64,000 nt of DNA from Candidatus Omnitrophica bacterium UBA6215 (GTDB lineage: Bacteria > Omnitrophota > Gorgyraeia > Pluralincolimonadales > Pluralincolimonadaceae): the NCBI GenBank assembly GCA_002421665.1, contig DISH01000003.1, positions 103,291 to 167,290 on the forward strand. Direction: 5' to 3'. The notes under the pieces are model-generated. The model saw only the letters and a program-made list of their open reading frames with translations, was not told where the DNA came from and made no database searches. Position numbers and translations under genes: made by a program. Positions within the stretch are counted from its first letter, which is position 1, and each line of letters opens with the position of its first letter. Below are positions 1 to 64,000 of the stretch, one piece after another.

Positions 1-837
1 ATAGTCGTAAAGAACCTTTTCGGCGGCGATTATCTGGGCGGAAGCGAGATCCTGGCGCACGAGTCCAAGGACGGCCGTTATAAGATGGACGGTTTCGGCG
101 GAGATCTTATATTCGGCAAGAAACTTACCGAGAATACCCACGGCTTCATGAAATATACATACGAGACGGCGAAGGTCTATAATGTCGCCGAGTGGGCGCC
201 CGAGGATTTCAAAAGGCATACGGGCCGGAGCGGGGTGTCTACACTTACCTTCACCCTCGAAAGGAACACCCTTGACGACTCCCTTTATCCTGTGGACGGT
301 TCGTATTACCGCGGTTGCTTTGATGTATCGTCCAAGGCCTTCGGCGGCGATTATAATTTTATCAGGGCCGTGGGCGAAGGCAGGTGGTATATCTCGACCC
401 CGTACCCCAAGATAACGCTGGTACTCAGGGGCAAGGGCGGCTGGGAAGGCGAATACGGAGATTCATCGGACGTGCCGTTCTTCGAGAGGTTTACGCTCGG
501 CGGCGACGACTCCGTCAGGGGATACAAGTCGAGGTCGCTCGGGCCGCGCGACGAGAATAACCTGCCGCTATGGGGAAACGTCATGCTGCTCGGCAACGTT
601 GAGACGAGGTTTCCCATATACAAATGGTTCAACGGCGCGATATTCTACGATGTCGGCGGAAACTGGGAGCACATCAACAAGGTAAAACTTCCCAAGGACC
701 TCCAGAATTCCGTGGGTGCGGGCATAAGGGTCAGGACAAAGTGGTTCGTTATGCGCTGCGACTATGCCTATCCGCTTAACAAGAACGAGGAAGAAAGGGT
801 AGGCCGGTTCCATGTCGCGGCGGGATTGCCGTTCTGA
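1..837 (+). CDS. bamA: Outer membrane protein assembly factor BamA/Omp85 family, C-terminal beta-barrel part (5' end upstream of window)
   Basis: Frame-1 reading frame is open from nt 1. Omp85 motif FFERFTLGGDDSVRGY is present. The protein ends ...AAGLPF with a terminal aromatic residue typical of OMP barrels. Stop TGA at 835-837. Confidence 0.7.
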   Translation: MVVKNLFGGDYLGGSEILAHESKDGRYKMDGFGGDLIFGKKLTENTHGFMKYTYETAKVYNVAEWAPEDFKRHTGRSGVSTLTFTLERNTLDDSLYPVDGSYYRGCFDVSSKAFGGDYNFIRAVGEGRWYISTPYPKITLVLRGKGGWEGEYGDSSDVPFFERFTLGGDDSVRGYKSRSLGPRDENNLPLWGNVMLLGNVETRFPIYKWFNGAIFYDVGGNWEHINKVKLPKDLQNSVGAGIRVRTKWFVMRCDYAYPLNKNEEERVGRFHVAAGLPF

Positions 838-1499
838 TGAAAGCCGCCATACCCGGTTTCGACAGCCTTCCGGTGGTCTGCGGTATATCGGACAGGCATA
901 TCGGGCATGATGATTTCCTTAAAAGCCTTGGCGTAATCAAGGCAAGACTTGCCAGGATGCAGCAGGTCCATGCGGCCAAAGTGGTAAAGGTCGGCGCCAG
1001 GACCGACCTTTCGCGCGAGATCGCGGAAGCCGATGCCGCAATAACAGATGTCCGCGGTATAGCGCTTTCCGTGAGGACGGCCGATTGCCTACCGGTGCTG
1101 TTCTATGACCCGGAGAACGAGGCGATAGGCGCCGCGCATGCCGGATGGCGCGGCACGAGAGAGCGTATATGCCCCGGCGTTGTCGGGATGATGGTCTCGG
1201 CCTTCGGTACGGACCCGTCGAAACTGGTAGTGGGTTTCGGCCCGGCGCTAAGGCAGTGCTGCTATGAGGTCAACAGCGAATTTTTGGTGCATTTTCCGGG
1301 TTCTGTTGTTAAAATGGCGCATAAACATTATTTTGACATGGTCGGAGAGAATGCCGGGCAGCTTATAAGTGCCGGTGTCAGTTCCAAGAACATATATGAC
1401 TGCGGGATATGCACTTCGTGCATGAACGGCGATTTCTTTTCCTACAGGAGGGAGAAGGATGCCGCCGGGCGCATGCTTACGGTTATAATGTTAAAATAA
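837..1499 (+). CDS. pgeF: Peptidoglycan editing factor PgeF / YfiH (DUF152, laccase-domain purine nucleoside phosphorylase family)
   Basis: 220 aa with ADCLPV and HAGWRG motifs typical of YfiH/PgeF. ATG overlaps the bamA stop (TGATG). Confidence 0.8.
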   Translation: MKAAIPGFDSLPVVCGISDRHIGHDDFLKSLGVIKARLARMQQVHAAKVVKVGARTDLSREIAEADAAITDVRGIALSVRTADCLPVLFYDPENEAIGAAHAGWRGTRERICPGVVGMMVSAFGTDPSKLVVGFGPALRQCCYEVNSEFLVHFPGSVVKMAHKHYFDMVGENAGQLISAGVSSKNIYDCGICTSCMNGDFFSYRREKDAAGRMLTVIMLK

Positions 1500-1512
1500 G
1501 GAGAGACGGTAA

Positions 1513-2004
1513 ATGAAGATAGGAGTAATGTCGGATTCCCACGATAACGTTCCAATGGTAAAGAAAGCCGTGGATGTATTCAACGCCGAAGGATGCAGCC
1601 TTGTGGTGCACGCTGGAGACTACTGTGCGCCGTTCGCGGTCACCCCGCTCGAGAAGCTGAAATGCAAATGGCTCGGCGTCTTCGGCAACAACGACGGCGA
1701 CAAAAAAGCCCTCTCGATGAAGTCCAACGGAATGATAGTAGAGCACCCTTACCGCTATGACCTCTCCAATATAAGGATGATAGTGACGCACGAGATAGAG
1801 GACGTCAAGGACCTCATGGGCATGATACAGCGGCAGGAGGTCCATCTTCTTATACACGGGCACACGCACAAGACGGATATCAAGAAAGTGGAGACTTGCC
1901 TTTTGGTCAACCCCGGGGAGACCGGCGGATGGACGACAGGCAGGTCCACGGTAGCGATCATCGACATCGATACCATGACGGCGAAAGAGATAGAGCTTAA
2001 ATGA
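1513..2004 (+). CDS. Metallophosphoesterase, YfcE/MJ0936 family
   Basis: 163 aa with GDxxxP... GNNDGD ... HGHTH metallophosphoesterase motifs. RBS AAGGAGAGA precedes the ATG. Confidence 0.8.
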   Translation: MKIGVMSDSHDNVPMVKKAVDVFNAEGCSLVVHAGDYCAPFAVTPLEKLKCKWLGVFGNNDGDKKALSMKSNGMIVEHPYRYDLSNIRMIVTHEIEDVKDLMGMIQRQEVHLLIHGHTHKTDIKKVETCLLVNPGETGGWTTGRSTVAIIDIDTMTAKEIELK

Positions 2005-2774
2005 AGCGTATCCTCCTTACCAACGACGACGGCATACATTCACAGGGCATAATGGCCCTGTATAACAGGATAAAGAGGCTCGGCGATGTTACGGTCGTGG
2101 CCCCCGACGCGGAACGCTCCGCGCAGGGCCACGCGATAACGCTTTCGGTGCCGCTTCGCGTTTACGAGACCGACCGCGAAGGCAAGTTCTTCGGCTACGC
2201 GATATCAGGCACGCCCGCGGACTGCGTAAAGATAGCGATGATGTCGATAATGAAGGACAGCAAGCCCGACCTTATAATATCCGGCGTTAACCGCGGGCCC
2301 AACCTGGGGGTCAATGTCCTGTATTCGGGCACGGTATCCGGCGCCACGGAGGGTGCCATACTCGGCGTCCCGTCGTTCGCTGTCTCCCTTAATTCCTTCA
2401 AGTGGGAGAAATTTGACGCGGCGGTTGATTTTTCCTGTAAACTCGCTAAGATGATGCTGGAAAAACGGCTGCCGGTGAATACCCTGCTCAACGTGAACGT
2501 TCCGGCGCTCCCTAAGTCCGCGATAAAAGGCGTTAAGATAACACGGCAGGGTATGTCAACTTTCTATAAAGAGAGCTATGACAGGCGGGAAGACCCAAAT
2601 AAGAGGGTCTACTACTGGCTTTGCAGCCATAAGGCGGATGTCTCGGGAGACGGGATGGTCGACGCCGTCGCGGTGCGCGACGGTTATATCTCGATAACGC
2701 CGCTGCATTATGACATGACGGATTACAAGGACTTGGAAATACTTTCCGATGCGGGAAAAGGGATCTTTAAGTAA
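2001..2774 (+). CDS. surE: 5'/3'-nucleotidase SurE
   Basis: N-terminus ILLTNDDGIHSQGI and the downstream sequence are typical of SurE. 4-nt overlap with the upstream gene. Confidence 0.85.
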   Translation: MKRILLTNDDGIHSQGIMALYNRIKRLGDVTVVAPDAERSAQGHAITLSVPLRVYETDREGKFFGYAISGTPADCVKIAMMSIMKDSKPDLIISGVNRGPNLGVNVLYSGTVSGATEGAILGVPSFAVSLNSFKWEKFDAAVDFSCKLAKMMLEKRLPVNTLLNVNVPALPKSAIKGVKITRQGMSTFYKESYDRREDPNKRVYYWLCSHKADVSGDGMVDAVAVRDGYISITPLHYDMTDYKDLEILSDAGKGIFK

Positions 2775-2793
2775 TTACAGGAAGTTGAAGGCA

Positions 2794-3477
2794 ATGGCTT
2801 TGGCGGAAGGGGCCGCGCTGTTCGGGGTGGCGGACACGGTCCCGGTAAAGGACAGTTTTTGCATAGAGCCCTCATCGGCATGCGAAGGTCTCGACCGCGG
2901 TATCTCTGTCGGGGTGCGCCTGTCGGAGAGGGTGGTCGGGACCATTACGGACGCCCCGACCAGGATATACGCTTTTCACTACAAGAGGGTCAACTCGCTT
3001 CTGGACGAGATAACCCTTAAATTGTCGAATTTCATCCAGAACAGCGGGTATTCCGCGCTGCCGGTCCCGGCCAGTTTCATCGAGGATTGGGACAGGATGC
3101 GCGGGGCCGTTTCCCACAAGAAGATAGGCCATCTCGCGGGCAACGGTTATATCGGGCGCTCGGGGCTCCTCGTGAATCCCAAGTACGGCGCGGCGGTAAG
3201 GTACGCGACGGTTCTTACCGATATGCCCCTAAAGACCGATAAGCCCGTGAAGGCCGGTTGCGGGAAATGCGCGGTATGTGTTGCCCTGTGCCCCGCGAAA
3301 GCCATAAAGAAACAAGCGAAGGACCTGGACCTGGAAGCCTGCCGCGGACTGTTGAAGACCTTTGCCAACAGGCCGGGGATAGGCCATTCGATCTGCGGTA
3401 TTTGCGTAAAGGCGTGCAAAGGCAAACGAAACAAAAAATATTCAGGAGGAACAAATGGGGGCGGTAAGGACACATAA
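2794..3477 (+). CDS. 4Fe-4S ferredoxin-domain protein, epoxyqueuosine reductase QueG-like C-terminal region
   Basis: ORF 2749..3477. The ATG at 2794 is preferred because it has a GAAGG RBS and does not overlap surE. Motifs HKKIGHLAGNGYIGRSGLLVNPKYG and CGKCAVCVALCPAKAI (a CxxCxxCxxxCP Fe-S motif) resemble the QueG family. The protein is shorter than canonical QueG, so the assignment is tentative. Confidence 0.5.
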   Translation: MALAEGAALFGVADTVPVKDSFCIEPSSACEGLDRGISVGVRLSERVVGTITDAPTRIYAFHYKRVNSLLDEITLKLSNFIQNSGYSALPVPASFIEDWDRMRGAVSHKKIGHLAGNGYIGRSGLLVNPKYGAAVRYATVLTDMPLKTDKPVKAGCGKCAVCVALCPAKAIKKQAKDLDLEACRGLLKTFANRPGIGHSICGICVKACKGKRNKKYSGGTNGGGKDT

Positions 3478-3985
3478 ACCTGTTAAGCTTGTCATCGGGA
3501 TGATATCCAACGAAGCCGATCTTATCATGAAAGTGGAAAAACAGCTGGAAGGCCGGTTCGGCCAGATAGATTTTAGGACGGCGCTTTTGGATTTCTCTTA
3601 TACGGACTATTACGCGCCCGAGATGGGCAAAGACCTCAAGAGGCAGTTCGTGTCTTTCAGGAGGCTGGTGAGCCCGGAGCAGCTGCCGAGGATAAAGCAC
3701 CTGACCAACAAGATGGAACTGGGTTTAAGCAGGGAGCGCGGCAGGCCGTCGCGCCGGATAAATATCGACCCGGGCTATATAACCGATGCAAAACTCGTCC
3801 TGGCGACGACGAAGGACAACTCCCACAGGGTATACCTCAACGAGGGGATATTCGCCGAGATAACCCTGCGTTATGTTGATAAATCTTTCCTGCCGTGGGA
3901 ATGGACATACAGGGACTACCAGACGAAGGAGTATGTCGATATCTTCAACGAAATACGCAAAATATACCTGCAACAGGCAAAATGA
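3455..3985 (+). CDS. Hypothetical protein (DUF4416-like)
   Basis: 176-aa ORF with an AGGAGGA RBS upstream. The family assignment comes from memory of the DUF4416 pattern and is tentative. Confidence 0.5.
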   Translation: MGAVRTHKPVKLVIGMISNEADLIMKVEKQLEGRFGQIDFRTALLDFSYTDYYAPEMGKDLKRQFVSFRRLVSPEQLPRIKHLTNKMELGLSRERGRPSRRINIDPGYITDAKLVLATTKDNSHRVYLNEGIFAEITLRYVDKSFLPWEWTYRDYQTKEYVDIFNEIRKIYLQQAK

Positions 3986-5097
3986 TAAGCTACCTTTCGC
4001 AGGAACCCGCGAAAAAATATTCGCGGATAAAGAACATACTCTTTGGCGTTGAACTGGTTATAACGTTCCTCTTCCTGTATATCATGGCGACGCAGGGCCC
4101 GTCCATGTGGATAAGGAATTTCGCCGAGAGAGTCTCGGCAAATCCGTGGGTCTCAACGGCCGTATATTACCTGGTCTTCGGGGTGATATTCAGCGCGGTA
4201 ACCTTCACCCTCGATATGTACCAGGGCTACTCGATAGAGAAGAAGTTCTTGCTCTCAAACCAGAGCTTATTCGGATGGTTCAAGGACTATCTCAAAAAGC
4301 TCCTGCTCAGCGGAGTGATATTCTTCATACTTGTAGAGATGCTATACTTCTTCCTCAGGCGTTCCGATACCTGCTGGTGGGTGTGGATGGCGATCTTCTG
4401 GGTGCTGTTTACAGTCGTGCTCAGCAGGGTGGCCCCCGTGGTGATATTGCCGCTTTTTTTCAAGGTCAAGCAGGTCAATGACGAGGACCTGAAGTCACGC
4501 GTCCTGGGCCTGGCCGCGAAATGCGGCGCCCGGGTAAACGGCGTATACGAGATAGACCTGAGCTCCAAGACGGTTAAAGCGAACGCCGCGCTCGCAGGCC
4601 TTGGCAGGACAAGGAGGATACTCCTTGGGGATACCCTGCTCAAGGAATATTCGCATGAGGAGATAGAGGCGGTCCTGGCCCATGAACTGGGCCACCACAG
4701 GCGCGGGCACATCATGAAGATACTGGTATTCGGGGCCCTTACGGCTTTCGCGGGTTTTTACTTAGCAGGGACGGCATACGAGAAGCTCTCGAGCGCCATA
4801 GGTTTACGCGGGATATCCGACCTTGCGGGCCTGCCGCTGCTTTCCCTGATATTTTCCGCCTTCGCCATCGTGATGATGCCGATCCAGAACGGCCTTAGCA
4901 GGGCCTTCGAGAGGCAGGCGGACCGTTTTGCCCTGGAGATAACACAGAACCCGGATGCTTTCATATCCATGATGAGCAAACTCGGCTCCCAGAACCTCGC
5001 GGACAAGGAACCGGGACGTTTTGAGGAGATATTCCTGTACGACCACCCGCCCATCGGCAAGAGGATAGCCATGGCGGAGGAGTTCAAGAGGCGTTAG
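3982..5097 (+). CDS. M48 family zinc metallopeptidase (HtpX/Ste24-like) with N-terminal TM helices
   Basis: HELGHHRRGH (HExxH) zinc motif with multiple N-terminal hydrophobic helices. The in-frame ATG at 3982 was chosen to avoid a long overlap with the upstream gene. Confidence 0.75.
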   Translation: MISYLSQEPAKKYSRIKNILFGVELVITFLFLYIMATQGPSMWIRNFAERVSANPWVSTAVYYLVFGVIFSAVTFTLDMYQGYSIEKKFLLSNQSLFGWFKDYLKKLLLSGVIFFILVEMLYFFLRRSDTCWWVWMAIFWVLFTVVLSRVAPVVILPLFFKVKQVNDEDLKSRVLGLAAKCGARVNGVYEIDLSSKTVKANAALAGLGRTRRILLGDTLLKEYSHEEIEAVLAHELGHHRRGHIMKILVFGALTAFAGFYLAGTAYEKLSSAIGLRGISDLAGLPLLSLIFSAFAIVMMPIQNGLSRAFERQADRFALEITQNPDAFISMMSKLGSQNLADKEPGRFEEIFLYDHPPIGKRIAMAEEFKRR

Positions 5098-5133
5098 GGA
5101 ATAAAAACCGGCAGATTTCCCCGCAAAGCGGGG

Positions 5134-5162
5134 TTGACACCTTTTGGGATTTGTGGTATTCT
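5134..5162 (+). promoter_or_regulatory. Sigma70-like promoter for the tRNA-Val/tRNA-Asp operon
   Basis: TTGACA (5134-5139), 17-nt spacer, TATTCT (5157-5162). Lies 15 nt upstream of the tRNA-Val 5' end. Confidence 0.5.
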
Positions 5163-5176
5163 ACACACCACTGTTC

Positions 5177-5253
5177 GGGCGCTTAGCTCAGCTGGTTAGA
5201 GCGTCTGACTTACATTCAGAAGGTCAGAGGTTCAAATCCTCTAGTGCCCACCA
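5177..5253 (+). tRNA. tRNA-Val(TAC): tRNA-Val (anticodon TAC)
   Basis: Hand-folded cloverleaf. Acceptor GGGCGCT/AGTGCCC, D-arm TAGCTCAGCTGGTTAGAGC, anticodon loop CTTACAT, T-loop GGTTCAAATCC, encoded CCA. Confidence 0.85.
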
Positions 5254-5294
5254 TTTCGAAGATTCCCCTTCAAAGGGGGTGTTGATTTATCCGC

Positions 5295-5373
5295 GGGCCC
5301 GTGGTGCAGCCTGGTCTAGCACGTCAGATTGTCGATCTGAAGACCGCGAGTTCAAATCTCGTCGGGCCCGCCA
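5295..5373 (+). tRNA. tRNA-Asp(GTC): tRNA-Asp (anticodon GTC)
   Basis: Acceptor GGGCCCG/CGGGCCC, D-stem GTGC/GCAC, anticodon stem TCAGA/TCTGA with loop TTGTCGA, T-arm GCGAG-TTCAAAT-CTCGT, discriminator G, encoded CCA. Confidence 0.85.
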
Positions 5374-5411
5374 GTAATTTCTCTCTAATTACCAAAAGAG
5401 AGAGGCTTGAA

Positions 5412-5447
5412 GCCTTGATCAGTTAACCTGATCAAGGCTTTTTCTTT
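5412..5447 (+). terminator. Rho-independent terminator after the tRNA operon
   Basis: Perfect hairpin GCCTTGATCAG-TTAAC-CTGATCAAGGC followed by TTTTTCTTT. Confidence 0.75.
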
Positions 5448-5719
5448 GTCTTTATATTTTAAAGACTTAGGGCATCGTTTCCCGACGATGTCGTTAGTTT
5501 TATCCACTTTTCTCTTTTAGCGTTTAAAATCTCCGCAAGTTCGGCCAGCTATTCTCCGAAATAGCGCGATTTATCTCTGATTCGGCTTATTTTTGGGCTC
5601 CTGTAGTAAATGCTATTTTGGCCGTAATCTGGTGTTTTCGATTGAGTAAAATGGCCATTTACTAGGAATTGGCGGATATTCGGATGGATTTATCTCTAGT
5701 AAACGGCCTTAAGGTGGGG

Positions 5720-7309
5720 CTAGTTTTGCTGGGGTTTGAGGAGGCCGTTCCAGATCTCCTGCTGCTTATTCCAGTCCATCTCGGTGCTTACGTGGCGCAG
5801 CTTGTACTCGGGGATATCAAATAGCGCCTTATCGGCAGAGAGGAGTATCTCTTCCTGGATTTTTGGCGATATGAGCAACATATTCGCGATATGGCAGATC
5901 CTCGTATGGCTCATACCTAGCCAGCCAGCTATTTCCTTTATAGTGCATTTTCTTTCACGCGCGACCTGGTCAATCTGGTGAGCCAGGATAAGATTTTGAC
6001 GTATAAGTGGTTCCTTGCTTATCCCGGCTTGCTGGCGATGATAGGGGATATGCTTCAATTCGTTCAGTTTTAGCTCGAATTGGCGGCTTTTCTCGCCATT
6101 CTGGAGTACTATTTCGAGGACGCCATTAATCGCGTCGTAATGCGCGACCTTGGCGATTAATTTGAGTATTGGTATCCTTTCTTCTATGGTTAGCGCTTCC
6201 CACGCCTTGGCTTCAATTCGCGGATCTTTGCAGATTGTTCTTAAGAACTCCATAAACTTGTTCTCAATCGCCTGAGCCGAAATAAGGCGTGTTGGGCAGC
6301 TCTTATAGCCCCGTTTTTGGGCGTTCATACAGAGGTAGTAATGGTACCTGGTTGTACCTTTCCTGCTGTAGATGTAGTACATGGTGCTGTCGCAGGCCTT
6401 GCAGCGAAGGATGCCGTTTAATAAGCCTACGCTGGTTGCCACACCTGCGATTTTGCGCTCCCTACGGTTATTGGCCAGTATCTCTTGGGTTTTCTGGAAT
6501 ATCTCATCGGATATTATACGCTCCTGTTCGCCTTGATAAAGTGTTCCGGCATGGTTTACTTTTCCGGTATAGAAGGGGTTCTTTACTATGGACTGGACGC
6601 TGGTGCTCTTGAATTTCATACCACCGGATTTTTTGCCCTTGAAGGTCGTATAGCTCTTTGTGGTATAACCGTTCTCATTGAGAGCTGTTGCCACTGAAAG
6701 AAGGGACTTTTTCTCAAGGTAAAGGTCGAATATCTTTTTAACAAGCTCAGCTTCCTTCGGGTTTATAACCAGCCTTTTGTTTACTTTATCTATGTCATAG
6801 CCTAACGGCGGGCTGCCGCCGACCCATTTGCCTTTCCTCTTGGAGGCGGCCATCTTATCTCTAGTGCGCTCGCTTATTATCTCGCGCTCGAATTGGGCGA
6901 AGGAAAGAAGGATATTCAAGGTGAGCCTTCCCATTGAGGTATTGGTATTGAAGTGCTGGGTTACCGAAACAAAGGATATATTATTCTGCTCGAACGATTC
7001 CAATAACTGGCTAAAGTCCAATAGCGATCTCGACAGCCTATCAACCTTATAGACCACCACACAGTTAACCTTGCCTGCCTTGATATCGGCCATGAGCCTC
7101 TGAAGGGCAGGGCGCTCTGTATTGGCTCCTGTAAAACCAGGATCGTCATAACGCTCGGGAAGAGCTATCCAGCCTTCGGACTTCTGGCTGGCGATGTAGC
7201 TTTCTGCAGACTCGCGCTGGTTATCAAGGGAGGTAAATTCCTGGTCGAGTCCTTCGGTGGTAGAGACTCTCGTGTAAATAGCGCAGTTAACGTTCTTTTT
7301 TTCCATCAT
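5720..7309 (-). CDS. Large serine recombinase (phage integrase / TnpX-CcrB type) with resolvase catalytic domain, recombinase domain and zinc ribbon
   Basis: 529 aa. N-terminus AIYTRVSTTEGLDQ...DRLSRS with the catalytic Ser of the resolvase fold. C-terminal Cys cluster CKACDSTMYY...YYLCMNAQKRGYKSCPTR. Confidence 0.85.
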   Translation of the reverse strand: MMEKKNVNCAIYTRVSTTEGLDQEFTSLDNQRESAESYIASQKSEGWIALPERYDDPGFTGANTERPALQRLMADIKAGKVNCVVVYKVDRLSRSLLDFSQLLESFEQNNISFVSVTQHFNTNTSMGRLTLNILLSFAQFEREIISERTRDKMAASKRKGKWVGGSPPLGYDIDKVNKRLVINPKEAELVKKIFDLYLEKKSLLSVATALNENGYTTKSYTTFKGKKSGGMKFKSTSVQSIVKNPFYTGKVNHAGTLYQGEQERIISDEIFQKTQEILANNRRERKIAGVATSVGLLNGILRCKACDSTMYYIYSRKGTTRYHYYLCMNAQKRGYKSCPTRLISAQAIENKFMEFLRTICKDPRIEAKAWEALTIEERIPILKLIAKVAHYDAINGVLEIVLQNGEKSRQFELKLNELKHIPYHRQQAGISKEPLIRQNLILAHQIDQVARERKCTIKEIAGWLGMSHTRICHIANMLLISPKIQEEILLSADKALFDIPEYKLRHVSTEMDWNKQQEIWNGLLKPQQN

Positions 7310-7314
7310 GCCTC

Positions 7315-7758
7315 CTATAGGTTAAAGAACAGATACCCGTTCCAATGTGAGCCGGTTATCTTTTTGGCGATAGAGGATAAGGTCTTGTATATTTTCCCGT
7401 CATACTCGAAGCCCTTCTCAAGGACCTTCACCTGGTACTTGGCGTCTTTGTATTCCTTGGTTATTGCGGTTCCGGGGATGGGAAGCCGCTTGTCCTTGGC
7501 AGATATTGGATGGCTTACCGCCGGTTTATCCGGCCTCAGGATTTTATTGTTGATTGGATCATACTCCTCAATAAGCGCCTTTAGTTTATTCCTGACTTTG
7601 GGTGACAAATTGCCGTATTCTTGCTCCTGAAGTTTATAGGCAACCTTGCGCCAGAGGTAGAGCTTATGATTACTTACGGCATCTTCGCCGTAGAGTTCCT
7701 TATAGCGCCCAAGGAGTTCTTCTGCGGATGCGTTTTTAAGAGACATTATTTCGCTCAT
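7315..7758 (-). CDS. DUF2924 family protein (serine-recombinase-associated accessory protein)
   Basis: 147 aa. C-terminal pattern KYQVKVLEKGFEYDGKIYKTLSSIAKKITGSHWNGYLFF. Sits 5 nt upstream of, and co-oriented with, the serine recombinase, which is the usual arrangement for this family. Confidence 0.6.
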   Translation of the reverse strand: MSEIMSLKNASAEELLGRYKELYGEDAVSNHKLYLWRKVAYKLQEQEYGNLSPKVRNKLKALIEEYDPINNKILRPDKPAVSHPISAKDKRLPIPGTAITKEYKDAKYQVKVLEKGFEYDGKIYKTLSSIAKKITGSHWNGYLFFNL

Positions 7759-7893
7759 TTTGGCCTCCTTTCATCAGGACATATAAGGGCATACAATTTG
7801 AGAGATATCAAGGGAAATAGAGAGGTAGTTTTTCGATTGTGGGAGAGGAGGAAGAAGTAGTATAATTATCATGTACATTTGTAAGGAGATAGT

Positions 7894-8664
7894 ATGAATA
7901 AATGGATTAAGAAAAGTATAGAAATTGCAAATAGTCCTGGCTACTTAGATAAGCTGGGAAAGATTTATGTTATGAATATGAATCCCGAGCGCCCTCTCGA
8001 TGGCGGTATAGAACGCTCTATTCGCGAAGCCTTCAATAATCACGATACCAAGACGTTAATAAAATTGCTTCTGGAAGCAGAAGTTTTCCCCGTTAAGGAT
8101 TCTTATATAGGATTTATTAGAGCAGATGAAAAGGCAATCGATCAAAATCCCGAGACAGTAGAAAGAATAGGGGATCGTTTGTATGGATTAGGGTTAGAGA
8201 AACTTATTCAAGAAGCGACGCGCCCCAAGGAAACAAACAGGCAATTAGGAAGTTCCTTTCGCAGTTGGCTTCCTTCTTTGGTGTACCCGATACTGGAAGA
8301 GGATGAATTTACTAAAGCTAAAGGCATAGCTTTTTTAGCTGGGAGCGACAAGGCACTTAAAGATTACGCAGTTAAACATCTTGGTTGTAGGCTAACCAAG
8401 GGGATAGATGTTTTATTCAAAAAAGACGATATTTATGTAATTGGCGAAGCGAAATTTTTGACTACGCCTGGAGGCGAACAAGACCGCGGTTTTGACGATG
8501 CATCGAAGTTCATTAAAAGTAGATCTGGTAGGGCAAAGAGGATCGCTTTAATAGACGGTTATATTTGGCTTAAAACAAATAAAGGGCTTCATAGCAAAAT
8601 CGTGAAGAGTAATTTAGATATATTCAGCGCTTTGCTATTAAAAGACTTTATAGAAGTACTTTAG
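7894..8664 (+). CDS. Putative type II restriction endonuclease (PD-(D/E)XK fold)
   Basis: 256 aa. IDVLFKKDDIYVIGEAKF fits a D...(E)xK catalytic core. Convergent with the adjacent DNA methyltransferase and overlaps it by 17 nt. Confidence 0.5.
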   Translation: MNKWIKKSIEIANSPGYLDKLGKIYVMNMNPERPLDGGIERSIREAFNNHDTKTLIKLLLEAEVFPVKDSYIGFIRADEKAIDQNPETVERIGDRLYGLGLEKLIQEATRPKETNRQLGSSFRSWLPSLVYPILEEDEFTKAKGIAFLAGSDKALKDYAVKHLGCRLTKGIDVLFKKDDIYVIGEAKFLTTPGGEQDRGFDDASKFIKSRSGRAKRIALIDGYIWLKTNKGLHSKIVKSNLDIFSALLLKDFIEVL

Positions 8665-10447
8665 CCGTTTTATAAAAAGAAAAAGAAGGGGGGCTTTTAA
8701 ATAAGTCTTGTTTTTGATTTAAGTTGGATAATTTTTCTTCCGCAGTTTTTATTGCAGACTCATTAGAATCAATACCAATCCAACCTCGATTTAATTCTTC
8801 CGCCGCAATGAGAGTAGTGCCAGAACCGCAAAAACAATCTAAGATTAAATCTCCTTCTCTCGAAGAGCACAGGATAATCTGTTTTAACAATTCTTCATTT
8901 TTTTCTGTTGGATAAGTCTCACTAACAAATCCCGGATCTCTGAAATCCCAAATATCTTGAATCTTTTTTCCTTTATTCTCATCAGCATAGATTATTTTTC
9001 TTGGGTTATTAGTTTCTGACCATTCAATTAAACCTAATTTATCTAATCTGGTAAGCTCGGCAGGCGGATAGCGCCAGTGTCTTCCCTTAGGTGGCTTTAA
9101 TTCCTTCCAAGGCTGTCCTGTAGGGCCATTTTTAGTTTCCCCTTTTGCATGCAATGGAGTAGTAGCATAGCGTCTACCTTGCTTATCTATTTTTGGGAAT
9201 TGTTTTTCTATTTCTTCCTCAGAAAGCGTTAATCTATAATCAGACCAATACATAGGATCGTTTCCGTTGGGTTTAGATTTGGAGTAGTAATAAATAACAT
9301 CTTTTATGTTGCCATATGCTTTACGTTCAAAATTCTTAGGATTACATTTTATACGTGTTATGTCATTTCGGAAATTTTCTTCTCCAAACACTTCATCCAT
9401 AATAATTTTTATGTAATGACCTATTTTTTGATCTATATGAAGATATATACTGCCATCTTCGGATAATAATTCGCGGAGAAAAACAAGTCGTTTTCTTAGA
9501 AATTCTAGAAATTCTGTATTAATAAGCTTATCGCTGTAGGATTTTTCTTCTTCGTACCCTACAAATTCCTGTCCAGTGCCGAAGGGCGGATCTATATAAA
9601 TGAGATTAACCTTCCCTTTTATGTCTGGATCATCATAAAAATTTTTTAGTATTCCAAGATTATCACCTAGCATAAGTGCATTTTTTGTTTTAGGATTCGG
9701 ACCATACCTTTTAATAAATTTTAATTCAGCAGATGAAGTTTCAAATAAAATTTGTTCTCTTGTTTGCTTACCGGGATACAAAAGCTCACATCCACCTTTT
9801 GGCCTCTTTTCTTTTGGTATAGTATGATTAACTCGTTCTAGTGTTTCTTCTCGAATTGCAGATTTAATTACATCCGTAACTATTCCCTGAATTATCAATT
9901 CATCTGGTTTAACGAATATCGGCTGTAGCCTAGAATTTGCTGGCTGGAGTCTAATCTTACCTCTTTCCTTATAGAATTGTTTTAACGTTGCCTCTGTGTT
10001 GTTTATGAGAGCGACCACCTTCTGCCCGTTTTCAGCAGTTACCTGTTTTTTGACAAGAATAATATCTCCATCGTTAATATTTTCATCTATCATACTTTTT
10101 CCAACTACTTGTAGAGCGAAATAATTATTACCGGTTTTAATTTTATCCTGAGGAACTGCTATACTTTCTCTATCTTCGATTGCCTCAATTGGAGTACCGG
10201 CTGCTATTCGTCCCAAAAGAGGTATTTGGACTAGCTTCTGTTTCGCAAAGACATCAAGCGCTCGCGGTTGATTTTCTTCCTTTCTTAAATAGCCCATACT
10301 TTGTAAAGCTTGGACGTGATAGTGAGCTGTAGAAACAGAAGAGAGGTGAAGATGTTTTTTGATTTCTTCTAAGGAAGGGGCGAAATCATGTTTATCTATG
10401 TAGGTTCTTATAAAATCTAGTACTTGTTTTTGGCGTTTTGTAAGCAT
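8648..10447 (-). CDS. LexA-like repressor (wHTH + S24 autopeptidase) fused in frame to a beta-class N6A/N4C DNA methyltransferase
   Basis: 599 aa. Residues 1-~225 align with LexA: LTKRQKQVLDFI wHTH, IPLLGRIAAGTPIEA with an Ala-Gly cleavage site, VVGKSM catalytic Ser, TLKQF catalytic Lys. Residues ~230-599 carry methyltransferase motif IV IYIDPPFGTG followed by motif I LDCFCGSGTT (beta-class order). No stop codon lies between the two parts. Confidence 0.75.
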   Translation of the reverse strand: MLTKRQKQVLDFIRTYIDKHDFAPSLEEIKKHLHLSSVSTAHYHVQALQSMGYLRKEENQPRALDVFAKQKLVQIPLLGRIAAGTPIEAIEDRESIAVPQDKIKTGNNYFALQVVGKSMIDENINDGDIILVKKQVTAENGQKVVALINNTEATLKQFYKERGKIRLQPANSRLQPIFVKPDELIIQGIVTDVIKSAIREETLERVNHTIPKEKRPKGGCELLYPGKQTREQILFETSSAELKFIKRYGPNPKTKNALMLGDNLGILKNFYDDPDIKGKVNLIYIDPPFGTGQEFVGYEEEKSYSDKLINTEFLEFLRKRLVFLRELLSEDGSIYLHIDQKIGHYIKIIMDEVFGEENFRNDITRIKCNPKNFERKAYGNIKDVIYYYSKSKPNGNDPMYWSDYRLTLSEEEIEKQFPKIDKQGRRYATTPLHAKGETKNGPTGQPWKELKPPKGRHWRYPPAELTRLDKLGLIEWSETNNPRKIIYADENKGKKIQDIWDFRDPGFVSETYPTEKNEELLKQIILCSSREGDLILDCFCGSGTTLIAAEELNRGWIGIDSNESAIKTAEEKLSNLNQKQDLFKSPPSFSFYKTAKVLL

Positions 10448-10591
10448 TTTAGTTAATATATCTTCTCGCTTGACTTTCGATTTATTTTCGATTATACTAT
10501 ACTCGCGCTAGAAGTCAAGAAAATTCTTAGAAGTTCGTTTCTTGGCAGAGGTAACTGTAAACAACCATAGTTTTTAGGAAGGTAGATTGTT
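10448..10591. promoter_or_regulatory. Divergent promoter/operator region between the LexA-MTase and patatin genes
   Basis: Minus strand: TTGACT - 16/17 nt - TATAAT reads into lexA-MTase. Plus strand: TTGACT - 17 nt - TATACT reads into patatin. The region also has direct repeats TTTCGATT x2 and TAGAAGT x2, which are candidate operators. Confidence 0.45.
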
Positions 10592-11641
10592 ATGGATAAT
10601 TCAAGTAACGCTAGAAACGGCATAGGGTTAGCGCTATCAGGGGGTGGTAGCAGAGCTATAGCATTTCATTATGGTGTTCTTGAAGCGCTCCATGATTTTG
10701 AAATAGACAAAAAAATTAAAGTAGTGTCAGCTATCTCTGGAGGGGCCGTCATCGCTGCTTTATGGACTGTCCATTCTGATGATTGGGACTTATTTACAAA
10801 GAATATAGAGTTGGTATTGGACAAGGGGCTCGAAGGAACAATTTTTAAGAAACTAAAGCATCCGCTCGTTCTATTACAGCAGTTATTCCATTTAGGAATA
10901 GACTCTGGCTTACTTGCGGAAGCCTTGGATGAGCTAGTTTTGAATGGTAAAAAACTTAAAGAATTGCCAGAAAATCCAACCCTTATTTTAAACGCTACTG
11001 ATTTACGCACGGGTAGCAACTTTAAGTTTAGCAAATCAGTGTGTGGATCACATAAGGATGGCGGTAGCGACCTCTGTGACATGCGACTAAGCGATGCCGT
11101 AGCCTGTTCAGCCGCTTACCCGCTGTGTTTTAAGGCTAAGAAGATACGAATGGATAACGGTAAAGATGTATTTCTAACAGATGGCGGATCGTACGATTGT
11201 TTAGGGGCTAATGCATTAATGCCCGATAAAGATGAGGGAATATCAATATTGATCCAAAACTGTGAGACTATTATTACAAGCGATGCCTCGGCTCCATTTT
11301 TAGAAGACAGGAAATATTTAGGAAGGTCTATAGGTGATGCACTGTACTCGTCTTATTTAACCTGCGCTAAGAGGACACGCTCTTTGATATATAACAAAAT
11401 GTATCACCTTAAAGAAATCGGAGAGATACCCTATTTAGGTACAATCAAAATGGACAGCAAACACCCAGACGTAACCGCTAGTTGGAGTAAAGCAGATTTA
11501 GAGTTTGTAAATGGTTATAAGACTAATTTCAAGCCAGTTACTGGAAAGGCTGCCACCTATCTCAAGAAGCGCGGTAAAGAATCGGCAGAAATAATAGTAA
11601 AAAAATATTTACCACACTTAGTTACAAATAAACAGCTATAA
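10592..11641 (+). CDS. Patatin-like phospholipase
   Basis: 349 aa. Oxyanion motif LSGGGSRAIA, GxSxG nucleophile AISGGAV, catalytic Asp in LTDGGSYD. Confidence 0.85.
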   Translation: MDNSSNARNGIGLALSGGGSRAIAFHYGVLEALHDFEIDKKIKVVSAISGGAVIAALWTVHSDDWDLFTKNIELVLDKGLEGTIFKKLKHPLVLLQQLFHLGIDSGLLAEALDELVLNGKKLKELPENPTLILNATDLRTGSNFKFSKSVCGSHKDGGSDLCDMRLSDAVACSAAYPLCFKAKKIRMDNGKDVFLTDGGSYDCLGANALMPDKDEGISILIQNCETIITSDASAPFLEDRKYLGRSIGDALYSSYLTCAKRTRSLIYNKMYHLKEIGEIPYLGTIKMDSKHPDVTASWSKADLEFVNGYKTNFKPVTGKAATYLKKRGKESAEIIVKKYLPHLVTNKQL

Positions 11642-11654
11642 GGAGGAAAATAAA

Positions 11655-12737
11655 ATGGCTAACAAGGCGCAGGAGATTCTAATACCTGGTGAGGGTGTAT
11701 TTCGTACAGTATTTCTTAATGTCGGCCAAGGCGATTCTACTCTTTTAATCATTCCTGATGGAACAGGACATAAATACGTATTAACTGATTCCCATCAGGA
11801 TGATAAAAAGGGAAGCATTGATATAATTAAATTACTAGAAGATCTTCTTGAGGGACAGAAGAGAAAGCTAGATATCTACATCAATACTCATCCCCACAAA
11901 GATCATCTTGGAAAAGTCAAAGAAATGTATGAAAATAAAAAAATTGGCATAAAACAAGTTTGGCATTCCGGGCATAAACCTGGCGGTGATCACAAGGATG
12001 CATATAAAGACCTAGAATACGTTATGGAAAAGGTTGGAAAAGAAAATGTTTTTCAACTTAAAGGTAGCCGTGAAGATAACAAGTTAGATGATAAAGAAGT
12101 TAAGCTGGGAGATATAAGCTTTAATATTTTAGCACCCGCCGATTATGTTACCGATGAAATTGAAGATGAAAAACCTGAAGATAGATACCATAGGATTCAT
12201 GAGCAATGCGGAGTGATTCGATTTAAGTATGGCAAAAAAGAAAAGCAAATATTATTAACCGGCGATGCAGATTACGATGCCTGGACAAAGCATATCACCG
12301 ATTATCATAAAGACAGGCTTCCTGCACACGTCTTGAGCGCGGTTCATCATGGTTCAAATACTTTTTTTTGGAAAGGCGATCCGAAAGACGAAGATCCATA
12401 TACTGAACATTTAGATAAAATTGATCCTAAGCTTATAGTTGTTAGTGCTCCAGCGCGAAAAGATAGCCCACACGGCCATCCCGATAAGGAAGCGATGGGT
12501 CTGTATGAGGACAAGGTCGGTAAAGATAACCTCAAGCATCTAGGGGACAAGCCAAAATGCATAATAGTTGATATAGATAGTGAAGGAAATATTGATATCC
12601 AAGAAGATTATGAGCTAATTAAAGAATACCCCTCAGGGGACGACAATAAAGATGAAGATAAAGAAAATGGTGGGCAAAGTGCATCTGTGATATATAGCTC
12701 AAAGAAACAACCTTCTAAACCGTGGCTTAACGGTTAA
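11655..12737 (+). CDS. Metallo-beta-lactamase fold hydrolase, ComEC-C-terminal-like
   Basis: 360 aa. VGQGDSTLLI ... INTHPHKDHLG (HxHxDH) ... LLTGDAD motifs. Strong AAGGAGGA RBS. Starts 13 nt after the patatin stop. Confidence 0.75.
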   Translation: MANKAQEILIPGEGVFRTVFLNVGQGDSTLLIIPDGTGHKYVLTDSHQDDKKGSIDIIKLLEDLLEGQKRKLDIYINTHPHKDHLGKVKEMYENKKIGIKQVWHSGHKPGGDHKDAYKDLEYVMEKVGKENVFQLKGSREDNKLDDKEVKLGDISFNILAPADYVTDEIEDEKPEDRYHRIHEQCGVIRFKYGKKEKQILLTGDADYDAWTKHITDYHKDRLPAHVLSAVHHGSNTFFWKGDPKDEDPYTEHLDKIDPKLIVVSAPARKDSPHGHPDKEAMGLYEDKVGKDNLKHLGDKPKCIIVDIDSEGNIDIQEDYELIKEYPSGDDNKDEDKENGGQSASVIYSSKKQPSKPWLNG

Positions 12738-12738
12738 A

Positions 12739-13518
12739 ATGTGGCTGTCAGAAAATGATAAAAAATGGATAGAAACCAATTATCCAAATCTTCAAATCGT
12801 AGAAAAACAAGGGACACAAGAAGTAAGAGGACCTCTTAGTTTTTGTATGAGTTACGATAAGCATGATCAGAGTCGTGTTATCTTAACGAATAAAAATTAT
12901 AAAAGGGGTATTGTAATATGCGATAAATATGATATCGAAATTGTTTTCACAAGGGCGATTTATCTGCCAATGGTGCGTGAGACGGGGGGCCGGTTTGAAG
13001 AAATAAGACAGCAAAAGAAAATATCAGATATTCGAGATTTGCATATCTGTAAAAGTAAATGGGATGGTAAAGATGGGTGGGCATGCATGTGCTCAAGACT
13101 TGAAGAGCAAATTAGACTACCACCCGGAAGCTCGATAGATATTTTCTTTTATGAATTATTAATCCCATTTTTTTATGCACAAAGTTATTTTTCGGACTAT
13201 GGTAAATATCCGTGGGGCACCTATAGCCATGGAGCATTTGGAATAATTGAGAGCTACATGCAATTAAGGGGAGGCAAAGGAAAAGAATTTGCTAAGGCTT
13301 GTGTAACTGAACTTATGAAAGAAAAAAAGGGTAAAGGGGGCGAAGAAGCTAAAAAATGTATAGAGTTATTAAAAAGAAAGAAAATAAGAAGACACTGGCC
13401 TTGTATATGTGATAATCCAACCGAAAGATTTTATATATGTCATCCCAAAATATTTGCGGGATTGAGGAGTTTGAAAAAAGACATTAGAAAATATAATATG
13501 AAAAAATATTTGATTTAA
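12739..13518 (+). CDS. Hypothetical Cys-rich protein, third gene of the patatin/MBL cassette
   Basis: 259 aa. Starts 1 nt after the MBL stop. Cys motifs WACMCSRL, HWPCICDNP, YICHP. No confident family assignment. Confidence 0.6.
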   Translation: MWLSENDKKWIETNYPNLQIVEKQGTQEVRGPLSFCMSYDKHDQSRVILTNKNYKRGIVICDKYDIEIVFTRAIYLPMVRETGGRFEEIRQQKKISDIRDLHICKSKWDGKDGWACMCSRLEEQIRLPPGSSIDIFFYELLIPFFYAQSYFSDYGKYPWGTYSHGAFGIIESYMQLRGGKGKEFAKACVTELMKEKKGKGGEEAKKCIELLKRKKIRRHWPCICDNPTERFYICHPKIFAGLRSLKKDIRKYNMKKYLI

Positions 13519-13657
13519 TTCGAGTTAATAGATAATCAAAGAAAGATAACAATGTCAAAGATTATCGACCCCAACAAGATTAGAGTAGGCGATGTCATCC
13601 TTGTGGCCAGTGGTACAAGAGTTACCATCAACATTAAACAAAAACTCGGATAATAAA

Positions 13658-14878
13658 ATGGCAGACAATAACAAAGTTTATTCCCAGTCACGGTTAGGCT
13701 CATTTGACGATTGCAGGTTAAAATATAAGTATCATTATATCGACCATATCGAATCAGACATCAAAACCATCGAAGCCTTTCGCGGAAGCATGGTTCACAA
13801 GGTTCTCGAGGAGCTGTATAAACTCGTGAAGGCCGGTACAGTCAAGCCTCTTGAGTGGGCGGTTGGACTATATGACGATACTTGGAAGAAGAATTATCAT
13901 ACAGGAATAAAGATCGTTAAGAAAGGGGTTACCTTAGATGGTTATTATCAAAAGGGCAAAGAGGCCGTTATCAACTACTACGAGTGCTATAGCCCTTTTG
14001 ACCAGGCCAAAGTAGTCGATACCGAACGCAAGATCAGATTTACATTACGAAACGGCACGGAAGAATATGCTTTTTTAGGGATACTCGATAGGCTTGACTG
14101 GAATGATAAGGCCCAGATATTTGAAATTCACGATTACAAAACCACGTCTTCCCTCATGACCCAACAAGAGGCGGATACGGATTGGCAGCTTGGCCTCTAT
14201 CATATAGCTCTCAAGGAAAAATGGCCTGATATTAAGGATGTCAAACTCATATGGCATTCACTCCTATTTAATAAAGAGGTTATTTCATCAAGGACAGAGG
14301 TTCAGCTTGATTTGCTTCAGAAGGAAGTTATCGATGAAATAAAGAAGGTCGAAGAATGTACGGAATTTCCTCCAAAGAAAAGTGCTCTTTGCGATTGGTG
14401 CGAATATCAAGCGATGTGTCCCGCTTGGAAACATCCTAAGGCCATGGAAGAGCTCTCAGTTAACGAATACAAGAAAGACCCGGGCGTAATGCTGGTTTCA
14501 AAGTATGCAGATTTCGAAAATAAGAAAAAAGAGTTTAAAGAAAAAGTCGTTGAAATAGAACTTGAACAGAGTAAGCTTGAAGAAGCTGCGATAGAGTTTG
14601 CCGAGAAGAATAAAATCGCAATAATAGACGGCCCTGAAAATCAGCTTAAGGTCGATATAAAAGAAGAGCTAAGGGCCCCTACCAAAACAGAAGACGCGCA
14701 GTCATGGCAAGGCCTTAGAGATGCCCTTATAAAGGAAGGCAAATATAACGAAGTATCTACCGTCAATAACAACATGCTCAACTACCGCATACGCATATGG
14801 CCCAAGGAGTTTTTGAAAAAGATAGAAGCATTCCTTAAAAGACAGATAACAAAGTCAGTCAAGCTGATTAAAAAATAA
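13658..14878 (+). CDS. PD-(D/E)XK nuclease, Cas4/AddB-like with C-terminal 4-Cys cluster
   Basis: ORF 13592..14878, with the ATG at 13658 (MADNNKVYSQSRLGSF) preferred. Core motifs LDRLDW...EIHDYKTT (D..E.K) and C-terminal CDWCEYQAMCP plus an upstream Cys, a RecB/Cas4-like Fe-S arrangement. Confidence 0.65.
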   Translation: MADNNKVYSQSRLGSFDDCRLKYKYHYIDHIESDIKTIEAFRGSMVHKVLEELYKLVKAGTVKPLEWAVGLYDDTWKKNYHTGIKIVKKGVTLDGYYQKGKEAVINYYECYSPFDQAKVVDTERKIRFTLRNGTEEYAFLGILDRLDWNDKAQIFEIHDYKTTSSLMTQQEADTDWQLGLYHIALKEKWPDIKDVKLIWHSLLFNKEVISSRTEVQLDLLQKEVIDEIKKVEECTEFPPKKSALCDWCEYQAMCPAWKHPKAMEELSVNEYKKDPGVMLVSKYADFENKKKEFKEKVVEIELEQSKLEEAAIEFAEKNKIAIIDGPENQLKVDIKEELRAPTKTEDAQSWQGLRDALIKEGKYNEVSTVNNNMLNYRIRIWPKEFLKKIEAFLKRQITKSVKLIKK

Positions 14879-14965
14879 TTTTCTTGCTTTTTTTGAAGAT
14901 TAGATATATATTAATTCCGATGGCGACGAAAGTTGCCGAAAAACATAGGCTGTAAATTCAATTAA

Positions 14966-15018
14966 GGCCTGAAACTCTAATGATGCGCTAGTCAGCGCGA
15001 AAACTATAGAGTCAGGCC
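14966..15018 (+). repeat. Nested inverted repeat (compound hairpin) in the intergenic region
   Basis: Outer arms GGCCTGAAACTCTA / TAGAGTCAGGCC. Inner hairpin GCGCT-AGTC-AGCGC. Confidence 0.6.
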
Positions 15019-15055
15019 CTTTGTGTTGTAAGGGGACGCGAAGGGATCCTTCTCT

Positions 15056-15079
15056 GGAAAATTATTAAAACAATTTTCC
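15056..15079 (+). promoter_or_regulatory. Palindrome GGAAAATT-N8-AATTTTCC just upstream of the ParB-MTase start
   Basis: Perfect 8-bp inverted arms, 23 nt upstream of the ATG at 15102, between a putative promoter and the RBS GGAGGAGG. Confidence 0.4.
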
Positions 15080-15101
15080 CCTGCCATGGAGGAGGTTTCC
15101 G

Positions 15102-16367
15102 ATGGAAATCCGCAGAGTCCCTGTTTCAAAAATTAATCCCGCCTCGTATAATCCTCGCATTGACCTCAAGCCAGAAGATTCCGAATATCAAAAGCTGAAA
15201 GAAAGTATCGAAACTTTCGGATACGTAGATCCGATTGTTTGGAATGAATTGACTGGCAATCTTATTGGCGGCCACCAGCGTTTCAAAATCCTAGTTAGCC
15301 AAGAAATGAGGGAGATCGAGGTTAGTGTAGTTAGGCTATCTCTTGAAAAGGAAAAGGCTTTAAATCTCGCCTTAAATAAAGTTGTTGGCTCCTGGGATTA
15401 CGAAAAGCTATCTGCGCTTTTGGATGAATTATCAAAAATCCCCGATTTTGATATCAGCATTACCGGTTTTGGCGATTCAGAAATAAGTCAAATCTTCGAC
15501 CGTTATAGTAGCCAAAAAAATGCGGATGACTTTGATTTTGACAAAACCTTAAAAAATATCACCGTGCCAGTAACAAAACGGGGCGACATCATTAAACTTG
15601 GGCCTCATTTTGTTATGTGCGGAGATTCTGCCTGCGGAAACGATTTAAACGAGCTAATGCGGAATGAAAAGATCGATCTTGTGCATACAGATCCACCATA
15701 CGGTTGTTTATATCTTGCGCAAAATCGGCCTGATCTCGAATCCAGACCGAAAAAATCAAAGCGCTGGGAAAAGTTGTACAAGGACGACCTTAATGAAAAG
15801 GATTATGAGAAGTGGATAAAAAACGTTTTAAATAATATAAGATGTTATCTAAAGGAAGGTGCCTCGGCATATATTTGGAACGGGCATGCAAAGTTTTATT
15901 TTGTCCATCAGGTTTTAAAGGAATTGGGTTTCCACGTTTCAACCGTGATTACTTGGGCTAAACCTACCTTTGCCATTTCATACGGCAATTTTAACCAGCA
16001 GACGGAATTTTGCATTTTTTCGTGGCTTAAAAACGGTCCACACAAATGGTATGGTCCCACGAATGAAACTAATTTGTGGGAAATCAGCAGAGATAAAGCC
16101 TCTGAATTGATTCATCCGACGCAAAAAAGCGTTCAAATTCCATCGAGAGCGATCAGGAATAGCTCGATAAAAGGCGATATTATATTTGACGGGTTCCTCG
16201 GAAGCGGGTCTAGTTTAATTGCAGCAGAGAGTCTTGGGCGATGCTGTTATGGGATGGAAATAGAGCCGCGTTATGTCGACGCTATCGTCAAGCGCTACAT
16301 AGATTTTGTCGGCGCAGACAAAATTTCATCCGATATCCTTAACAAATATCGGAAGGAGGAGGCCTAA
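15102..16367 (+). CDS. ParB-like nuclease domain fused to a beta-class DNA methyltransferase (phage-type)
   Basis: 421 aa. N-terminal ParB-N-like region KINPASYNPR ... GGHQR. Methyltransferase motif IV VHTDPPYG and motif I FDGFLGSGSS. Confidence 0.75.
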   Translation: MEIRRVPVSKINPASYNPRIDLKPEDSEYQKLKESIETFGYVDPIVWNELTGNLIGGHQRFKILVSQEMREIEVSVVRLSLEKEKALNLALNKVVGSWDYEKLSALLDELSKIPDFDISITGFGDSEISQIFDRYSSQKNADDFDFDKTLKNITVPVTKRGDIIKLGPHFVMCGDSACGNDLNELMRNEKIDLVHTDPPYGCLYLAQNRPDLESRPKKSKRWEKLYKDDLNEKDYEKWIKNVLNNIRCYLKEGASAYIWNGHAKFYFVHQVLKELGFHVSTVITWAKPTFAISYGNFNQQTEFCIFSWLKNGPHKWYGPTNETNLWEISRDKASELIHPTQKSVQIPSRAIRNSSIKGDIIFDGFLGSGSSLIAAESLGRCCYGMEIEPRYVDAIVKRYIDFVGADKISSDILNKYRKEEA

Positions 16368-16368
16368 C

Positions 16369-17043
16369 ATGGAATCATCTAAATCCGATAACTCGAATAA
16401 ACCGGCAGTCCAACTGCTCAAGGAGATTGATTCATGCCAGACCGATCCAAGCTTGTTTGATAAGCCGGATCGCCAAAAATGCGTTGAACTCTTGATTTTG
16501 GAAGGTTACAGCTATGCACACATGGCACAGGTACTGAAGTGTTCCGAGAAGACCATTTCCCGAGACATGAAGGAGATTCGTGAGCGAAATGCGATCTCGC
16601 CTAATGTGCAATTCGCCAAAGAATTCATAGGCGATGTGTTCAGGAAGGCGATGAGCCAGCACGATCATCTCGTCCGCTTATCCCGCATGAAGGAGACTCC
16701 CGTAGCCGAGAGAATCCAGGCCACGTTTATGGCATGGAGGATATTGAAGGAACTCACTGAAAGATGCCAGTCTTTAGGTTATTTGCCTTTGCAGCCGCAG
16801 AAGGTCATTGGCGACATCTTTCACCATGTAGAAGAGTCCTCCGAGGCGTCATTCGAAGACATCCGAAAGACCATAAACGAGATCGAGACCATAACAAAAG
16901 AAACAGGAGGCGAGACACCGCAGTTTGCATCTGAGATAACTCAGTTGAAAGCACGACTTGAGAAGGCCCAGCTCGAATACGAGGCAAACAAACTTCTGGA
17001 AGCTCAATTCAAGAAGGAAAAAGACGATGGACCCGAAAATTAA
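16369..17043 (+). CDS. Terminase small subunit-like HTH protein
   Basis: ORF 16306..17043, with the ATG at 16369 preferred because it follows RBS GGAAGGAGGAGG and does not overlap the upstream gene. HTH segment YSYAHMAQVLKCSEKTISRDMKEIR. Position immediately upstream of TerL. Confidence 0.55.
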   Translation: MESSKSDNSNKPAVQLLKEIDSCQTDPSLFDKPDRQKCVELLILEGYSYAHMAQVLKCSEKTISRDMKEIRERNAISPNVQFAKEFIGDVFRKAMSQHDHLVRLSRMKETPVAERIQATFMAWRILKELTERCQSLGYLPLQPQKVIGDIFHHVEESSEASFEDIRKTINEIETITKETGGETPQFASEITQLKARLEKAQLEYEANKLLEAQFKKEKDDGPEN

Positions 17044-18634
17044 TGAAGGAGTATCCTCGGCAAGAAGGACGGCAGGGAAAGGCTCCATTTATACCTTTGC
17101 CGAGATATATATGTCGGACCACCTAAAATACAAGCCTTCACAGGTGCACAAGTATATATATGCTAAGCTTCAAAAGGCTTCAAATGTCAGAGGTACAAAA
17201 CTTGCCATTGCAGCGCCGAGAAATTTTGGAAAATCAACCCTTATCACGTTAATCTACATCCTCTACAGCATATGTTACGACAAGGAGAAATTCATAGTCG
17301 TAATCTCCAACACCGCCTATCAGTCGATGAGGATGCTCGATAACATTAAATCGGAGATTCTTAATAATGAAAAACTAAGAAAAGACTTTCCTCATGTATT
17401 TGGAGACAGCAAAATAAAACTTACTCGTTGGCAGCAAAATTGCATTATCACATGTAACGGTGTACAGGTATTGGTCTTGGGTTCCGGTCAGCAAATTCGG
17501 GGTCTTAGATATGGCATTAATAGGCCCACGCTTATTATTGCAGACGACCTTGAAAATACAAAATCCGTTCACTCGAGCAATATGCGCGAAAAGCTTAAGG
17601 AGTGGTTTTACAACTCGGTCTTAAAGGCTGGAGCCGAGGATACCAACGTTATCTTTATCGGTAATCTGTTCCACCCTTATTCTCTTTTAAGCGAATGTAT
17701 CGAGAATGCCACATGGACGAATGAGGTATATTCGGCGATAGAGACTTGGCCGACCAGGATGGATCTCTGGAACAAATTCGAGAATATATTGCGTGGAAGG
17801 GATAAAAGCGAGGGAGCCGTAGGAAGGGAGGCCGCACGAAAATTCTACGCGGGAAACGCCCAAGCTATGGATGCCGGGGCTAAGCTTCTTTGGCCGGAGC
17901 GCGACAACCTCTGCGATCTTATGGAAAAGTATTATGAGAATGAATTTGGTTTCATGGCGGAAATGCAAAATAAGCCGCGCAACCCAAAGGATTGTCCGTT
18001 TAATGTGGACGAATTCAGTTATTGGAGTGACAAATATAAATCTGCCAGGGAATTATTGCTAGCATCAGGTGATGGCGTTGATTTCTTCGGGGCATGCGAT
18101 CCCAGCATGGGAAAGAGTGATGACTCAGATAATTCTGCCATTATAGTTTTGGCGCGTGACAAGGACGGAGTTCTATATATCGTGGAAGCCGATATTAAAC
18201 GTAGGCAGCCCAACGAGATCATAGATGATATAATTACCTATCATAGAGCCTACAATTTTCAGTTATTTGCAGTTGAGTCCAATAATTTTCAAGAACTTAT
18301 GATTAAACAGCTTGAAGATAAAGCGAGAGCTATGAAGCAATATATACCAATCGAAAGAATAAACAACCGTTCAAACAAGGAAGCCCGTATAAAGTCGCTC
18401 CAATCGTTATTTCATAGAGGTACCGTATGTTTTAACAGAAACGACCTAGACCTTATCAATGAATGCGTGTATTTTCCAAAAGGGAAAAGTGATGACGGTC
18501 TAGATGCTCTTGAAATGGCCATTCATATTGCGCAGGAGCCAGGGGAGGTTAAAGTCTTGATTTGCGGAAGGGATAGAGATGATGATAATTGGCTAAGTGA
18601 TTATCAAAAGAATCTTGGCTGGCCAAAATTATAG
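17027..18634 (+). CDS. Phage terminase large subunit (ATPase + RNaseH-like nuclease)
   Basis: ORF 16958..18634, with the ATG at 17027 (MDPKINEG) and its RBS AAGGAAAAAG preferred. Walker A-like AIAAPRNFGKST. C-terminal nuclease-domain acidic residues FFGACDPSMGKSDDSDNSAIIVLARD. Confidence 0.8.
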   Translation: MDPKINEGVSSARRTAGKGSIYTFAEIYMSDHLKYKPSQVHKYIYAKLQKASNVRGTKLAIAAPRNFGKSTLITLIYILYSICYDKEKFIVVISNTAYQSMRMLDNIKSEILNNEKLRKDFPHVFGDSKIKLTRWQQNCIITCNGVQVLVLGSGQQIRGLRYGINRPTLIIADDLENTKSVHSSNMREKLKEWFYNSVLKAGAEDTNVIFIGNLFHPYSLLSECIENATWTNEVYSAIETWPTRMDLWNKFENILRGRDKSEGAVGREAARKFYAGNAQAMDAGAKLLWPERDNLCDLMEKYYENEFGFMAEMQNKPRNPKDCPFNVDEFSYWSDKYKSARELLLASGDGVDFFGACDPSMGKSDDSDNSAIIVLARDKDGVLYIVEADIKRRQPNEIIDDIITYHRAYNFQLFAVESNNFQELMIKQLEDKARAMKQYIPIERINNRSNKEARIKSLQSLFHRGTVCFNRNDLDLINECVYFPKGKSDDGLDALEMAIHIAQEPGEVKVLICGRDRDDDNWLSDYQKNLGWPKL

Positions 18635-18640
18635 ATAAAT

Positions 18641-18856
18641 TCAAAACTTCAACAACTCGGAGGGTTCAACCTTTAATGCCTTCGCAAGCCTTGCAATGGT
18701 GGTTAGCCTAACATCCGGAGGGGTATTTCCTTCAATTCTTTGGATGTATTTGTAGCTTGTTTTAGTAAGCTCAGATAGCCGCTCCTGCGTAATTCCACGC
18801 TTCTTGCGTAACTTTTTTATTTTCTTACCTAATTCTACCCCCACTGGATAACTCAT
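18641..18856 (-). CDS. XRE-family HTH transcriptional regulator (Cro/CI-like)
   Basis: 71 aa. ITQERLSELTKTSYKYIQRIEGN HTH. Confidence 0.75.
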   Translation of the reverse strand: MSYPVGVELGKKIKKLRKKRGITQERLSELTKTSYKYIQRIEGNTPPDVRLTTIARLAKALKVEPSELLKF

Positions 18857-18970
18857 ACGCCATATTATTACACGGTGTTATACTACTTGACACCCCCATA
18901 TATGATGGTGTAATATCATTGCAGTATGGGGCTGCAGAGGTCTTAAGCTTATCCATTACCAGGGAGGAAG

Positions 18971-19255
18971 ATGGGGATGAAAGAACTAATTGGAATACTG
19001 ATGATATTGCTGTCATTGATAGCAGCGACAGCATATGGCGAAGATGACGGTAAGGATAAAAACGTCAAACAGCCATCATCAGAGTGGATTGATGTCAACG
19101 AAAAGCCAACTTTTTTCGATACAATAGAAGTAGACGGGGTTAAACAAACCAGGTACATCTCTTATGAGGATAGGAAAAAGAAATACGAGGAATACGTTAA
19201 AATAAAGGATTCGCAAAGCCTAAAGACTCCCCGCCAAAATTTTAGCATCTATTAA
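18971..19255 (+). CDS. Small secreted hypothetical protein
   Basis: 94 aa with an N-terminal signal-like hydrophobic segment ILMILLSLIAATAYG. Follows a divergent promoter region shared with the XRE gene. Confidence 0.5.
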   Translation: MGMKELIGILMILLSLIAATAYGEDDGKDKNVKQPSSEWIDVNEKPTFFDTIEVDGVKQTRYISYEDRKKKYEEYVKIKDSQSLKTPRQNFSIY

Positions 19256-19362
19256 TAATCTACGTGTTTTAGTGTATTGACAAAGTAACAAATAGTGATA
19301 GACTAAACCTAATTAGAAGTCGTCCCGAATTTGAAGGGGACAACCTGGATGCTAAAAAATAA

Positions 19363-19404
19363 AACCTTCGTGAGTCGGATTGCGACTTGCGGAGGTTTTT
19401 TATT
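19363..19404 (+). terminator. Putative intrinsic terminator
   Basis: Imperfect hairpin CCTTCGTGAGTCG...CGACTTGCGGAGG followed by TTTTTTATTT. Confidence 0.45.
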
Positions 19405-19425
19405 TGATGGTTAATAGAAAAGATA

Positions 19426-19983
19426 ATGAAGATCCATCCTTTACATAAAATAGTGGGAAAATTTGTATTCGAAAAGTTTAGCTGCATGCCAGATTTTCTT
19501 ATAAAAAGAGATTTTGATTGTTGTCTCAAAAGTGAGCCAAAAGAACAGCTATCTCTTTTTACTCTTGGAAAATCATCGAGAATAACACGACTTTGTAAAG
19601 TTGATATACTTATAATTGTTAGAGGTGAGGTAAAAGTGATTATAGAAATTGAAGAATCAAGCATAATACCAACAAAGATATGCGGAAAGTTTCTTACTTC
19701 CAGACTTTCACGTTATTATATACCTTATAAGAAAAAAGAGATTCCAATTTCCGATAGGACATTGTTTGTTCAAGTTTTAAGCGAAGAACGGATCCCGGAT
19801 AAATCCTCTATTCAAAAGCAGTGGTTAAATATTGAAAACACTTTACGAGACATGAGAGATTTTAACGGAAGGAAGATGTCTTATAAGCTAATATTTGGGA
19901 AGGTCAAAAAATTTGAAGATACACATGCGCAGGAGCTAATCGGATATATAGAAAAATTTTTGCAAAATGCAAACAATGAATAA
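19426..19983 (+). CDS. Hypothetical protein, possible PD-(D/E)XK-like nuclease fold
   Basis: 185 aa. VDILIIVRGEVKVIIEIEES resembles a hhhD...hhEhK core. Overlaps the downstream gene by 17 nt. Confidence 0.5.
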   Translation: MKIHPLHKIVGKFVFEKFSCMPDFLIKRDFDCCLKSEPKEQLSLFTLGKSSRITRLCKVDILIIVRGEVKVIIEIEESSIIPTKICGKFLTSRLSRYYIPYKKKEIPISDRTLFVQVLSEERIPDKSSIQKQWLNIENTLRDMRDFNGRKMSYKLIFGKVKKFEDTHAQELIGYIEKFLQNANNE

Positions 19984-20584
19984 TGAAAATGACATTCTAA
20001 ATGAATTGATAAAACCCGATAGTCGGTGCAGCGTTTTTCATATAACTCTTAAGAGTTTGTCCGAGAAACTTGAAAAGATAAATCTAAATGATAATATTCC
20101 CAAGGAAATCTCAGAGCAAATAAGAATATGTAAAAAGTTATGTTTATACAGTTATTTCGTATATGAATTCGCCACTGTTGGCGAAGAACTATCATATCTA
20201 GCAATAGAGACAGCATTAAAGGAACGCCTGCGTCTATTTTATTTAGATGGTTTCGAATTTAAAAATCTAGAATCGGGATTAATTCAAAAAGAAAAGCCCC
20301 ATTCCCTGCCTCATTTTGAGTCATTACTTAGAAATGATATATTAAAATTTATGGGAGCTGAGGGTTTTTTCAAAAGAGGAATTAACATGTATGATTTAAT
20401 GAATTGGGCGATAGAGAAAGAGATATTGAAAGAAAGCTTTAAGGGGCAAGGAGCCGTGGTAAAAGATTTGCGTAATTTTGCGGCACATCCAAGTGGGCGT
20501 TCAATAAATATTCCCTGGAATGCTATTGATAGCCTAGCAAGGAATGTTAGTTTAATCAACTCGCTGTTTAGAGAAAAATTATAA
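19967..20584 (+). CDS. Hypothetical protein with HEPN-like Rx4H motif (possible abortive-infection/RNase component)
   Basis: 205 aa. C-terminal DLRNFAAHPSG matches the R-x4-H HEPN signature in a predicted helical context. Confidence 0.45.
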   Translation: MQTMNNENDILNELIKPDSRCSVFHITLKSLSEKLEKINLNDNIPKEISEQIRICKKLCLYSYFVYEFATVGEELSYLAIETALKERLRLFYLDGFEFKNLESGLIQKEKPHSLPHFESLLRNDILKFMGAEGFFKRGINMYDLMNWAIEKEILKESFKGQGAVVKDLRNFAAHPSGRSINIPWNAIDSLARNVSLINSLFREKL

Positions 20585-20728
20585 ACTCGAAGTAGGCAAT
20601 AGTCTTGCCGTAGCGCTAAATTTTTAAGCTGGTAAAAACGCGGATATGTCAAACAGGAGGATATGCCAGCCATTTGGGCGTGTATGCAATTAGCCGCCGT
20701 AGTCTTCCGCCTGCACAGGGGGTAGCAA

Positions 20729-21604
20729 ATGTCAAAATTCGAATTCAACTCTAAAAAAACCGATTTCGATCTATTAAATGCCCTTTGTATGGCCGAAAGT
20801 TCCCAGTTAGCCTATAAATCGGAGGCTGAAGTAAAGGAATTCCTTAACGCTAAGTGGGGGATATCAAGAATCAATACCTTTGACAAAGACGAAACCCAGG
20901 CGCTTCTTTGCTCAAATGATGAAGTGGCAATTTTAGCTTTCCGAGGAACGGATTCATTGAAAGATTGGCAGAAAGATTTTAATGCTGTACTTGTCGATTC
21001 AAAAGTAGGCCATATTCACAAGGGTTTTAAGCAGGCTCTAGATAATATATGGGAAAAGATCGACACAGCTCTTGCAGAACATATCAGGGAGGATAGATTG
21101 TTGTGGGTTACAGGCCATAGCCTAGGCGGGGCGCTAGCTACCCTTGCAGTTGACCGACTTACGGATTCCAAAATTCCCATTGGGGGAATGTATACGTTTG
21201 GAGGACCAATGGTAGGGGATGAAAAATTCGCTGATAATTTCGATCGTAAAATAAAAGAACACAGTTTCCGTTTTGTAAATGATGAGGATATAGTAACCTG
21301 GATTTCTTTGCCTGCTTTTTATCATCATATTGGGATCGAGTGCTTTTTTGATTGCGCAGGAGTTCTTCATCGAAAGCATGTATGGTATCACAAGCTTCTA
21401 AGCTATTCAGATAATGCCGAGGTGCGTTCCAGGCCAGAATTAGATAAATTAAAGGCGCAATATCCCAACGGCATTCAAGACCATAGTCTGGATTACTATA
21501 TTAAGTACCTCAAGAAGAATTTATTAGCCGAAAATCCTCCCGAACCGGAACAGAGGACATTTAAGGATTATGCAAATAGACTATTCAGAAAAGGAATTTC
21601 CTGA
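20729..21604 (+). CDS. Class 3 lipase (Lipase_3, alpha/beta hydrolase)
   Basis: 291 aa. ILAFRGTDSLKDW ... WVTGHSLGGALATL (GHSLG nucleophile elbow). Confidence 0.8.
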   Translation: MSKFEFNSKKTDFDLLNALCMAESSQLAYKSEAEVKEFLNAKWGISRINTFDKDETQALLCSNDEVAILAFRGTDSLKDWQKDFNAVLVDSKVGHIHKGFKQALDNIWEKIDTALAEHIREDRLLWVTGHSLGGALATLAVDRLTDSKIPIGGMYTFGGPMVGDEKFADNFDRKIKEHSFRFVNDEDIVTWISLPAFYHHIGIECFFDCAGVLHRKHVWYHKLLSYSDNAEVRSRPELDKLKAQYPNGIQDHSLDYYIKYLKKNLLAENPPEPEQRTFKDYANRLFRKGIS

Positions 21605-22668
21605 TGCGGCAGATAGCGGTCGAAACGAAATACCTCTTCTTAAGGCGCTTAAGTAGGCCAATAATTTTATTTCTTATCGTAGGTTTCTTCTTACTTCCAC
21701 GCGCTGCAATTTCAAATGACAATGTATGTCTCTCGTTAAAAAACCAGATCCGCCTTGGTTCTTTCAACATCGAAAAATTAGGCAAGGATAACTCTTTCCA
21801 AGCCAAAAACGCTGCCATAATACTTAAAAATTACGATATCGTAGCCATCCAGGAGGTTATGAACGCCGGCGCCAAGAAAAACAGCCCTATCGGCACAAAA
21901 GGCACCGATGCCCTAAAACAAATAGTAGCTTACCTTGGCGATGACTGGGCGTACGTGATAAGCCCGGTGCCTAACGGCACTTTGAGCGCAACAAATAGCA
22001 AGGCGTTCCATACATTTGAGTATTACGCCTTCATTTATAGAAAATCGAAGGTTGAGCTTATCCCGAATAGCGCCCATCTTTGGGATGAATCCAAGAATCC
22101 CATGCCGGGGTCAGATGATCAGAGCAGGCAATTCGACAGGCAGCCCTTTATAGCCTCTTTTAAGGCCAAGAATGGCAACCTCGACTTTACTTTAATAACA
22201 ATCCATGCGGCCGAACCTAAGGCCAAATGGCGCAAAGACGAGATAAGGCGCCTAAAGATCGTCTATGAGAAAGTCCAAAACGAAGATCCTGACCAGAATG
22301 ATGTTTTTCTAATGGGGGATTTTAATACAAATGTCGATAAGCCCGAATGGGATGATTTAAAGAGTATCCCAACCATGAAGCATATCCTTACTTCGAAAGA
22401 TATAACGACTTTAAATAAGAAAGAAGGGAAACTTTCAAACAGCCAATATGATACCATATGGTACCAGGGCAAATACAGTGATGAAGACATTGTCTCCGAC
22501 TCAGCGCAAATTGACCAGGCTTGGAAGGACTCGCTTGATATCCCCAATGTTAAGCCTAAAATAAACAGCAGCGATAAGGATCGTAAACTCATATGGTATT
22601 ACGGGAAGTATGCCTCTGACCATCTTCCCGTAACGGTTATTTTATGGACGGGAAAAGATACGGATTAA
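21604..22668 (+). CDS. Endonuclease/exonuclease/phosphatase (EEP, DNase I-like) family protein with N-terminal signal/TM anchor
   Basis: 354 aa. N-terminal hydrophobic segment PIILFLIVGFFLLP. EEP motifs IVAIQEV, LMGDFN, SDHLPV. ATGA start/stop overlap with the lipase gene. Confidence 0.75.
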   Translation: MRQIAVETKYLFLRRLSRPIILFLIVGFFLLPRAAISNDNVCLSLKNQIRLGSFNIEKLGKDNSFQAKNAAIILKNYDIVAIQEVMNAGAKKNSPIGTKGTDALKQIVAYLGDDWAYVISPVPNGTLSATNSKAFHTFEYYAFIYRKSKVELIPNSAHLWDESKNPMPGSDDQSRQFDRQPFIASFKAKNGNLDFTLITIHAAEPKAKWRKDEIRRLKIVYEKVQNEDPDQNDVFLMGDFNTNVDKPEWDDLKSIPTMKHILTSKDITTLNKKEGKLSNSQYDTIWYQGKYSDEDIVSDSAQIDQAWKDSLDIPNVKPKINSSDKDRKLIWYYGKYASDHLPVTVILWTGKDTD

Positions 22669-22693
22669 GCAACTATCTAAACTGCGCAAAATT

Positions 22694-23926
22694 ATGAAAA
22701 TACAAAATACCCTTAATAATATTTTTGATCAATATGATGTGGAAGAAAATAGAGTTACAAATTCTTTTCTTCAAACATTGACACGTAATCCAGATTTATT
22801 AAAGGAGTTTCTCTTCAAATATTTCAAGATTAGAATCGGCAGAAGTTCTAATGTCGAAATTAGCTCTCAAAAAGAACCTTTTTCTTCAGGAGATATTAAG
22901 GAAGTAAAAGAAAAGGTTGAAGGCATTCCCGATGGGTGGATAATAATAGATGATGCTATTGCCGTAGTGTTCGAATCTAAAATTTACAGAGATGCAATAA
23001 AACAGAGCCAATTGCTAGCTCATATAAAACGAATAAAAGGATATTCACAGAAATATTTATGCGTAATTACACCAGATGAAGAATCTCCTCTAAATGGTAT
23101 AGATATTGCGAATGTCAAGATTCAGTGGATCCCTTGGCGGGAAATTTATAGTCTAGTATCCAAGAATAAAGAGACTCAGAGCATTTCAGGTTATTTACGG
23201 AATCAATTAAAGGAGTATTTAGCCATGAAAGAAGATTTAGTGGGTTTTCAAGGCATAAATTATCCATCAGGAACATTTAATTCTAGGGAAGCGAAAATTA
23301 TTATCAAGAGCTTAATACGAGAAATCAAGCCGTATATTCAAAAATTTTATCCGGACCTAAAATATGAGAGAAAATCATATTCTCAGGATGTTCATCCATA
23401 CACAGTCTTCCATCGGAATACATGGTCTTTTCTAGGGACGAACGAGAATTTTACGAAGGATATACATATGACTTTTTGGTTGGCTGAAACCCATATGGGA
23501 ATAGGTCTGACTATTCCGAACGGCGCCGGGAAAAGATGGAAGAGATTGCGAAAAATATTTAAATCCGACGGCCTTTTTTATTCATTTATAGAAAAGTTGA
23601 ACATCTTGCGAGATAAAATGCCTAATCTTTATCTTGAATTCGTCCATAGACATTATCTAGGGCAGAGGGATGGCATTATCGATGGAATACTGGAAATGGA
23701 TTTGGATACCGTAAGGGGCAGAAAAGGGGTAAAAGCAAACAAGAGATGGTTAGAGGTATTAAGGGAGCTTGTTAAAAATAAAAAGGGATATAACGGCCAG
23801 CTAATGTTAAGAGTAAGATACTTTTATAAAGATTACTCCGAAATGCAAACGTCGGCCTTTAAGAATTTAGTAGTTGATACCGCTCACAAATTTAAGGATA
23901 TTTATAATTATTTAGTTGAAGAGTAA
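22694..23926 (+). CDS. Hypothetical protein with N-terminal PD-(D/E)XK-like nuclease core
   Basis: 410 aa. IPDGWIIIDDAIAVVFESKIY fits D...ExK. The rest is unassigned. Confidence 0.5.
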   Translation: MKIQNTLNNIFDQYDVEENRVTNSFLQTLTRNPDLLKEFLFKYFKIRIGRSSNVEISSQKEPFSSGDIKEVKEKVEGIPDGWIIIDDAIAVVFESKIYRDAIKQSQLLAHIKRIKGYSQKYLCVITPDEESPLNGIDIANVKIQWIPWREIYSLVSKNKETQSISGYLRNQLKEYLAMKEDLVGFQGINYPSGTFNSREAKIIIKSLIREIKPYIQKFYPDLKYERKSYSQDVHPYTVFHRNTWSFLGTNENFTKDIHMTFWLAETHMGIGLTIPNGAGKRWKRLRKIFKSDGLFYSFIEKLNILRDKMPNLYLEFVHRHYLGQRDGIIDGILEMDLDTVRGRKGVKANKRWLEVLRELVKNKKGYNGQLMLRVRYFYKDYSEMQTSAFKNLVVDTAHKFKDIYNYLVEE

Positions 23927-23953
23927 AATAGGAAAATAATTTAGAGGCCAAAA

Positions 23954-24814
23954 ATGGATAAAAAGAAAGATATCCCTTACGAAAAAGTCATAAAAGACTT
24001 AACTAGCATAACCGATAAATTTAAAGAAGTTAGTTGTTTTAAGAAAAAAGAGATAGAAGATATCGAACAGACGCGCAGACAACTAGATATTGTAAAGGAT
24101 TACTGGAAGGCAAATCCAAATCCACCTTCATCGTTAGCATATGCCACGCTTACCTCGGCGGCAAGCTATATTCATGAATTCAAAAGCTATGTCAACCACA
24201 TTGGTCCTTCAGAATTTACGGGTTCGCTTTTGGGAACCGCAATTAGTTCCGGCGATTCGATAGTGGCAACTGGCATGACCCTTTCGTATATCGCTCCAAC
24301 TAATGATGAGGCCGTTAAAAAAAAGTTAGAAGTTAAATTTGTTGAAATAAAAGAAGCTCCCAGAAGAAAAAACCGCAGAAAGGAAATCAAAAGATATCTT
24401 AAAAAATTATCCCCTCATTTGGCTTCTGCCTATGAAGGAGCATGGGAAAATCTCGAAACAAATTTTAGCGATTCGGAAAGAGGGGCTGCTTTTCTTATGA
24501 GAGAAGTGGTGTCGCAAGTTTTAGATATTTTAGCTCCAAAAGAGGCAATTAAAACATCAGATTTTATTCCTGACCCAACAGCAAAAGACGGTGTTACTCG
24601 AAAACATAGGTTAGAATACATAGCAACCCATAAGGCAAAAGGCAGTTTTAGCAAGGAATTATTAGATAGAAGTATTCAGGGTTTCTTGGATACTTACGAA
24701 GGTTTAAACGATGCCCATAAGAGAACTTTTCTTGATAAATCAAAAATAGAAAGTTTTTTATTTCAAGCCGATGATTTATTGCATACGCTTTTTAATTCGG
24801 TAATAATCGATTAA
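23954..24814 (+). CDS. Hypothetical protein
   Basis: 286-aa ORF with RBS-like AGAGG upstream. No recognisable family. Sits immediately upstream of the HNH gene. Confidence 0.5.
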   Translation: MDKKKDIPYEKVIKDLTSITDKFKEVSCFKKKEIEDIEQTRRQLDIVKDYWKANPNPPSSLAYATLTSAASYIHEFKSYVNHIGPSEFTGSLLGTAISSGDSIVATGMTLSYIAPTNDEAVKKKLEVKFVEIKEAPRRKNRRKEIKRYLKKLSPHLASAYEGAWENLETNFSDSERGAAFLMREVVSQVLDILAPKEAIKTSDFIPDPTAKDGVTRKHRLEYIATHKAKGSFSKELLDRSIQGFLDTYEGLNDAHKRTFLDKSKIESFLFQADDLLHTLFNSVIID

Positions 24815-24830
24815 ATTAGAGAGACAATTA

Positions 24831-25295
24831 ATGCCAGAATACACATCATCATATGCAAAAAATATAATAAAACGATCTCTACGAGAAATTATCGACCCTG
24901 GTCCTAGTAAGAAAGAAAAGCAAACAATCTGGGATTATTTTGGTTCGGAATGTGCTTATTGTGGTAAGAGACTACATAAAGGGCGTAGAGAAGGGCATAT
25001 TGATCATTTAGTTCCTAATGGTGCTAACCAGCTTTATAATCGGGTACTATCTTGCAAGGAATGCAACGGAGATGAGAAACGCGATAAATCCTGGAAGAGG
25101 TTTCTGGCGCAAAAGCGCTCGAATGTAAAGATCAAAGCCAAAAGAAAAGCGAAAATATTGCAGTGGCAAAAAAGGCATAAAAAGCCTATTTTTAGAAAAG
25201 GCGTTCTATCTAAAGTAGAATCTCTCCAGGATAATGTAATATCGTATTATGAGAGAAATGTAGAGAAGGCGAGAAGACTGCGAAACAAAAGGTAA
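24831..25295 (+). CDS. HNH endonuclease
   Basis: 154 aa. CAYCG ... HIDHLVP ... CKECN HNH/zinc-finger motif. Confidence 0.75.
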   Translation: MPEYTSSYAKNIIKRSLREIIDPGPSKKEKQTIWDYFGSECAYCGKRLHKGRREGHIDHLVPNGANQLYNRVLSCKECNGDEKRDKSWKRFLAQKRSNVKIKAKRKAKILQWQKRHKKPIFRKGVLSKVESLQDNVISYYERNVEKARRLRNKR

Positions 25296-25313
25296 TCTCG
25301 ATAGGTCAAAAGT

Positions 25314-26048
25314 ATGATTTCTGTAAATAGTGATGGTAAATTATGTGTCGGATGGGTTCAAAATGGCATAAACCATAAAAGATATTTTCGCTCTGAAAAG
25401 GAATCCGAACGTTTTCAGGAGATGGTAGTCGACATTCAGAATTGCATGAAGCTTTCTGAAGAGATGGAACGCTTTGCCAGGAATTTTAATTATGATCCAA
25501 AACTCGTTGAGCTAAAATTTGCACAACTTGGCAAAGAAATAGAAGAACTTAAAGAACGAATAAGAATCAAAGAATTGCTCCAAAAGAAACTCGGTATAGC
25601 GGCTCAAAGATTAGCCGACCAGCCAAGAAACGTAATCGACAAGGACGCCTTCTTTAAAGAAATAAAGCAGCTCAAGGTTGAAATTAATAGGCTGGATAGA
25701 TTCTTTAGGGAGCACGCCATCCTTTCTTTGCACAAATCTCTTCAAGAGACTCTTTCTGAAATGAAAGAGTATTTTATGTACCAAAAGGCGACCATTAAAA
25801 ACGTAGAAGAGATGTTTAAGCAGCTAAGAAAAGAGGTCGTTCAGAAATTTTCTAGCATAACGACTAAGGATAAAGTTTTGACTATAAAGGAGACCGCAGA
25901 ATATCTTGGCATAAGCTATTCGACTGTTCAGTCCATGATGTTCATGCAAGGGCTTCCCTATACAAGAGTAGGCAATAGGTATAGGATAAAAGAAAACGAT
26001 CTACAATCCTGGCTGGAAAAACGTAAGCAAAAAACGACAAGAACATAA
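25314..26048 (+). CDS. Excisionase/MerR-like HTH DNA-binding protein with central coiled coil
   Basis: 244 aa. C-terminal LTIKETAEYLGISYSTVQSM...GLPYTRVGNRYRI is an HTH_17/excisionase-type motif. Confidence 0.5.
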   Translation: MISVNSDGKLCVGWVQNGINHKRYFRSEKESERFQEMVVDIQNCMKLSEEMERFARNFNYDPKLVELKFAQLGKEIEELKERIRIKELLQKKLGIAAQRLADQPRNVIDKDAFFKEIKQLKVEINRLDRFFREHAILSLHKSLQETLSEMKEYFMYQKATIKNVEEMFKQLRKEVVQKFSSITTKDKVLTIKETAEYLGISYSTVQSMMFMQGLPYTRVGNRYRIKENDLQSWLEKRKQKTTRT

Positions 26049-26060
26049 TAAAAGGGGCGA

Positions 26061-26750
26061 ATGAAACTCTACAAATTTAGGCCACTTGAAGGCACTGAAC
26101 GTGACATAGATGGTAGTAACGACAGCAACTTTAAGCGCGCTAAAACAATTTTGGAAAATGGTGAGTTCTGGTGCTCTAAATTTTCAGAGCTCAACGATCC
26201 GATGGAAGGCGTATTCTATGGTTCAGCGGATTTAATCGATGCCATATATACAAAGAAGCTCCAGTATAAAATATGTTCTTTTTCAGCTAAAAGAGCCTTT
26301 GAAAAGCCCTACATGTGGGGATATTATGCGAATGGTTTTAAGGGCATGGCAATCGAGATTGAGGTAGACACCGGAGATGTAAAAGAAATATGTTATAGCA
26401 ATAAAATACCAAGCGTGGAATATTTAACAGCTTCTTGCAGAATGTATGGTGATGAAGTGATTTTAAAGATTCTCACGACTAAATCAAGTCCTTGGAAGCG
26501 CGAAGCAGAGTATAGGTTCTTGATAAAAGATGAAAAGAAATACCACAAAATAGGAGAAATCACTAAAGTATATTTTGGAAATCCTTATGGAGGGGTAGGG
26601 AATAAGAAACCCATTTATGAAAATAACCAAAACCTGCTAAACTATGACAAATTAAAAAAATATCTAATAAAGTTCGCAAATGAACGTAATATATGTTGTT
26701 ACTCTATTAAAATCAAAGATGGTAAAGTGCTACCCGATGAGAAATTGTGA
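26061..26750 (+). CDS. DUF2971 family protein
   Basis: 229 aa. N-terminal LYKFR...FWCSKFSELNDPMEG matches the DUF2971 signature. Confidence 0.55.
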   Translation: MKLYKFRPLEGTERDIDGSNDSNFKRAKTILENGEFWCSKFSELNDPMEGVFYGSADLIDAIYTKKLQYKICSFSAKRAFEKPYMWGYYANGFKGMAIEIEVDTGDVKEICYSNKIPSVEYLTASCRMYGDEVILKILTTKSSPWKREAEYRFLIKDEKKYHKIGEITKVYFGNPYGGVGNKKPIYENNQNLLNYDKLKKYLIKFANERNICCYSIKIKDGKVLPDEKL

Positions 26751-26798
26751 GCGAATTATGGCATAGATTTTCCCTAAAGCAAATCTTAGGAGATCGGC

Positions 26799-27437
26799 AT
26801 GAAAATAGTTTGCACCCGCTGCAGAACAGTTATGGGCGAACAAAAGCCATATAAAGACCCCTCCGAAATCAAAGCTACCTGCACTGCCTGTATCGAAAAA
26901 GCAAAAGAGGAAGCCGCACGATTTGTGCCCGAGCCTGAACCTAGTGATGGGCAAGAGATAATGCTGGAAAATGGCCTTAAGGGCACGCTCTGGGTCGCAA
27001 AAGACAAAAAGGGGAAGCTTTCCTTTGGGGAGCTGGTCGTTAGTGGTAGAAAGTTCTATTGTTTAAGTAATGGACGAGATAAATTTCAGGAGTATCTTGG
27101 CAGTTTAAAAGACGAAGAGGCCGATGTTTCATTTCTCCATTCCATGACGTGTAAAATAGACTCTCTTCCCAGAGGTCAGAGAAAAAAGCAAGATCCCCCT
27201 AAGGCAGAAGAATCAAAAAAGGACGAAAGCATTTATTATAACTGTACGGTGAGGGTACCTAAGCATTGTGTTCAGCCAATGTTTGATGATATGGCCGAAC
27301 GGATGGATAAGGTCGCTAAAATACTCGCAGAAGCAGCGCTTAACTTATATAAGAAAGAGCGTCAAAAGGCTGCCCAAGATGGCGGCCTAGCGCCGATGTC
27401 CACCTTTAAAGGGGCGGACATCCATAACTCCAGATAG
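26799..27437 (+). CDS. Hypothetical protein (N-terminal CxxC...CxxC)
   Basis: 212 aa. CTRCRT...CTAC Cys pairs. GC content is higher than the neighbouring island genes. Confidence 0.5.
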   Translation: MKIVCTRCRTVMGEQKPYKDPSEIKATCTACIEKAKEEAARFVPEPEPSDGQEIMLENGLKGTLWVAKDKKGKLSFGELVVSGRKFYCLSNGRDKFQEYLGSLKDEEADVSFLHSMTCKIDSLPRGQRKKQDPPKAEESKKDESIYYNCTVRVPKHCVQPMFDDMAERMDKVAKILAEAALNLYKKERQKAAQDGGLAPMSTFKGADIHNSR

Positions 27438-27598
27438 CTTAAAAAGTTGCGCAGTTTTGAGCCAAAATTGACCGGACAAAACGGACAAATTCTAGACTAT
27501 TTTGTCCGCTTAAATGACTGTTTCCCGGTCCGGTAGGCAGCGAGGAATAGTATCTCGGAGCTGGAATATTGCTTGATACGATAGGGTAGTACGGCTAT

Positions 27599-27840
27599 AA
27601 TACCCCTGTATAAAAGAGAGATACTTTATCGTAGTGAGACGGCCAACGGCCGCCATTACTTCCCCTATATAGGCGTAACGAAGTATGCCGAGTTCAGCCG
27701 TGGAGGATTCTGTAAGAATCCGACCGGCGTTTTGAACGAGGAATAAGGTGTATAGGCAAGCAGCAGGAGCGGTTAAGATGGGTAATTTACATTTATTATA
27801 GTAATCATAGGGCGTTAGGAAACTAACGCCCTTTTTATTT
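27599..27840 (+). ncRNA. Candidate small non-coding RNA (promoter-to-terminator unit, no plausible ORF)
   Basis: Sigma70-like promoter: TTGATA (27564-27569), 17 nt, TATAAT (27587-27592). A strong terminator lies at 27809-27840. The internal stem-loops include GGATTCT-GTA-AGAATCC nested in GTTCAGCCG...CGGCGTTTTGAAC. Only 7- and 16-codon ORFs are present. Confidence 0.4.
27809..27840 (+). terminator. Rho-independent terminator
   Basis: AGGGCGTTAG-GAAA-CTAACGCCCT followed by TTTTTATTT. Confidence 0.75.
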
Positions 27841-28015
27841 CGCTATGCTATAAAAAGCGAAGTTCGTCTATTAAGCTAATACCGGCAAACTACGAAGTTT
27901 TTTCTCAAAATCCGTGTTTGCTGCAAGTTATTAAGATGTTATAATTTAGTATGGTTTCAAGTCAATAGCACAAAAAACGACACTCGTCTATTAAATGTTA
28001 GAATAATGATAAATA

Positions 28016-28696
28016 ATGATAAACATAGAAAATAAAGCAATGATGAAACAGGTAATAATATCGGTCAGTATTTGTGCATGCTGTTTTATGCTATTCGGCT
28101 GCGTTTCTCTATCAACAAATAAAACACAAGTCATAAATTTACCTTATGATATATCTATGTCTGATACTATTAGAAAACTTGGAGAACCATTAGAGCAAAA
28201 GAAAATATCTTCTGATATTACTCGACTCGCTTACAAAAATTCAATGTGGTCATCATTTGAACAATATTGGCTGTATTTTCGTAATGATAAATTGATAAAA
28301 AAATCCTATAGAGAAAATATCTATAAAGATATCCAAGATTATTACGAATTAGGCTTAATATCAAAAGATGAAATGGAGCGTCAATGCAGTATAAGACAAG
28401 CCAATGCAATGCAGATACTTCAGGCGTATAGTGAAATAAAAACTATGGAGTACGAACGCGAATCTCTCGATAACCAAAAACAAATTATATCCAATCAGAA
28501 AAAAATATTGAAACAGCAAACGGGTACCACATTTACCCCTGGCCAGAATCTTTATGACCAATATGGCAACTCCCTTGGTCGTATTGATAGCAACGGGCAT
28601 GTGTACGACCAGTATGGAAACCCGCAAGGTAGTATAGATAGCAGTGGGAACATCTATGACCAGTACGGCAACTCTCTTGGTCGTATAGGCCGTTAA
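28016..28696 (+). CDS. Lipoprotein with C-terminal tandem 17-aa repeats
   Basis: 226 aa. Signal peptide plus lipobox MLFGC. C-terminal repeats YDQYGNSLGRIDSNGHV / YDQYGNPQGSIDSSGNI / YDQYGNSLGRIGR. Confidence 0.65.
   Translation: MINIENKAMMKQVIISVSICACCFMLFGCVSLSTNKTQVINLPYDISMSDTIRKLGEPLEQKKISSDITRLAYKNSMWSSFEQYWLYFRNDKLIKKSYRENIYKDIQDYYELGLISKDEMERQCSIRQANAMQILQAYSEIKTMEYERESLDNQKQIISNQKKILKQQTGTTFTPGQNLYDQYGNSLGRIDSNGHVYDQYGNPQGSIDSSGNIYDQYGNSLGRIGR
28553..28696 (+). repeat. Tandem repeat, about 2.8 copies of a 51-bp unit inside the lipoprotein gene
   Basis: Units at 28553-28603, 28604-28654 and 28655-28696 (TATGACCA(A/G)TA(T/C)GG(C/A)AAC...). Confidence 0.8.
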
Positions 28697-28722
28697 CTTG
28701 TCTAATACGATGCTAAGCTCCA

Positions 28723-29412
28723 ATGGTTGAAACTAAAATGAAAAGAATGAAATTAACCCTTCAACAAGAATTCAGTAAGGAAGAATATGAAGTTCTTAGA
28801 ATTATGCGCCAAGTATTGCTTGATACCAGCGATGGTTCTATTTATTCTTGGGCAAAAACGACTAAATCAAAAGAATTGGCCGTAATCCTTCACCATTTGT
28901 TATTTTCCTGCAGAGATTCCTTAGGTAGCATTTTCACCTTAATGCATGATTACGGATATTTTTCTATATATATAATAGGCGCTACACTAGTTGAATATTT
29001 TATAGATTTCTCCTTTATTCTAAAAATCAAAGAGCTTGCCGGCTCAAGAGCCAAAGAATACTTCAATGCTTTAAAGGATAATAGAAAGCCCTTTTTAAGA
29101 AATAAAAAGTATCATTGTTTAGAACAACGCGCAAAAGAAGCCGGATTAACCAGTTTGTACAACAAAACGTATAGGTCCCTATGTTCCTTTAAGCATGTAA
29201 ATTTAAAAGGGCATTTGACAACTCGTCGAGACGATAAATTGAAAAAAGACAGGAAAATATTTATGCTGCAAATGACAAATCTATATTTAGAAATGTGGCA
29301 AACACTTAATGATTATTTGAATAACCGCAATCTTAACGTAAAGATACGAGGCTTGCTTAATAAAGAATTCGTTGAAATAGAAGGATTAATAAAGAAAGAT
29401 TTAATTTTCTAA
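28723..29412 (+). CDS. Hypothetical protein
   Basis: 229-aa AT-rich ORF with no recognisable family. Last island-type gene before the boundary repeats. Confidence 0.5.
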   Translation: MVETKMKRMKLTLQQEFSKEEYEVLRIMRQVLLDTSDGSIYSWAKTTKSKELAVILHHLLFSCRDSLGSIFTLMHDYGYFSIYIIGATLVEYFIDFSFILKIKELAGSRAKEYFNALKDNRKPFLRNKKYHCLEQRAKEAGLTSLYNKTYRSLCSFKHVNLKGHLTTRRDDKLKKDRKIFMLQMTNLYLEMWQTLNDYLNNRNLNVKIRGLLNKEFVEIEGLIKKDLIF

Positions 29413-29487
29413 CAATTCACTCCAGCGGACAGCGCCAGCGTGTTTATGAGGGTCGCCGCCGCTGAGTTCAAATGTTAAAGGAATAAC

Positions 29488-29715
29488 ATGGAAAATAATA
29501 AAAAAGAGATCAGATTGATTTTAATACTGCAGATAGCAACAGCATGCTTTATGGCAATCGTTACCGTGACAGAGATAAACAAATTAAATGCTTATAATAG
29601 TATAGTAAAGGAATATAAAGAGGAAATGGTTAAATATAAGCAAAGAAACGCTCAATATGATGAGGAGATGAGAAAGTACAAGGAACGCGTTAACCGGCAA
29701 AACAAAGACTTCTAA
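29488..29715 (+). CDS. Small membrane protein (1 TM + coiled-coil tail)
   Basis: 75 aa. Hydrophobic LILILQIATACFMAIVTVT followed by a charged KEYKEEMVKYKQRNAQYDEEMRKYKER tail. Flanked by 12-bp direct repeats. Confidence 0.5.
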   Translation: MENNKKEIRLILILQIATACFMAIVTVTEINKLNAYNSIVKEYKEEMVKYKQRNAQYDEEMRKYKERVNRQNKDF

Positions 29716-29739
29716 CAATTCGCTTCAACGGATTAACAA

Positions 29740-29994
29740 ATGGATTATATGAACTTTCTCGGCTTCGCTGCTGCCACATGCACCACCATAGCCCTGTTCC
29801 CGCAGATCTATAAGATCCACCGGACCAAACACGCCCGCGACCTGTCATTCCCGATGTATATTATATTCTCCACGGGCATCCTCCTCTGGCTCATATACGG
29901 CATTGTGATCGGCAACCTTCCCATAATCTGCGCAAATTCCATAACCCTCTTGTCCTGCGCCTACATCCTGGTAATGATGGTAAGGTATAAATAA
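29740..29994 (+). CDS. SemiSWEET / PQ-loop family sugar transporter
   Basis: 84 aa, 3 TM, with PQ motif ALFPQIYKI. GC-rich again, marking the return to core composition. Confidence 0.7.
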   Translation: MDYMNFLGFAAATCTTIALFPQIYKIHRTKHARDLSFPMYIIFSTGILLWLIYGIVIGNLPIICANSITLLSCAYILVMMVRYK

Positions 29995-30074
29995 AGGTCA
30001 TTCCTTGACCGTACCTTTCGATAGTGGTAAACTGGACAAAATAACCGGTAAGTGACACAAGAAGGGAGGAAGCC

Positions 30075-30797
30075 ATGAAACGCTTCGCCGCAACGATCAT
30101 CTTCCTTTACGGCGCCATCCTGGTGGTCCTTACTCAACCGGTCCTGCTTACGTGCTTTACGTCGATGTTCGAGGCTCAGAATTGGATGGAAACCGTCAAG
30201 GTTTTCAACAGCCTCAGGTATTGGGTACTGTTCGCGATAATGCTCCTTTGCCAGGCGGCATTGCTCGGCATCCCGGTCAGGATGAATAGCGCAAGGCCCG
30301 TTACGCAGCGGCCCGTGGTCTTCCTGGCGTTGGCTTCGAGCCTTTTGGCTGCGATACTCGTCTGGGGGATAGTCGCCGCGCTATACGAATATACAGGCCG
30401 CAAGCTCGATATGTTCGTGGGGACGTTCTTCCTGATGGACCTTGACGAAATGAAGAATGTTTTTTCGCAGGAGCGGGCAATATGGCTTTGGATGGCCGGC
30501 TTTGCAGCCATATGGACGTTTTGGGGCATAGTATTTTACAGGCAGGGCAGGAAACTCGAGCCGAAGACTTTTGTGGAACGCCAGTGCAAGTTCCTTCTTG
30601 CGGGCAGCGCGCTCGAGCTGTTGGTAGCCGTGCCCACGCACATTATCGCCAGGGGCAGGGATTACTGCTGCGCCGGGTTTTCGACATTCGTGGGGATAGC
30701 GGCGGGGATCTCGATAATGCTCATCTCGTTCGGGCCGGGAGTATTCTTCCTTTACGCCGACAGGTGGAAGAAACTTCGCCCCGGGCGCGGTAAATAA
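30075..30797 (+). CDS. Integral membrane protein, unknown function
   Basis: 240 aa with about 6 hydrophobic helices. RBS GGGAGGAAG precedes the ATG. Confidence 0.6.
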   Translation: MKRFAATIIFLYGAILVVLTQPVLLTCFTSMFEAQNWMETVKVFNSLRYWVLFAIMLLCQAALLGIPVRMNSARPVTQRPVVFLALASSLLAAILVWGIVAALYEYTGRKLDMFVGTFFLMDLDEMKNVFSQERAIWLWMAGFAAIWTFWGIVFYRQGRKLEPKTFVERQCKFLLAGSALELLVAVPTHIIARGRDYCCAGFSTFVGIAAGISIMLISFGPGVFFLYADRWKKLRPGRGK

Positions 30798-31135
30798 TGG
30801 ATGATAAGTCCTTCGAAGAGCTCGTCATTTCGGCCGTAGAAAGCCTGCCGGAAGAGTTCAGGAAAAAGCTCGAGAACATAGATATAGTCATCGAAGAGGC
30901 AAAAGAGGGTAAAGACGGCCTGCTTGGGATTTACCAGGGCGTGCCCCTTTCCCGCAGGACGCATTATTACGGCAATGTCCTGCCGGACAAGATAACGATA
31001 TTCAAGAACAACATTGAGCGCATGTGCCGGACCGAAGAAGAGATAAAGGAGACGGTCAGGAGAACGGTCATACACGAAATAGCGCATTATTTCGGATTGT
31101 CCGACGAGCACATGAAACGATCCGGGACATACTGA
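30797..31135 (+). CDS. Zincin-like metallopeptidase (DUF1025 family)
   Basis: 112 aa. FEELV...LPEEF N-terminus and TVIHEIAHYFGLSDEHM (HExxH). Confidence 0.65.
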   Translation: MDDKSFEELVISAVESLPEEFRKKLENIDIVIEEAKEGKDGLLGIYQGVPLSRRTHYYGNVLPDKITIFKNNIERMCRTEEEIKETVRRTVIHEIAHYFGLSDEHMKRSGTY

Positions 31136-31139
31136 ATAT

Positions 31140-32480
31140 ATGAAAAGAAGAATAGAAGAAGAGACGATACTTTTAATAAGCGTGGTAAAGTGGGTCTTCC
31201 TCGCCACTGTAATAGGCGTTATAGTGGGCCTTTCAACCACGTTCTTCCTGAAGGTCCTGAAATGGTGCACCTTGCTGGGGGACAGGTTCCCTTATTATTT
31301 CCTGTTCATGCCGTTGGCGTTCTTCCTGAGCGTCGTGATGATAAAATATTTCGCTCCGGACGCAAAGGGCCACGGCACGGAGAAGGTCATAGAGGCCATC
31401 CATAAGCGTGCAGGGAAGATAAAGTTCATCGTGGTTCCCGTCAAGCTTGTAGCTACCCTTATTACTATAGCCGCCGGAGGTTCAGTGGGCAAGGAAGGCC
31501 CTTGCGCCCAGATAGGCGGAGGCCTGGCGTCGAAATTCGCGGATATATTTAAATTCGACAGCAACGACCGCAGGAAACTGGTCATTTGCGGTATCAGCGC
31601 GGGTTTCGCTTCGGTATTCGGGACACCGATAGCCGGCGCCATATTCGGCGTCGAGGTCCTGTTCGTGGGCAGCCTTCTCTACGACGTTCTCCTGCCGTCG
31701 TTCGTTGCGGGTATCATAAGCTACCAGATCTCCTCGGCCTTCGGGGTGACCTATTTCTACCATACGCTTAATTTTGTCCCGGTCTTCTCGGAGGTTTTCT
31801 TCCTGAAGGTCATACTCGCGGGCATGTTCTTCGGGATCTGTTCGGCGCTCCTTATAGAGATGCTGAACTTCTCGGAAAGGATATCGGGTAAGATAAAAGT
31901 TTGGGAGCCCCTGAAAGGGATCATAGGCGGCGCGTTGCTAATAGGGCTTACGTTCATATTTTCCAAAGACTACCTCGGTTTGGGCCTCGACAGCATAGAA
32001 GGCGCCCTTACCGGCGCAAAGATAGTCTGGTACGCATTCATCCTCAAGATGGTATTTACCAGCATAACGCTGAGTTTCGGAGGGAGTGGGGGGATCGTGA
32101 CGCCTATATTCTTTATCGGCGCTACCGCGGGCGTGTTCTTCGGCAAAATGCTCGGCCTGGATACCTCTACTTTCGCGGCCATAGGTGTTGTGAGCCTTCT
32201 CGCGGGCGCGGCAAATACCCCTATCTCCGCGAGCATCATGAGCGTGGAACTCTTCGGCCCGAAGGTGGCGGCATACGCCACGGCGGCATGCGTGGTCAGC
32301 TTCCTTATAACCGGGCACAGGAGCGTTTATCCGTCCCAGGTATTGGCCATAAAGAAGTCGGGGTCGCTTTCGGTCGATACCAGCACGGATATAGAGGACG
32401 TTGTGGTCAAGATAAAGCCGAGGGAGAGGAGCCTGACCAGGTTCCTTATCGACTTGGTAAGGAGGAACGGAAAAAAATGA
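31140..32480 (+). CDS. ClC family chloride channel / H+-Cl- antiporter
   Basis: 446 aa. GSVGKEGP and GTPIAGAIFGVEV selectivity-filter motifs. Polytopic. Confidence 0.85.
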   Translation: MKRRIEEETILLISVVKWVFLATVIGVIVGLSTTFFLKVLKWCTLLGDRFPYYFLFMPLAFFLSVVMIKYFAPDAKGHGTEKVIEAIHKRAGKIKFIVVPVKLVATLITIAAGGSVGKEGPCAQIGGGLASKFADIFKFDSNDRRKLVICGISAGFASVFGTPIAGAIFGVEVLFVGSLLYDVLLPSFVAGIISYQISSAFGVTYFYHTLNFVPVFSEVFFLKVILAGMFFGICSALLIEMLNFSERISGKIKVWEPLKGIIGGALLIGLTFIFSKDYLGLGLDSIEGALTGAKIVWYAFILKMVFTSITLSFGGSGGIVTPIFFIGATAGVFFGKMLGLDTSTFAAIGVVSLLAGAANTPISASIMSVELFGPKVAAYATAACVVSFLITGHRSVYPSQVLAIKKSGSLSVDTSTDIEDVVVKIKPRERSLTRFLIDLVRRNGKK

Positions 32481-33058
32481 AGACAGCGGGGATCCTCTGC
32501 CTGGCCGCAATTTCGGTATCGCTCTTTTGCGCGGCGGGTTTTGCCGCGATGTCGGATAAGGACGGCGAGCTCCTGAACGCGGCCCTGACCGGCAACAAGG
32601 CCAATGTCGAGAAATACCTCAGGAGGGGAGCTTTTATCAACGCCAAAGGCGAGAATGCGAAGACGCCCCTCATACTGGCGATAGAGAACGAGCACCCGGA
32701 TGTCGCGGAGCTCCTGATAAAAAAAGGAGCGAACGTGAATTTCGCGGACAATAACGGGATGACCCCGCTGATGTTCGCTGCGCAGAAAGGCCAGGCGAAT
32801 ATAGTGAAGCTGCTGTTGTCGAAGAGGGCCAACCCTAACGTCCAGCAGAGCAATATAAAGTCTGTGTACGCAACGGCCAATATGACCGCCCTGATGTTCG
32901 CGGTGGAGAGCGGTAAGTCGGAGATAGTCAGGATGCTGATAGAGGCCGGGGTGAACGTCAATAAAAAGAACAGGGACGGCAAGACGGCCTTGGTGATAGC
33001 CGAAGAAAAAGACGATTCAACGATAATTGATATACTTGTCAAGGCGGGCGCAAGGTAA
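32477..33058 (+). CDS. Secreted ankyrin-repeat protein
   Basis: Translation starts at ATG 32477 (MKTAGIL...), overlapping the ClC stop (ATGA). The longer ORF from 31901 is an artefact. Signal peptide plus about 4 ANK repeats (TPLILAIENEHPDVAELLIKKGANVN etc.). Confidence 0.75.
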   Translation: MKTAGILCLAAISVSLFCAAGFAAMSDKDGELLNAALTGNKANVEKYLRRGAFINAKGENAKTPLILAIENEHPDVAELLIKKGANVNFADNNGMTPLMFAAQKGQANIVKLLLSKRANPNVQQSNIKSVYATANMTALMFAVESGKSEIVRMLIEAGVNVNKKNRDGKTALVIAEEKDDSTIIDILVKAGAR

Positions 33059-33104
33059 ATTTTATCATATGGAGCAAAAAGATGTTTTATGGTAGAATCC
33101 CCCT

Positions 33105-33428
33105 ATGACGTTTAAAGACCTGATGGAAGACATAAAGGGTATCGAGTTCGATACCATCAGGGTAGACAGCTACTACTATTTTGAAGCTGTGATACTCAGG
33201 GATAAACTTCCCGCGCTGGCAGAGAAGCTGGACAAAGTCTTCGGCGAAAAGATATGCCCGTCAAAGAAAAAGGTATCGCCCGAGGTGCAACAGGCGATAG
33301 AGGATTTCGGCGGGATAAGGGACGACCAAGTCCTTTACTTCAAGAAGGACAATGAGTATTCCTTTTTCGCCATGCTTTGGCCTTGGACCGACGAATACCA
33401 CATCACCGTAAAAATAGGCAGAAGATGA
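33105..33428 (+). CDS. Hypothetical protein
   Basis: 107 aa with no family recognised. Its stop overlaps the next gene's ATG. Confidence 0.5.
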   Translation: MTFKDLMEDIKGIEFDTIRVDSYYYFEAVILRDKLPALAEKLDKVFGEKICPSKKKVSPEVQQAIEDFGGIRDDQVLYFKKDNEYSFFAMLWPWTDEYHITVKIGRR

Positions 33429-33805
33429 AGACGGTTTTTTCCGTGCTTTTCCCGGTTTTGTTCCTTTCCGCGCACTTGTGTTACGCGGACGGTCTCGGTT
33501 CACTTATCGAGGTCAGCAACAGTATGGACCAGGCGCAGAAGGCCTATGACGCGGAGACCGCGCAGTTCGAGGGGCTGAAAACCGCGCTCGAGAGCGGGGC
33601 CATAGAGAAGGGCATGTCCCGGGATGATATATTGAAGAAGTACGGCAAGCCGCAGGTCTCTTTCAGGGAAGCCCTCTCCCAAAGGCAGAAATGGGTCTAC
33701 AAACCGGGCACATCGGACTATTTTACCGGTATGAAGATATATATGTTCTTCGACGACGGCGGTTTGCTTGAAGAGATCCAAGAGATAGAATTGATGGGCA
33801 AGTGA
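33425..33805 (+). CDS. Secreted BamE/SmpA-OmlA-like protein
   Basis: ATG at 33425 (MKTVFSVLFPVLFLSAHLCYA signal peptide). GMSRDDILKKYGKPQ...WVY pattern resembles the SmpA_OmlA fold. Confidence 0.45.
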   Translation: MKTVFSVLFPVLFLSAHLCYADGLGSLIEVSNSMDQAQKAYDAETAQFEGLKTALESGAIEKGMSRDDILKKYGKPQVSFREALSQRQKWVYKPGTSDYFTGMKIYMFFDDGGLLEEIQEIELMGK

Positions 33806-33814
33806 GGCCCGGCA

Positions 33815-34267
33815 ATGATCCTGGACAAACTCGTAAACTCCGAAAGATACTATAACCTGCACGCGGGTTTCAAGAAGGCCTTCGAGTTCCTGCGCAGGGG
33901 AGACCTCGCCGACCTTCCCGACGCCGGATATGAGATAGACGGCGAGCGTATCCATGCCGCCATCTTCGAAGGCAAGGGTAACGGCCGCAAAGCAGCGAAG
34001 CTCGAGTCCCACAGGCAGAATATAGACATTCAATATTGTATCTCGGGTTTTGACGAGATAGGCTGGAACCCCGCATCAGAGTGTTCCGTAAAGGACGGAG
34101 GTTATGATCCCGGGAAAGATCTCCAGCTTTATTCCGATGCGCCCAAGATATGGGTCCCCCATGCGCCCGGAACTTTCATGATCTTTTTCCCCGAAGACGC
34201 CCATGCCCCGATGATCGCGGACAGGGCCCTGCGCAAGGTTGTGGTAAAGGTTTCGGTTAAATGGTAA
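33815..34267 (+). CDS. YhcH/YjgK/YiaL family protein (DUF386)
   Basis: 150 aa. N-terminus MILDKL...YYNLH..FKKAFEFL...GYEIDGERIHA and LESHRQNIDIQY match the family consensus. Confidence 0.8.
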   Translation: MILDKLVNSERYYNLHAGFKKAFEFLRRGDLADLPDAGYEIDGERIHAAIFEGKGNGRKAAKLESHRQNIDIQYCISGFDEIGWNPASECSVKDGGYDPGKDLQLYSDAPKIWVPHAPGTFMIFFPEDAHAPMIADRALRKVVVKVSVKW

Positions 34268-34689
34268 AAAAAGCGATATACGCGTCTGTCGCGGCGGTCC
34301 TCCTGCTTGTCCTTAATGTTCCAGTTTATTGCGGGATAGACCCGGGCCTTACGGTAAAGAAATATTACCGTCCGGACGGGTCCGTGCAGAAGGTCGAGAT
34401 ATTTGATGCCGACGGCAGGAAGACCGGAGAGGCTTATTACGGAGCGGACGGCAATCTTGACAAGAACCCTGTTGACGACTGGGCCGCGGCGGAATGGCGT
34501 TATTCAGGGGACCGGCTCGCGGAAGAAAGGTATTACGGGGAAGACGGCCGCCTCAAAGAAAGAAAGGTCTATGGCGAGACCGGCGACCTGGTGGACAAGG
34601 ATTATTACGGAGGCGAAAAGAATATAGATGAATACGAGGAATATAATACGCAGACCTTCCCTTACGGGGAAGTTCGTATGTATGAATAG
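34261..34689 (+). CDS. Secreted MORN-variant (YwqK-like) repeat protein
   Basis: 142 aa. Signal peptide. Repeated YYGADGNLDK / YYGEDGRLKERKVYGETGDL motifs. Confidence 0.45.
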   Translation: MVKKAIYASVAAVLLLVLNVPVYCGIDPGLTVKKYYRPDGSVQKVEIFDADGRKTGEAYYGADGNLDKNPVDDWAAAEWRYSGDRLAEERYYGEDGRLKERKVYGETGDLVDKDYYGGEKNIDEYEEYNTQTFPYGEVRMYE

Positions 34690-34690
34690 C

Positions 34691-35023
34691 ATGCGCGTCT
34701 TATTGCTTTCCGTGGCTTTGCTTTCCGTGCCCGCCTTTGGTCATTGCGAGGACCAGGGCCAGCGCGTCGTAAATACCGCAGAAGGGCAGATATCTGATAT
34801 AGACTGGGCCGGCTCAAAGCTGACGGTCAAATGGCTCAGCCAGGACGATAACGTCTTTCACGAAACGACCATCTCCGTACCCGACGATGCCGTGATGAGG
34901 AAGAACGGCGACAGCATAGATTTTTCCGAACTGGAGATATCAGATGACGTTACGGTCAAGTATTATGAGGATTTTTACGGCAACGCTACCCTTATAACCC
35001 TGAACGTCACCAACCCCGGCTGA
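34691..35023 (+). CDS. Secreted hypothetical protein
   Basis: ORF 34628..35023, with the start taken at 34691 (MRVLLLSVALLSVPAFG), just after the upstream stop. Start at 34682 is also possible. Confidence 0.5.
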   Translation: MRVLLLSVALLSVPAFGHCEDQGQRVVNTAEGQISDIDWAGSKLTVKWLSQDDNVFHETTISVPDDAVMRKNGDSIDFSELEISDDVTVKYYEDFYGNATLITLNVTNPG

Positions 35024-35034
35024 ACGGAGGGAGC

Positions 35035-35436
35035 ATGCGCATCCTTGCTTCTGTCTTTATCGCGGTCTTCGCGGCAGTTTTGTTTACCGGCTGTTCCCGG
35101 GAATGTTCAATGGGATCAAAAAAGGTCATAGAGAAAGATTCCGGTAAGACGGTAGAGATTAGGGTGGGCGACACCCTTATCGTGGATTTGCCGGGAAATC
35201 CTTCCACGGGATACAGCTGGGAGACGGTATCGGCGGATGGCTCCATCCTTCAGAGTTCCGGAAGCGCCGCTTTTGTTCCCGATTCAAACATGATCGGAGC
35301 TCCGGGAAAAGTCTCGCTGCGTTTCAAAGCGATTGCCGCAGGCAGGACCGCATTGAAGCTTGCCTATCGGCGTGTATGGGAAAAAGAGATCCCACCGCTT
35401 AAGACATTTGAACTGAATGTTGAAGTGGCTAAATAG
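35035..35436 (+). CDS. Chagasin-family (I42) peptidase-inhibitor lipoprotein
   Basis: 133 aa. Lipobox LFTGC. Hallmark motif GNPSTGYSWE. Confidence 0.8.
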   Translation: MRILASVFIAVFAAVLFTGCSRECSMGSKKVIEKDSGKTVEIRVGDTLIVDLPGNPSTGYSWETVSADGSILQSSGSAAFVPDSNMIGAPGKVSLRFKAIAAGRTALKLAYRRVWEKEIPPLKTFELNVEVAK

Positions 35437-35440
35437 CTAT

Positions 35441-36337
35441 ATGCCCGCGCCTGTATTGACCGTAACGCTCAATCCTGCCGTAGACAAGACCATAAAAGGC
35501 CCGCGCGTAAAGTTAAGCGCCGGGGGAAAAGGGATAAACGTTTCTCGCGCCCTCAAGGCGATGGGCGTGCGCAGTATTGCTACGGGGCTTGCGGCAGGCG
35601 CCTCCGGAAAATTCATATTATCGGAGTTGAAAAAAGAGGGAATAAAAGGCAGGTTCTCTCAGGTCAAGGGCCTTACCAGGACCAATCTCACAGTCATAGA
35701 TGCGAGAGGAAGGATAATACGCGGCATACAGGACGGGCCCGCCGTTGCAAGAAAGGAATTCTCGGGTTTCAAGAAAAAATTCACCGCACTACTCAAGGGG
35801 CGCTGTTATGCGGTATTCTCCGGCGCCAATGCGAACGGCCTCGGTCCGTCTGCCTACGCGGAGCTTATAGGCATATCGCGGAAAGCGGGGGTGGTGACTG
35901 TCCTTGATACCAGGGGGGAGGCCCTCAAGCGGGGCCTTCGGGCGCGTCCGGATATAACCAAGCCCAACGCCGAAGAGGCGGAATATATATGCGGGATAAG
36001 CCCTCGTACCCGGGGTGATATAAGGAAGATAATGCGGGTATTCCACAGAAAAGGCGCGCGGACAGTATTGCTTACGCTCGGGGCGAAAGGCGCGGCAGCC
36101 TCTGACGGAGAACGCTTGGTATTTGCCCGTCCGCCTAAGGTATTGACCGGCAACAGTGTCGGTTGCGGGGACGCTTTCCTGGCGGGGTTCATAGCGCGGC
36201 GCCTTGAAGGCGGGAACCTTGCCTCTTGCCTGCGCGCGGCTACAGCCGCCGGGACGGCGAACGCGGCAGGGATGGTTCCGGGAGCATTCAAGAAAAAGGA
36301 CTATAAATGGATATATTCGGCAACAACGCTCACCTAA
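35441..36337 (+). CDS. PfkB-family sugar kinase (1-phosphofructokinase/tagatose-6-phosphate kinase-like)
   Basis: ATG at 35441 (MPAPVLTVTLNPAVDKT). GGKGINVS and C-terminal VGCGDAF motifs. Confidence 0.7.
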   Translation: MPAPVLTVTLNPAVDKTIKGPRVKLSAGGKGINVSRALKAMGVRSIATGLAAGASGKFILSELKKEGIKGRFSQVKGLTRTNLTVIDARGRIIRGIQDGPAVARKEFSGFKKKFTALLKGRCYAVFSGANANGLGPSAYAELIGISRKAGVVTVLDTRGEALKRGLRARPDITKPNAEEAEYICGISPRTRGDIRKIMRVFHRKGARTVLLTLGAKGAAASDGERLVFARPPKVLTGNSVGCGDAFLAGFIARRLEGGNLASCLRAATAAGTANAAGMVPGAFKKKDYKWIYSATTLT

Positions 36338-37224
36338 GGGAAGCCGTAAATTTTTTTGTATATGACACGATAAAGATATTCCTGCTGCTCGCGGTGATCA
36401 TATTCATCGTTTCGCTGGTCAGGTCGTTCCTGCCCCCCGAAAGGATAAGGAAGATCCTTTCCAGTAAGGACAAGTACACGGGGCATGTGCTGGCGTCTTT
36501 GCTCGGTATAATAACGCCTTTTTGCTCATGCAGCGCCATACCGCTTTTTCTCGGCTTCGTGGAGGCAGGAGTCCCGCTCGGGGTTACTTTCAGTTTTCTT
36601 GTGGCTTCTCCGATGATAAACGAAGTGGCGCTGATAATGCTCCTGGGGATGTTCGGCTGGAAGATAGCCCTGCTGTATATCTTGAGCGGGATGCTCGTAT
36701 CAGTAGTTTCGGGCATAGTGATCGGCCTTATGAGGCCGGAAAGGCTGCTCGAGCCGATGGAGATGAAGACGTCAAAGAACCCCCTGACGGATAACATTGA
36801 GCTGAAGTGGCCGGACAGGTTCAGGTATGCTAGGGCCTATACGGCCTTTATCATAAAGAAAGTCTGGCTATATGTGGTCATAGGCGTAGGCGCGGGCGCC
36901 TTCATACACGGGTATGTGCCCACCGATTTTCTCGCCAGGTATGCGGGAGGCGACAAGTGGTATGCCGTGCCGTTCGCTACCCTTATCGGGATACCGCTGT
37001 ATTCGAACGCGGCCGGGATAATACCGCTTGTCAGCGCGCTGACGGAGAAGGGCGTGGCCATGGGCACGACATTGTCTTTCATGATGGCCGTTACGGCCCT
37101 CTCGTTGCCGGAGTTCATGATATTGAAGAAAGTCATGAAGATGCGGCTCATACTGGCGTTTGCCGGGATAGTCGGCGCGGGAATAATATTTACCGGATAT
37201 CTTTTTAATATCCTGTTGAAATAA
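36307..37224 (+). CDS. Permease, UPF0718/DUF318 family
   Basis: 305 aa, polytopic. Hallmark [13 protein letters not shown] motif. Confidence 0.7.
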
Positions 37225-37244
37225 ATATAAGGTATAATCATATA

Positions 37245-37610
37245 TTGATGTTCGAGCTCGATGAACGCGATATAGAAGAGACATTCGTCAGGTCCGGCGG
37301 CCACGGCGGACAGAACGTAAACAAAGTGTCCACGTGTGTCAAGCTCAGGCACAGGCCGACCGGCATAGAGGTCAGGTGTTCGCAGGAACGCTCCCAGGCG
37401 ATGAACCGCGTCCTCGCCCGGCGCATACTTGCCCGCAAGGTAGAACAGCGGTTACTCGGTCGCAGATCAGAGATACAACGCAAGATAGAGAAGATCCGCA
37501 GGCAGAAACGCAAGCGCTCCAAGAGGGCGAAAGAAAAGATGCTCGCAGCCAAAAAGCAGCATTCGATCAAAAAATCATTCCGGAAGAAAATGGAGGCTGA
37601 TTATGAATAG
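37245..37610 (+). CDS. arfB: Alternative ribosome-rescue factor ArfB (peptidyl-tRNA hydrolase, RF-1 domain)
   Basis: 121 aa. GGQ motif [11 protein letters not shown] followed by a basic C-terminal tail. Confidence 0.8.
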
Positions 37611-38871
37611 GAAGACAGCCGTTGCAGCGGTCCTGGCGGTATGCCTGTTCGCATTATCCGCTGCCGCCTACGCAATAAGCTGGAAGTCCGATTTTCAGTC
37701 CGCGCTTAAGGCGGCGCGGGAATCAGGCAAGCCCGTGATGGTCGATTTCTATACCGATTGGTGCGGCTGGTGCAAGAAACTTGACACCGACACCTATTCC
37801 AATGCCAGGGTCTCATCGCTTTCGGATAAATTTGTGTGCGTAAAGGTCGATGCCGAAAAGAACGCCAGGCTTGCCGCGGCCTACAAAGTCACCGGTTATC
37901 CGACGGTCCTTTTTATCGACGGGAACGGGGCCGTACTCCAGAAAGTGCCCGGTTACCTTCCGGCAGACCGTTTTGCCGCAGTGATGAACAACGTACTGCT
38001 GACGATGCCCCGGGCAGAGAAGCAGACCGGGGAGAAGGGCGGCGGTTTCGTCGTCCTGGAAGACAGGCCGAAGGGCAAGGACGGCAAGCCGTTGCCTGCC
38101 AAGGCGGTCGGGCAGGAGTTCGTTTATAACGGTTTTGTGGAATCCCGGGGAGATAAACTCCTGGTGCAGATAAATTATAAAGGCAGCACCTATTTTGTAA
38201 CAAGAGGGGAAAAATTCGCGGAGTATACCGTAGTCTCGGCGGATAAGGATAAAGTCGTCCTTTCCGGCGATAAAGGTGACACATTCGCGCTGGAATTCAA
38301 AAAACCGTTCAAACTTGACGAACCTTTGCATGGGATAGCCCGGATATTCGAAGACGGCCAGCCGGATAAGGCTGCCGCGATCCCCCTGGCGGAGCCTTCC
38401 GCGCCGGAGGTATTTGCCGGACAGGCGAGGACAACCGCCCTCGCAATACCCGCCGCGGTATTCTCGGCGTTGGTTTTGGTATTTTATGCGTATTTTGCGA
38501 TATGCCTGCAGGTGATCGCGGCCAAGACAGGCACGGGCAATGCCTGGATGGCATGGCTGCCGGTATTTAACATATTCCTTATGTTGAATATCAGCAAGAT
38601 AAGATACAGGATGTTCCTTTTGCCGATAGCCGTTTTCGTGCTGTTGGCTGTCTCCGCCGCGGCTGTACCGATAAACGCGCTCGCCGGCCTTATAATTGTA
38701 CTGGCAATGATGCTCAACTCCATATATTTCATATTCCTGATGGCGTATGTCTGGTACAGGATATCCACCGCGAGAGGCAAGTCTACGGGGCTTTCCGTAG
38801 TGTTCTGCATAATGATGTTCGTTTCTCCGCTGAACCTGATAGCGTTGGGATACCTGGCCTTTTCAAAATAA
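37603..38871 (+). CDS. Thioredoxin-domain protein with C-terminal polytopic membrane domain
   Basis: 422 aa. Signal peptide. [15 protein letters not shown] (CxxC thioredoxin_7-like). Multiple C-terminal hydrophobic helices. Confidence 0.7.
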
Positions 38872-38880
38872 GGGGCGACA

Positions 38881-40011
38881 ATGTTCTGGAAGAGATTTTT
38901 CATAGTAGCGGGCGTGTTGGTGATATTGGCCTTTTTGGCGCAGCTGATGGTGGCCCCGCGCATGAAGGACCTGTTGACAGGCGCCGCAAAGGACCATCTC
39001 GGCCTGGATATATCGATAGGCGACTGCAATATGAGCGTGCTCAAAAGGAAGATAGTCCTGACCGATGTCAAGGTCCTGAACCCCGAAAGGGAAGGCGACT
39101 ATTTCTTCAAGGCGAAAGAATTGAGCGCGGACTTCTACCTGATACCGATCCTTTTTAACAAACAGGTCCTCAAGACGGTCTCGCTCACCGACCCGGAGGT
39201 TATCCTGACCCTCGGCGAGGACGGGAAGTTCAAACTGCCCGAAATAAAGAAGACGGATAAGGGCCCTTCGAAGCGCGCAGGGGACCTTCTTTTCAAGAAG
39301 TTCTCGGTAACGGGAGGCAGCCTCCAATTTATAGACCAGAAGATATCGTCCCCGGCGATCATAACCCGGTTCTCGGGCATCGACGGACAGGTCGTCAACT
39401 CGGTATCCTTGTCCGACAGGAGCATCATCACAAGCATAAACGTCAAAGGCAATATAGAGGGGCAGGGGTCCTTCTCGGTTGACGGAAAGGGCAAGTTCCT
39501 CGAGAAACCGATCAGCTTCGACGGAAAGGTAAAGATAGAGAACGTGCCGTTGCCGAAGTTCTCGCCTTATTACGGCAATAACCTTTCGGTCAAGGTAAGG
39601 AAGGGCAATTTGTTCGTGGATACCGGGGCGGTATGCGATAAGGGCGCCTTGAACGTTAGGACCGGGATAAAAATACAGGATGTCGACCTTGAACCCGTTG
39701 GCGACCCCAACAAGACCGTCCTCTTCGAGATAAAGACCAGCGATGTCATAGAGTTCCTCAGGGACGAAGACAATGCGGTAAGTTTCAGTTTCGAAATAAA
39801 GGGAGATTTGAGCAAGCCGGATTTCAAATGGGGCGATGAAATGGCCCGCGCGCTGCGCAACTCAATGCTAAAGGCGTTTACGGACGGTGTGGTAAGGCTT
39901 TTAAGGAGCCCGGTCAAGGCCGGCGAGAAGATAGGGGAGATTTTGGGCGGCGAGGCCGGCGAGACTGCCAAAAAAATAGGCGAAAAGCTGCAGGGTATAC
40001 TCGGAAAATAG
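38881..40011 (+). CDS. Membrane-anchored protein, possibly AsmA-like/DUF748
   Basis: 376 aa. N-terminal TM helix with a beta-rich remainder. The family assignment is tentative. Confidence 0.45.
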   Translation: MFWKRFFIVAGVLVILAFLAQLMVAPRMKDLLTGAAKDHLGLDISIGDCNMSVLKRKIVLTDVKVLNPEREGDYFFKAKELSADFYLIPILFNKQVLKTVSLTDPEVILTLGEDGKFKLPEIKKTDKGPSKRAGDLLFKKFSVTGGSLQFIDQKISSPAIITRFSGIDGQVVNSVSLSDRSIITSINVKGNIEGQGSFSVDGKGKFLEKPISFDGKVKIENVPLPKFSPYYGNNLSVKVRKGNLFVDTGAVCDKGALNVRTGIKIQDVDLEPVGDPNKTVLFEIKTSDVIEFLRDEDNAVSFSFEIKGDLSKPDFKWGDEMARALRNSMLKAFTDGVVRLLRSPVKAGEKIGEILGGEAGETAKKIGEKLQGILGK

Positions 40012-40013
40012 GG

Positions 40014-40042
40014 TTGACTTACCGGCTTCGAAATTATATAAT
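40014..40042 (+). promoter_or_regulatory. Sigma70 consensus promoter for tRNA-Phe
   Basis: TTGACT (40014-40019), 17 nt, TATAAT (40037-40042). tRNA 5' end at 40074. Confidence 0.6.
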
Positions 40043-40073
40043 ATCGAAACCTTTCAATAATCCGTAAATTTAT

Positions 40074-40149
40074 GCCGAGGTAGCTCAGTTGGTAGAGCGC
40101 GGGACTGAAAATCCCGGCGTGAACGGTTCGATTCCGTTCCTCGGCACCA
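40074..40149 (+). tRNA. tRNA-Phe(GAA): tRNA-Phe (anticodon GAA)
   Basis: Acceptor GCCGAGG/CCTCGGC, D-arm TAGCTCAGTTGGTAGAGC, anticodon loop CTGAAAA, T-loop GGTTCGATTCC, CCA encoded. Confidence 0.85.
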
Positions 40150-40182
40150 TTTCTGTATATAAAAAATAAGGAGGGAGCGGTC

Positions 40183-40467
40183 ATGGCAAAGGCAGTGAAG
40201 AAGTCTGGGACAAAGAAGGTAACGTTCAAGTTGATAGCCCCTTACGCCAACAGTGTCAGCGTCGCCGGGGATTTTAATGGTTGGGACGTCAACGCTACGC
40301 CTATGAAGAAGGATTGGAAGGACGACTGGACAGCCGCCCTTAGCCTGAAACCCGGGCGTTATGAGTACAAATTCTACGTTGACGGTTCGTGGCAGAACGA
40401 CCCCAGCTGCGACGCCTGCGTACAGAACGAGTTCGGAAGCACGAACTGCGTCGTAGAAGTAAAATAA
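40183..40467 (+). CDS. Stand-alone CBM48/E-set glycogen-binding domain protein (isoamylase N-terminal-like)
   Basis: 94 aa. VSVAGDFNGWD ... LKPGRYEYKFYVDGSWQNDP. RBS AAGGAGGGAG. Confidence 0.75.
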   Translation: MAKAVKKSGTKKVTFKLIAPYANSVSVAGDFNGWDVNATPMKKDWKDDWTAALSLKPGRYEYKFYVDGSWQNDPSCDACVQNEFGSTNCVVEVK

Positions 40468-40496
40468 CAAAGGTTTCCCCGTATCCAGGCGTTTGG

Positions 40497-40572
40497 GCTG
40501 GCGTAGCTCAGTTGGTAGAGCAGCGGTTTCGTAAATCGCGGGTCGGAGGTTCAATTCCTCTCGCCAGCTCCA
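40497..40572 (+). tRNA. tRNA-Thr(CGT): tRNA-Thr (anticodon CGT)
   Basis: Acceptor GCTGGCG/CGCCAGC, anticodon stem GCGGT/ATCGC with loop TTCGTAA, T-loop GGTTCAATTCC, CCA encoded. Confidence 0.8.
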
Positions 40573-40605
40573 TAAGTTCCCGCTCACAACCACTCAGAGT
40601 CTAAT

Positions 40606-41871
40606 TTGGCGCATTTCAGGGAAGTTCTACGAGAGCGTAATTTTTTCCTCCTCTGGCTTGGGCAGATAATCTCGCAATTCGGCGACAGGCTCAACCAGAT
40701 GGTCCTAATTGCCATAGTCTATGCCAGGACCCCCGGCTCGCCTTTTGAGCTGGCTAAGTTCTTTTCTTTTACCATAATCCCTTCGTTCTTCGTCAGCCCC
40801 ATAGCCGGGGCGTTCATAGACAGGTGGGACAAGAAGAGGACGATGATCGTCTGCGATATACTCAGGGCTTTGGTTGTCCTTGCGGTGCCGCTTATGTTCA
40901 TAGACGTCAAGACCGCGCCGTCGCTCCCCATATATGCGGCGGTATTCCTGATATTCGCGGTCAGCTGTTTCTTCCTGCCGGCAAGACTTTCCATAATACC
41001 CGATCTCGTTTCCAAGGAAAAACTGCTGATGGCGAATTCCCTTTTTACCGTAACGGGCATGATAGGGGCCATATTCTGGTTCGTTGTCGGAGGCATCCTT
41101 GTAGAGATGATGAAGGTCAGGGGCGGGCTTTACCTCAACGGCCTGATATACCTGTGTTCGGCCGCGGCGATAATTTTTATAACCGGGCACAAGAGGAAGG
41201 CGGCCAAACCCGTCGGCCTTGCCGAGATAGAGAAGGTGATCAAGAAATCCCTTGTCTCGGAGATCACCGACGGCCTGAAGTATCTCAAGGGCCACCGCGA
41301 GGCGAGGTTCGCTTTCCGCGTCCTATTCGTGATGATGGCCGGCGCCGGCGCTGCATATGCCGTCATAATAGTCTTCATACAGGAGGCTATGGGTTCGGTG
41401 ACGCGCGACCTGGGCCTTCTGGGATTGTTCCTCGGCGGAGGTTTCTTTTTAGGTTCTGTGATCTACGGCAGGGCAGGGCACCGGTTGTCCAAGCACAAGA
41501 CGATATTCGGCTGCTTTATCACCGCGGGCCTGGCCATGTTGCTTTTTACCATGCTGCTGAAATGGACGCAGTCTTTCCTGTTCGCGTCGGTTATGGCGAT
41601 GTTCCTTGGGATATTCCTGGCCCCGGTAGGTATATCCACGAACACCATGATACACGAGATGGTGGTCGAGAACATGCGCGGAAGGATATTCAGTTCGCTC
41701 GGGATAGCGATGAACGTCGCTTTCCTTATATTCATGCTTTGTTCTTCCATGCTCGCCGAGACGATCGACAGGAGCTGGATATTGTATTCGGTCAGCGGTT
41801 TCTACGTGACGGCCGGAATACTCGGTTTTGCGGACCTCTACCTTTTTAAGGAGAAACACGTCAATGGCTGA
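40606..41871 (+). CDS. MFS transporter
   Basis: 421 aa, 12 predicted TM helices, with the typical MFS N-terminus FFLLWLGQIISQFGDRL. Confidence 0.8.
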   Translation: MAHFREVLRERNFFLLWLGQIISQFGDRLNQMVLIAIVYARTPGSPFELAKFFSFTIIPSFFVSPIAGAFIDRWDKKRTMIVCDILRALVVLAVPLMFIDVKTAPSLPIYAAVFLIFAVSCFFLPARLSIIPDLVSKEKLLMANSLFTVTGMIGAIFWFVVGGILVEMMKVRGGLYLNGLIYLCSAAAIIFITGHKRKAAKPVGLAEIEKVIKKSLVSEITDGLKYLKGHREARFAFRVLFVMMAGAGAAYAVIIVFIQEAMGSVTRDLGLLGLFLGGGFFLGSVIYGRAGHRLSKHKTIFGCFITAGLAMLLFTMLLKWTQSFLFASVMAMFLGIFLAPVGISTNTMIHEMVVENMRGRIFSSLGIAMNVAFLIFMLCSSMLAETIDRSWILYSVSGFYVTAGILGFADLYLFKEKHVNG

Positions 41872-42784
41872 CTATGATGTAGTGATAATCGGGGGAGGCC
41901 CTGCCGGCCTGACGGCCGGAATATATGCTTCCCGGGCCAGGCTCAAGACCCTGTTGCTCGAGAAGATGATGCCGGGCGGGCAGATATTGACCTCGCCCTT
42001 GCTCGAGAATTATCCGGGTTTCCCGGAAGGGGTAGCGGGCCCAAAGGTGATAGATGACATGGTCAAACAGGCGCAGCGTTTCGGCCTTGAAATAAAGAAT
42101 GCGGAAGTCGTTAAAATAGAGGATGACGGCCCGCGTAAGCGGTTGTCCTGCGCCGACGGGTCCTTTGGCGCGCCGGCGGTCATATTGGCAATGGGCGCCA
42201 GTTACTCCTCCTTGGGCGTGCCGGGCGAAAAAGAACTCGAAGGCAGGGGCGTCTCATATTGCGCTACGTGCGACGGGCCGCTGTTCAGGAACAAGGAAAC
42301 GGTTGTGGTCGGCGGCGGCGATACTGCCATAGAAGAGGCCCTGCACCTGACGCATTTCTGTTCCAAGGTATCGGTAGTCCACCGCAGGAACGAGCTTCGG
42401 GCCACGAAGATACTACAGGAAAGGGCTTTTGCCGAGAAGAAGATCGAGATGGTCTGGGACAGCGTGGTTACCGAGATATTGGGCAAAGAGCGCGTTGAAG
42501 GCGTCATGACCAAAAACGTCAAGACCTCCGGGCAGAAGCTGGTCCCGGCAAGCGGGGTCTTCCTTGCGGTAGGATTTACGCCGCATACGGTGCTCGTAAA
42601 AGGACTTGTCGAGACCGATGATAAGGGGTATATTATAACCGACGATAACATGTCTGCATCGCGGCCGGGATTCTTTGCCGCTGGAGATTGCAGGAAAAAA
42701 TCACTCCGCCAGTTTGTCACTGCCTGCGGGGACGGCGCGACCGCCGCATTCTCCGCACAGAGATATATCGAAAACCGCAATTAG
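41864..42784 (+). CDS. trxB: Thioredoxin-disulfide reductase
   Basis: ATG at 41864 (MADYDVVIIGGGPAGLTAG). Redox-active CATC. GGGDTA NADPH site. Confidence 0.85.
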   Translation: MADYDVVIIGGGPAGLTAGIYASRARLKTLLLEKMMPGGQILTSPLLENYPGFPEGVAGPKVIDDMVKQAQRFGLEIKNAEVVKIEDDGPRKRLSCADGSFGAPAVILAMGASYSSLGVPGEKELEGRGVSYCATCDGPLFRNKETVVVGGGDTAIEEALHLTHFCSKVSVVHRRNELRATKILQERAFAEKKIEMVWDSVVTEILGKERVEGVMTKNVKTSGQKLVPASGVFLAVGFTPHTVLVKGLVETDDKGYIITDDNMSASRPGFFAAGDCRKKSLRQFVTACGDGATAAFSAQRYIENRN

Positions 42785-42813
42785 GCCGCAAGGCCTCATT
42801 AAGGAGGACAGGG

Positions 42814-43224
42814 ATGAAAAAACTGCTGTCGGCTTTCCTCGTTATCGCGTTGAGCGCGGGAATATGTTTTGCGGCAAGTCCCGAGAAGAAGGCCGAGAAG
42901 GCCGCCAACAACTGGCTTGAGCTGCTTGATAACAAAGATTATGCCCGGAGCTATGATGAGTCTTCCTCGCTTTTCAAGGCTTCGGTGCAGAAGGACGGAT
43001 GGATAAGAACGTGCGGTTCGCTCCGGGACATGCTTGGCGCGGCAAAGTCCAGGAAACTTGTATCGGCTACGCGCCAGAGCAAGATGCAGGGCGCGCCCGA
43101 CGGCGAATACGTGATCCTCGTTTATAAGACCCAGTTCAAGAAGAAGTCCGACGCCCAGGAGATAGTAGTGCCCATGCTGGACAGGGACGGGAAATGGAGA
43201 ATCTCCGGATATCACATTGATTAG
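42814..43224 (+). CDS. Secreted DUF4019-like protein
   Basis: ATG at 42814 with RBS AAGGAGGA. Signal peptide. The family assignment is tentative. Confidence 0.5.
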   Translation: MKKLLSAFLVIALSAGICFAASPEKKAEKAANNWLELLDNKDYARSYDESSSLFKASVQKDGWIRTCGSLRDMLGAAKSRKLVSATRQSKMQGAPDGEYVILVYKTQFKKKSDAQEIVVPMLDRDGKWRISGYHID

Positions 43225-43245
43225 GTCATAACAACGGAGTCGAGC

Positions 43246-43575
43246 ATGTCTGACAACATATTGCATTTAAAGGACGGCGATTTTGATAAAGCGATAACGG
43301 AGGCGAAAGGGGTGGCCCTGGTGGATTTTTGGGCGCAGTGGTGCATGCCCTGCAAAATGATCGCCCCTGTGATCGAGGCTGTCGCTAAGGATTTCGCGGG
43401 CAAAGTGACCGTGGCAAAGATAGAGGTAGACGAGGCCGGAGAGACCGCCTCGCGCTTCAACGTCATGAACATACCCACCCTCATATTCTTCAAGGAGGGT
43501 AAAGAGGCCGGGCGGACGGTCGGTGTAATATCCAAAGAGGACCTAATAAGAAGGCTGGAAGAGCTCCTGAAATGA
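43246..43575 (+). CDS. trxA: Thioredoxin
   Basis: 109 aa. WAQWCMPCK active site (a WCxPC variant). Confidence 0.85.
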   Translation: MSDNILHLKDGDFDKAITEAKGVALVDFWAQWCMPCKMIAPVIEAVAKDFAGKVTVAKIEVDEAGETASRFNVMNIPTLIFFKEGKEAGRTVGVISKEDLIRRLEELLK

Positions 43576-44171
43576 ATTTTGCGGTTTTCTGTTCGGGACA
43601 TGGGACGAACCTGCAGGCGATAATAGATGCCTGCCGCAAAAGACGCCTTACGGCAAAACTGGCGCTGGTAGTCTGTGATAATCCCCGCGCTTACGCTGTC
43701 GAAAGGGCGAAGCGCGCGGGCATCCCAGTTGCGGTGTTCGGCCCCAAGGATTTCCAGTCGAAGAAAACGCTTGAGGCCGCCATAGCCAAGGAACTTGACC
43801 GCAGGCGTATAAAGCTCATCGCGCTGGCCGGTTACATGCGAATATTAAGCGACGGTTTCGTCAGGAAGTACAGGAACAGGATAATCAACATCCACCCGGC
43901 GCTCCTGCCCGCATTTAAAGGTGGACAAGCGATAAAAGATGCGATACAATATGGCGTCAAAGTAACGGGCCCGACGGTTCACTTCGTGACCGAGGAGGTC
44001 GACGGCGGTCCCATAATCCTCCAGGAGACGTGCCCCGTAAAGGATGACGATACGGAAGCTGCGCTCTTGGCGCGTGTCCACAAACTGGAACACAGCATCT
44101 ATCCCCGGGCAATAGACCTTTTTGCGAAGGGGAAGTTAAAATTAAGGGGCAGGAAGGTAATAGTAAAGTAG
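43572..44171 (+). CDS. purN: Phosphoribosylglycinamide formyltransferase
   Basis: 199 aa. FAVFCSGHGTNLQAI and INIHPALLP motifs. Confidence 0.85.
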   Translation: MNFAVFCSGHGTNLQAIIDACRKRRLTAKLALVVCDNPRAYAVERAKRAGIPVAVFGPKDFQSKKTLEAAIAKELDRRRIKLIALAGYMRILSDGFVRKYRNRIINIHPALLPAFKGGQAIKDAIQYGVKVTGPTVHFVTEEVDGGPIILQETCPVKDDDTEAALLARVHKLEHSIYPRAIDLFAKGKLKLRGRKVIVK

Positions 44172-45593
44172 ATGGCAATAAAGTTCGGCACCAGCGGTTG
44201 GCGGGCAGTTATCGCCGATCAATTCACATTCTCTAACGTAAGAAAAGCAGCGCAGGCAATAGCAGGTTACGTAAAGGCGCATCATTCTCCGAAGAAGACC
44301 CCGCCTCTCGTAGTTATCGGCCATGACACTCGTTTTAATTCAAGGGAATTTGCCGTTTCTGCGGCCAGGGTGCTTTCGGCGAACGGAGTAAAAGCGCTCT
44401 TGACTGACCGCGATACCCCCACGCCTGTCATATCTTACCAGGTGATAAACAGGAAAGCCGACGGAGCCGTCAACATAACGGCAAGCCATAACCCTCCGGA
44501 ATATAATGGTCTTAAATTTTCGCCTTTCCATGGCGGACCTGCCGCGCCGGAAGTGACCGGTGAGATAGAGAAGCGCGCCGCCGCGATAAAGAGAGAAGTC
44601 CCTGAGCCGGCGGTAACCGACCTGAAATATCCCATAGAGATATTCGATCCTAAGCCGGAATATTTTGCCAGGATAAAGAACCTGGTGGACCTGGAGACGA
44701 TAAAGAAGGCCAGGCCGAAGGTGGTTGTCGATGTCATGCACGGGACAGGCCGCGGCTACCTGGACCATATATTGAAAGGATGCGGCTGCGAGGTAGAGGT
44801 ATTGAATGCGGAACTTGACCCGCTCTTTGGAGGGCATCCTCCCGAACCCGCTAAGGACAACATACAGAAGATGCTTCACGAAGTAAAGAGGCGCAGGGCG
44901 CGCCTGGGGCTCGGCTTAGACGGAGATGCCGACAGGTTCGGGATAGTGGACGAGGAAGGGCGTTTTTATACGCCGGATGAAGTCATCGCTCTGCTGTTCG
45001 AGCACCTTATAGAGACGAGGCCAAAACTTCCGCAGGTTGCGCGCACCCATTCGACCACGACCCTCATAGACAGGATAGCCAGGAAGTACGGCATAGAAGT
45101 GGTTGAGACGCCAATAGGGTTCAAGTATATAGGCGAGGTCCTCATGTCCGGAAAGTGCATAATAGGCGGGGAAGAGTCCGGCGGGCTTTCCGTTGCCAAG
45201 CACGTCCCGGAGAAAGACGGTATCCTCGCATGCCTGCTCGTCACCGAGATGGTGGCGGCCCGCAGGAAGAAGCTTAGCTCAATAATGGAAGGTATCTACA
45301 GGGAATTCGGCCGTTCGTACCCCGGCAAGATGAACATAAAGCTGGATGATTCCCGCAAGGCGAAGCTCCTTAGAATGCTTGCCGGGCAGCCCCTTAAGGA
45401 GATTGCCGGCATGAAGGTAGTAAAGACATGCGCCAGGGACGGCCATAAATATACGCTCGAGGACTCAAGCTGGCTTCTGATACGCCCGTCAGGGACAGAG
45501 CCGCTCATAAGGTTCCATTTTGAAGGGACTACGGCTGCCAAGAACAGGAAATTGGCGGCGTATTGCCAAAAACTCATAAATCAGTTAAAATAA
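44172..45593 (+). CDS. Phosphoglucomutase/phosphomannomutase family protein (alpha-D-phosphohexomutase)
   Basis: 473 aa. Active-site TASHNPPEYNGLKF. GLDGDADR metal-binding loop. Confidence 0.8.
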   Translation: MAIKFGTSGWRAVIADQFTFSNVRKAAQAIAGYVKAHHSPKKTPPLVVIGHDTRFNSREFAVSAARVLSANGVKALLTDRDTPTPVISYQVINRKADGAVNITASHNPPEYNGLKFSPFHGGPAAPEVTGEIEKRAAAIKREVPEPAVTDLKYPIEIFDPKPEYFARIKNLVDLETIKKARPKVVVDVMHGTGRGYLDHILKGCGCEVEVLNAELDPLFGGHPPEPAKDNIQKMLHEVKRRRARLGLGLDGDADRFGIVDEEGRFYTPDEVIALLFEHLIETRPKLPQVARTHSTTTLIDRIARKYGIEVVETPIGFKYIGEVLMSGKCIIGGEESGGLSVAKHVPEKDGILACLLVTEMVAARRKKLSSIMEGIYREFGRSYPGKMNIKLDDSRKAKLLRMLAGQPLKEIAGMKVVKTCARDGHKYTLEDSSWLLIRPSGTEPLIRFHFEGTTAAKNRKLAAYCQKLINQLK

Positions 45594-47138
<1,545 letters not shown>

Positions 47139-47149
<11 letters not shown>

Positions 47150-47588
47150 TTTGATAAAGATCGACGATATGGTCGACGCCGAAATAACCAGGATAACGGA
47201 TTTCGGCGCGTTCGTGAAGTTCGGTGTCGGGAAGAAGGGACTTATTCATATATCGCAGGTCTCGGATTCCTATGTCAAGAAAGTGGATGACCACCTCAAG
47301 GTTGGGGACAAGGTAAAGGCCAAGATAATAAAGATATCGCCCGACGGGAAGATAGACCTTACCCTGAAGAACGGGTCCTCAAAGCCCGTTTCCGGAGCCA
47401 AGGAACAGGGCGGTGGACGCAGGCCCGGCCGCCAGGACACCAGTTACCGCGAAAACATGTCGTCATCCCCGGACGGAAAGTCGTTCAGGACCTCGTCTTT
47501 CGAGGATAAACTCCAGCTTTTCCTCAAAGAGAGCGGAGAACGCCAGTCCGACTTCAAAAAACACATCGAAGACAAACAGGGCCGCTGA
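47139..47588 (+). CDS. S1 RNA-binding domain protein (YabR-like)
   Basis: 149 aa. GAFVKFGVGKKGLIHISQV ... GDKVKAKIIKI S1 fold. Confidence 0.75.
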
Positions 47589-47680
47589 TACCGTCGATTT
47601 AACCCTTGCTATTGAACGGGGGGTTTGTTATAATCAAAAATGGCAATGCAGACCTGTGCCAAGACAGCCGTAAATACTAC

Positions 47681-47757
47681 CGCGGGGTGGAGCAGCCTGG
47701 TAGCTCGCAAGGCTCATAACCTTGAGGCCAGAGGTTCAAATCCTCTCCCCGCTACCA
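47681..47757 (+). tRNA. tRNA-Met(CAT): tRNA with CAT anticodon (Met, or Ile2 if lysidinylated)
   Basis: D-arm GAGCAGCCTGGTAGCTC, anticodon stem CAAGG/CCTTG with loop CTCATAA, T-loop GGTTCAAATCC, CCA encoded. Position 1-72 appears to be a C-U mismatch. Confidence 0.75.
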
Positions 47758-47830
47758 ATACAAAAGGGTGCCAATCAAAAGTTGGCGCCCTTTTTAATTT
47801 TCCCGCGGTTTCACATCGGAGAAATAGACC

Positions 47831-48688
47831 ATGGTGATCGGGAATAAGGGTATTTACCGGTTGTTTGCCACTCTTAGGGACATCAACCGGCTTAAGATAA
47901 GCAAAGGACTGAAAGGAAAGATAAGGTCCAGCTGGTTTAAGGTCTTCTATCTCAACATATACGACGCCAGAGACAGGATCGCGGATATCGCAGGTTCCGG
48001 CGTGAAGTTCCTTGATTACGGGGACCTGTCCTACCTCTTCAATGAGATATTCCTAAGAAATGAATACTGTTTTGTCTCCCGGAAAGAAGATCCGTATATT
48101 ATCGATTGCGGAAGCAATATAGGTATGTCCGTACTTTACTTCAAGATGCTTTATCCGGGTTCGTCGATACTGGCGTTTGAGCCCGGCGAAGAAGCCTACA
48201 CTTGCCTGGAAGAGAATATAAGGAATAACCGCTGGGGTTCGGTTATCGCGCACAAGACGGCGCTTTCTAACAGGGAAGGGGAGGCCGATTATTATTACGA
48301 TCCTGATAACGCCGGTTCCCTGGCTATGGGCCTGAAGCGCGCCAGGATGCCTAAGAATAGACGGAGCGTGAAGACCTCCCTTCTTTCGAAATATATAGAA
48401 AGGCAGGTGGATTTCCTGAAAATGGATATCGAGGGCTCGGAATTCGACGTTATAGAGGAACTTAACTCTTCCGGGAAATTGAGACGCATAAAACAGATGG
48501 CTATAGAATATCACCATAATATCCCCGAAGAACCGGGCATGCTCTCGCGGTTTCTTAAGCTGTTGGAAGATGCCGGGTTCGGCTACCAGGCGGGCAGCCG
48601 CCTCGAAAGGCCTTTTGCGCGGGACAGGTACCAGGATATACTTATTTATGCTTACCAGTCTGAGGAGGTTACCGATGAGATACCTTAA
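47831..48688 (+). CDS. FkbM-family methyltransferase
   Basis: 285 aa. IIDCGSNIG ... FEP ... DFLKMDIEGSEFDVI pattern. Confidence 0.6.
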   Translation: MVIGNKGIYRLFATLRDINRLKISKGLKGKIRSSWFKVFYLNIYDARDRIADIAGSGVKFLDYGDLSYLFNEIFLRNEYCFVSRKEDPYIIDCGSNIGMSVLYFKMLYPGSSILAFEPGEEAYTCLEENIRNNRWGSVIAHKTALSNREGEADYYYDPDNAGSLAMGLKRARMPKNRRSVKTSLLSKYIERQVDFLKMDIEGSEFDVIEELNSSGKLRRIKQMAIEYHHNIPEEPGMLSRFLKLLEDAGFGYQAGSRLERPFARDRYQDILIYAYQSEEVTDEIP

Positions 48689-49574
48689 GGCAGCGGTATG
48701 TGTTGTAGCGGTTTATACGGTGTTCACCGTGTTTACAGGATACGCGTTTGCCGATGACAGGGAGGATGCGCTTGTCGCTGCCGCGGCGTCCGGCGATATA
48801 GCCAAGGTCAGATGGTATGTCGGCGAGGTGGTAAATGTCAATTGCCGCGACCAGAATGACCAAACCCCCCTTATAGCCGCTGTTAAGAACGGCCGCGAAG
48901 ATGTCGTGAAATATCTCCTGATGAACTTTGCCTCGGTAAACCTCGACGATAATAATAATATGTCGCCCTTGATGTTCGCTGCCAAGAACGGCAATGCCGC
49001 AATAACCGGCGATCTGCTATCGGCCGGTGCCAATGTCAATGCGCAGGATGTACAGGGATATTCGTCCCTTATGTTCGCCTCCGAAGGCGGATATACAGAA
49101 ACGGTCAAGATCCTCCTTTCCAGGGGCGCCGACCCGAATGAAAGATGTAACACTACCGACACGGCGCTTACTTTGGCGATCGCGGGCAAGAATAAGGAAA
49201 TAGTCCGGATTCTCCTGGACAAGGGCGCCGACCCCAACACCAAGCTGACGGAAGGGACTTTTTACGGCAGGCACGGAGACCGCGGTGGGCTTGACGGTAT
49301 AACCGCGTTGATGCGCGCAGCCCAGGCCGGGGACCCGGATATCGCGCAGATTCTCCTGGACAAGGGCGCCGACGTCAACGCCGTGACTACACTTAACAAT
49401 ACCGCCCTGATGTATGCCGTGGAGTCGGGCCACTATGATATAGCCAAGATGCTTGTCAATAAGGGCGCCGACGTCAATATCAAGGACTGGACGGGCAAGA
49501 GCGCCTACATGATGCTCAACAAGGATGCCGCGCCGGACCTGGCGGATATGATGGTTAACGCCGGAGCGAAATAA
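48675..49574 (+). CDS. Secreted ankyrin-repeat protein
   Basis: ATG at 48675 with RBS GAGGAGG (MRYLKAAVCVVAVYTVF signal peptide). At least 7 ANK repeats (TPLIAAVKNGREDVVKYLL...). Confidence 0.75.
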   Translation: MRYLKAAVCVVAVYTVFTVFTGYAFADDREDALVAAAASGDIAKVRWYVGEVVNVNCRDQNDQTPLIAAVKNGREDVVKYLLMNFASVNLDDNNNMSPLMFAAKNGNAAITGDLLSAGANVNAQDVQGYSSLMFASEGGYTETVKILLSRGADPNERCNTTDTALTLAIAGKNKEIVRILLDKGADPNTKLTEGTFYGRHGDRGGLDGITALMRAAQAGDPDIAQILLDKGADVNAVTTLNNTALMYAVESGHYDIAKMLVNKGADVNIKDWTGKSAYMMLNKDAAPDLADMMVNAGAK

Positions 49575-49709
49575 GTTTTGACACCACAACGCGGTTGTGG
49601 TATAAATAATCGTAGTAAAAGCCTACATCAAACAAGAATTCCTCTTTAAAAGAAGAAAAATTATGTCCCTCGGACTGTCCTTAATTGACGTTGCGTCATC
49701 GGAGGCAAG

Positions 49710-51002
49710 ATGATCGAGAGGTATACCCTGCCCAGGATGGGCAAGATATGGCAAGACCATAACCGTTTCCAGCGCATGCTCGACGTAGAGATAACCGCCT
49801 GCGAAGCGTTCGCCAGGAAGAAGCTCATACCAAAATCTGCCCTTTTCGAGATAAAGAAACGCGCCCGTTTCGATGTAGAACGCATAAAAGAGATCGAAAG
49901 CCAGACAAAACACGACGTAATAGCCTTCATAAAGAACGTTTCCGAGAATATAGGGCCTGATGCCAAGTATATACATATGGGCCTGACATCCAGCGACGTC
50001 CTGGATACGGCCCTGTCGCTTCAGATGCGTGACGCGGCGGATATATTGCTCGCCGACTTGAAGCGTTTCCTCATAGCCCTGGAGCGGAAAGCCAAGAAAT
50101 ACAAGAATACCCCTTGCGTAGGCAGGACCCACGGTATACACGCCGAGCCCATGACTTTTGGGCTGAAATTCGCCCTTATCTACGTGGAGACGCAGAGGAA
50201 CATAGAGAGGATGAAATATGCCCGCGAGATGATCAGCGTGGGTAAACTCTCAGGTGCCGTCGGGACATTTGCCAACGTGGATCCTTCCGTGGAGGAATAT
50301 GTCTGCAAGCGGCTCGGACTAAATCCCGCGCCGATATCCACCCAAGTCATCCAGCGCGACAGGCACGCCCAATTCCTTACCACTATAGCCTTGATAGGCG
50401 CTACGCTCGAGAAGTTTGCCACCGAGATCAGGGCCTTACAGAGGACGGAGATCCTTGAGGCGGAAGAACCCTTTACCGAAGGGCAGAAAGGTTCCTCGGC
50501 AATGCCGCACAAGCGTAACCCGGTTGTATGCGAACGTATAGCCGGACTGGCAAGGGTATTACGAGGTAACGCGACAGCCTCGATAGAGAATATAGCCCTG
50601 TGGCACGAGAGGGACATATCGCACTCGTCTGTGGAACGCGTTATATTACCGGACTCGTGCATAATGCTTGATTATATGCTGGAGCTCGCTACGGATGTTG
50701 CAATGCATATGGCCGTATATCCCGAAAGGATGATGGAGAACCTGAACAGGATGAAAGGCCTTGTCTTCTCCCAGAGGGTGCTCCTGGCCCTTATAGGCAA
50801 GGGTGCGACGAGGAACGAGGCCTATGATATCGTCCAGCGCTGTGCCATGCGCGTATGGAAGGAAGGCATAGAGTTCAGGGTTGCCCTTTCGGAGGATAAA
50901 GATGTGACAGGGCAGCTGGCATATGAAGAGATAGATGCCTGTTTTGACCTCGGTTATTACACCAAGAACGTAGATAAAATATACAAACGGTTAGGTATAT
51001 GA
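49710..51002 (+). CDS. purB: Adenylosuccinate lyase
   Basis: 430 aa. [10 protein letters not shown] fumarate-lyase signature. Confidence 0.9.
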
Positions 51003-51904
51003 CAGAGAAGACCAAAGAGGAAATAGTACTTACTACCGAAGGCGTTCCCCTTAAGTTCTACAAGCGCGGCAAAGTCCGCGATATTTACGAGTTTGAAAAC
51101 AAGCTTCTTATAGTTGCTACCGACAGGATATCATGCTTTGACGTTATTTTGCAGGAAGGCGTGCCCTTCAAAGGCAAGGTCCTGACGCAGATATCAAAAT
51201 TCTGGTTCGACTTCCTGCGCGATATAACGGATAACCACGTAGTGACATTTGATATGGATTCCCTGCGCGACAAACTTGGGGACTCGACGGACACGCTGCG
51301 TGACCGTTCTATGCTGGTTAAGAAAACCAGGCCCCTTCCCATAGAATGCGTTGTACGCGGTTACCTGTCCGGGTCCGGATGGAAGGAGTACAAGGAGAAC
51401 GGGGAGATCTGCGGCATAAAACTGCCCAGGGGGCTTAAGGAATCCGACCAGTTACCGGAACCGATTTTTACCCCGTCTACAAAGGAAGACGTGGGACACG
51501 ACATGAACATAACCGAGATAGGCGCCCGCAAGAAGCTCGGAGACAGGCTCTATGAACTCGTAAAGTGCAAGGCGATATCTATATACAGGAAGGCCGCCGA
51601 ATACGCGGATTCCAGGGGGATAATCATAGCCGACACAAAGTTCGAGTTCGGCGTGACGGAAGAGGGCAAGACGATATTAATAGACGAGGTCCTTACCCCG
51701 GACTCTTCCAGGTTTTGGCCGAAAGAAAAGTACAAGCCGGGCGGGCCGCAGGCAAGCTTCGACAAGCAGTTCGTCCGCGATTATCTCGAAGGGCTCGGCT
51801 GGTGCAAGTCTCCGCCTGCCCCCGGGCTGCCAGAGGATATAATCAAGAAGACGAGCAAGAAGTACCTTGAGGCGTTGAAGAAGTTAACCGGTAAGGAGCT
51901 TTAA
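50999..51904 (+). CDS. purC: Phosphoribosylaminoimidazole-succinocarboxamide synthase
   Basis: 301 aa. YRGKVRDIY and [12 protein letters not shown] motifs. Confidence 0.9.
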
Positions 51905-54802
51905 GTGCTGTGGCGTATTGAGGTAAGCAACAGGAAGGGCGTGTTCGATTCCGCCGGAGAAGGTGTCAGGAAAGACATCGAAGACCTCGGCATCAGCGGC
52001 GTCGATTCGGTTGAGGTTATCCAGGTATATATAATCGAAGGTGATGTAAAACAGCCCGAGATAAAGAGAATATCCAGGGAGTTATTGTCGGATCCGGTGA
52101 CCCGGGAGTGTGCCTTTACCCCGGGACCGCTTGGCTCGGGGAAGGGCAGACCGGGCAAGAAAGCCATCGTCGAAGTGACATACAATTCGGGCGTTATGGA
52201 TCCTGTTGAAGAGAGTGTCAGGAAGGGCATAGCCGATCTCGGGATATCCGGGGTAGAAACGGTCAAGACCGCCAAGAGATATATTATCAAAGGGAAGTTA
52301 GACGATAAACAGCTCAATGTGATCAGCGAAAAGCTCCTTTTCAACAAAGTTATAGAGCATGTCGTTACGGGACATGATTCATACACTTCAAAGAACCCTC
52401 CGAAATATAATTTTAATCTTATAACAGTCATCCTGCTGGACGCTTCCGACAGGGACTTGGACAGGATCAGCAAGGAAGGCCAGCTGTTCCTTAACGTTAC
52501 CGAGATGCGCCGGATAAAGGAATATTTTACGAAACTGGGCCGCAATCCCACGGATATCGAGCTCGAGACACTTGCGCAGACCTGGTCCGAGCACTGCGGG
52601 CACAAGACGTTCCGCGGTATGATCGATTACGAATGCGCCGGGAAGAAACGCAGGATAAAGAACCTTCTTAAAGAGACGATAATGAAGGCCACGAAAGAAC
52701 TCGCGAAACCGTGGTGTGTTTCAGTGTTTAAGGATAATTCAGGCGTCATCCGTTTCGATGAGAAATATAATGTCTGCTTCAAGGCCGAGACGCATAACCA
52801 CCCGTCCGCTATAGAGCCGTATGGAGGCGCTAATACGGGTCTCGGCGGTGTTATCCGCGATCCACTCGGGACAGGGCTTGGCGCCAAGCCGATACTTAAC
52901 ACAGATGTATTTTGTTTTGCCGAGCCCGATTATCCGTTCTCGCGGCTGCCTAAAGGCGTCCTTCACCCGAAGAGGGTGATGAAGGGCGTCGTGTCCGGTG
53001 TGCGCGATTACGGCAACAAGATGGGCATACCCACCGTTAACGGTGCGGTACTGTTCGATAACCGCTATATCGGCAACCCCCTGGTATATTGCGGCAATGT
53101 CGGGCTAATACCGAAGGATAAATCTTTTAAGGAGGTCGAGAGCGGCGACCTGGTGGTGCTTGTCGGGGGCAAGACCGGCCGCGACGGTATCCACGGCGCG
53201 ACGTTCTCTTCCGGAGAGCTGACGACCGAATCCGAGCAGGTATCGGCTCAGGCGGTTCAGATAGGCAATCCCATCGAGGAGAAGAAGATGGCCGATTGCA
53301 TACTCAAGGCCCGCGATATGGGACTCTATGACGCTATAACCGACTGCGGAGGAGGCGGCCTTTCGAGTGCCGTAGGAGAGATGGGCGCCGAAACCGGCGT
53401 CAAGGTAGACCTCTCAAAAATCCCGTTAAAATACGGAGGGCTAACCTATACCGAGATATGGATATCCGAAGCCCAGGAGAGGATGGTCCTTTCCGTTCCA
53501 AGGAACAAGGTAAAGAAACTTCTTGAGGTGTTCAGGAAAGAAGATGTGGAAGCCAACGTCGTAGGGGAGTTTACCAGGACGAAGAAGCTCGAACTTTATT
53601 ACGGTGACAGCAAAGTCTGCAACTTGGAGATGGATTTCCTGCATGACGGAAACCCGAAGGTCGTCAGGAAAGCAAGGTGGAAGAAACCTGCGCATACGGA
53701 GCCCCGCTTCCCATGTCCCAGGGACCTTACGGCGTCGCTGTTGAAGATACTTTCGGATTGGAATGTCTGCAGTAAGGAATGGATAATAAGGCAATACGAC
53801 CATGAAGTCCAGGCGGGCTCGGTGATCAAACCGCTTGTGGGCGCATGCAATGACGGCCCGTCGGATGCGGCTGTAGCAAGGCCGCTTATTGGGTCTAAGA
53901 AGGGTGTTGCCATATCAAACGGGATCAATCCCAGGTATGGTGATATAGACCCCTACTGGATGGCTGCCTCTAATATCGATGAGGCCCTCAGGCAGATAAC
54001 GGCCGTTGGGGGAGATCTTAAGGAAGTCGCGATACTCGATAATTTCTGTTGGGGCGACACCGACCAGCCTCCGCAGCTGGGCGGACTGGTCAGGGCCGCT
54101 TACGGCTGCTATGACGCTTCGAAGGCCTTCGGGACCCCTTTCGTCTCGGGCAAGGACAGCCTGCATAATGAGTATGTAATGGGCAGCAGGAGGGTTTCGA
54201 TACCCGGGACGCTGCTTATCTCTGCGATAAGCGTAGTAGATGATGTCGCTAAATGCATAACGATGGATCTAAAGGAGCCCGGGAGCCTTATATATGTCGT
54301 TGGAATGACTTTCGACGAGCTTGGAGGCTCATACTATTACGGACTTAACGCTGTCACCGGGAATTCGGTGCCTGTGGTCGATTTCAAACATGCCCGTTCC
54401 CTTATGGACAAGCTTGCCGCATGCATAAGGTCCGGGCTGGTCAATGCCTGCCATGATTGCTCGGAGGGCGGGATAGGGGTAGCCGCGGCTGAAATGGCTT
54501 TTGCGGGGCGTTTGGGGGCGGAGATATCTCTCAGGGATGTGCCTTATACGAGCAGGAGGTCTTTGGCCGGCAGGCGCAATGATTACATATTATTTTCAGA
54601 ATCGAATACAAGGTTCATAGTCGAGGTAAGCGCACGTAACCGCGCGGCTTTCGAGAAATATATGAAGGGTTTCCGGACGGCCGCAATAGGCAGGGTCCTG
54701 GACCATAAGGATTTTGTGGTATACGGGCTTGACGGAAAAGTTGTCGTCAGGTCGCATATCAACGAAATGAAGGAGGCGTGGCAGAGTCCGCTGAGATGGT
54801 AG
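51905..54802 (+). CDS. purL: Phosphoribosylformylglycinamidine synthase, PurS-PurS-PurL fusion (small-type FGAM synthase II with two N-terminal PurS-like domains)
   Basis: 965 aa with a GTG start overlapping the purC stop. Two roughly 90-aa PurS-like repeats occupy residues ~1-210. The PurL hallmark TWSEHCGHKTF lies at ~residue 225, then the AIR-synthase-related domains follow. Confidence 0.8.
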   Translation: MLWRIEVSNRKGVFDSAGEGVRKDIEDLGISGVDSVEVIQVYIIEGDVKQPEIKRISRELLSDPVTRECAFTPGPLGSGKGRPGKKAIVEVTYNSGVMDPVEESVRKGIADLGISGVETVKTAKRYIIKGKLDDKQLNVISEKLLFNKVIEHVVTGHDSYTSKNPPKYNFNLITVILLDASDRDLDRISKEGQLFLNVTEMRRIKEYFTKLGRNPTDIELETLAQTWSEHCGHKTFRGMIDYECAGKKRRIKNLLKETIMKATKELAKPWCVSVFKDNSGVIRFDEKYNVCFKAETHNHPSAIEPYGGANTGLGGVIRDPLGTGLGAKPILNTDVFCFAEPDYPFSRLPKGVLHPKRVMKGVVSGVRDYGNKMGIPTVNGAVLFDNRYIGNPLVYCGNVGLIPKDKSFKEVESGDLVVLVGGKTGRDGIHGATFSSGELTTESEQVSAQAVQIGNPIEEKKMADCILKARDMGLYDAITDCGGGGLSSAVGEMGAETGVKVDLSKIPLKYGGLTYTEIWISEAQERMVLSVPRNKVKKLLEVFRKEDVEANVVGEFTRTKKLELYYGDSKVCNLEMDFLHDGNPKVVRKARWKKPAHTEPRFPCPRDLTASLLKILSDWNVCSKEWIIRQYDHEVQAGSVIKPLVGACNDGPSDAAVARPLIGSKKGVAISNGINPRYGDIDPYWMAASNIDEALRQITAVGGDLKEVAILDNFCWGDTDQPPQLGGLVRAAYGCYDASKAFGTPFVSGKDSLHNEYVMGSRRVSIPGTLLISAISVVDDVAKCITMDLKEPGSLIYVVGMTFDELGGSYYYGLNAVTGNSVPVVDFKHARSLMDKLAACIRSGLVNACHDCSEGGIGVAAAEMAFAGRLGAEISLRDVPYTSRRSLAGRRNDYILFSESNTRFIVEVSARNRAAFEKYMKGFRTAAIGRVLDHKDFVVYGLDGKVVVRSHINEMKEAWQSPLRW

Positions 54803-55605
54803 CTGTCAAGGGCAAGCCAAAGGTAATGATATTGCGCGCCGCGGGCACCAACTGCGACGAGGAGACGGCGTTTGCGTTCGAATACGCCGGGGCCAGGACG
54901 GAGAAGGTCCATATAAACCGCATAGTCAGCGGAGAAAAGAGGCTTCGCGATTACCACATACTCGCGATCCCCGGCGGGTTTACCTACGGCGATGACGTCG
55001 CCTCCGGAAAGATCCTTGCGAACGAGCTCAAGTATAAGCTTGCCCCGGACCTCGAGAGGTTCATAGAGGCGGGCAAGTTGATAATAGGTATATGCAACGG
55101 CTTCCAGGTGCTGGTGAAGTCAGGCCTCTTGCCCGGCAAGGGCGAAGGCGGCGAGGACCTGGATGCTACGCTCACCACCAACGATTCCGCCAGGTATGAG
55201 GACAGGTGGGTCTATCTTCGAATGGCGAAAAGCCCCAATATGGAATCGGAGAACAGGTGCGTATGGACGCGGGGACTTGACGAAATAATATATATTCCCG
55301 CCGCTCACGGCGAAGGGAAGTTCGTGCCCAAGAACGAGGATGTGCTTGGGAAATTATGGGCCAACGGGCAGGTTGTATTCAGGTATGTCGATCCCCACGG
55401 AAAACTTGCGGGATTCCCTTGGAATCCCAACGGTTCCGTCGATAACATAGCGGGGATATGCGATATAACAGGAAGGATATTCGGGCTTATGCCGCATCCC
55501 GAAAGACATCTGTTTTCGACGCAGCATCCGCGCTGGACACGCGGCGAAGCGCAGCGCGAGGGCGACGGCGTCAGGATATTCAGGAACGGGGTAAAAAGCG
55601 TTTAG
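54778..55605 (+). CDS. purQ: Phosphoribosylformylglycinamidine synthase glutaminase subunit
   Basis: 275 aa. ILRAAGTNCDEE, IPGGFTYGDD, ICNGFQVL (catalytic Cys). The start could instead be at 54799. Confidence 0.85.
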   Translation: MAESAEMVAVKGKPKVMILRAAGTNCDEETAFAFEYAGARTEKVHINRIVSGEKRLRDYHILAIPGGFTYGDDVASGKILANELKYKLAPDLERFIEAGKLIIGICNGFQVLVKSGLLPGKGEGGEDLDATLTTNDSARYEDRWVYLRMAKSPNMESENRCVWTRGLDEIIYIPAAHGEGKFVPKNEDVLGKLWANGQVVFRYVDPHGKLAGFPWNPNGSVDNIAGICDITGRIFGLMPHPERHLFSTQHPRWTRGEAQREGDGVRIFRNGVKSV

Positions 55606-55613
55606 AGGGGAAA

Positions 55614-57014
55614 ATGGACGATAAAATAAATGAGTATTGCGGTCTTTTCGGCGTATACGGCCATAAGGATGCCGCCAGGCTTACGTATCTGGGATTGTAC
55701 GCGCTCCAGCATCGCGGCGAAGAGTCTGCCGGGATAGCCACCTATGACGGTGAAGCGACGCATGCCCATAAAGGCATGGGGTTGGTTGCCGATGTCTTCA
55801 ACGAAGAGAAGCTCGAGAGCCTCAAAGGCCATGCTGCGATAGGCCATGTGAGGTATTCAACGACGGGCTCAACCACCCTGAAGAATGCCCAGCCTGTAGT
55901 CGTAGATTATTCCCGCGGGATGATAGCAGTGGGGCATAACGGCAACCTCGTCAACGGATCGCGCCTGCGCGATGAGCTCGAAGCGCGCGGCTCTATATTT
56001 CAGACCACGTTGGATTCCGAGATAATAATACATCTCATGGCGCGCCCCGAGCATAAGAATTTCGAGGAAGGGCTTATCTACGCCATCAAGCAGATCAAAG
56101 GCGCGTATTCTCTGGTGATATTAAAGGAAGATATGCTTGTCGGCGTCCGCGATCCGCACGGGTGGAAACCGTTGTGCCTGGGTAAACTCGGAGATGCTTA
56201 TGTGCTTGCCAGCGAGACGACGGCCCTCGACCTCATAGAGGCGGAGTTTGTCCGCGAGATCGAACCGGGGGAGGCCGTTTTCATAACCAGGAAAGGCCTG
56301 CGTTCGGTCATGCCTTTCGGGGAGAGCAAGAAGCTGTCGCATTGCATATTCGAACACATATATTTTGCCAGGCCGGATTCATACATATTCGGGGAATCGG
56401 TCCACCTCGTAAGGCAGAGGCTTGGCCACATGCTTGCCAAAGAGCACCCGGTGGACGCAGATCTCATCATACCCGTCCCGGATTCCGGGACGCCGGCGGC
56501 GCTTGGCCTGTCGCATGAATCCGGTATAGAGCTGGAGATGGGCATTATCCGAAACCATTACGTAGGCAGGACGTTCATCCAGCCGCTGCAGCATATAAGG
56601 GATTTCAGCGTAAAGATAAAGCTAAACCCGATAAGGGCCCTGCTAAAAGACAAGAGGGTCATAGTGGTCGACGATTCTATAGTGCGCGGCACCACTTCGA
56701 GGGCAAGGATAAAGAAACTCTATGATGCGGGAGCCAAGGAAGTCCATATGAGGATATCCTGCCCGCCTATCAGGTTCCCGTGTTTCTACGGTATAGACTT
56801 TCCGACCAAGAAGGAATTGATCGCCTCGACGCACACGGTCGAAGAGATAAGGAAATACCTGGGGGTCACTACGCTTGGCTACCTTTCCGTGGAAGGATTG
56901 CTCAGCTGCGTATCGTGCCCGAAGAACTATTGCACGGCATGCTTTACCGGCGATTATCCGGTGCCGTTCGGCGGCGAAGCGAACAAGTTCGCCACGGAAC
57001 ATAAAGGATATTGA
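55614..57014 (+). CDS. purF: Amidophosphoribosyltransferase
   Basis: ATG at 55614 with RBS AGAGGGG. N-terminal propeptide MDDKINEY then nucleophile CGLFGV. PRPP-binding VVDDSIVRGTT. Confidence 0.85.
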   Translation: MDDKINEYCGLFGVYGHKDAARLTYLGLYALQHRGEESAGIATYDGEATHAHKGMGLVADVFNEEKLESLKGHAAIGHVRYSTTGSTTLKNAQPVVVDYSRGMIAVGHNGNLVNGSRLRDELEARGSIFQTTLDSEIIIHLMARPEHKNFEEGLIYAIKQIKGAYSLVILKEDMLVGVRDPHGWKPLCLGKLGDAYVLASETTALDLIEAEFVREIEPGEAVFITRKGLRSVMPFGESKKLSHCIFEHIYFARPDSYIFGESVHLVRQRLGHMLAKEHPVDADLIIPVPDSGTPAALGLSHESGIELEMGIIRNHYVGRTFIQPLQHIRDFSVKIKLNPIRALLKDKRVIVVDDSIVRGTTSRARIKKLYDAGAKEVHMRISCPPIRFPCFYGIDFPTKKELIASTHTVEEIRKYLGVTTLGYLSVEGLLSCVSCPKNYCTACFTGDYPVPFGGEANKFATEHKGY

Positions 57015-57015
57015 T

Positions 57016-58020
57016 ATGGGGCTTACTTACAAGAAAGCCGGGGTCGATATAGTCGAGGCGGGCCGTTTTGTTGACGCCATAAAGAAATACACCGGGTCCA
57101 CCGCCCGCCGCGGCGCCAACTGCAAACTTGGCGGGTTCGGGGGCGCCTTTGACATCAAGGCCGCGGGGTATAACGACCCGGTGCTTGTCTCGTCTACCGA
57201 CGGCGTAGGAACTAAACTTAAGATAGCGTTCCTGGCGGGCAAACACGATACCGTTGGCATAGACATGGTGGCCATGAACGTAAACGACGTCCTGACTACC
57301 GGCGCCGAGCCGCTCTTTTTCCTGGACTACATAGCTACCGGCAAGATAGACAAAAAAGTGCTGGCTGATGTCGTCAAGGGTATTGCCGCGGGATGCCGCC
57401 AGGCCGGTTGCGCGCTGATAGGCGGAGAGACGGCCGAGATGCCGTCATTTTATAAGACCGGCGAGTATGATCTGGCGGGTTTCTGCGTAGGGGCGGTCGA
57501 GAGGAAAAACGCGGTCGATAACTCGAAGATGAAGACCGGGGACATCGCGGTAGGGCTGGCCTCCAACGGCCTGCATTCGAACGGCTATTCGCTTGTCAGA
57601 AAGGTATTTTCGGAGACTGAACAAAAAAGACTGGCCGGTGAATTATTAAAACCAACGAGAATATACGTTAAGCCGGTCCTTGAGCTTAGAAAAAAGATCA
57701 CAGTAAAAGGTATAGCCCATATGACCGGAGGGGCTTTTTTCGAGAAACTGCCGAGGATAGTTCCCCTCGGAAAGACCATAGTCGTGGAGAAGGGCTCCTG
57801 GGTTGTTCCGGAGATATTCAGGAAGATACAGCTGAAAGGCCGAATAGAAGATATGGAGATGTTCCGCACCTTCAATATGGGCCTCGGCATGATAATAGTG
57901 ATCTCCCCGGAGGATTTCAGAACGGCAAAGAGGATCTTTGACAAATGGGGTATAGACTCGTGGATAATAGGTTCGGTCAATAAAGGAAAATCCAGGGTAA
58001 AGATAATATGCGGGTTTTAG
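57016..58020 (+). CDS. purM: Phosphoribosylformylglycinamidine cyclo-ligase (AIR synthetase)
   Basis: ATG at 57016 (MGLTYKKAGVDI). DGVGTK and GGETAEMP motifs. Confidence 0.85.
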   Translation: MGLTYKKAGVDIVEAGRFVDAIKKYTGSTARRGANCKLGGFGGAFDIKAAGYNDPVLVSSTDGVGTKLKIAFLAGKHDTVGIDMVAMNVNDVLTTGAEPLFFLDYIATGKIDKKVLADVVKGIAAGCRQAGCALIGGETAEMPSFYKTGEYDLAGFCVGAVERKNAVDNSKMKTGDIAVGLASNGLHSNGYSLVRKVFSETEQKRLAGELLKPTRIYVKPVLELRKKITVKGIAHMTGGAFFEKLPRIVPLGKTIVVEKGSWVVPEIFRKIQLKGRIEDMEMFRTFNMGLGMIIVISPEDFRTAKRIFDKWGIDSWIIGSVNKGKSRVKIICGF

Positions 58021-59279
58021 TCGTCGGTTCCGGAGGAAGGGAACATACCCTTGCCTGGAAGATAAAGCAGTCGACCCTCGTCGAAAAGGTCTATTGTGCC
58101 CCCGGCAACGGCGGGATAGCGGGAATAGCCGAATGTGTGGATGTAAAGCCCGATGACATCACCGGTCTCATAGGGTTCGCGACGAGGAACAAGATAGACC
58201 TTACCGTAGTGGGCCCGGAAGCTCCGCTGGCCCAGGGCATAGTCGACAGGTTCTGTATCAACGGCCTGAGGATATTCGGACCGACGAAAGCCGCAGCCAG
58301 GATAGAGGCCAGCAAGGTCTTTATGAAAGACATCATGCGCAGGTATGATATCCCGACCGCGGGATTCGAGGTCTTCGAGGACAGCACGGCAGCGAAGACC
58401 TATATAAAGGGCTTAAAAGGGAATTTTGTAGTTAAGGCGGACGGCCTTGCGGCGGGCAAAGGAGTGGTCGTTTGTTCGTCGAGGGAAGAAGGCCTAATGG
58501 CCGTAGAGTCCATGATGGAGAAACGCGCTTTCAGGGATGCCGGCAGCAAGGTAATAATAGAGGAGTGCCTCGAGGGTGAAGAGGCTTCCATACTCGTCGT
58601 TACCGACGGGAAAGATTGCGTGCCGCTGGCTTCCGCGCAGGACCATAAAAGGGTTTTTGACGGGGATAACGGCCCGAATACCGGAGGCATGGGAGCGTAT
58701 TCGCCTGCGCCTGTGGTTACCGGTCCCATGATGGATACGATAATGGAGAAGATAATAAAGCCTACGGTGTCGGCAATGGATAGGGAAGGCTCCCGTTATG
58801 CCGGGGTCCTTTACGCGGGCGTCATGGTGACCGCAGAAGGCCCGAAAGTCCTCGAGTTCAATTGCAGGTTCGGAGACCCCGAGACGCAGGCGATACTGCC
58901 TAGGCTCAAGAGCGACATAATCGAATTGATGGAAGCCTCGATAGACGATGAGATAGACATGGTTTCCCTGGATTGGGATGAACGCCCGTGCGTTTCTGTG
59001 GTGATATCCTCTGGCGGATATCCGGGGGAGTATGAGACAGGCTACGAGATAGACGGCTTGGATGCCCTGGATAACGCAAAGGACATATGCGTCTTCCACG
59101 CCGGGACAAGGTTAGTCGACGGCAAGATAATCACCTCGGGAGGCAGGGTCCTTAACGTGACCGCTCTGGGCTCCGATATCAAGGATGCCATAGATAGGTG
59201 TTATAACGCCGTAAACTTGATAGAATTCGAAGGTATGTATTTCAGAAGGGACATAGGCCACAGGGCCTTGAACAGGTGA
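58008..59279 (+). CDS. purD: Phosphoribosylamine--glycine ligase
   Basis: 423 aa. MRVLVVGSGGREH N-terminus. ATP-grasp. Confidence 0.9.
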   Translation: MRVLVVGSGGREHTLAWKIKQSTLVEKVYCAPGNGGIAGIAECVDVKPDDITGLIGFATRNKIDLTVVGPEAPLAQGIVDRFCINGLRIFGPTKAAARIEASKVFMKDIMRRYDIPTAGFEVFEDSTAAKTYIKGLKGNFVVKADGLAAGKGVVVCSSREEGLMAVESMMEKRAFRDAGSKVIIEECLEGEEASILVVTDGKDCVPLASAQDHKRVFDGDNGPNTGGMGAYSPAPVVTGPMMDTIMEKIIKPTVSAMDREGSRYAGVLYAGVMVTAEGPKVLEFNCRFGDPETQAILPRLKSDIIELMEASIDDEIDMVSLDWDERPCVSVVISSGGYPGEYETGYEIDGLDALDNAKDICVFHAGTRLVDGKIITSGGRVLNVTALGSDIKDAIDRCYNAVNLIEFEGMYFRRDIGHRALNR

Positions 59280-59298
59280 AGACCGGAGGGACCCTAAG

Positions 59299-59796
59299 AT
59301 GTCGAATACAAAGATAGCCGTGGTTTTGGGATCCGATTCAGACCTCCCCGTTATGGAGGAGGGGCTGAAAGTGTTGAAGGATTTCAACGTATCGTTCGGC
59401 CTGAAGATAATGTCGGCGCACAGAAGCCCGGCGCTGGTGCATGATTTTGCCAGGAACGCGGAGAAAGAAGGCATAAAGGTCATAATAGCCGCAGCCGGCG
59501 GAGCCGCACACCTGGCGGGCGTGATAGCTTCGATGACGCGCCTTCCCGTAATAGGCGTGCCAATGGAAACAAGCAGCCTTAACGGAATGGATTCCCTTTT
59601 CTCTACGGTGCAGATGCCTTACGGTGTCCCGGTAGCCACGATGGCCATAGGTAAATCCGGGGCCCGGAACGCTTCTATATTCGCACTGCAGATACTTGCC
59701 CTCGGCGATAAGAAGATAGCCGTGGAACTCAGCGCTTTTAAGAAAAGGCTCGAGGCCGACGTAATAGCAAAGAACAAGAGACTAAGGGATAGATGA
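59299..59796 (+). CDS. purE: N5-carboxyaminoimidazole ribonucleotide mutase
   Basis: 165 aa. VVLGSDSDLPVM ... SAHRSP ... AAGGAAHL. Confidence 0.85.
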   Translation: MSNTKIAVVLGSDSDLPVMEEGLKVLKDFNVSFGLKIMSAHRSPALVHDFARNAEKEGIKVIIAAAGGAAHLAGVIASMTRLPVIGVPMETSSLNGMDSLFSTVQMPYGVPVATMAIGKSGARNASIFALQILALGDKKIAVELSAFKKRLEADVIAKNKRLRDR

Positions 59797-60401
59797 CAAT
59801 AGTTACGCGCGTCAACGCCTCACGGCCGGATGCGGCCAAGATAGATGACGCGGCTTTGATATTGAAGAACGGCGGACTGGTGGCTTTCCCTACGGAGACT
59901 GTCTACGGTCTTGGGGCTAACCTCCTGGATAAGAATGCGGTCAGGAGGCTGTATAAGATAAAGGCCCGTCCGCTTAATAAGCCTTTGACCGTGCATATAT
60001 CGGATGTCAAGACGGTCAGGGAGATGGCGGGCAGGATACCGGCGAAGGCCGCCAGGCTGATGAAAAAATATTGGCCCGGGCCGCTAACGCTGGTATTAAA
60101 GGATAAACGCGGCGGGAAGACCGGCTTCAGGATGCCCGACAATAAAATAGCCTTGATGCTAATAAAGGCTACGGGCGTGCCGGTAGTGGCTCCGAGCGCG
60201 AATATCTCCGGGAATAAGCCTCCGGCGAGCGCAAAAGAGGTCCTGTGCGACCTGGATGGCAGGATAGATGTGTTGATAGACGGGGGAAAGACAAGTATAG
60301 GCAAGGAATCTACGGTCGTTGATGTTTCGGGCCGGAAACCCGTAGTGCTCAGGGAAGGGGCCGTCCCGGGCCGAAAGATAATAGAGGTGGCCAATGGTTA
60401 A
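59793..60401 (+). CDS. tsaC: L-threonylcarbamoyladenylate synthase (YrdC/Sua5 family)
   Basis: 202 aa. GGLVAFPTETVYGLGAN motif. Confidence 0.8.
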   Translation: MTIVTRVNASRPDAAKIDDAALILKNGGLVAFPTETVYGLGANLLDKNAVRRLYKIKARPLNKPLTVHISDVKTVREMAGRIPAKAARLMKKYWPGPLTLVLKDKRGGKTGFRMPDNKIALMLIKATGVPVVAPSANISGNKPPASAKEVLCDLDGRIDVLIDGGKTSIGKESTVVDVSGRKPVVLREGAVPGRKIIEVANG

Positions 60402-60867
60402 ATCCGTTCTTTTGGTGTGCACGGGAAATTCATGCCGCAGCGTCATGGCTGAAGGCCTGTTGCGCAAGTGGATCAAAGACAGGAATTGCAGTAATATTAA
60501 GGTCTCTTCTGCGGGTATAGCCACTATACCGGGAATGATGGCAAGCTCTAATGCGGTAGAAGTCATGAAGAGGGAGCATATAGATGTTTCAGGGCACCGG
60601 GCGCAGGTGGTCTCGGGCCAACTTATAAAGGATTTTGACCTCATACTTTGCATGGAGCCTATCCATGTCCAGGCGATAAAAGAACTGCTTCCCGAAGCTG
60701 CCTTCAAGACGTACCTGTTGGTCGAATATGCTTATGAGGGTGAGCAGGAGAAACCCCGTAACTTATGGGTCACCGACCCGATAGGCAAACCCAAGGAAGT
60801 ATACGAATCGGTTTTAATGACACTAAAAGACGCGATAGAAAGGGTGGGCAAAAAGATATGCGTATAG
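60394..60867 (+). CDS. Low-molecular-weight protein-tyrosine phosphatase
   Basis: 157 aa. VLLVCTGNSCRS (CX5R P-loop). Confidence 0.8.
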   Translation: MVKSVLLVCTGNSCRSVMAEGLLRKWIKDRNCSNIKVSSAGIATIPGMMASSNAVEVMKREHIDVSGHRAQVVSGQLIKDFDLILCMEPIHVQAIKELLPEAAFKTYLLVEYAYEGEQEKPRNLWVTDPIGKPKEVYESVLMTLKDAIERVGKKICV

Positions 60868-61301
60868 CGATAGGGGCCGATCACGGGGGTTTTGACCTCA
60901 AGTTAAAGATAATAAAATACCTGAGGTCAAAAGGCCACGAGATTAAGGACCTCGGATGTTATTCCGCCGAATCCTGCGATTATCCCAGGTACGGAGCGGC
61001 CGTTGCTTCTGCCGTAAGCAAAAAGAAGTTCCCGCGGGGTATATTGATATGTAAGAGCGGCATAGGGATGTCAGTGGTCGCGAACAAATATCGCGGGGTA
61101 AGGGCCGCCCTTGTGTTTGATGTGGAGAGTGCGCGCTCTTCCCGGGAACACAATGATGCTAATGTGCTCGTATTGTCGGCCAGAAGCATAAATATATTCA
61201 AGGCGAAGAAGATACTCGACGTTTGGATGTACACAAGACGTCTCGGAGGAAGGCATTTGAGGAGGGTAAAACAGATATCAGACCTGGAGGCTGACAGATG
61301 A
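60858..61301 (+). CDS. rpiB: Ribose-5-phosphate isomerase B (RpiB/LacAB family)
   Basis: ATG at 60858 ([15 protein letters not shown]). [14 protein letters not shown] motif. Confidence 0.8.
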
Positions 61302-62551
61302 ACGAACTTAAGAAGACCGATCCCGAGATATTTGAGACCATAGTTGACGAGACGCGGCGCGAAGAGGGCAACATAGAACTCATCGCCAGCGAGAACTTCG
61401 TCAGCCGCGCGGTCCTGGAGGCCCAGGGCTCGGTCCTTACCAATAAGTATGCCGAAGGCTATCCCTCGGCACGATGGTACGGCGGATGTGAATATATAGA
61501 TGTCGCTGAGAAGCTTGCCATCGAACGCGCAAAAGAGCTCTTCAAGGCAGAGCACGCGAACGTCCAGCCGCATTGCGGTTCTTCGGCGAACATGGCCGTT
61601 TATTTTGCGGCACTTTCAATGGGAGATACCGTCATGGCGCTTGACCTGGCATGCGGCGGCCACCTGACGCACGGACATAAGGCGAATTTTTCCGGGAAAT
61701 ATTTTAATATAGTACCTTATATGGTAGACCGCAAGACCGAGATGCTCAATTATGACGAGATCGAGAAGACGGCTGTTGAATGCAAACCCAGGATGATACT
61801 GGCCGGCGCGTCGAATTATCCGCGCGCAATAGATTTTAAACGGTTCCGCGGTATATGCGATAAGGTCGGCGCATATCTTATGGTCGATATGGCGCATTTT
61901 GCAGGATTGGTCGCGGCCGGGCTCCATCCGGACCCTGTGCCCTACGCAGAGTTTGTCACTACTACTACACACAAGACACTTCGCGGACCGCGCGGAGGCA
62001 TGATACTCTGTCGTAAGGAATTCGCAAAGAAGATAGACGCGATGGTCTTCCCCGGGATCCAGGGCGGCCCGCTGATGCATGTAATAGCAGCCAAGGCCGT
62101 TGCCTTCAAGGAAGCGCTGAAGCCGGAGTTCAAGGAATACCAGAAGCAGATAGTAGCCAATGCGCGTGAATTAGCTGCGGCTTTCCAGAAAAAAGGATAC
62201 AGGATAGTTTCAGGAGGCACGGATAACCACCTCTTCTCCATAGACCTTAACAATAAGGGGCTTAACGGCAGGGACGCTCAAGAGGCCCTGGACAAGGCGA
62301 GGATAACCGTGAACAAGAACACCATCCCGTATGATCCTAACCCGCCGATGAAACCCAGCGGCATAAGGATAGGGGTCCCTGCGGTTACCACGCGCGGTAT
62401 GAAGGAAAAGGAGATGGAAGAGATAGCGTCGCTTATAGACGAGGTTTTAAGCAACATAAAAGATGAAACAGCGGCAAAACGTGTCGGAGAGAAAGTAGGC
62501 GCCATGGTGAAGAGATTTCCGCTCTATGCCGACTTGCTCAAAGGGGTCTGA
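61298..62551 (+). CDS. glyA: Serine hydroxymethyltransferase
   Basis: 417 aa. LIASENF... and [17 protein letters not shown]-lysine motif. Confidence 0.9.
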
Positions 62552-62552
62552 T

Positions 62553-63038
62553 ATGGCAAAAAAACCCGCACCCGGAAAAAGACGCCCGGATTGGGATGAG
62601 TATTTCATGGGAATAGCAAAGCTCGTCGCGGAACGATCCACCTGCCTCAGGAGGGCGGTCGGGGCCCTTATCGTCAAGAACAGGAGGATACTTACGACCG
62701 GATACAACGGCACTCCGAGCGGGATATCGCACTGCGAGGACCAGGGTTGCCTGCGTGATAAACTTAAGGTCCCTTCCGGAGAGCGCCATGAACTCTGCAG
62801 GGGCCTGCACGCGGAGCAGAACGCCATAATACAGGCGGCTTTGTACGGAGTCGATATCCACGGCGGCACGCTCTACTGCACCAACCAGCCGTGCTCGATA
62901 TGCGCCAAGATGCTCATAAACGCGGGCATAAAAGAGATAGTAATGGAATCGGGCTATCCCGATGAGATGGCCCGTAAGTTTTTCGAGGAAGCCGGGATAA
63001 CCGTAAGGACCCAGGAGGTAAAGAAGAGGAAGAGATGA
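62553..63038 (+). CDS. Deoxycytidylate (dCMP) deaminase, ComEB-like
   Basis: ATG at 62553 (MAKKPAP). HAEQNAI and PCSICAKM zinc-ligand (CDA fold) motifs. Confidence 0.8.
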
Positions 63039-63517
63039 AATGTCCTTTCTGCGGGAATATTGAGGATAAGGTCATCGACTCCAGGATATCGGCCGAAGGC
63101 GATACGATACGCCGCCGGCGCGAATGCCTCAAGTGCCAGAAGAGGTTCACTACTTACGAGCGTCTCGAAGAACATTCGCTTATGGTCATAAAGAAGGACG
63201 GGAGGCGCGAGCCGTTCGACAGGAAAAAACTGCTCTCGGGCATAATAAAGGCCTGCGAGAAACGTCCCGTCCCGATGGATAATATAGAGGGTATGGTCGA
63301 CGAGGTCGAGAGGATAATACAGCGCAATTATGAAAAGGAAGTCTCCTCGACCACGATCGGAGAATTCGTGATGAAACAGCTCCATGACCTCGATGAAGTC
63401 GCCTATGTAAGATTCGCCTCGGTCTACCGCCAGTTTAAGGACATCAACCAGTTCATGAAAGAGCTGTCATCACTCCTTAAAGAAGGGCAGAAACCCGAGG
63501 AGAAGAACAGGTTTTGA
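63035..63517 (+). CDS. nrdR: Transcriptional repressor NrdR
   Basis: 160 aa. MKCPFCG...CLKCQKRF zinc ribbon plus ATP-cone. Confidence 0.9.
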
Positions 63518-64000
63518 AGGAAGCTCTTTATTGGGAAGAAGAAGGCGGGGAAGGGCAGGTCCGCTGCAGGCTGTGCCCGCACGAATGCAGGATAGTCAAC
63601 GGCCTTACGGGGATATGCGGCGTCAGGCAGAACCTGGGCGGAAAGCTGTATTCGACGGTATACGGAGAGACGACTTCCGTCGCGCTGGACCCTATAGAGA
63701 AGAAGCCTCTTTATCATTTTCATCCCGGGGAATACATACTTTCGCTCGGGACAAAGGGTTGTAATTTCAAGTGCCCGTTCTGCCAGAACTGGGCCATATC
63801 CCAGGATATAGAAGCGCGTACGGAGGCGATAACCCCGGACTGGGCCGTCGCCAAGGCGAATGAATGCGGATCGTTTGGTATAGCTTATACGTACAACGAG
63901 CCGTTCATATGGTATGAATTTGTGCTCGATACCGCTAAGCTTGCCAGGAGGAAGGGGCTCAAGAACGTCCTTGTTACCAACGGTTACGTGAACCCGGGGC
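63514..64000 (+). CDS. Radical SAM enzyme, AmmeMemoRadiSam-system/PFL-activase-like (3' end beyond window; start uncertain)
   Basis: Frame-1 translation is open to the window end: ...[11 protein letters not shown]...[14 protein letters not shown]...[15 protein letters not shown] (CxxxCxxC). No in-frame ATG lies near the nrdR stop, so a TTG at 63514 or another non-ATG start is likely. Confidence 0.55.

What the first reader, a model, noticed from the sequence alone, without database searches (positions are those of the whole stretch)
5374..29730. About 24 kb AT-rich genomic island beside tRNA-Asp, opened by a large serine recombinase + DUF2924 pair
The base composition drops sharply (roughly 35-40% GC against 55-60% in flanking core) from just after tRNA-Asp to just before the SemiSWEET gene. 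Almost all cargo is mobile-element, defence or effector type: an RM pair, patatin, MBL, several PD-(D/E)XK, HEPN-like, HNH, lipase/EEP, terminases, XRE, excisionase-like and DUF2971. The integrase is a serine rather than tyrosine recombinase, which is less usual for tRNA-adjacent islands. A second mobility-type module (excisionase-like + DUF2971 at 25.3-26.8 kb) hints that the island is composite.
Basis: partly seen in the sequence, partly recalled or inferred. Interest (0 to 1): 0.6.

Follow-up and report, generated by a model that had tools for sequence, protein, structure and literature searches.

The report
Serine-recombinase defence island at tRNA-Asp
A 24-kb block of foreign, AT-rich DNA sits exactly at the end of a tRNA-Asp gene in an uncultured Omnitrophota bacterium; it belongs to a previously undescribed family of mobile islands that carry a serine integrase, a phage DNA-packaging motor but no virus shell genes, and swappable anti-phage defence genes.

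Summary
Window 5374-29412 (24,039 bp) has 39.2% GC against 53.1% in the flanks, with a clearly separate tetranucleotide signature. A relative has the empty site: tRNA-Asp, 185 nt, then SemiSWEET. Other relatives carry different cargo there.

The block is not a one-off. It belongs to a family of Candidatus Omnitrophota elements with a fixed backbone: large serine recombinase, DUF2924, cargo 1, ParB::methyltransferase, TerS, TerL, XRE and cargo 2.

- **Insertion point:** five members start immediately after the CCA end of a tRNA gene (Asp; Glu-CTC twice, at one shared locus; Glu-TTC; His).
- **No virion genes:** none of the members seen from recombinase to terminase has any. The smallest is about 7.7 kb.
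- **Cargo:** here it is defence-type. It includes a Tsp45I-like restriction enzyme whose methyltransferase is fused to a complete LexA repressor, a 6A-MBL-like E2/MBL/patatin module, a lipase and nuclease pair, and several nucleases and candidate systems.

Most likely it is a serine-recombinase-integrated, satellite-like defence island. Integration is well supported. Spread by packaging is inferred.

The attR arm and any present-day mobility remain undemonstrated.

The parts
5295..5373 (+). tRNA-Asp(GTC), the integration target. The island starts at the base after its CCA.
   Evidence: ARAGORN and Rfam tRNA at 65.5 bits. Junction table.
5374..5719 (.). Conserved non-coding end of the element (346 nt). 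It starts GTAATTTCTCTCT...AGAGAGAGG (an inverted repeat). It also holds a strong terminator at 5409-5441 facing the tRNA and a 51-bp inverted-repeat site at 5655-5706 just after the recombinase stop.
   Evidence: About 75-77% identical, right up to the tRNA CCA, in elements at other tRNAs (alignments A2 and A4). Terminator. Inverted-repeat arms.
5720..7309 (-). Large serine recombinase (529 aa), convergent on the tRNA.
   Evidence: Pfam Resolvase, Recombinase and Zn_ribbon_recom. The YxRxS catalytic motif is invariant in 22 homologues (A5). At least 120 clusters share 57-86% identity (five of them truncated, plus one 100% fragment), and every organism named by a source is Omnitrophota.
7315..7758 (-). 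DUF2924 protein (147 aa), 5 nt upstream of the recombinase gene in the same operon.
   Evidence: Pfam 6.1e-39 and phrog_11806 4.8e-38. It is directly upstream of the recombinase in 77 of 80 IMG/VR loci and in all family members.
7894..8664 (+). Tsp45I-family type II restriction endonuclease.
   Evidence: Pfam Tsp45I 7.8e-74. PADLOC REase_II 1.5e-51.
8648..10447 (-). LexA::methyltransferase fusion (599 aa). Residues 1-195 are a full LexA (DNA-binding domain plus S24 autopeptidase). Residues about 215-599 are an N6/N4 DNA methyltransferase.
   Evidence: Pfam LexA_DNA_bind 4.3e-18, Peptidase_S24 2.3e-30, N6_N4_Mtase 5.1e-48. End-to-end match to LexA structures 3k2z (1.4e-35) and 1jhh, with the Ala-Gly cleavage site, the Ser of GKSM and the Lys of TLKQF conserved. 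PADLOC MTase_II 2.1e-140. 55 of the 120 listed clusters have the same three-domain architecture.
10470..10518 (.). Back-to-back promoters for lexA::M (minus strand, TTGACT-16-TATAAT) and the patatin operon (plus strand). They overlap a tandem AATCGAAA(A/G) repeat at 10474-10493, a candidate operator.
   Evidence: Promoter scan scores 11/12 and 10/12. The promoter and repeat are conserved in L029 although the methyltransferase and cargo differ.
10592..13518 (+). Cargo 1: patatin phospholipase (10592-11641), MBL-fold protein (11655-12737) and E2-like protein (12739-13518). Together they form a 6A-MBL-like candidate defence module.
   Evidence: Patatin 5.2e-19. NCBIfam '6A-MBL system MBL-fold protein' 6.7e-17, below the curated cutoff. 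PADLOC E2 1e-28.
13592..14878 (+). PD-(D/E)XK / Cas4-like exonuclease. It is not conserved in other family members.
   Evidence: PDDEXK_1 3.2e-29. phrog_69 exonuclease 2.5e-24. No tblastn hit in the other elements.
15102..16367 (+). ParB_N::N6/N4 DNA methyltransferase (backbone).
   Evidence: Pfam. phrog_498 2.1e-119. 51-59% identical in L028, L029 and L031. Also present in L117 and L118.
16306..17043 (+). Small-terminase-like HTH protein (backbone). The true start is probably near 16366.
   Evidence: Sigma70_r4/HTH hits. 66% identical in L031 and 36% in L028, always between ParB::MTase and TerL.
16958..18634 (+). Large terminase TerL (backbone). It is called as 535 aa starting at 17027.
   Evidence: phrog_38 7.4e-108 and Terminase_6C. 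164 homologues at E<=1e-30; of the 13 that carry an organism name, 11 are Omnitrophota/Omnitrophica.
18641..18856 (-). XRE/Cro-type regulator, divergent from cargo 2.
   Evidence: HTH_26 9.1e-13. Its sequence and position are conserved after TerL in L031 (A3). L118 has a weak-HTH (XRE-type) gene one gene further on, after a 173-aa ORF.
18971..29412 (+). Cargo 2 (about 10.4 kb): three unknown ORFs (18971-20584); Lipase_3 (20729-21604) plus EEP/MnuA-like nuclease (21604-22668); a 410-aa unknown; a pPIWI-associated-nuclease-like protein (23954-24814); HNH (24831-25295); an HTH_17 protein (25314-26048); PDC-S31 (26061-26750); 212-aa and 226-aa unknowns; and a DUF5677/AbiB-like protein (28723-29412).
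   Evidence: The Lipase_3 (291 aa) plus EEP (364 aa) pair recurs as cargo in another family member. No PHROG structural hit for any of these ORFs.
29411..29739 (+). Outside the island: a native hairpin (AACAATTCACTCC...) and a 75-aa ORF (29488-29715). It is AT-rich but shared by strains with different upstream cargo.
   Evidence: L025, L026 and L027 are 98.5-98.7% identical from about 29411-29453 onward and unrelated upstream. The homologous hairpin lies downstream of tRNA-Asp in L013 and L015.

Best explanation
Window 5374-29412 is an integrated mobile element of a family that is widespread in Candidatus Omnitrophota.

**Integration.** Its large serine recombinase, always paired with a DUF2924 DNA-binding protein, inserted a circular form immediately after the CCA end of tRNA-Asp. 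The tRNA stays intact and no direct repeat is made. The element brings its own terminator against read-through from the tRNA.

**Backbone.** The family backbone is recombinase, DUF2924, cargo region 1, ParB::methyltransferase, TerS, TerL, XRE and cargo region 2. It contains no capsid, portal, tail, replication or conjugation genes.

**Cargo.** The two cargo regions hold interchangeable anti-phage systems. Here they are:
- a Tsp45I-like restriction enzyme;
- its methyltransferase, fused to a self-cleaving LexA repressor;
- a 6A-MBL-like patatin/MBL/E2 operon, driven from the same operator region as lexA::M;
- a lipase and nuclease pair;
- several nucleases and candidate defence systems.

**Dispersal (inferred).** The element probably spreads like a phage satellite, using its own TerS and TerL to load its DNA into the capsids of a helper phage. 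DNA damage may act as the trigger through the LexA module.

**What is shown and what is inferred.** Shown: foreign composition, the empty site, the exact tRNA-end junction in five elements, the conserved backbone, the absence of structural genes and the identity of the cargo. Inferred: the recombinase is still active, packaging by a helper phage, and SOS control.
For: **Composition and empty site.**
- GC and tetranucleotide signature are foreign.
- L013 has the empty site. L015 (an OLD nuclease), L011 (an autotransporter), L014 and L012 have different inserts at the same place.
- L011 keeps an approximately 85-nt relic of the element end next to its tRNA-Asp.

**Junctions.**
- The 346-nt element end is conserved up to the tRNA CCA at tRNA-Asp, tRNA-Glu(CTC) twice, and tRNA-Glu(TTC). 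In the 67%-identity member at tRNA-His only about 44 nt and the CTCTCT/AGAGAG motif are shared.
- There is no terminal repeat and no displaced tRNA fragment, as expected for a serine recombinase.

**Backbone in other members.**
- L031/L032.
- L117, a minimal element of about 7.7 kb that ends 140 nt after TerL.
- L118, with CBASS as cargo.
- L029, with the same order and a LexA::MTase.
- Five contig lengths recur in both the recombinase and TerL hit lists. Three of these were confirmed as one contig or element.

**No structural genes.** Pfam and PHROGs give no structural hits for any island ORF.

**Phage-type modules.** The DUF2924 and recombinase pair is a phage-type module: 77 of 80 IMG/VR loci have it, and it is reported in Wolbachia phage WO (PMC10299305).

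**Host mismatch.** The other hosts fetched for the family have 34-44% GC in their flanks. That explains why the element stands out in this 53% GC host.
Against: - No attR or P-arm sequence could be recognised. The right end is defined only by comparison with other strains.
- No circular junction or same-strain empty site was found, so present-day mobility is unproven.
- No replication module (primase or Rep) is present, unlike classical PICI and P4 satellites.
- At 24 kb the element is larger than typical satellites.
- The 10.4-kb cargo 2 could have accreted at the hotspot independently of the element.
- L028 shows TerL next to the recombinase end, an arrangement the simple model does not predict.
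- No helper phage is known.
- In L117 the ParB and methyltransferase parts are called as two overlapping ORFs, which may indicate decay.
Confidence: 0.7

Rival explanations
1. It is a grounded, decayed prophage. A temperate phage integrated with its serine integrase at tRNA-Asp, lost its structural and lysis genes, and the remnant became a landing pad for defence genes. It no longer moves.
For: - The TerS, TerL, ParB::MTase and exonuclease genes match phage families.
- Recombinase relatives at 42-56% identity occur in 412 IMG/VR stretches.
- No attR was recognised.
- L117 has a split ParB/MTase.
Against: - Four elements, in different hosts and at three different tRNAs, share the same structural-gene-free backbone with an intact TerL. 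One is only about 7.7 kb.
- Independent decay to the same architecture is unlikely.
- No member with structural genes next to this TerL lineage was seen.
Confidence: 0.17
2. It is a chromosomal defence hotspot filled piecemeal. The tRNA-Asp/SemiSWEET gap accumulates unrelated genes by several mechanisms. The recombinase element accounts for only the left part (about 5.4-18.9 kb), and the right 10 kb predates it or arrived separately.
For: - Every relative has different content at this gap.
- Strains 98.5% identical in the right flank have other genes next to the hairpin.
- A Logan contig breaks at about 21.86 kb, and contigs from three Logan samples start at 29447.
- The minimal family member ends right after TerL.
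Against: - Family members L031 and L118 also carry variable genes after TerL and XRE.
- The Lipase_3 and EEP pair circulates as cargo in another family member.
- There is no second integrase or transposase.
- Composition is uniform at 37-38% GC across cargo 2.
Confidence: 0.1
3. It is an assembly or binning chimera that joins a low-GC organism's contig to a high-GC genome.
For: There is a sharp 14-point GC step. The other hosts of this element family have low GC.
Against: - The left junction is crossed by ENA, JGI and Logan assemblies (L006-L008).
- The right junction is crossed by ENA, JGI and a second ENA sample (L001, L002, L024).
- The junction falls exactly at a tRNA CCA, as in the other family members.
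Confidence: 0.02

Closest known systems
Phage satellites / phage-inducible chromosomal islands (SaPI/PICI, cf-PICI, P4-like satellites with defence hotspots)
   Same: - An integrase sits at one end.
- There are no, or few, virion genes.
- It carries its own terminase small subunit.
- Regulators of the XRE and LexA/CI type are present.
- Variable anti-phage cargo sits in defined hotspots.
- Insertion is site-specific.
   Different: - The integrase is a large serine recombinase, not a tyrosine one.
- It carries both TerS and TerL but no capsid or portal, which cf-PICIs have.
- No primase or replication module was found.
- At 24 kb it is larger than usual.
- The host is an uncultured phylum.
- Helper dependence is untested.
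Tycheposons of Prochlorococcus (bioRxiv 10.1101/2020.12.28.424599)
   Same: - They are tRNA-adjacent integrative elements that build genomic islands.
- A minority (27 of 937) use a large serine recombinase.
- A PICI-like subset carries terS or a capsid gene.
- The structure is a modular backbone plus cargo.
   Different: - Tycheposon hallmarks are tyrosine recombinases and replication genes (primase, helicase), and their cargo is mostly nutrient-uptake genes.
- Here there is no replication module.
- The backbone is DUF2924, ParB::MTase, TerS and TerL.
- The cargo is defence.
Temperate phages with serine integrases (phiC31, Bxb1, A118, SPbeta; Wolbachia phage WO with its DUF2924 and recombinase pair)
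   Same: - The three-domain recombinase is the same (Resolvase, Recombinase, zinc ribbon).
- There are no flanking direct repeats.
- DUF2924 lies directly upstream, as reported for WO (PMC10299305).
   Different: - From my own knowledge, those integrases usually target sites inside protein-coding genes. This family inserts at the CCA end of several different tRNA genes.
- The elements here lack all structural genes.
Type II restriction-modification systems whose methyltransferase carries an N-terminal HTH for autoregulation (SsoII/EcoRII type; my own knowledge), and SOS-cleavable element repressors such as SetR or CI
   Same: - A DNA-binding domain is fused to the N-terminus of the methyltransferase, next to its own promoter.
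- Orthologous methyltransferases in other lineages carry an HTH_17 domain in that position.
- The LexA module has the cleavage site and the Ser/Lys dyad of self-cleaving repressors.
   Different: - The fused domain is a complete LexA (DNA-binding domain plus S24 peptidase).
- I found no description of such a fusion in the searchable literature.
- NCBI simply names these proteins 'transcriptional repressor LexA'.
6A-MBL anti-phage system (NCBIfam NF058524; cited in PMC13276650 as validated in Pseudomonas aeruginosa)
   Same: An MBL-fold protein lies next to an E2-like protein.
   Different: - The MBL hit scores 61.6 bits, far below the 220-bit family cutoff.
- A patatin gene heads the operon.
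- Membership is therefore only tentative.

Membership tests
Large serine recombinase (serine integrase) | N-terminal resolvase catalytic domain with the nucleophilic serine | tested here: met
   PF00239 5.8e-40 over residues 10-162. R14 and S16 are invariant in 22 homologues.
Large serine recombinase (serine integrase) | Recombinase domain plus zinc-ribbon domain in a C-terminal extension of more than 300 aa | tested here: met
   PF07508 4.4e-19 and PF13408 1.8e-11. The protein is 529 aa.
Large serine recombinase (serine integrase) | Integration without long direct repeats (2-bp crossover) at short attB and attP sites | tested here: inconclusive
   There are no terminal repeats and no duplicated tRNA fragment, which fits. 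However, the crossover dinucleotide and the P arm at the right end were not identified.
Large serine recombinase (serine integrase) | Recombination activity and a directionality factor for excision | not testable with these tools
   DUF2924 is a candidate accessory protein only. Its structure model was unusable (pLDDT 39) and no PDB relative was found.
tRNA-adjacent genomic island | Atypical composition relative to the host | tested here: met
   39.2% against 53.1% GC. Tetranucleotide L1 distance 0.50 against 0.165 +/- 0.015.
tRNA-adjacent genomic island | Absent from the syntenic site in relatives | tested here: met
   In L013, tRNA-Asp is followed after 185 nt by SemiSWEET. L015, L011 and L014 have other inserts.
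tRNA-adjacent genomic island | Integrase gene at the tRNA-proximal end | tested here: met
   The recombinase stop codon is 346 nt from the tRNA CCA.
tRNA-adjacent genomic island | Flanking direct repeats derived from the tRNA 3' end | tested here: not met
   None found. This is expected, because the integrase is a serine type, not a tyrosine type.
Phage satellite / PICI | No virion structural genes, but genes to redirect packaging | tested here: met
   TerS-like and TerL are present. There is no capsid, portal or tail hit in Pfam or PHROGs for any ORF. The same holds for L117, L118 and L031/L032, judged from precomputed Pfam on the called genes and, for L031's post-TerL ORFs only, a direct Pfam scan. 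No PHROGs scan was run on these loci.
Phage satellite / PICI | Own replication module (primase or Rep plus origin) | tested here: not met
   No primase, Rep or replicative helicase domain was found in any island ORF. Seven ORFs remain without annotation.
Phage satellite / PICI | Helper-phage-induced excision and packaging | not testable with these tools
   This needs an experiment or virus-particle metagenomes. Scans of IMG/VR with TerL, the recombinase, ParB::MTase and a DNA seed found no close copy.
Intact prophage | Capsid, portal, tail and lysis genes | tested here: not met
   No such hits.
Integrative conjugative or mobilisable element | Relaxase, coupling protein, type IV secretion genes | tested here: not met
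   No such Pfam hits in any island ORF.
LexA repressor | Winged-helix DNA-binding domain plus an S24 domain with the Ala-Gly cleavage site and Ser/Lys dyad | tested here: met
   PF01726 4.3e-18 and PF00717 2.3e-30. Full-length alignment to 3k2z and E. coli LexA with IAAG, GKSM and TLKQF aligned.
LexA repressor | Stand-alone protein of about 200 aa that controls an SOS regulon | tested here: not met
   Here it forms the first 195 residues of a 599-aa methyltransferase. The candidate operator is seen only at its own promoter.
Type II restriction-modification system (Tsp45I family) | Adjacent REase and cognate-type methyltransferase genes | tested here: met
   Tsp45I REase 7.8e-74, convergent with and overlapping the MTase gene. 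The same pair occurs in a Parcubacteria genome with no recombinase within 6 kb upstream or in the 3 kb of contig available downstream (L119). The recognition sequence was not determined; GTSAC is not avoided in the host core.
6A-MBL defence system | Family-specific MBL-fold enzyme and 6A-type E2 | tested here: inconclusive
   NF058524 6.7e-17 but 61.6 bits against a 220-bit cutoff. PADLOC E2 models 1e-28.

The most novel reading that the evidence does not exclude
These Omnitrophota islands may be a new class of phage satellite with three linked properties.
- The serine integrase recognises the universal T-loop/acceptor/CCA end of tRNA genes, so it can use many different tRNAs as attB.
- The element carries its own complete terminase (TerS and TerL) plus a ParB::methyltransferase, so it packages and pre-methylates its own DNA into stolen capsids.
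- The switch is a self-cleaving LexA fused to the restriction-system methyltransferase. DNA damage or phage attack would then simultaneously release the defence operon and, possibly, the recombinase operon.
Probability: 0.25. Interest if true: 0.75.

Novelty: new variant of a known kind. Interest (0 to 1): 0.52.

Why it matters
**Mobile elements in an uncultured phylum.** Omnitrophota are uncultured, often ultra-small bacteria whose mobile elements are essentially uncharacterised. I found no paper that combines Omnitrophota with serine recombinases. A conserved island family that shuttles defence systems among them would be a main route of immune-gene exchange in the phylum. The systems seen include restriction-modification, CBASS, 6A-MBL-like, type I RM with TIR, SNF2 with NOV, and an OLD nuclease at the same hotspot.

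**A possible genome-engineering tool.** Serine integrases are prized tools for genome engineering. A clade that inserts cleanly at the CCA end of several tRNA genes, leaving the tRNA intact, would have an unusual and potentially portable target.

**An untested regulatory idea.** The LexA::methyltransferase fusion is present in at least 55 protein clusters across Omnitrophota and candidate-phyla-radiation bacteria. It suggests that restriction-modification could be wired to the SOS signal by self-cleavage of the methyltransferase itself.

Tried and rejected
1. **Terminal repeats.** Direct and inverted repeats flanking the island: none significant. A displaced tRNA-Asp 3' fragment or a second copy of the element end: none.
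2. **First guess at the left boundary.** I first placed it at about 5457, because relative L011 shares the post-tRNA terminator. I rejected this when elements at other tRNAs proved to share the whole 346 nt up to the CCA. L011 therefore holds a relic of such an element.
3. **Logan contig ends as junctions.**
   - Ends at 5373 are explained by a co-occurring L015-like strain that diverges at 5374.
   - Starts at 29447 fall inside a strain-hypervariable hairpin interior and remain unexplained.
   - A 'GAGTTCAAAT' match to the tRNA T-loop at 29461 is part of that native hairpin, not a tRNA remnant.
4. **Known RNAs.** An Rfam scan of the island found only the two tRNAs.
5. **Scans of public collections.**
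   - IMG/VR with TerL, the recombinase or ParB::MTase as single proteins: nothing close.
   - JGI metagenomes with TerL: one locus.
   - A 16-nt seed from the conserved end: 34 hits, all chance.
   - Extending L035's contig showed that it ends in ParB::MTase.
6. **DUF2924.** The single-sequence AlphaFold model had pLDDT 39 and is unusable. A PDB sequence search found nothing meaningful.
7. **Recognition-site avoidance.** GTSAC (the Tsp45I site) is not avoided in the host core, with 35 observed against 36.6 expected.
8. **A third operator copy.** An AATCGAAAA lies upstream of the DUF2924 and recombinase operon (7830-7838), but it is not conserved in L029 and the motif count in the window is not above chance (5 against 2.9 expected). 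Control of the recombinase by LexA::M therefore stays speculative.
9. **Recognising attR.** An ATTAAT lies 29 nt from the junction both at the window's right end and on L028's 'P side'. This is too weak to use.

Full report
**1. The observation**

A sliding GC profile shows 0.50-0.555 on both sides and 0.33-0.47 between about 5.4 and 29.7 kb. Over the refined interval 5374-29412 (24,039 bp) the GC is 39.2%, against 53.1% for the rest of the window.

The tetranucleotide L1 distance to the core is 0.50 inside (minimum 0.37) and 0.165 +/- 0.015 outside (maximum 0.197). After removing the base-composition effect, the correlation with the core signature is 0.56 inside and 0.89 outside. ARAGORN finds tRNA-Val at 5177-5253 and tRNA-Asp(GTC) at 5295-5373.

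Pfam confirms the following:
- large serine recombinase at 5720-7309(-)
- DUF2924 at 7315-7758(-)
- a Tsp45I restriction enzyme and an N6/N4 methyltransferase
- patatin and a weak MBL hit
- a PD-(D/E)XK nuclease
- ParB::methyltransferase and TerL
- Lipase_3 and an EEP nuclease
- a pPIWI-associated-nuclease domain, HNH, HTH_17 and XRE
- SemiSWEET at 29740-29994

Two corrections apply: the flanks are about 53% GC, not 55-60%, and the right end needs moving (section 3).

**2. It is an insertion, at a hotspot**

The flanking M48 peptidase gene finds relatives in Candidatus Omnitrophota genomes.
- In L013 (flank proteins about 80% identical) the order is M48, tRNA-Val, tRNA-Asp, 185 nt, SemiSWEET, a 240-aa gene, Zincin. 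This is an empty site.
- In L015 (95% identical flanks) the gap holds one OLD-family nuclease gene.
- In L011 it holds a 1370-aa autotransporter-like gene.
- L014 and L012 hold other DNA.

Both junctions in the window are crossed by independent ENA, JGI and Logan assemblies. A chimera is therefore excluded.

**3. Boundaries**

I first placed the left edge at about 5457, because L011 shares the post-tRNA terminator. That was wrong.

The recombinase has at least 120 homologous clusters (57-86% identity for the full-length ones), and every organism that a source names for them is Omnitrophota. I fetched the DNA around five of them (L028, L029, L032 and L034 from the recombinase list; L117 reached through its TerL). 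In L028, L029 and L034 the whole 346 nt between the recombinase stop and the tRNA is about 75-77% identical to the window, right up to the base after a tRNA's CCA. L032, with a 67%-identical recombinase, shares only about 44 nt of it plus the CTCTCT/AGAGAG inverted repeat at the junction. L117's junction was read directly and shows the same motif.

The tRNAs differ between elements:

| Element | tRNA at the junction |
|---|---|
| window | Asp(GTC) |
| L029 | Glu(CTC) |
| L117 | Glu(CTC) |
| L034 | Glu(TTC) |
| L032 | His(GTG) |

On the tRNA strand the junction reads ...CCA | (G/A)TA..CTCTCTC..N6-9..GAGAGAGG, followed by a strong terminator. So 5374 is the first base of the element, and L011 carries an approximately 85-nt relic of a former family member at the same tRNA-Asp.

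On the right, strains L025, L026 and L027 are 98.5-98.7% identical to the window from about 29411-29453 onward but unrelated upstream. The shared sequence begins with a hairpin (AACAATTCACTCC...) that is homologous to the native sequence downstream of tRNA-Asp in L013 and L015. The right edge is therefore about 29411 +/- 3. The AT-rich 75-aa ORF at 29488-29715 lies outside the island.

No terminal direct repeat and no displaced tRNA fragment exists. This is what a serine recombinase, with its 2-bp crossover, predicts. I could not recognise the P arm at the right end.

**4. The family backbone**

| Locus | tRNA or flank | Gene order |
|---|---|---|
| L029 | tRNA-Glu(CTC) | recombinase, DUF2924, a different REase, LexA::MTase, cargo, N6/N4 MTase |
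| L031/L032 | tRNA-His | recombinase, DUF2924, HTH_17, a 1437-aa helicase, two MTases, ResIII..., ParB::MTase, TerS, TerL, XRE(-), REase-ARP, HD |
| L118 | not fetched | recombinase, DUF2924, EEP, patatin, a CD-NTase (CBASS), ParB::MTase, TerS, TerL, a 173-aa ORF, XRE(-)... |
| L117 | tRNA-Glu(CTC) | recombinase, DUF2924, RhuM, ParB/MTase, TerS, TerL, then a host Na+/H+ exchanger 140 nt later; about 7.7 kb in total |

- Three further recombinase neighbourhoods, L034 and the contexts of P0003 and P0020 (the last two as gene tables only, no DNA held), show other defence-type cargo next to DUF2924. In L034 this is SNF2, NOV_C, an MTase and an SbcCD-like pair. The P0003 context has Lipase_3, EEP, MBL and NucS. 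The P0020 context has SLFN/AlbA.
- Five contig lengths appear in both the recombinase and TerL hit lists. Three of these were confirmed as one contig or element by look-up.
- No island ORF in the window hits a capsid, portal, tail, lysis, replication or conjugation family in Pfam or PHROGs.
- The same holds for the other members that were seen from recombinase to terminase. That rests on precomputed Pfam for their called genes and, for L031's post-TerL ORFs, a direct Pfam scan.

The backbone is therefore: recombinase, DUF2924, cargo 1, ParB::MTase, TerS, TerL, XRE(-) and cargo 2. Four elements in different hosts share this structural-gene-free layout with an intact TerL. That argues against independent prophage decay and for a satellite-like life style. 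I stress that packaging is inferred, not shown.

The lack of a replication module is a real difference from PICI and P4 satellites. The DUF2924 and recombinase pair itself is phage-typical. It occurs in 77 of 80 IMG/VR loci encoding recombinase relatives at 42-56% identity and is reported in Wolbachia phage WO (PMC10299305). DUF2924 is said to overlap the RAMA DNA-binding domain (PMC11342252).

The other hosts fetched for the family have 34-44% GC in their flanks, and there the elements are compositionally inconspicuous. The window's 53% GC host makes this copy stand out and suggests acquisition from a lower-GC lineage.

**5. Cargo in this copy**

Cargo 1:
- A Tsp45I-family REase at 7894-8664.
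- A convergent, overlapping methyltransferase at 8648-10447(-).
- An operon of patatin, an MBL-fold protein and an E2-like protein. The MBL-fold protein hits the NCBIfam 6A-MBL model at 6.7e-17, below its cutoff. The E2-like protein hits PADLOC E2 at 1e-28.
- 6A-MBL is cited as a validated anti-phage system in Pseudomonas (PMC13276650).

Cargo 2 (18971-29412):
- Three unknown ORFs.
- Lipase_3 plus an EEP/MnuA-like nuclease. This pair recurs in another family member.
- A 410-aa unknown.
- A pP_pnuc_1 nuclease and an HNH nuclease.
- An HTH_17 protein followed by PDC-S31 (3e-35).
- Two unknowns.
- A DUF5677/AbiB-like protein.

There is no integrase with it.

**6. The LexA::methyltransferase fusion**

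- Residues 1-195 of the 599-aa methyltransferase align end to end with LexA structures (3k2z at 1.4e-35; E. coli 1jhh).
- The Ala-Gly cleavage site (IAAG), the catalytic Ser (GKSM) and the Lys (TLKQF) are all present.
- The rest is a beta-class N6/N4 methyltransferase (PADLOC MTase_II 2.1e-140).
- The same three-domain architecture occurs in 55 of the 120 listed protein clusters (57-100% identity). Where a source names an organism, it is Omnitrophota, Paceibacterota or Parcubacteria. NCBI names these proteins 'transcriptional repressor LexA'.
- Orthologous methyltransferases elsewhere carry an HTH_17 domain or nothing at the N-terminus.
- In a Parcubacteria genome the fusion is paired with a Tsp45I REase. 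No recombinase lies within 6 kb upstream or in the 3 kb of contig available downstream. It is therefore a property of the RM cassette.
- In the window the best promoter of the region (TTGACT-16-TATAAT, 11/12) drives the fusion gene. It sits back to back with the patatin-operon promoter.
- Both promoters overlap a tandem AATCGAAA(A/G) repeat at 10474-10493.
- The promoter, the repeat and the LexA-coding part are about 77% identical in L029, where the methyltransferase, REase and cargo are different.

My inference is that the LexA domain autoregulates the RM system and the adjacent cargo operon, and that RecA-stimulated self-cleavage would release them. A link to the recombinase operon is speculative. 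The third motif copy at 7830-7838 is not conserved, and the motif count in the window is not above chance. I found no literature on such a fusion.

**7. What remains open**

- The attR/P arm and the crossover dinucleotide.
- Whether cargo 2 moves with the element.
- Why L028 has TerL next to the recombinase end, separated by a tRNA-like 3' fragment.
- Why contigs from three Logan samples start at 29447, inside a hairpin whose interior is hypervariable between strains.
- The function of DUF2924 (model pLDDT 39; no PDB relative).

**8. Verdict**

The serine recombinase is not incidental: it defines a family that inserts at the CCA end of several different tRNAs.

The most likely nature is a satellite-like, terminase-bearing defence island. 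Confidence that it is an integrated mobile element of this family is about 0.85. Confidence in the satellite dispersal mode is about 0.4-0.5.

It is a new variant of known kinds (phage satellites, tRNA islands, tycheposon-like elements) rather than a new category. Interest is moderate.

Noticed in passing
window 8648-10447 (-); also L029 about 6855-8351 and L119 6001-7767: The restriction-system methyltransferase is fused to a complete, apparently cleavage-competent LexA. 55 of the 120 listed clusters share the architecture, with source names from Omnitrophota, Paceibacterota and Parcubacteria. Databases label them plain 'LexA'. No literature was found.
   Followed up: partly
window 29411-29475; L025 about 1520-1580; L027 1-70: A hairpin (AACAATTCACTCCAGCGGA ... 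CCGCTGAGTTCAAATG) has an interior that is completely different between strains otherwise 98.5% identical. Contigs from three Logan samples all start at 29447, inside it.
   Followed up: partly
window 29410-29429 and 29714-29733: An imperfect 20-nt direct repeat, TAACAATTC(A/G)CT(C/T)CA(G/A)CGGA, brackets the hairpin and the 75-aa ORF. Each copy starts at a TAA stop codon. This may be a tiny older insertion at the same hotspot.
   Followed up: no
L028 11597-12215: In this family member the recombinase-proximal end abuts a tRNA-like 3' fragment (GGGGATAACCCCCCTACCA). About 275 nt further on is the stop codon of TerL, with several TGGACA repeats in between. It looks like an unrecombined attP or a tandem junction inside a chromosome.
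   Followed up: partly
L011 1870-1955: A relative without the island keeps about 85 nt of the element's terminal sequence (CTCT/GAGAG inverted repeat plus terminator) after its tRNA-Asp. An unrelated autotransporter gene follows. This is a scar of a lost family member.
   Followed up: yes
L015 1643-3562: In the closest relative (95% identical flanks) the same tRNA-Asp/SemiSWEET gap holds a single OLD-family (AAA_15 plus Toprim) nuclease gene that ends directly at the SemiSWEET start codon.
   Followed up: partly
window 5655-5706: A 51-bp site with 11-nt inverted ends (CCATTTACTAG-N29-CTAGTAAACGG) lies immediately after the recombinase stop. It is conserved in four elements. It may be a protein-binding site of unknown role.
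   Followed up: no
L007 11703-13332 (JGI assembly of the same contig): The JGI assembly calls the recombinase as a 364-aa gene plus a 46-aa fragment, whereas the ENA and Logan assemblies give 528 aa. This is an assembly error or a real frameshift variant in that sample.
   Followed up: no
window 20729-22668; P0003 context; L118 2891-4885: A Lipase_3 (291 aa) and EEP-nuclease (354-364 aa) gene pair recurs as cargo in another family member. L118 has a 293-aa ORF followed by an EEP. No defence database lists the pair, so it may be an undescribed two-gene system.
   Followed up: no

What the first reader, a model, noticed from the sequence alone, without database searches (positions are those of the whole stretch)
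7894..10447. Restriction-modification pair whose DNA methyltransferase is fused in frame to a complete LexA repressor (HTH + S24 autopeptidase)
The first ~225 residues of the 599-aa minus-strand protein are unmistakably LexA (see the feature entry for the motifs). The remainder is a beta-class N6A/N4C methyltransferase with the motif IV DPPF then motif I FCGSGTT order. A convergent PD-(D/E)XK endonuclease candidate overlaps the 3' end. Methyltransferases with short HTH autoregulatory N-termini are known. A full SOS-cleavable LexA fused to a methyltransferase is, as far as I know, not a described architecture. It would wire RM expression, or methyltransferase localisation, directly to RecA*-induced self-cleavage. 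A plausible consequence is release of the restriction gene or a change in methylation on DNA damage, or the fusion could act as an island-induction switch.
Basis: partly seen in the sequence, partly recalled or inferred. Interest (0 to 1): 0.8.

Follow-up and report, generated by a model that had tools for sequence, protein, structure and literature searches.

The report
LexA repressor fused to restriction-system methyltransferase
A restriction-modification system in an uncultured Omnitrophota bacterium makes its protective DNA methyltransferase as one protein with a complete, apparently self-cleaving LexA DNA-damage repressor that sits on its own promoter, and the same design recurs in dozens of unrelated restriction systems, suggesting an undescribed way of coupling restriction-modification to the SOS response.

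Summary
ORF 8648-10447(-) encodes 599 aa: LexA wHTH, S24 autopeptidase and a beta-class N6A/N4C methyltransferase. It is convergent with a Tsp45I-family restriction enzyme and overlaps it by 17 nt. It is not an assembly artefact: the identical protein is on 10 contigs and more than 50 clusters share the architecture.

The fusion is one member of a large class that I found described in no paper I could search. Of the 50 closest 50%-identity representatives of this LexA module, 35 are long N-terminal LexA fusions. All 43 such representatives, and 30 of 30 metagenome ORFs, are fused to DNA methyltransferases of four families (N6_N4, D12, C5, gamma). These almost always lie tail-to-tail with Type II endonucleases of at least nine families. 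The Ala-Gly cleavage site and Ser/Lys dyad are invariant.

A direct-repeat box, TTCG-N7-TTCG, is shared with standalone Patescibacteria-type lexA genes. It lies at the fusion genes' promoters but not at the R genes' promoters. In the window it abuts the -10 box of the M promoter.

Most likely mechanism (inferred): the methyltransferase represses its own gene, and RecA-stimulated self-cleavage lifts that repression after DNA damage, which would amount to Type II restriction alleviation. The direction of the physiological effect is untested.

The parts
8648..10447 (-). Gene for the 599-aa LexA-S24-methyltransferase fusion protein
   Evidence: ORF; Pfam; identical protein on 10 contigs; architecture in more than 50 clusters
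10259..10444 (-). LexA winged-HTH DNA-binding domain (aa 2-63)
   Evidence: PF01726 4e-18; TIGR00498 lexA 186 bits; pLDDT 86-90 in the AF2 model
10196..10201 (-). Codons for Ala83-Gly84, the predicted autocleavage site (..LLGRIAA|GTPIEA..)
   Evidence: Invariant in A1, in 43 fused plus 35 standalone proteins aligned with E. coli LexA A84-G85, and in A3
9878..10222 (-). Peptidase S24 catalytic/dimerisation domain (aa 76-190), with Ser118 (nt 10094-10096) and Lys156 (nt 9980-9982)
   Evidence: PF00717 2e-30; Ser and Lys invariant
8714..9793 (-). Beta-class N6A/N4C DNA methyltransferase module (aa 219-578); motif IV DPPF at nt 9581-9592, motif I FCGSGTT at nt 8813-8833
   Evidence: PF01555 5e-48; PADLOC MTase_II 2e-140 on aa 219-578; non-fused relatives align from aa ~219-222
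7894..8664 (+). Tsp45I-family Type II restriction endonuclease gene, convergent with the M gene and overlapping it by 17 nt (8648-8664)
   Evidence: PF06300 8e-74, full length; REase_II 1.5e-51; same pairing in L001-L003 and L084
10471..10495 (+). Predicted LexA operator TGACTTTCGATTTATTTTCGATTAT (core TTCG-N7-TTCG at 10476-10490)
   Evidence: Conserved block in the window, L001, L002 and L083 while the -35/-10 spacer varies. Motif present in 31/42 fused and 27/31 standalone lexA upstream regions versus ~10% of controls. Only exact match in the 64 kb.
10491..10518 (-). Promoter of the fusion gene, TTGACT-16-TATAAT (11/12); the operator starts immediately after the -10 box and covers the expected transcription start
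   Evidence: Best promoter-like site in 7600-10700; sequence
10470..10498 (+). Overlapping divergent promoter TTGACT-17-TATACT (10/12) facing the patatin-led + strand array; the operator fills its spacer
   Evidence: Second-best promoter-like site; the same inverted cassette is conserved in L001, L002 and L083

Best explanation
The protein is a single-chain fusion of a complete Patescibacteria-type LexA repressor to the methyltransferase of a Tsp45I-family Type II RM system. The system is carried on a low-GC mobile island in an Omnitrophota genome.

Proposed mechanism:
(1) The protein dimerises through its S24 domain, and its wHTH binds the direct-repeat operator TTCG-N7-TTCG that abuts the -10 box of its own promoter. 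The methyltransferase thereby represses its own synthesis, as M.SsoII, M.Ecl18kI and M.EcoRII do with short HTH domains.
(2) DNA damage, including breaks made by the partner endonuclease at unmethylated sites, generates RecA-ssDNA filaments. These stimulate self-cleavage at Ala83-Gly84 and detach the DNA-binding domain from the S24-methyltransferase part.
(3) The M promoter is derepressed and more methyltransferase is made. Because the M and R genes are tail-to-tail with overlapping ends and no clear terminator between them, stronger M transcription probably also interferes with R expression.
(4) The net effect is an SOS-coupled protective feedback, a Type II analogue of restriction alleviation. 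It needs only host RecA, so it travels with the cassette.

Shown here: the fusion, the conserved catalytic residues, the operator motif and its position, the absence of the motif at R promoters, and the recurrence across methyltransferase and endonuclease families.

Inferred: DNA binding, RecA-dependent cleavage, retained activity of the cleaved methyltransferase, and the direction of the physiological effect.
For: Architecture and residues.

Not an artefact.

Operator: the block TATAATCGAAAAT[A/G]AATCGAAAGTCAAG is conserved in four loci whose -35/-10 spacers differ. TTCG-N7-TTCG with at most one mismatch occurs in 31/42 fused and 27/31 standalone lexA upstream regions, against 139/1460 control windows. 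The window has a single exact match in 64 kb, which abuts the -10 of the strongest promoter-like site in the region. Direct-repeat LexA boxes with the same 11-bp register are established for Alphaproteobacteria (PMC4951493), and a direct-repeat box is cited for Patescibacteria (PMC7739468).

Control is specific to M: only 3/25 R-gene upstream regions have the box, which is background level, and none does in the Tsp45I family.

Generality: 30/30 long ORFs of the clade are LexA+S24+DNA methyltransferase of four families. The same holds for 43/43 long representatives in the exhaustive search, and 35 of the 50 closest representatives are fusions. In 28/31 loci the downstream neighbour is a convergent ORF abutting the fusion gene, and 11 of 19 neighbours scanned are endonucleases of eight Pfam families.

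The closest non-fused methyltransferases carry an HTH_17 N-terminus instead, so the N-terminus is a swappable regulatory DNA-binding slot.

Background: Type II restriction attack on under-methylated chromosomes induces SOS (PMC3874152; PMC2685091).
Against: No experiment shows binding, cleavage or methylation.

The cleaved S24-methyltransferase could be degraded rather than remain active. E. coli LexA fragments are ClpXP and Lon substrates (my own knowledge, not checked here), and the new C-terminus ..RIAA resembles E. coli's ..RVAA. That would reverse the predicted outcome.

Raising methylation during SOS could also protect invading phage DNA, which is costly for defence.

In the window the R gene has no recognisable sigma-70 promoter, and it lacks the C-protein gene present in L001 and L002. 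The state of R expression here is therefore unknown.

The operator also lies inside a divergent promoter, so M may not be its only target.

I could not read the Patescibacteria LexA-motif paper (PMID 28618189) to compare my motif with the published one.
Confidence: 0.55

Rival explanations
1. SOS-triggered suicide or addiction. Self-cleavage destabilises or inactivates the methyltransferase because the S24-MTase fragment is degraded. DNA damage or phage-induced RecA* then tips the balance towards the endonuclease and kills the cell, as in abortive infection or post-segregational killing.
For: The cleavage residues are invariant. The R genes are not under the LexA box, so R would persist while M is hit. 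The predicted new C-terminus ..RIAA resembles the ClpX-recognised end of cleaved E. coli LexA (my knowledge). RM systems are known to kill under-methylated hosts (PMC3874152).
Against: Cleavage also derepresses the M promoter, so fresh protein is made. Existing methylation persists while replication is stalled. Cleavage removes only the 83-aa DNA-binding domain and leaves the whole methyltransferase module intact. Nothing here bears on the stability of the fragment.
Confidence: 0.15
2. Plain autorepressor. The LexA module serves only as a dimeric DNA-binding domain that sets methyltransferase levels and times establishment, like the N-terminal HTH of M.SsoII or M.EcoRII. RecA-stimulated cleavage plays no physiological role.
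For: The operator is at the M promoter. Close relatives use a non-cleavable HTH_17 domain in the same position. MTase-repressor fusions are an established control mode (PMC12707154).
Against: Ala-Gly, Ser and Lys are invariant in every fusion examined: 43/43, 43/43 and 30/30, at identities down to about 45%. Dimerisation alone would not require these residues.
Confidence: 0.15
3. Island master repressor. In this window the fusion acts like a CI-type prophage repressor. Through the divergent promoter it silences the island's + strand array (patatin, MBL, E2-like, Cas4-like nuclease, ParB-MTase, terminase and others) until SOS induces the element. This does not exclude the main explanation.
For: The operator fills the 17-nt spacer of a 10/12 promoter facing the array. 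The layout is recombinase - repressor | operator | long unidirectional array containing a large terminase and a ParB-methyltransferase. The outward-facing cassette is conserved in L001, L002 and L083.
Against: In L001 and L002 the divergent neighbours are unrelated genes. The fusion co-occurs consistently only with R, or with C plus R. No fused form was found on IMG/VR viral contigs. No capsid or tail genes were identified in the island.
Confidence: 0.12
4. Assembly or gene-calling artefact. A separate lexA gene and a separate methyltransferase gene were joined by a frameshift error.
For: None beyond the prior expectation for metagenome assemblies.
Against: The identical 599-aa protein is found on 10 contigs from independent assemblies. 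More than 50 clusters at 57-100% identity share an uninterrupted ORF. The same architecture appears with four other methyltransferase families.
Confidence: 0.01

Closest known systems
Regulatory methyltransferases with an N-terminal HTH (M.SsoII, M.Ecl18kI, M.EcoRII, M.MspI type)
   Same: The methyltransferase is translationally fused to an N-terminal sequence-specific DNA-binding domain that binds an operator at its own promoter and represses it (PMC12707154; PMC2760811). Here an operator abuts the -10 box of P_M.
   Different: The known examples have a domain of about 70 aa with no sensor function. Here the domain is a ~200-aa complete LexA with an S24 autopeptidase and cleavage site, which adds a DNA-damage input. 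In SsoII and Ecl18kI the operator sits between divergent R and M promoters and indirectly activates R. Here R and M are convergent and R promoters lack the operator.
LexA, the SOS repressor (TIGR00498), specifically the Patescibacteria-type clade with a direct-repeat box
   Same: The first ~196 aa pass the lexA equivalog threshold. They are 58-66% identical to ~200-aa Patescibacteria LexA proteins, keep Ala-Gly, Ser and Lys, and the gene carries the same TTCG-N7-TTCG box as standalone lexA genes.
   Different: About 400 aa of DNA methyltransferase are appended. The gene sits in an RM cassette on a mobile island. The only exact box in the 64 kb is its own. There is no evidence that it controls an SOS regulon.
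DNA-damage-induced restriction alleviation of Type I RM systems (ClpXP degradation of HsdR; assembly failure in Type IC)
   Same: The proposed outcome is the same: restriction pressure on the host chromosome is temporarily relieved after DNA damage or on entry into a new host (PMC12707154; PMC4231737).
   Different: The Type I mechanisms are post-translational and act on the R subunit. Here the proposed mechanism is transcriptional, acts on M and uses RecA-stimulated autoproteolysis. No equivalent for Type II systems appears in the reviews I read.
C-protein-controlled Type II RM systems (C.PvuII, C.AhdI, C.Esp1396I)
   Same: The closest relatives L001 and L002 have a small XRE-HTH gene directly upstream of R, in the C-R operon layout.
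   Different: The window lacks the C gene. The LexA module is fused to M rather than being a free activator of R.
S24-family phage repressors (lambda CI type) in prophage immunity regions
   Same: A RecA-cleavable repressor is transcribed divergently from a long operon with the operator between them, next to a recombinase.
   Different: The DNA-binding domain is a LexA-type wHTH rather than XRE. It is fused to an enzyme. It is consistently linked to restriction endonucleases, not to phage modules.

Membership tests
LexA (TIGR00498; PF01726 + PF00717) | N-terminal LexA-type winged HTH | tested here: met
   PF01726 4e-18, aa 2-63; TIGR00498 186 bits versus cutoff 111; best PDB hit LexA 3k2z, 9e-35
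LexA (TIGR00498; PF01726 + PF00717) | S24 Ser-Lys dyad and an Ala-Gly cleavage site in the hinge | tested here: met
   A83-G84, S118 and K156 align with E. coli A84-G85, S119 and K156; invariant in 43 fused and 35 standalone relatives
LexA (TIGR00498; PF01726 + PF00717) | Operator (LexA box) in its own promoter, giving autoregulation | tested here: met
   In silico only: an exact TTCG-N7-TTCG abuts the -10 box of P_M, and the motif is shared with standalone lexA genes of the clade
LexA (TIGR00498; PF01726 + PF00717) | RecA*-stimulated autocleavage | not testable with these tools
   Needs purified protein with activated RecA or alkaline pH
LexA (TIGR00498; PF01726 + PF00717) | Stand-alone ~200-aa repressor controlling an SOS regulon (recA, uvr, translesion polymerases) | tested here: not met
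   The protein is 599 aa with a methyltransferase appended. It lies on a low-GC island. No other exact box occurs in the 64 kb. The regulon in the whole genome was not examined.
Type II RM system with a beta-class N6A/N4C methyltransferase (PF01555) | Motif IV (DPPF/Y) before motif I (FxGxG), with a full-length PF01555 match | tested here: met
   DPPF at aa 286-289 and FCGSGTT at aa 539-545; PF01555 positions 1-221 of 221, 5e-48; PADLOC MTase_II 2e-140
Type II RM system with a beta-class N6A/N4C methyltransferase (PF01555) | Adjacent cognate restriction endonuclease gene | tested here: met
   Tsp45I family, 8e-74, convergent with a 17-nt overlap. The same M-R pairing occurs in 64/77 non-fused relatives and in all fused ones of this family.
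Type II RM system with a beta-class N6A/N4C methyltransferase (PF01555) | Sequence-specific methylation and cleavage (GTSAC for Tsp45I itself) | not testable with these tools
   GTSAC observed/expected is 0.96 in host DNA, which is uninformative
Regulatory methyltransferases (M.SsoII / M.Ecl18kI / M.EcoRII type) | N-terminal DNA-binding domain fused to the methyltransferase, with an operator at the M promoter | tested here: met
   Domain order and operator position, in silico. The DNA-binding domain belongs to a different family (LexA wHTH plus S24).
Regulatory methyltransferases (M.SsoII / M.Ecl18kI / M.EcoRII type) | One operator shared by overlapping or divergent M and R promoters, so that M binding raises R transcription (SsoII/Ecl18kI subtype) | tested here: not met
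   R and M are convergent with promoters about 2.6 kb apart. There is no box upstream of R in the window or in 22/25 other loci.
C-protein-controlled RM | Small HTH C gene upstream of, and co-transcribed with, R | tested here: not met
   Absent from window 7759-7893. Present in relatives L001 (89 aa) and L002 (74 aa).

The most novel reading that the evidence does not exclude
LexA-methyltransferase fusions define a widespread, modular class of SOS-sensing Type II restriction-modification systems, found mainly in Patescibacteria/CPR and Omnitrophota. A portable, RecA-cleavable LexA module with its own direct-repeat operator has been grafted repeatedly onto methyltransferases of at least four families, paired tail-to-tail with at least nine endonuclease families. 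The module acts as a host-independent damage sensor that raises methylation, and probably lowers restriction through convergent transcription, whenever the chromosome is being cut or repaired. This would be the first transcriptional 'restriction alleviation' circuit for Type II systems.
Probability: 0.45. Interest if true: 0.85.

Novelty: new variant of a known kind. Interest (0 to 1): 0.8.

Why it matters
How Type II RM systems avoid killing their host after DNA damage, after repair synthesis or on entry into a new cell is understood for only a few control modes: C proteins, HTH-methyltransferases and antisense RNA. Damage-responsive restriction alleviation is known only for Type I enzymes.

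A methyltransferase that carries a complete LexA would give Type II systems a direct RecA input that travels with them. This is testable with standard assays: EMSA, RecA cleavage, and reporter fusions with and without mitomycin C.

The architecture dominates the nearest relatives of this LexA and occurs in small-genome CPR bacteria. It may therefore be a major mode of RM control in a large part of the bacterial tree.

There is also a practical point. NCBI annotation names these proteins 'transcriptional repressor LexA'. That can mislead SOS-regulon reconstructions, LexA phylogenies and RM censuses in these phyla.

Tried and rejected
- Assembly artefact: rejected.
- Known LexA boxes: I looked by eye for the Gram-positive GAAC-N4-GTTC and other palindromic boxes in 10448-10591 and 7759-7893. 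None fits. The ATGTACAT palindrome before R is not conserved in relatives.
- LexA box at R promoters: at background level only.
- Independent SOS genes carrying the box in the collected loci: none found, because the only strict box followed by an ORF was another lexA-MTase. The box therefore could not be cross-validated on recA or similar genes.
- GTSAC avoidance as a sign of active restriction: observed/expected 0.96 in host DNA, uninformative.
- AlphaFold model of the fusion: mean pLDDT 68.5 and pTM 0.52. It is consistent with three modules but too weak for fold searches, so I did not use it.
- Island att repeats: no repeat of 11 nt or more between the island ends, as expected for a serine recombinase.
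- Viral contigs: only non-fused methyltransferase relatives.
- Literature: nine full-text searches and two RM reviews gave no LexA-methyltransferase description. The key Patescibacteria SOS paper (PMID 28618189) is not held, so a mention there cannot be excluded.
- The NJ tree of LexA modules has no support values. I use it only to say that methyltransferase families are interleaved.
Full report
**1. The observation**

The window contains a 599-aa ORF at 8648-10447(-) and a convergent 256-aa ORF at 7894-8664(+). Their 3' ends overlap by 17 nt.

Pfam places three domains in the long protein: LexA_DNA_bind at aa 2-63 (4e-18), Peptidase_S24 at aa 76-190 (2e-30) and N6_N4_Mtase at aa 280-571 (5e-48). 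The short protein is a full-length Tsp45I-family Type II endonuclease (PF06300, 8e-74).

The N-terminal 195 aa exceed NCBI's lexA equivalog threshold (186 bits against a cutoff of 111). Their best solved relative is LexA 3k2z (9e-35).

Motif IV (DPPF, aa 286-289) precedes motif I (FCGSGTT, aa 539-545), as in beta-class enzymes. Non-fused methyltransferase relatives align from aa ~219-222 onward. The junction is therefore aa ~196-218.

**2. It is a real gene**

The identical protein is encoded on 10 contigs from independent ENA and JGI assemblies, with the same neighbours. More than 50 clusters at 57-100% identity have the same uninterrupted architecture.

In an alignment of 30 of these proteins, the cleavage-site Ala83-Gly84, Ser118 (G-x-S-M) and Lys156 (T-L-K) are invariant.

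**3. Context**

The host is a Candidatus Omnitrophota bacterium. The window's enolase is 100% identical to that of an Omnitrophota MAG, and the next hits are also Omnitrophota.

The RM pair lies in a low-GC stretch (35-45% against ~53%) from about 5.4 to 29.8 kb. This stretch is next to tRNA-Val and tRNA-Asp. It starts with a large serine recombinase and a DUF2924 protein.

The rest of the island is a unidirectional + strand array: patatin, a metallo-beta-lactamase-fold protein, an E2-like protein, a Cas4-like nuclease, a ParB-methyltransferase, a large terminase, a lipase and several nucleases.

The closest relatives of the cassette are in Omnitrophota MAGs (L001 and L002, 85%) and a Paceibacterota MAG (L003, 63%). 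All have the convergent Tsp45I-like R. L001 and L002 also have a small XRE-HTH, C-protein-like gene directly upstream of R, and their other flanking genes differ. The mobile unit is therefore C-R plus LexA-M, and the window's copy lacks C.

**4. The fusion is one member of a large class**

I scanned metagenomes with the LexA part alone, which gave 80 loci. About half of the LexA ORFs are ~200 aa and about half are 430-890 aa.

All 30 long ORFs tested are LexA_DNA_bind + Peptidase_S24 + a DNA methyltransferase. The methyltransferases are N6_N4 (most), D12/Dam, C-5 cytosine or gamma-class Eco57I/N6_Mtase/TaqI_C.

An exhaustive HMMER search of 1.84 billion 50%-identity representatives gives an unbiased view. 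Of the 50 closest representatives of the window's LexA module, 35 are at least 350 aa with LexA at the N-terminus. Of the top 150, 43 are.

All 43 carry both LexA domains and a DNA methyltransferase: 30 N6_N4, 7 gamma, 5 D12 and 2 C5. No other partner appears, and Ala-Gly, Ser and Lys are invariant.

All 43 fused and 35 standalone proteins from the loci keep these residues when aligned with E. coli LexA. In a rough NJ tree the methyltransferase families are interleaved and a few standalone LexAs are nested among them. This suggests the module has been shuffled repeatedly.

The closest standalone relatives are Patescibacteria LexA proteins at 58-66% identity.

**5. The partners are restriction enzymes, always tail-to-tail**

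In 28 of 31 fused loci with a downstream ORF, that ORF is convergent, 190-350 aa long, and abuts or overlaps the fusion gene (gap -22 to +11 nt).

Eleven of 19 such neighbours match endonuclease families: BglII, TaqI (two), R.Pab1, MvaI/BcnI, BsaWI (two), EcoRV, Bsp6I (two) and EndoVII/His-Me. With Tsp45I that makes nine families.

Several pairings match what I recall of the cognate enzyme classes: EcoRV with D12, Bsp6I with C5, BglII and MvaI with N4/N6 beta. This rests on my own knowledge and was not checked here.

By contrast, 64 of 77 non-fused relatives of this methyltransferase also have a Tsp45I-like R, but mostly as a co-directional R-to-M tandem. Only 11 are convergent.

The closest non-fused relatives carry an HTH_17 N-terminus. 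The N-terminus is thus a swappable regulatory DNA-binding slot, used where M needs its own promoter.

**6. The operator**

Upstream of M, the window, L001, L002 and L083 differ between the -35 and -10 boxes. They share the block TATAATCGAAAAT[A/G]AATCGAAAGTCAAG immediately after the -10.

Across the whole clade, an 11-bp-period direct repeat, TTCG-N7-TTCG, lies at or next to the promoter. Its extended consensus is TGACTTTCG[G/A]TTTA[T/C]TTTCG[G/A]TAT.

With at most one mismatch the repeat occurs in 31/42 fused and 27/31 standalone lexA upstream regions. It occurs in only 139/1460 control windows from the same loci.

Its presence in front of ordinary lexA genes, which classically autoregulate, identifies it as the LexA box of this clade. 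Direct-repeat LexA boxes with the same register (GTTC-N7-GTTC) are established in Alphaproteobacteria (PMC4951493). A direct-repeat motif is cited for Patescibacteria (PMC7739468). I could not read that primary paper.

The window's site (10471-10495, core 10476-10490) matches the consensus exactly and is the only exact match in the 64 kb.

A blind promoter scan ranks two overlapping sites as the best in 7600-10700. One is TTGACT-16-TATAAT on the - strand (10518-10491), driving M. The other is TTGACT-17-TATACT on the + strand (10470-10498), facing the patatin-led array. The box starts right after the -10 of the first, covering the expected start site. It fills the spacer of the second.

R-gene upstream regions lack the box: 3/25 have a hit at no more than one mismatch, which is background, and none does in the Tsp45I family, including the C-R promoters.

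**7. Mechanism**

Shown here:
- a complete LexA fused to the methyltransferase
- selection on the autocleavage residues
- a LexA box positioned to block the M promoter
- no box at R
- tail-to-tail M/R geometry
- recurrence of the design across enzyme families

Inferred: the protein represses its own gene. RecA filaments formed after DNA damage, including self-restriction, which is known to induce SOS (PMC3874152; PMC2685091), stimulate cleavage at Ala83-Gly84. The S24-methyltransferase part is released from the DNA-binding domain. M transcription rises and, by running into the convergent R gene, probably lowers R.

This would be a protective feedback equivalent to the restriction alleviation known for Type I systems. 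There it works by ClpXP proteolysis of HsdR or by assembly failure (PMC12707154; PMC4231737). I put this explanation at about 0.55.

The rivals are:
- a suicide or addiction switch, if the cleaved enzyme is degraded (0.15)
- a plain autorepressor with no role for cleavage (0.15), which is hard to reconcile with the invariant catalytic residues
- a CI-like island repressor acting through the divergent promoter in this particular window (0.12, not exclusive of the main explanation)
- an artefact (0.01)

**8. Comparison with what is known**

It works like the regulatory methyltransferases M.SsoII, M.Ecl18kI and M.EcoRII, which have an N-terminal DNA-binding domain repressing the M promoter. Those domains are ~70-aa HTHs without a sensor, and in SsoII and Ecl18kI they act on overlapping divergent R and M promoters.

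The N-terminal part is a member of the LexA family by sequence, catalytic residues and operator. It is not a standalone SOS regulator.

Neither the 2014 nor the 2025 review of RM regulation mentions LexA-linked methyltransferases. Nine full-text searches found none. The held library misses most subscription journals, so prior mention cannot be excluded.

The proteins are present in public databases, where they are named 'transcriptional repressor LexA' or 'adenine-specific DNA-methyltransferase'.

**9. Verdict**

This is a new variant of a known kind (methyltransferase-borne RM control) with an unprecedented sensor module. It is widespread and directly testable. Interest 0.8.

Noticed in passing
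Loci L084-L157, upstream regions of lexA and lexA-MTase genes (e.g. L108:1700-1795, L109:60-150, L125:4900-5000): A DnaA-box-like 10-mer, TGTGGATAAC (reverse complement GTTATCCACA), sits immediately 5' of the LexA box and -10 element in more than 30 of these promoters. In the window's M promoter CTTGACTT occupies that position instead. It could be a CPR-specific -35-like element or a genuine DnaA site.
   Followed up: no
window 5400-29800: A low-GC island (35-45% versus ~53%) lies next to tRNA-Val and tRNA-Asp. It has a large serine recombinase (5720-7309) and DUF2924 (7315-7758) at one end and a ~19-kb unidirectional + strand array. The array includes a ParB_N-N6_N4 methyltransferase (15102-16367) and a large terminase (16958-18634). 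No boundary repeat of 11 nt or more and no capsid or tail genes were recognised. It may be a prophage remnant, a satellite or an integrative defence island.
   Followed up: partly
window 10592-13518: The first genes downstream of the divergent LexA-box promoter are a patatin-like phospholipase, a metallo-beta-lactamase-fold protein (weak LmuA / PDC-M48B hits) and a 259-aa protein matching PADLOC 'E2' models (1e-28). A Cas4-like PD-(D/E)XK nuclease follows at 13592-14878. Together they look like a candidate defence cluster that may be SOS-inducible.
   Followed up: partly
L001:7747-8016(-) and L002:5193-5417(-), compared with window 7759-7893: The Omnitrophota relatives have a C-protein-like XRE-HTH gene (89 aa and 74 aa) directly upstream of the Tsp45I-like R gene. 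The window's copy has lost it, and no sigma-70-like promoter was detected before R. R may therefore be poorly expressed or differently controlled here.
   Followed up: partly
L004-L080 (genome contigs): The non-fused Tsp45I-family RM system is very widespread. It occurs in Chloroflexota, Patescibacteria, Bacteroidota, Planctomycetota, Desulfobacterota and even archaeal MAGs, mostly as a co-directional R-to-M tandem. 64 of 77 methyltransferase relatives have the R gene next door.
   Followed up: partly
L085:653-2935: Here a LexA-N6_N4 methyltransferase fusion is followed 4 nt later by a co-directional D12-class methyltransferase instead of a convergent endonuclease. This could be a two-methyltransferase system or an orphan pair.
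   Followed up: no
L091:1966-2096: This fusion gene's upstream region carries two LexA boxes in opposite orientations, one inside the promoter and one downstream of it. This suggests tandem or cooperative binding in some family members.
   Followed up: no
window 23954-24814: A 286-aa protein carries a predicted pPIWI-associating nuclease domain (PF18165, 2e-19; weak PADLOC Aga_Nuclease hit), but no Argonaute gene was recognised nearby.
   Followed up: no

Follow-up and report, generated by a model that had tools for sequence, protein, structure and literature searches.

A patatin–MBL–E2 operon combining components of E2-CBASS and 6A-MBL: a candidate abortive-infection system in an integrated element of an Omnitrophota bacterium

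Three tightly linked genes in a stretch of 64,000 nucleotides from Candidatus Omnitrophica bacterium UBA6215 (hereafter, the window) encode a patatin-like phospholipase, an MBL-fold hydrolase and a stand-alone E2. They probably constitute an abortive-infection defence, and the reading that we favour, with somewhat more confidence than doubt, is that of a three-gene anti-phage operon of the abortive-infection type, a hybrid of E2-CBASS and 6A-MBL in which the patatin is an effector acting downstream of the MBL. The layout (effector, tailed enzyme, single E2) and a "tail + E2" cassette would derive from E2-CBASS, and the middle enzyme would be the "specialized" ComEC-like MBL hydrolase of 6A-MBL instead of a cGAS-like cyclase. 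In the original prediction, made from the same DNA, the trio was taken for a candidate undescribed defence or effector system. The exact trio is indeed absent as a named system from PADLOC, NCBIfam and the searchable literature, but its components belong to two described kinds (6A-MBL and E2-CBASS); what is new is the combination, and not a wholly undescribed system. Ubiquitin-like conjugation regulates bacterial immunity in type II CBASS, Bil and Bub.

Organization and genomic context of the operon

The features of the locus, numbered from the first nucleotide of the window, are the following:

8648–10447, minus strand: LexA(DBD)–S24 peptidase–N6/N4 DNA methyltransferase fusion, the methyltransferase of the adjacent Tsp45I-type restriction-modification (RM) system
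10470–10498, plus strand: sigma70-like promoter of the trio, TTGACT-17-TATACT (10/12, consensus match only)
10518–10491, minus strand: divergent promoter-like site for the LexA-methyltransferase gene (11/12), overlapping the trio promoter
10592–11641, plus strand: gene 1, patatin-like phospholipase, 349 aa
11655–12737, plus strand: gene 2, MBL hydrolase, 360 aa
11655–12641, plus strand: catalytic core of gene 2 (aa 1–329), ComEC-like MBL-fold hydrolase with intact HxHxDH
12642–12737, plus strand: C-terminal tail of gene 2 (aa 330–360), ending in GGQSASVIYSSKKQPSKPWLNG before the stop; predicted E2-recognition/conjugation tail
12739–13518, plus strand: gene 3, stand-alone UBC-fold E2, 259 aa

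The reading frames lie exactly where they had been described, with gaps of 13 nt between genes 1 and 2 and of 1 nt between genes 2 and 3. Strong ribosome-binding sites had been claimed throughout; this holds for gene 1 (AGGAAGG) and gene 2 (AAGGAGG), but inspection of the sequence upstream of gene 3 revealed no evident Shine-Dalgarno sequence. The ATG of gene 3 is placed 1 nt past the stop codon of the MBL gene (TAAaATG), which fits translational coupling to the latter. Some gene callers set a later start for gene 3 (223 aa); the start at 12739 is adopted here because the N-terminus that it yields aligns with homologues, W10, Y15 and L18 being invariant (alignment A2). Co-transcription of the three genes as an operon, as originally proposed, is supported by their tight spacing, by the promoter upstream and by a promoter and terminator scan in which neither a terminator-like site nor an internal promoter of note was found within the trio. 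Promoter-like sites are no more numerous here than in shuffled sequences; the two overlapping ones listed above score best, and their location, within the 144-nt intergenic region, is the right one.

The trio resides in an integrated mobile element with a Tsp45I-type restriction endonuclease and its methyltransferase, a serine recombinase, a tRNA-Asp border and a low GC content (0.376 in the trio versus 0.53–0.54 in the flanks), a setting that agrees with the defence island originally envisaged. Genes for a large terminase, a ParB-methyltransferase, an exonuclease and an HNH protein are also present in this element. Direct repeats of the att type bounding the island were sought and none was convincing, as expected for a serine recombinase, and an Rfam search returned only tRNAs. 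The neighbouring gene that had been read as a Cas4-like nuclease codes for a phage-type PD-(D/E)XK exonuclease (phrog_69); it lies downstream of the trio, is absent from the related locus L011, and was rejected as a fourth component.

The divergent gene codes for a fusion recognized by three Pfam models (LexA_DNA_bind, 4e-18; Peptidase_S24, 2e-30; N6_N4_Mtase, 5e-48). In related E2 operons, stand-alone LexA/S24 repressors or CapH/CapP pairs are found at the same divergent position, and the fusion might, speculatively, control the shared promoter region in response to DNA damage. It resembles the repressors found in E2-CBASS operons no more than generically (28% identity to that of locus L001), so that a regulatory link with the trio is speculative. 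It is uncertain whether the fusion forms part of the trio's system.

The patatin

The product of gene 1 matches the Pfam model Patatin (PF01734) at 5.2e-19, with 69.6 bits versus a cutoff of 27.7. It shows an oxyanion loop G17-G-G-S-R21 (GGGSR, aa 17–21), a nucleophile S49 in AISGG (aa 47–51), which aligns with S142 of ExoU, and D197 within TDGG (aa 196–199). The patatin features (oxyanion G-G-G-x-[RK], nucleophile and D-G-[GA]) were counted as present despite the Ala at the first position of the nucleophile motif. Both the Pfam match and the catalytic motifs are in accordance with the membrane-attacking role first suggested for this protein, whose prediction as a membrane-degrading effector is plausible.

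The MBL hydrolase and its tail

The second protein had been described as a ComEC-like MBL with an HxHxDH motif, and both points are confirmed: the ComEC/Rec2 model TIGR00361 matches at 4e-8, and the motif (H79-P-H81-K-D83-H84) is accompanied by more invariant His and Asp residues in alignment A1. The match to Pfam Lactamase_B is weak (8e-4, below the cutoff), as are those to PADLOC LmuA/PDC-M48B and to Avs1a-type MBLs. An AlphaFold model (pLDDT 83.7, pTM 0.85) was compared with solved folds by means of Foldseek, in which the MBL domain of ComEC (9ic4) ranks best (E 7e-17), followed by beta-CASP RNases and phosphodiesterases. This is a soluble protein of 360 aa, without the channel or competence domain of ComEC, and its identity to the "specialized MBL" family found in 6A-MBL operons is 50–80% (63–66% with MBLs that adjoin fusions). 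Judged from its sequence, it probably belongs to the broad 6A-MBL family but not to the curated equivalog, given that it reaches 61.6 bits with the NCBIfam model 6A-MBL_enzyme (NF058524) versus a cutoff of 220. No SMODS/DncV match was obtained with any of the three proteins of the trio.

Structure prediction of the C-terminus, proposed at the outset, showed residues 330–360 as disordered (pLDDT < 50 in AlphaFold). This tail is homologous to that of the CD-NTase encoded at L101, the locus with the closest E2, the score being 89 versus 20.3 ± 4.4 for shuffled sequences (0 of 5000). A signature P-x-K-[PQA]-[WHY]-[LCSF], followed by 1–11 residues, is common to the tails of all 12 loci with this E2 family (12/12). 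Among 120 clusters of MBLs, 103 have tails of the KPMG(+0–3) type, and K-P-W tails are confined to the window (KPWLNG) and P0009; the 6A-MBL tail feature D-x-K-P-M-G (+0–3 residues) is one derived in this analysis rather than drawn from published work. In the tails of this E2 family, L, C, S or F stands where the Gly of KPMG aligns; a Gly two residues later ends the tails of the window and of Runella, but not the other tails of these E2 loci. In the CD-NTase tails of published E2-CBASS, a Gly is conserved at the conjugation site (PMC12948482), and the conjugation chemistry may therefore differ in the present family, whose tails do not have Gly at the aligned position.

Nucleotide similarity between the window and L011 extends as one unbroken block of 2.08 kb over the patatin and MBL genes and stops at 12671, just before the tail; beyond this point, the E2 of L011 is only 33% identical to that of the window, versus 80% for the MBL. 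This break indicates that "tail + E2" was exchanged as a cassette between the window and this relative with its 80%-identical MBL. The MBL occupies the slot of the CD-NTase, that is, of the conjugated enzyme, and carries a predicted E2-recognition tail, so that the second effector fold initially seen in it is probably not just that.

The E2

Gene 3, which could not be placed in the original prediction, encodes a single E2 that has the UBC fold and a SEC-C zinc knuckle and is of the E2-CBASS type. The N-terminal helix and the four-stranded antiparallel sheet of the UBC/E2 superfamily are present, as is a loop in which the catalytic Cys follows the HPN-type His by about 10–15 residues; R85, H102, C116 (the candidate catalytic Cys) and H164 are invariant. 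The protein is a stand-alone E2 with a conserved catalytic Cys, accompanied by neither E1 nor JAB, and not a fragment of a housekeeping enzyme. Its Cys motifs (WACMC, aa 114–118; HWPCIC, aa 219–224; ICHP, aa 233–236) had been suggested to bind zinc. This stands for C222, C224, C234 and H235, which form the SEC-C knuckle (PF02810; C222-I-C224-x9-C234-H235) and are invariant or nearly so, but not for WACMC, which contains the invariant, catalytic-type Cys116 and a non-invariant C118. In fact, the family profile matches the SEC-C peptides of SecA (1ozb and 1tm6) at 9e-4 to 2e-3, and homologues carry a PF02810 flag or the annotation "SEC-C domain-containing protein." Comparison with the solved SmE2 gave no match at the sequence level, and the kinship to the E2s of E2-CBASS rests on the fold and on PADLOC profiles. 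That gene 3 descends from the E2 domain present in the 6A fusion was also considered and rejected (no match of the E2 HMM in 53 fusions).

Related loci

The identical trio was found on 16 contigs from several samples, evidence that the three genes are genuine, and the exact patatin–MBL–E2 order in only two elements, which are mutually related (the window and L011/L012/L021). The trio does recur as a unit, though in just one related element. In L011, the patatin is 79% identical to that of the window and has the same operon position, its gene overlapping that of the MBL by 8 nt. When contexts were sampled through the E2, eight of nine were effector–CD-NTase–E2 operons and one was a 4TM–MBL–E2 operon; the closest E2 (44% identity) belongs to L101, where patatin, CD-NTase and E2 genes are found behind CapH/CapP.

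Homologues of the MBL (n = 622; the best ones with 56–80% identity) are usually partnered differently. A partner was identified at 68 non-redundant loci: at 63 of them it is a ThiF+JAB fusion of about 780–800 aa, at −4 to +4 nt, and at the remaining five it is a single E2. The MBL-adjoining fusion matches NCBIfam 6A-MBL_cap2_3 at 7e-42, although the 6A-MBL scores fall well short of the equivalog cutoffs. A 4-TM protein is linked at 64 of about 74 MBL loci and a patatin at two, so that a membrane-targeting protein is linked in approximately 89%; the other eight have no linked membrane protein. The effector slot is variable (4-TM family A, 4-TM family B or patatin), as in CBASS, and this nearly constant presence of a membrane protein that is exchangeable for a patatin suggests that a membrane-killing effector acts downstream of the MBL. 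The 4-TM protein has weak similarity to Csx27; the idea that it is the same as the small TM effectors known from E2-CBASS was dismissed (hhalign probability 0.1). Homologous operons adjoin RM systems, integrases and CapH/CapP regulators. One of them is carried by plasmid pRUNSL03 of Runella slithyformis DSM 19594, in which the MBL (tail ending in KPWQRG), a SEC-C/E2 protein and a 4TM protein adjoin an RM system. Accessions for this Runella locus are WP_013921736, WP_169705258 and WP_013921738. Neither family was found when IMG/VR viral contigs were scanned with profiles of the MBL and of the E2, and only distant MBLs were found in phage genomes. A scan of genome contigs with a single MBL sequence, using poorly conserved peptides as probes, gave four loci.

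Proposed mechanism and alternative explanations

In the hybrid reading, the trio would be transcribed from its own promoter and might, speculatively, be held down by the divergent LexA-domain protein. The E2 would bind the disordered tail of the MBL, and Cys116, with H102, H164 and R85, would clip this tail to form first a covalent thioester and subsequently an isopeptide adduct, MBL~E2 or poly-MBL, with no E1 taking part. The model for this step is the Serratia CdnG–E2 pair, in which E1-independent clipping and a covalent adduct have been demonstrated (PMC12948482). Conjugation may then prime or regulate the phosphodiesterase/nuclease activity of the MBL, triggered in infection, and this activity might in turn activate the patatin, either through a product (a small molecule or an oligonucleotide) or by direct contact, with destruction of the membrane and death of the infected cell; this last step is the least certain one. 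A stronger form of the proposal, which we regard as tentative and rather unlikely, makes the MBL the functional equivalent of the CBASS cyclase: triggered by infection and primed by the E2, it would make or destroy by hydrolysis a diffusible (oligo)nucleotide signal that switches on interchangeable membrane effectors. No characterization of the mechanism of the MBL branch was found in the accessible literature. Several observations count against the hybrid reading, namely the occurrence of the trio in two related elements only, the lack of a cyclase and so of a known ligand for the patatin, which is not detectably CapV-like, the tails without Gly at the aligned position, the missing sequence match of the E2 to SmE2, the low NCBIfam 6A-MBL scores, and the "usually two genes" of 6A operons, from which the MBL itself would be the effector and not an upstream signal maker.

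This last point leads to an explanation that is possible, if doubtful, in which the MBL is a terminal effector, a ComEC-like DNase or RNase licensed by E2 conjugation, and the patatin or 4-TM protein is auxiliary, an independent second effector or an anchor. The closest solved fold of the MBL, the ComEC nuclease domain, and the RNases and phosphodiesterases that follow it are in line with such a role, as are the loci without a linked membrane protein and the MBL domains that serve as effectors elsewhere (to which the weak matches to LmuA/PDC-M48B and Avs1a-type MBLs point); moreover, 6A operons of two genes and two NCBIfam component models imply that the MBL can suffice as effector. However, most loci of this MBL subfamily do have a linked membrane-targeting protein, the MBL has the position and the tail of a signal-producing CD-NTase and not those of CBASS effectors, and the variable slot is, as in CBASS, that of the effector.

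The trio might also not be one unit, only MBL and E2 forming a system and the patatin being a stand-alone effector or toxin of the element. Its association with MBL and E2 in just two related elements, the 4-TM protein of the other single-E2 MBL loci and the different subfamilies to which the window and CBASS CapV-like patatins belong would be explained in this way. It is nevertheless improbable, considering the short gap with a strong Shine-Dalgarno sequence (an overlap in L011), the lack of notable internal promoters or terminators, the co-conservation of patatin and MBL in a single nucleotide block, and the location of the patatin exactly in the effector slot of E2-CBASS and the 4-TM slot of MBL operons. 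A role other than defence is very improbable, be it as a module for lysis, host takeover or addiction or in a ComEC-like function related to DNA uptake. Other genes of the element (large terminase, ParB-methyltransferase, exonuclease, HNH) and the resemblance to the ComEC nuclease domain speak for it; against it are the soluble nature of the MBL, without channel or competence domain, the results with viral contigs and phage genomes, the neighbourhood of homologous operons, typical of immune operons, and the fact that both parental types are reported anti-phage systems.

The hybrid reading has several consequences. The E1-independent single-E2 mechanism would extend beyond cGAS-like cyclases, since this E2 family and its tail also occur with an unrelated hydrolase, and the joint movement of tail and E2 offers a direct handle on substrate recognition by such E2s. 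With an MBL upstream of a membrane effector, one must also ask what kind of signal could come from a hydrolase. If the cyclase-equivalent proposal were true, these operons would represent second-messenger immunity that operates without a nucleotidyltransferase, and "C-terminal tail + single E2" would be a portable regulatory cassette for unrelated enzymes; if the MBL were only a conjugation-licensed nuclease, the locus would still be a tidy new subtype for catalogues of defence systems. The MBL + single-E2 + 4-TM pathway is experimentally testable, since the Runella strain that carries it is cultured and sequenced.

Comparison with known systems

CapV and other defence patatins (NCBIfam DS2_1 anti-phage phospholipase) have in common with the window patatin the GGGxR oxyanion loop, the Ser-Asp dyad and the effector position in the operon. 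The profile matches are only weak and partial (PADLOC phospholipase effector, 2e-6, aa 163–199; NF053870, 6e-6), and the nucleophile motif is A-x-S-x-G, not G-x-S-x-G. BLAST detected no similarity between the window patatin and the CapV-like patatin of L101, and, because no cyclase is encoded in the trio, there is no known patatin-activating ligand.

E2-CBASS confers protection against T4; the C-terminus of its CD-NTase is cleaved and covalently linked by the E2 (PMC12948482). The trio resembles this system (type II-short; Serratia marcescens CdnG–E2, PDB 8hsb, Yan et al., 2024; Xiao et al., 2026, PMC12948482) in its adjacent predicted cell-killing effector, a patatin directly upstream, in the same order as the patatin–CD-NTase–E2 of L101. 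In contrast, the trio has no CD-NTase; its middle enzyme is an MBL-fold hydrolase, and hence no cyclic-oligonucleotide signal would be made in the known way. Its E2 family is larger (230–260 aa versus about 160), with an additional helical region and the SEC-C zinc knuckle, the tails lack a conserved Gly at the aligned position, and the patatin is not CapV-like by sequence.

With respect to 6A-MBL, its make-up is taken here from Iyer et al. (2006), from NCBIfam model names and from secondary citations. These operons are "usually two genes," an MBL and an E2–E1–JAB fusion (Iyer, Burroughs and Aravind, 2006, Table 1 row 6a), and NCBIfam has only two component models for them (NF058523 and NF058524). 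The system is cited as a validated anti-phage one in two sources (PMC13276650; bioRxiv 10.1101/2025.09.30.679545) and was reported to be anti-phage in P. aeruginosa by van den Berg et al. (2024). The trio probably shares with it the "specialized MBL" family (50–66% identity to MBLs adjoining E2–E1–JAB fusions), along with the disordered linker-plus-tail design and, by analogy, a regulatory logic in which a ubiquitin-like conjugation module would act on the C-terminus of the MBL. On the other hand, the trio has a stand-alone E2 of another lineage, E1 (ThiF) and JAB are absent, no E2–E1(ThiF)–JAB "cap2_3" gene adjoins the window MBL, its tail is K-P-W-L-N-G instead of K-P-M-G(+0–3), and a patatin is found where 6A-MBL relatives have a 4-TM protein.

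Finally, type II CBASS with Cap2 (E2–E1) and Cap3 (JAB; Ledvina, 2023; Jenson, 2023) differs from the trio, which lacks the adenylating E1, the deconjugating JAB and the cyclase. Bil and Bub have a separate Ubl protein together with E1 and peptidase, whereas the trio has no Ubl gene and its predicted conjugated moiety is the enzyme's own tail.

Gene organization and promoter

The three genes of the trio lie on the same strand, and their reading frames coincide with those originally predicted, including the gaps of 13 nt (gene 1/gene 2) and 1 nt (gene 2/gene 3).

10592-11641, + strand, gene 1, patatin, 349 aa
11655-12737, + strand, gene 2, MBL hydrolase, 360 aa
12739-13518, + strand, gene 3, stand-alone E2 with SEC-C zinc knuckle, 259 aa
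10470-10498, sigma70-like promoter (TTGACT-17-TATACT), rated good, in the 144-nt region common to the trio and the divergent gene

Strong ribosome-binding sites had been proposed for all three genes; strong Shine-Dalgarno sequences precede genes 1 and 2, and gene 3 has none. Translational coupling of gene 3 is likely, because its ATG starts one base past the MBL stop codon (TAAaATG). No terminator-like sites were found inside the trio by sequence scan. The GC content of the trio is 37.6%, compared with 53-54% for the genome, and the identical trio, in an identical context, is present on 16 contigs of several public samples. None of the three proteins has a name in public sources. At window positions 10469-10519, CTTGACT and AGTCAAG half-sites lie 35 bp apart and coincide with the -35 boxes of both divergent promoters. 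The same half-sites are found in the promoter region of an E2-CBASS operon (locus L001, 4392-4525), in a perfect 13-bp palindrome, AGAACTAGTCAAG-N7-CTTGACTAGTTCT; they may be operators for the LexA-like proteins.

The MBL hydrolase and its partners

Gene 2 codes for a ComEC-like MBL hydrolase with an intact HxHxDH motif and a further His/Asp set that is invariant in 35 homologues. The core is confident in the AlphaFold model, whose top structural match is the beta-lactamase-like domain of ComEC (9ic4, E 7e-17); a phosphocholine esterase and beta-CASP RNases rank next. Residues 330-360 are predicted to be disordered. The family is strongly conserved (622 matches, the best 120 at 56-80% identity) and compact when clustered at 50% identity (48 representatives, E <= 1e-30). 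Nine representatives of 406-500 aa (P0248, P0251, P0252, P0270, P0280, P0281, P0286, P0289, and P0290) carry, in place of linker and tail, a C-terminal domain of ~100-150 aa, whose shared motif resembles W-x-V-x-N-x-G ... Y-x-G-x-H-[WLIY]-x-x-C.

The contexts of the MBL were sampled in 80 metagenome loci and in the loci fetched earlier, by means of our own ORF calling and HMMs. Among the 68 non-redundant loci whose partner was identified, 63 have a gene coding for ~780-800 aa that starts between -4 and +4 nt from the MBL stop. Its product, with ThiF and Prok-JAB domains, matches the NCBIfam "6A-MBL system cap2_3 protein" at 7e-42, below cutoff. This operon is that of row 6a in Table 1 of Iyer, Burroughs and Aravind (2006), which pairs an E2-E1-JAB protein with a "specialized" MBL. 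A single E2 is the partner in only 5/68 loci, namely the window, the L011 group (L011 being the closest relative of the window trio), the L002 group, L081, and L099. A sixth case comes from the cultured Runella slithyformis DSM 19594, where a conjugative plasmid carries the genes in the order MBL, SEC-C/E2, 4-TM (a membrane protein with four TM helices), adjoining a dcm/MvaI-type RM system. In this locus (L111; pRUNSL03, NC_015694.1 33700-43062), the MBL, E2, and 4-TM genes are immediately followed by two further MBL-fold genes and the gene for a very large "serine protease", which may be an AVAST type 1-like system, so that three different MBL-fold proteins occur in one plasmid defence island.

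A tail shared with cyclases

MBLs with an E2-E1-JAB partner end in a low-complexity linker and the motif [KR]-[ILV]-D-x-K-P-M-G plus 0-3 residues (103/120 best clusters), as expected if the C-terminus is first trimmed and then adenylated and conjugated. The tail of single-E2 partners consists of a short hydrophobic strand, P-x-K-[PQA]-[WHY]-[LCSF] and 1-11 variable residues (12/12 independent loci), and is common to two kinds of enzymes, MBL and CD-NTase. The tail of the window MBL (...SASVIYSSKKQPSKPWLNG) is almost identical to that of the CD-NTase of locus L101 (...TASVLYSSSKTPAKPWLR), with a local alignment score of 89 versus 20.3 +/- 4.4 for shuffles (0/5000), while the two proteins do not align beyond their tails.

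In the comparison with L011 (336-4841, against window 10592-13518), nucleotide similarity of 76% runs unbroken from the patatin start to MBL codon ~339 (window 10595-12671) and is then lost; the patatins are 79% and the MBLs 80% identical, but the E2 proteins just 33%, and the L011 tail is different (KPWCQ). In L011, an additional Avs1a-like MBL gene (363 aa) precedes the patatin, and the E2 is followed by a TM protein of 172 aa; in a relative, L002, the E2 is followed by a weakly SLATT-like protein of 182 aa.

The single-E2 family has ~174 detectable members, and the E2 domain of the 6A fusions escapes its profiles altogether. Eight of nine contexts sampled via the E2 itself were effector–CD-NTase–E2 operons (E2-CBASS), the remaining one being 4TM–MBL–E2. 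In most cases these eight operons follow divergently encoded repressors, either CapH/CapP-like (HTH + M78 peptidase) or LexA/S24, and have RM systems or integrases as neighbours. The E2 closest to that of the window (44% identity) belongs to a patatin–CD-NTase–E2 operon, with the layout of the window but a cyclase in the place of the MBL. The simplest reading of these sequences is that tail and single E2 are functionally coupled and form a cassette from E2-CBASS that would have been grafted onto a 6A-type MBL core.

The effector slot

Gene 1 codes for a patatin-like phospholipase (Pfam 5e-19) with the oxyanion loop GGGSR, the nucleophile S49 in A-I-S-G-G, which aligns with ExoU S142, and the catalytic Asp D197 (T-D-G-G). 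Directly upstream of the MBL, 53 non-redundant loci encode instead a protein of ~190-250 aa with four predicted TM helices; in 11 further loci this family lies elsewhere, mostly right after the fusion gene. These counts include a second 4-TM family, the one that precedes the MBL in 4 fetched loci. Patatin occupies the slot in two loci (the window and L011), and eight have no linked membrane-targeting protein. Such a protein is thus a near-constant third component of MBL operons, and the window has swapped it for a phospholipase, the same type of modular effector exchange as that of CBASS. The 4-TM family weakly resembles Csx27; a relationship to the small TM proteins that serve as effectors in E2-CBASS was considered and rejected, as the proteins proved unrelated on comparison.

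The low-GC island

The trio is hosted by a low-GC island (~25 kb, window ~5400-30000, GC 0.34-0.46) whose start adjoins tRNA-Val/tRNA-Asp. Pfam and PHROG scans gave the following content:

7894-8664, + strand, Tsp45I-type restriction enzyme
to 10447, LexA-S24-methyltransferase fusion, 599 aa
large serine recombinase and DUF2924 protein
phage-type PD-(D/E)XK exonuclease
ParB-methyltransferase and large terminase (TerL)
sigma/HTH gene, small-terminase-like
class-3 lipase and EEP nuclease
protein with pPIWI-associated-nuclease domain; separate HNH nuclease

The same scans detected no capsid, portal, or tail genes, and a search for bounding att repeats found none that was convincing. The island has the appearance of a satellite-like or degraded phage element, rich in nucleases and lipases. 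The type II RM pair at 7894-10447 has an unusual methyltransferase: the Tsp45I-family enzyme is convergent with the fusion gene (17-nt overlap), and the fusion joins a DNA-binding domain of LexA type to a self-cleaving S24 peptidase and an N6/N4 methyltransferase, retaining an A-G cleavage-site-like "IAAGTP", the Ser in "GKSM", and the Lys in "TLKQF". Such a LexA-type autoproteolytic module on an RM methylase could tie DNA damage to RM/defence expression. At 20729-22668, the stop and start codons overlap between a class-3 lipase (291 aa, GHSLGG) and an endonuclease/exonuclease/phosphatase-family protein (354 aa) with a hydrophobic N-terminal segment; this second tightly coupled pair of lipase and nuclease is a possible further effector/defence module. 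The run of three genes at 22694-25295 codes for a 410-aa protein without family match, one of 286 aa in which a "predicted pPIWI-associating nuclease" domain was recognized (PF18165, 2e-19), and an HNH endonuclease of 154 aa; an Argonaute gene was not noticed near the run.

Proposed mechanism

In the E2-CBASS of Serratia, which protects against T4, a single E2 works without E1, cleaves the C-terminal extension of CdnG, forms a covalent adduct linked first through Cys and then through Lys, and in this way regulates the cyclase (PMC12948482). Given the homology in fold, operon layout, and tail, the window E2 would process or conjugate the MBL in the same manner through its candidate catalytic C116. 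Once processed or conjugated, the MBL would be the enzyme that responds to infection, and the patatin would kill the cell by membrane degradation. What the data show directly is the structure of the genes, the folds, the conserved residues, the synteny, the homology of the tails, and the cassette swap. All function assigned to the trio is by analogy; this holds for conjugation and trigger and most of all for how MBL activity would lead to activation of the patatin, for which two wirings are possible. The MBL may make or remove a small signal, a wiring favored by the near-universal linkage to a membrane effector and by the CD-NTase-like position of the MBL. Alternatively, the MBL may itself be a licensed nuclease and the membrane protein an auxiliary, a possibility favored by the ComEC-like nuclease fold and by the 6A operons having been published as usually two genes. 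A reading in which a hydrolase serves as the signalling arm, under E2 regulation that is portable, is in our judgement rather unlikely.

Relation to known systems

The original prediction that the trio corresponds to no named defence system agrees with PADLOC, NCBIfam, and the searchable literature, where it has no match as such and where no description of MBL + single-E2 or of patatin + MBL + E2 was found, with coverage incomplete enough for an earlier mention to be possible. The exact patatin–MBL–E2 trio is rare, being found in two elements related to each other. In later literature, 6A-MBL is cited as an anti-phage system and classed with type II CBASS and Pycsar among the pathways with fused E2-E1. 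The trio is not a CBASS, since it lacks the CD-NTase that defines those systems; nor is it a curated 6A-MBL, because it has neither the E2-E1-JAB fusion nor the KPMG tail and scores far below the NCBIfam cutoffs. It clearly uses, however, parts of both E2-CBASS and 6A-MBL.
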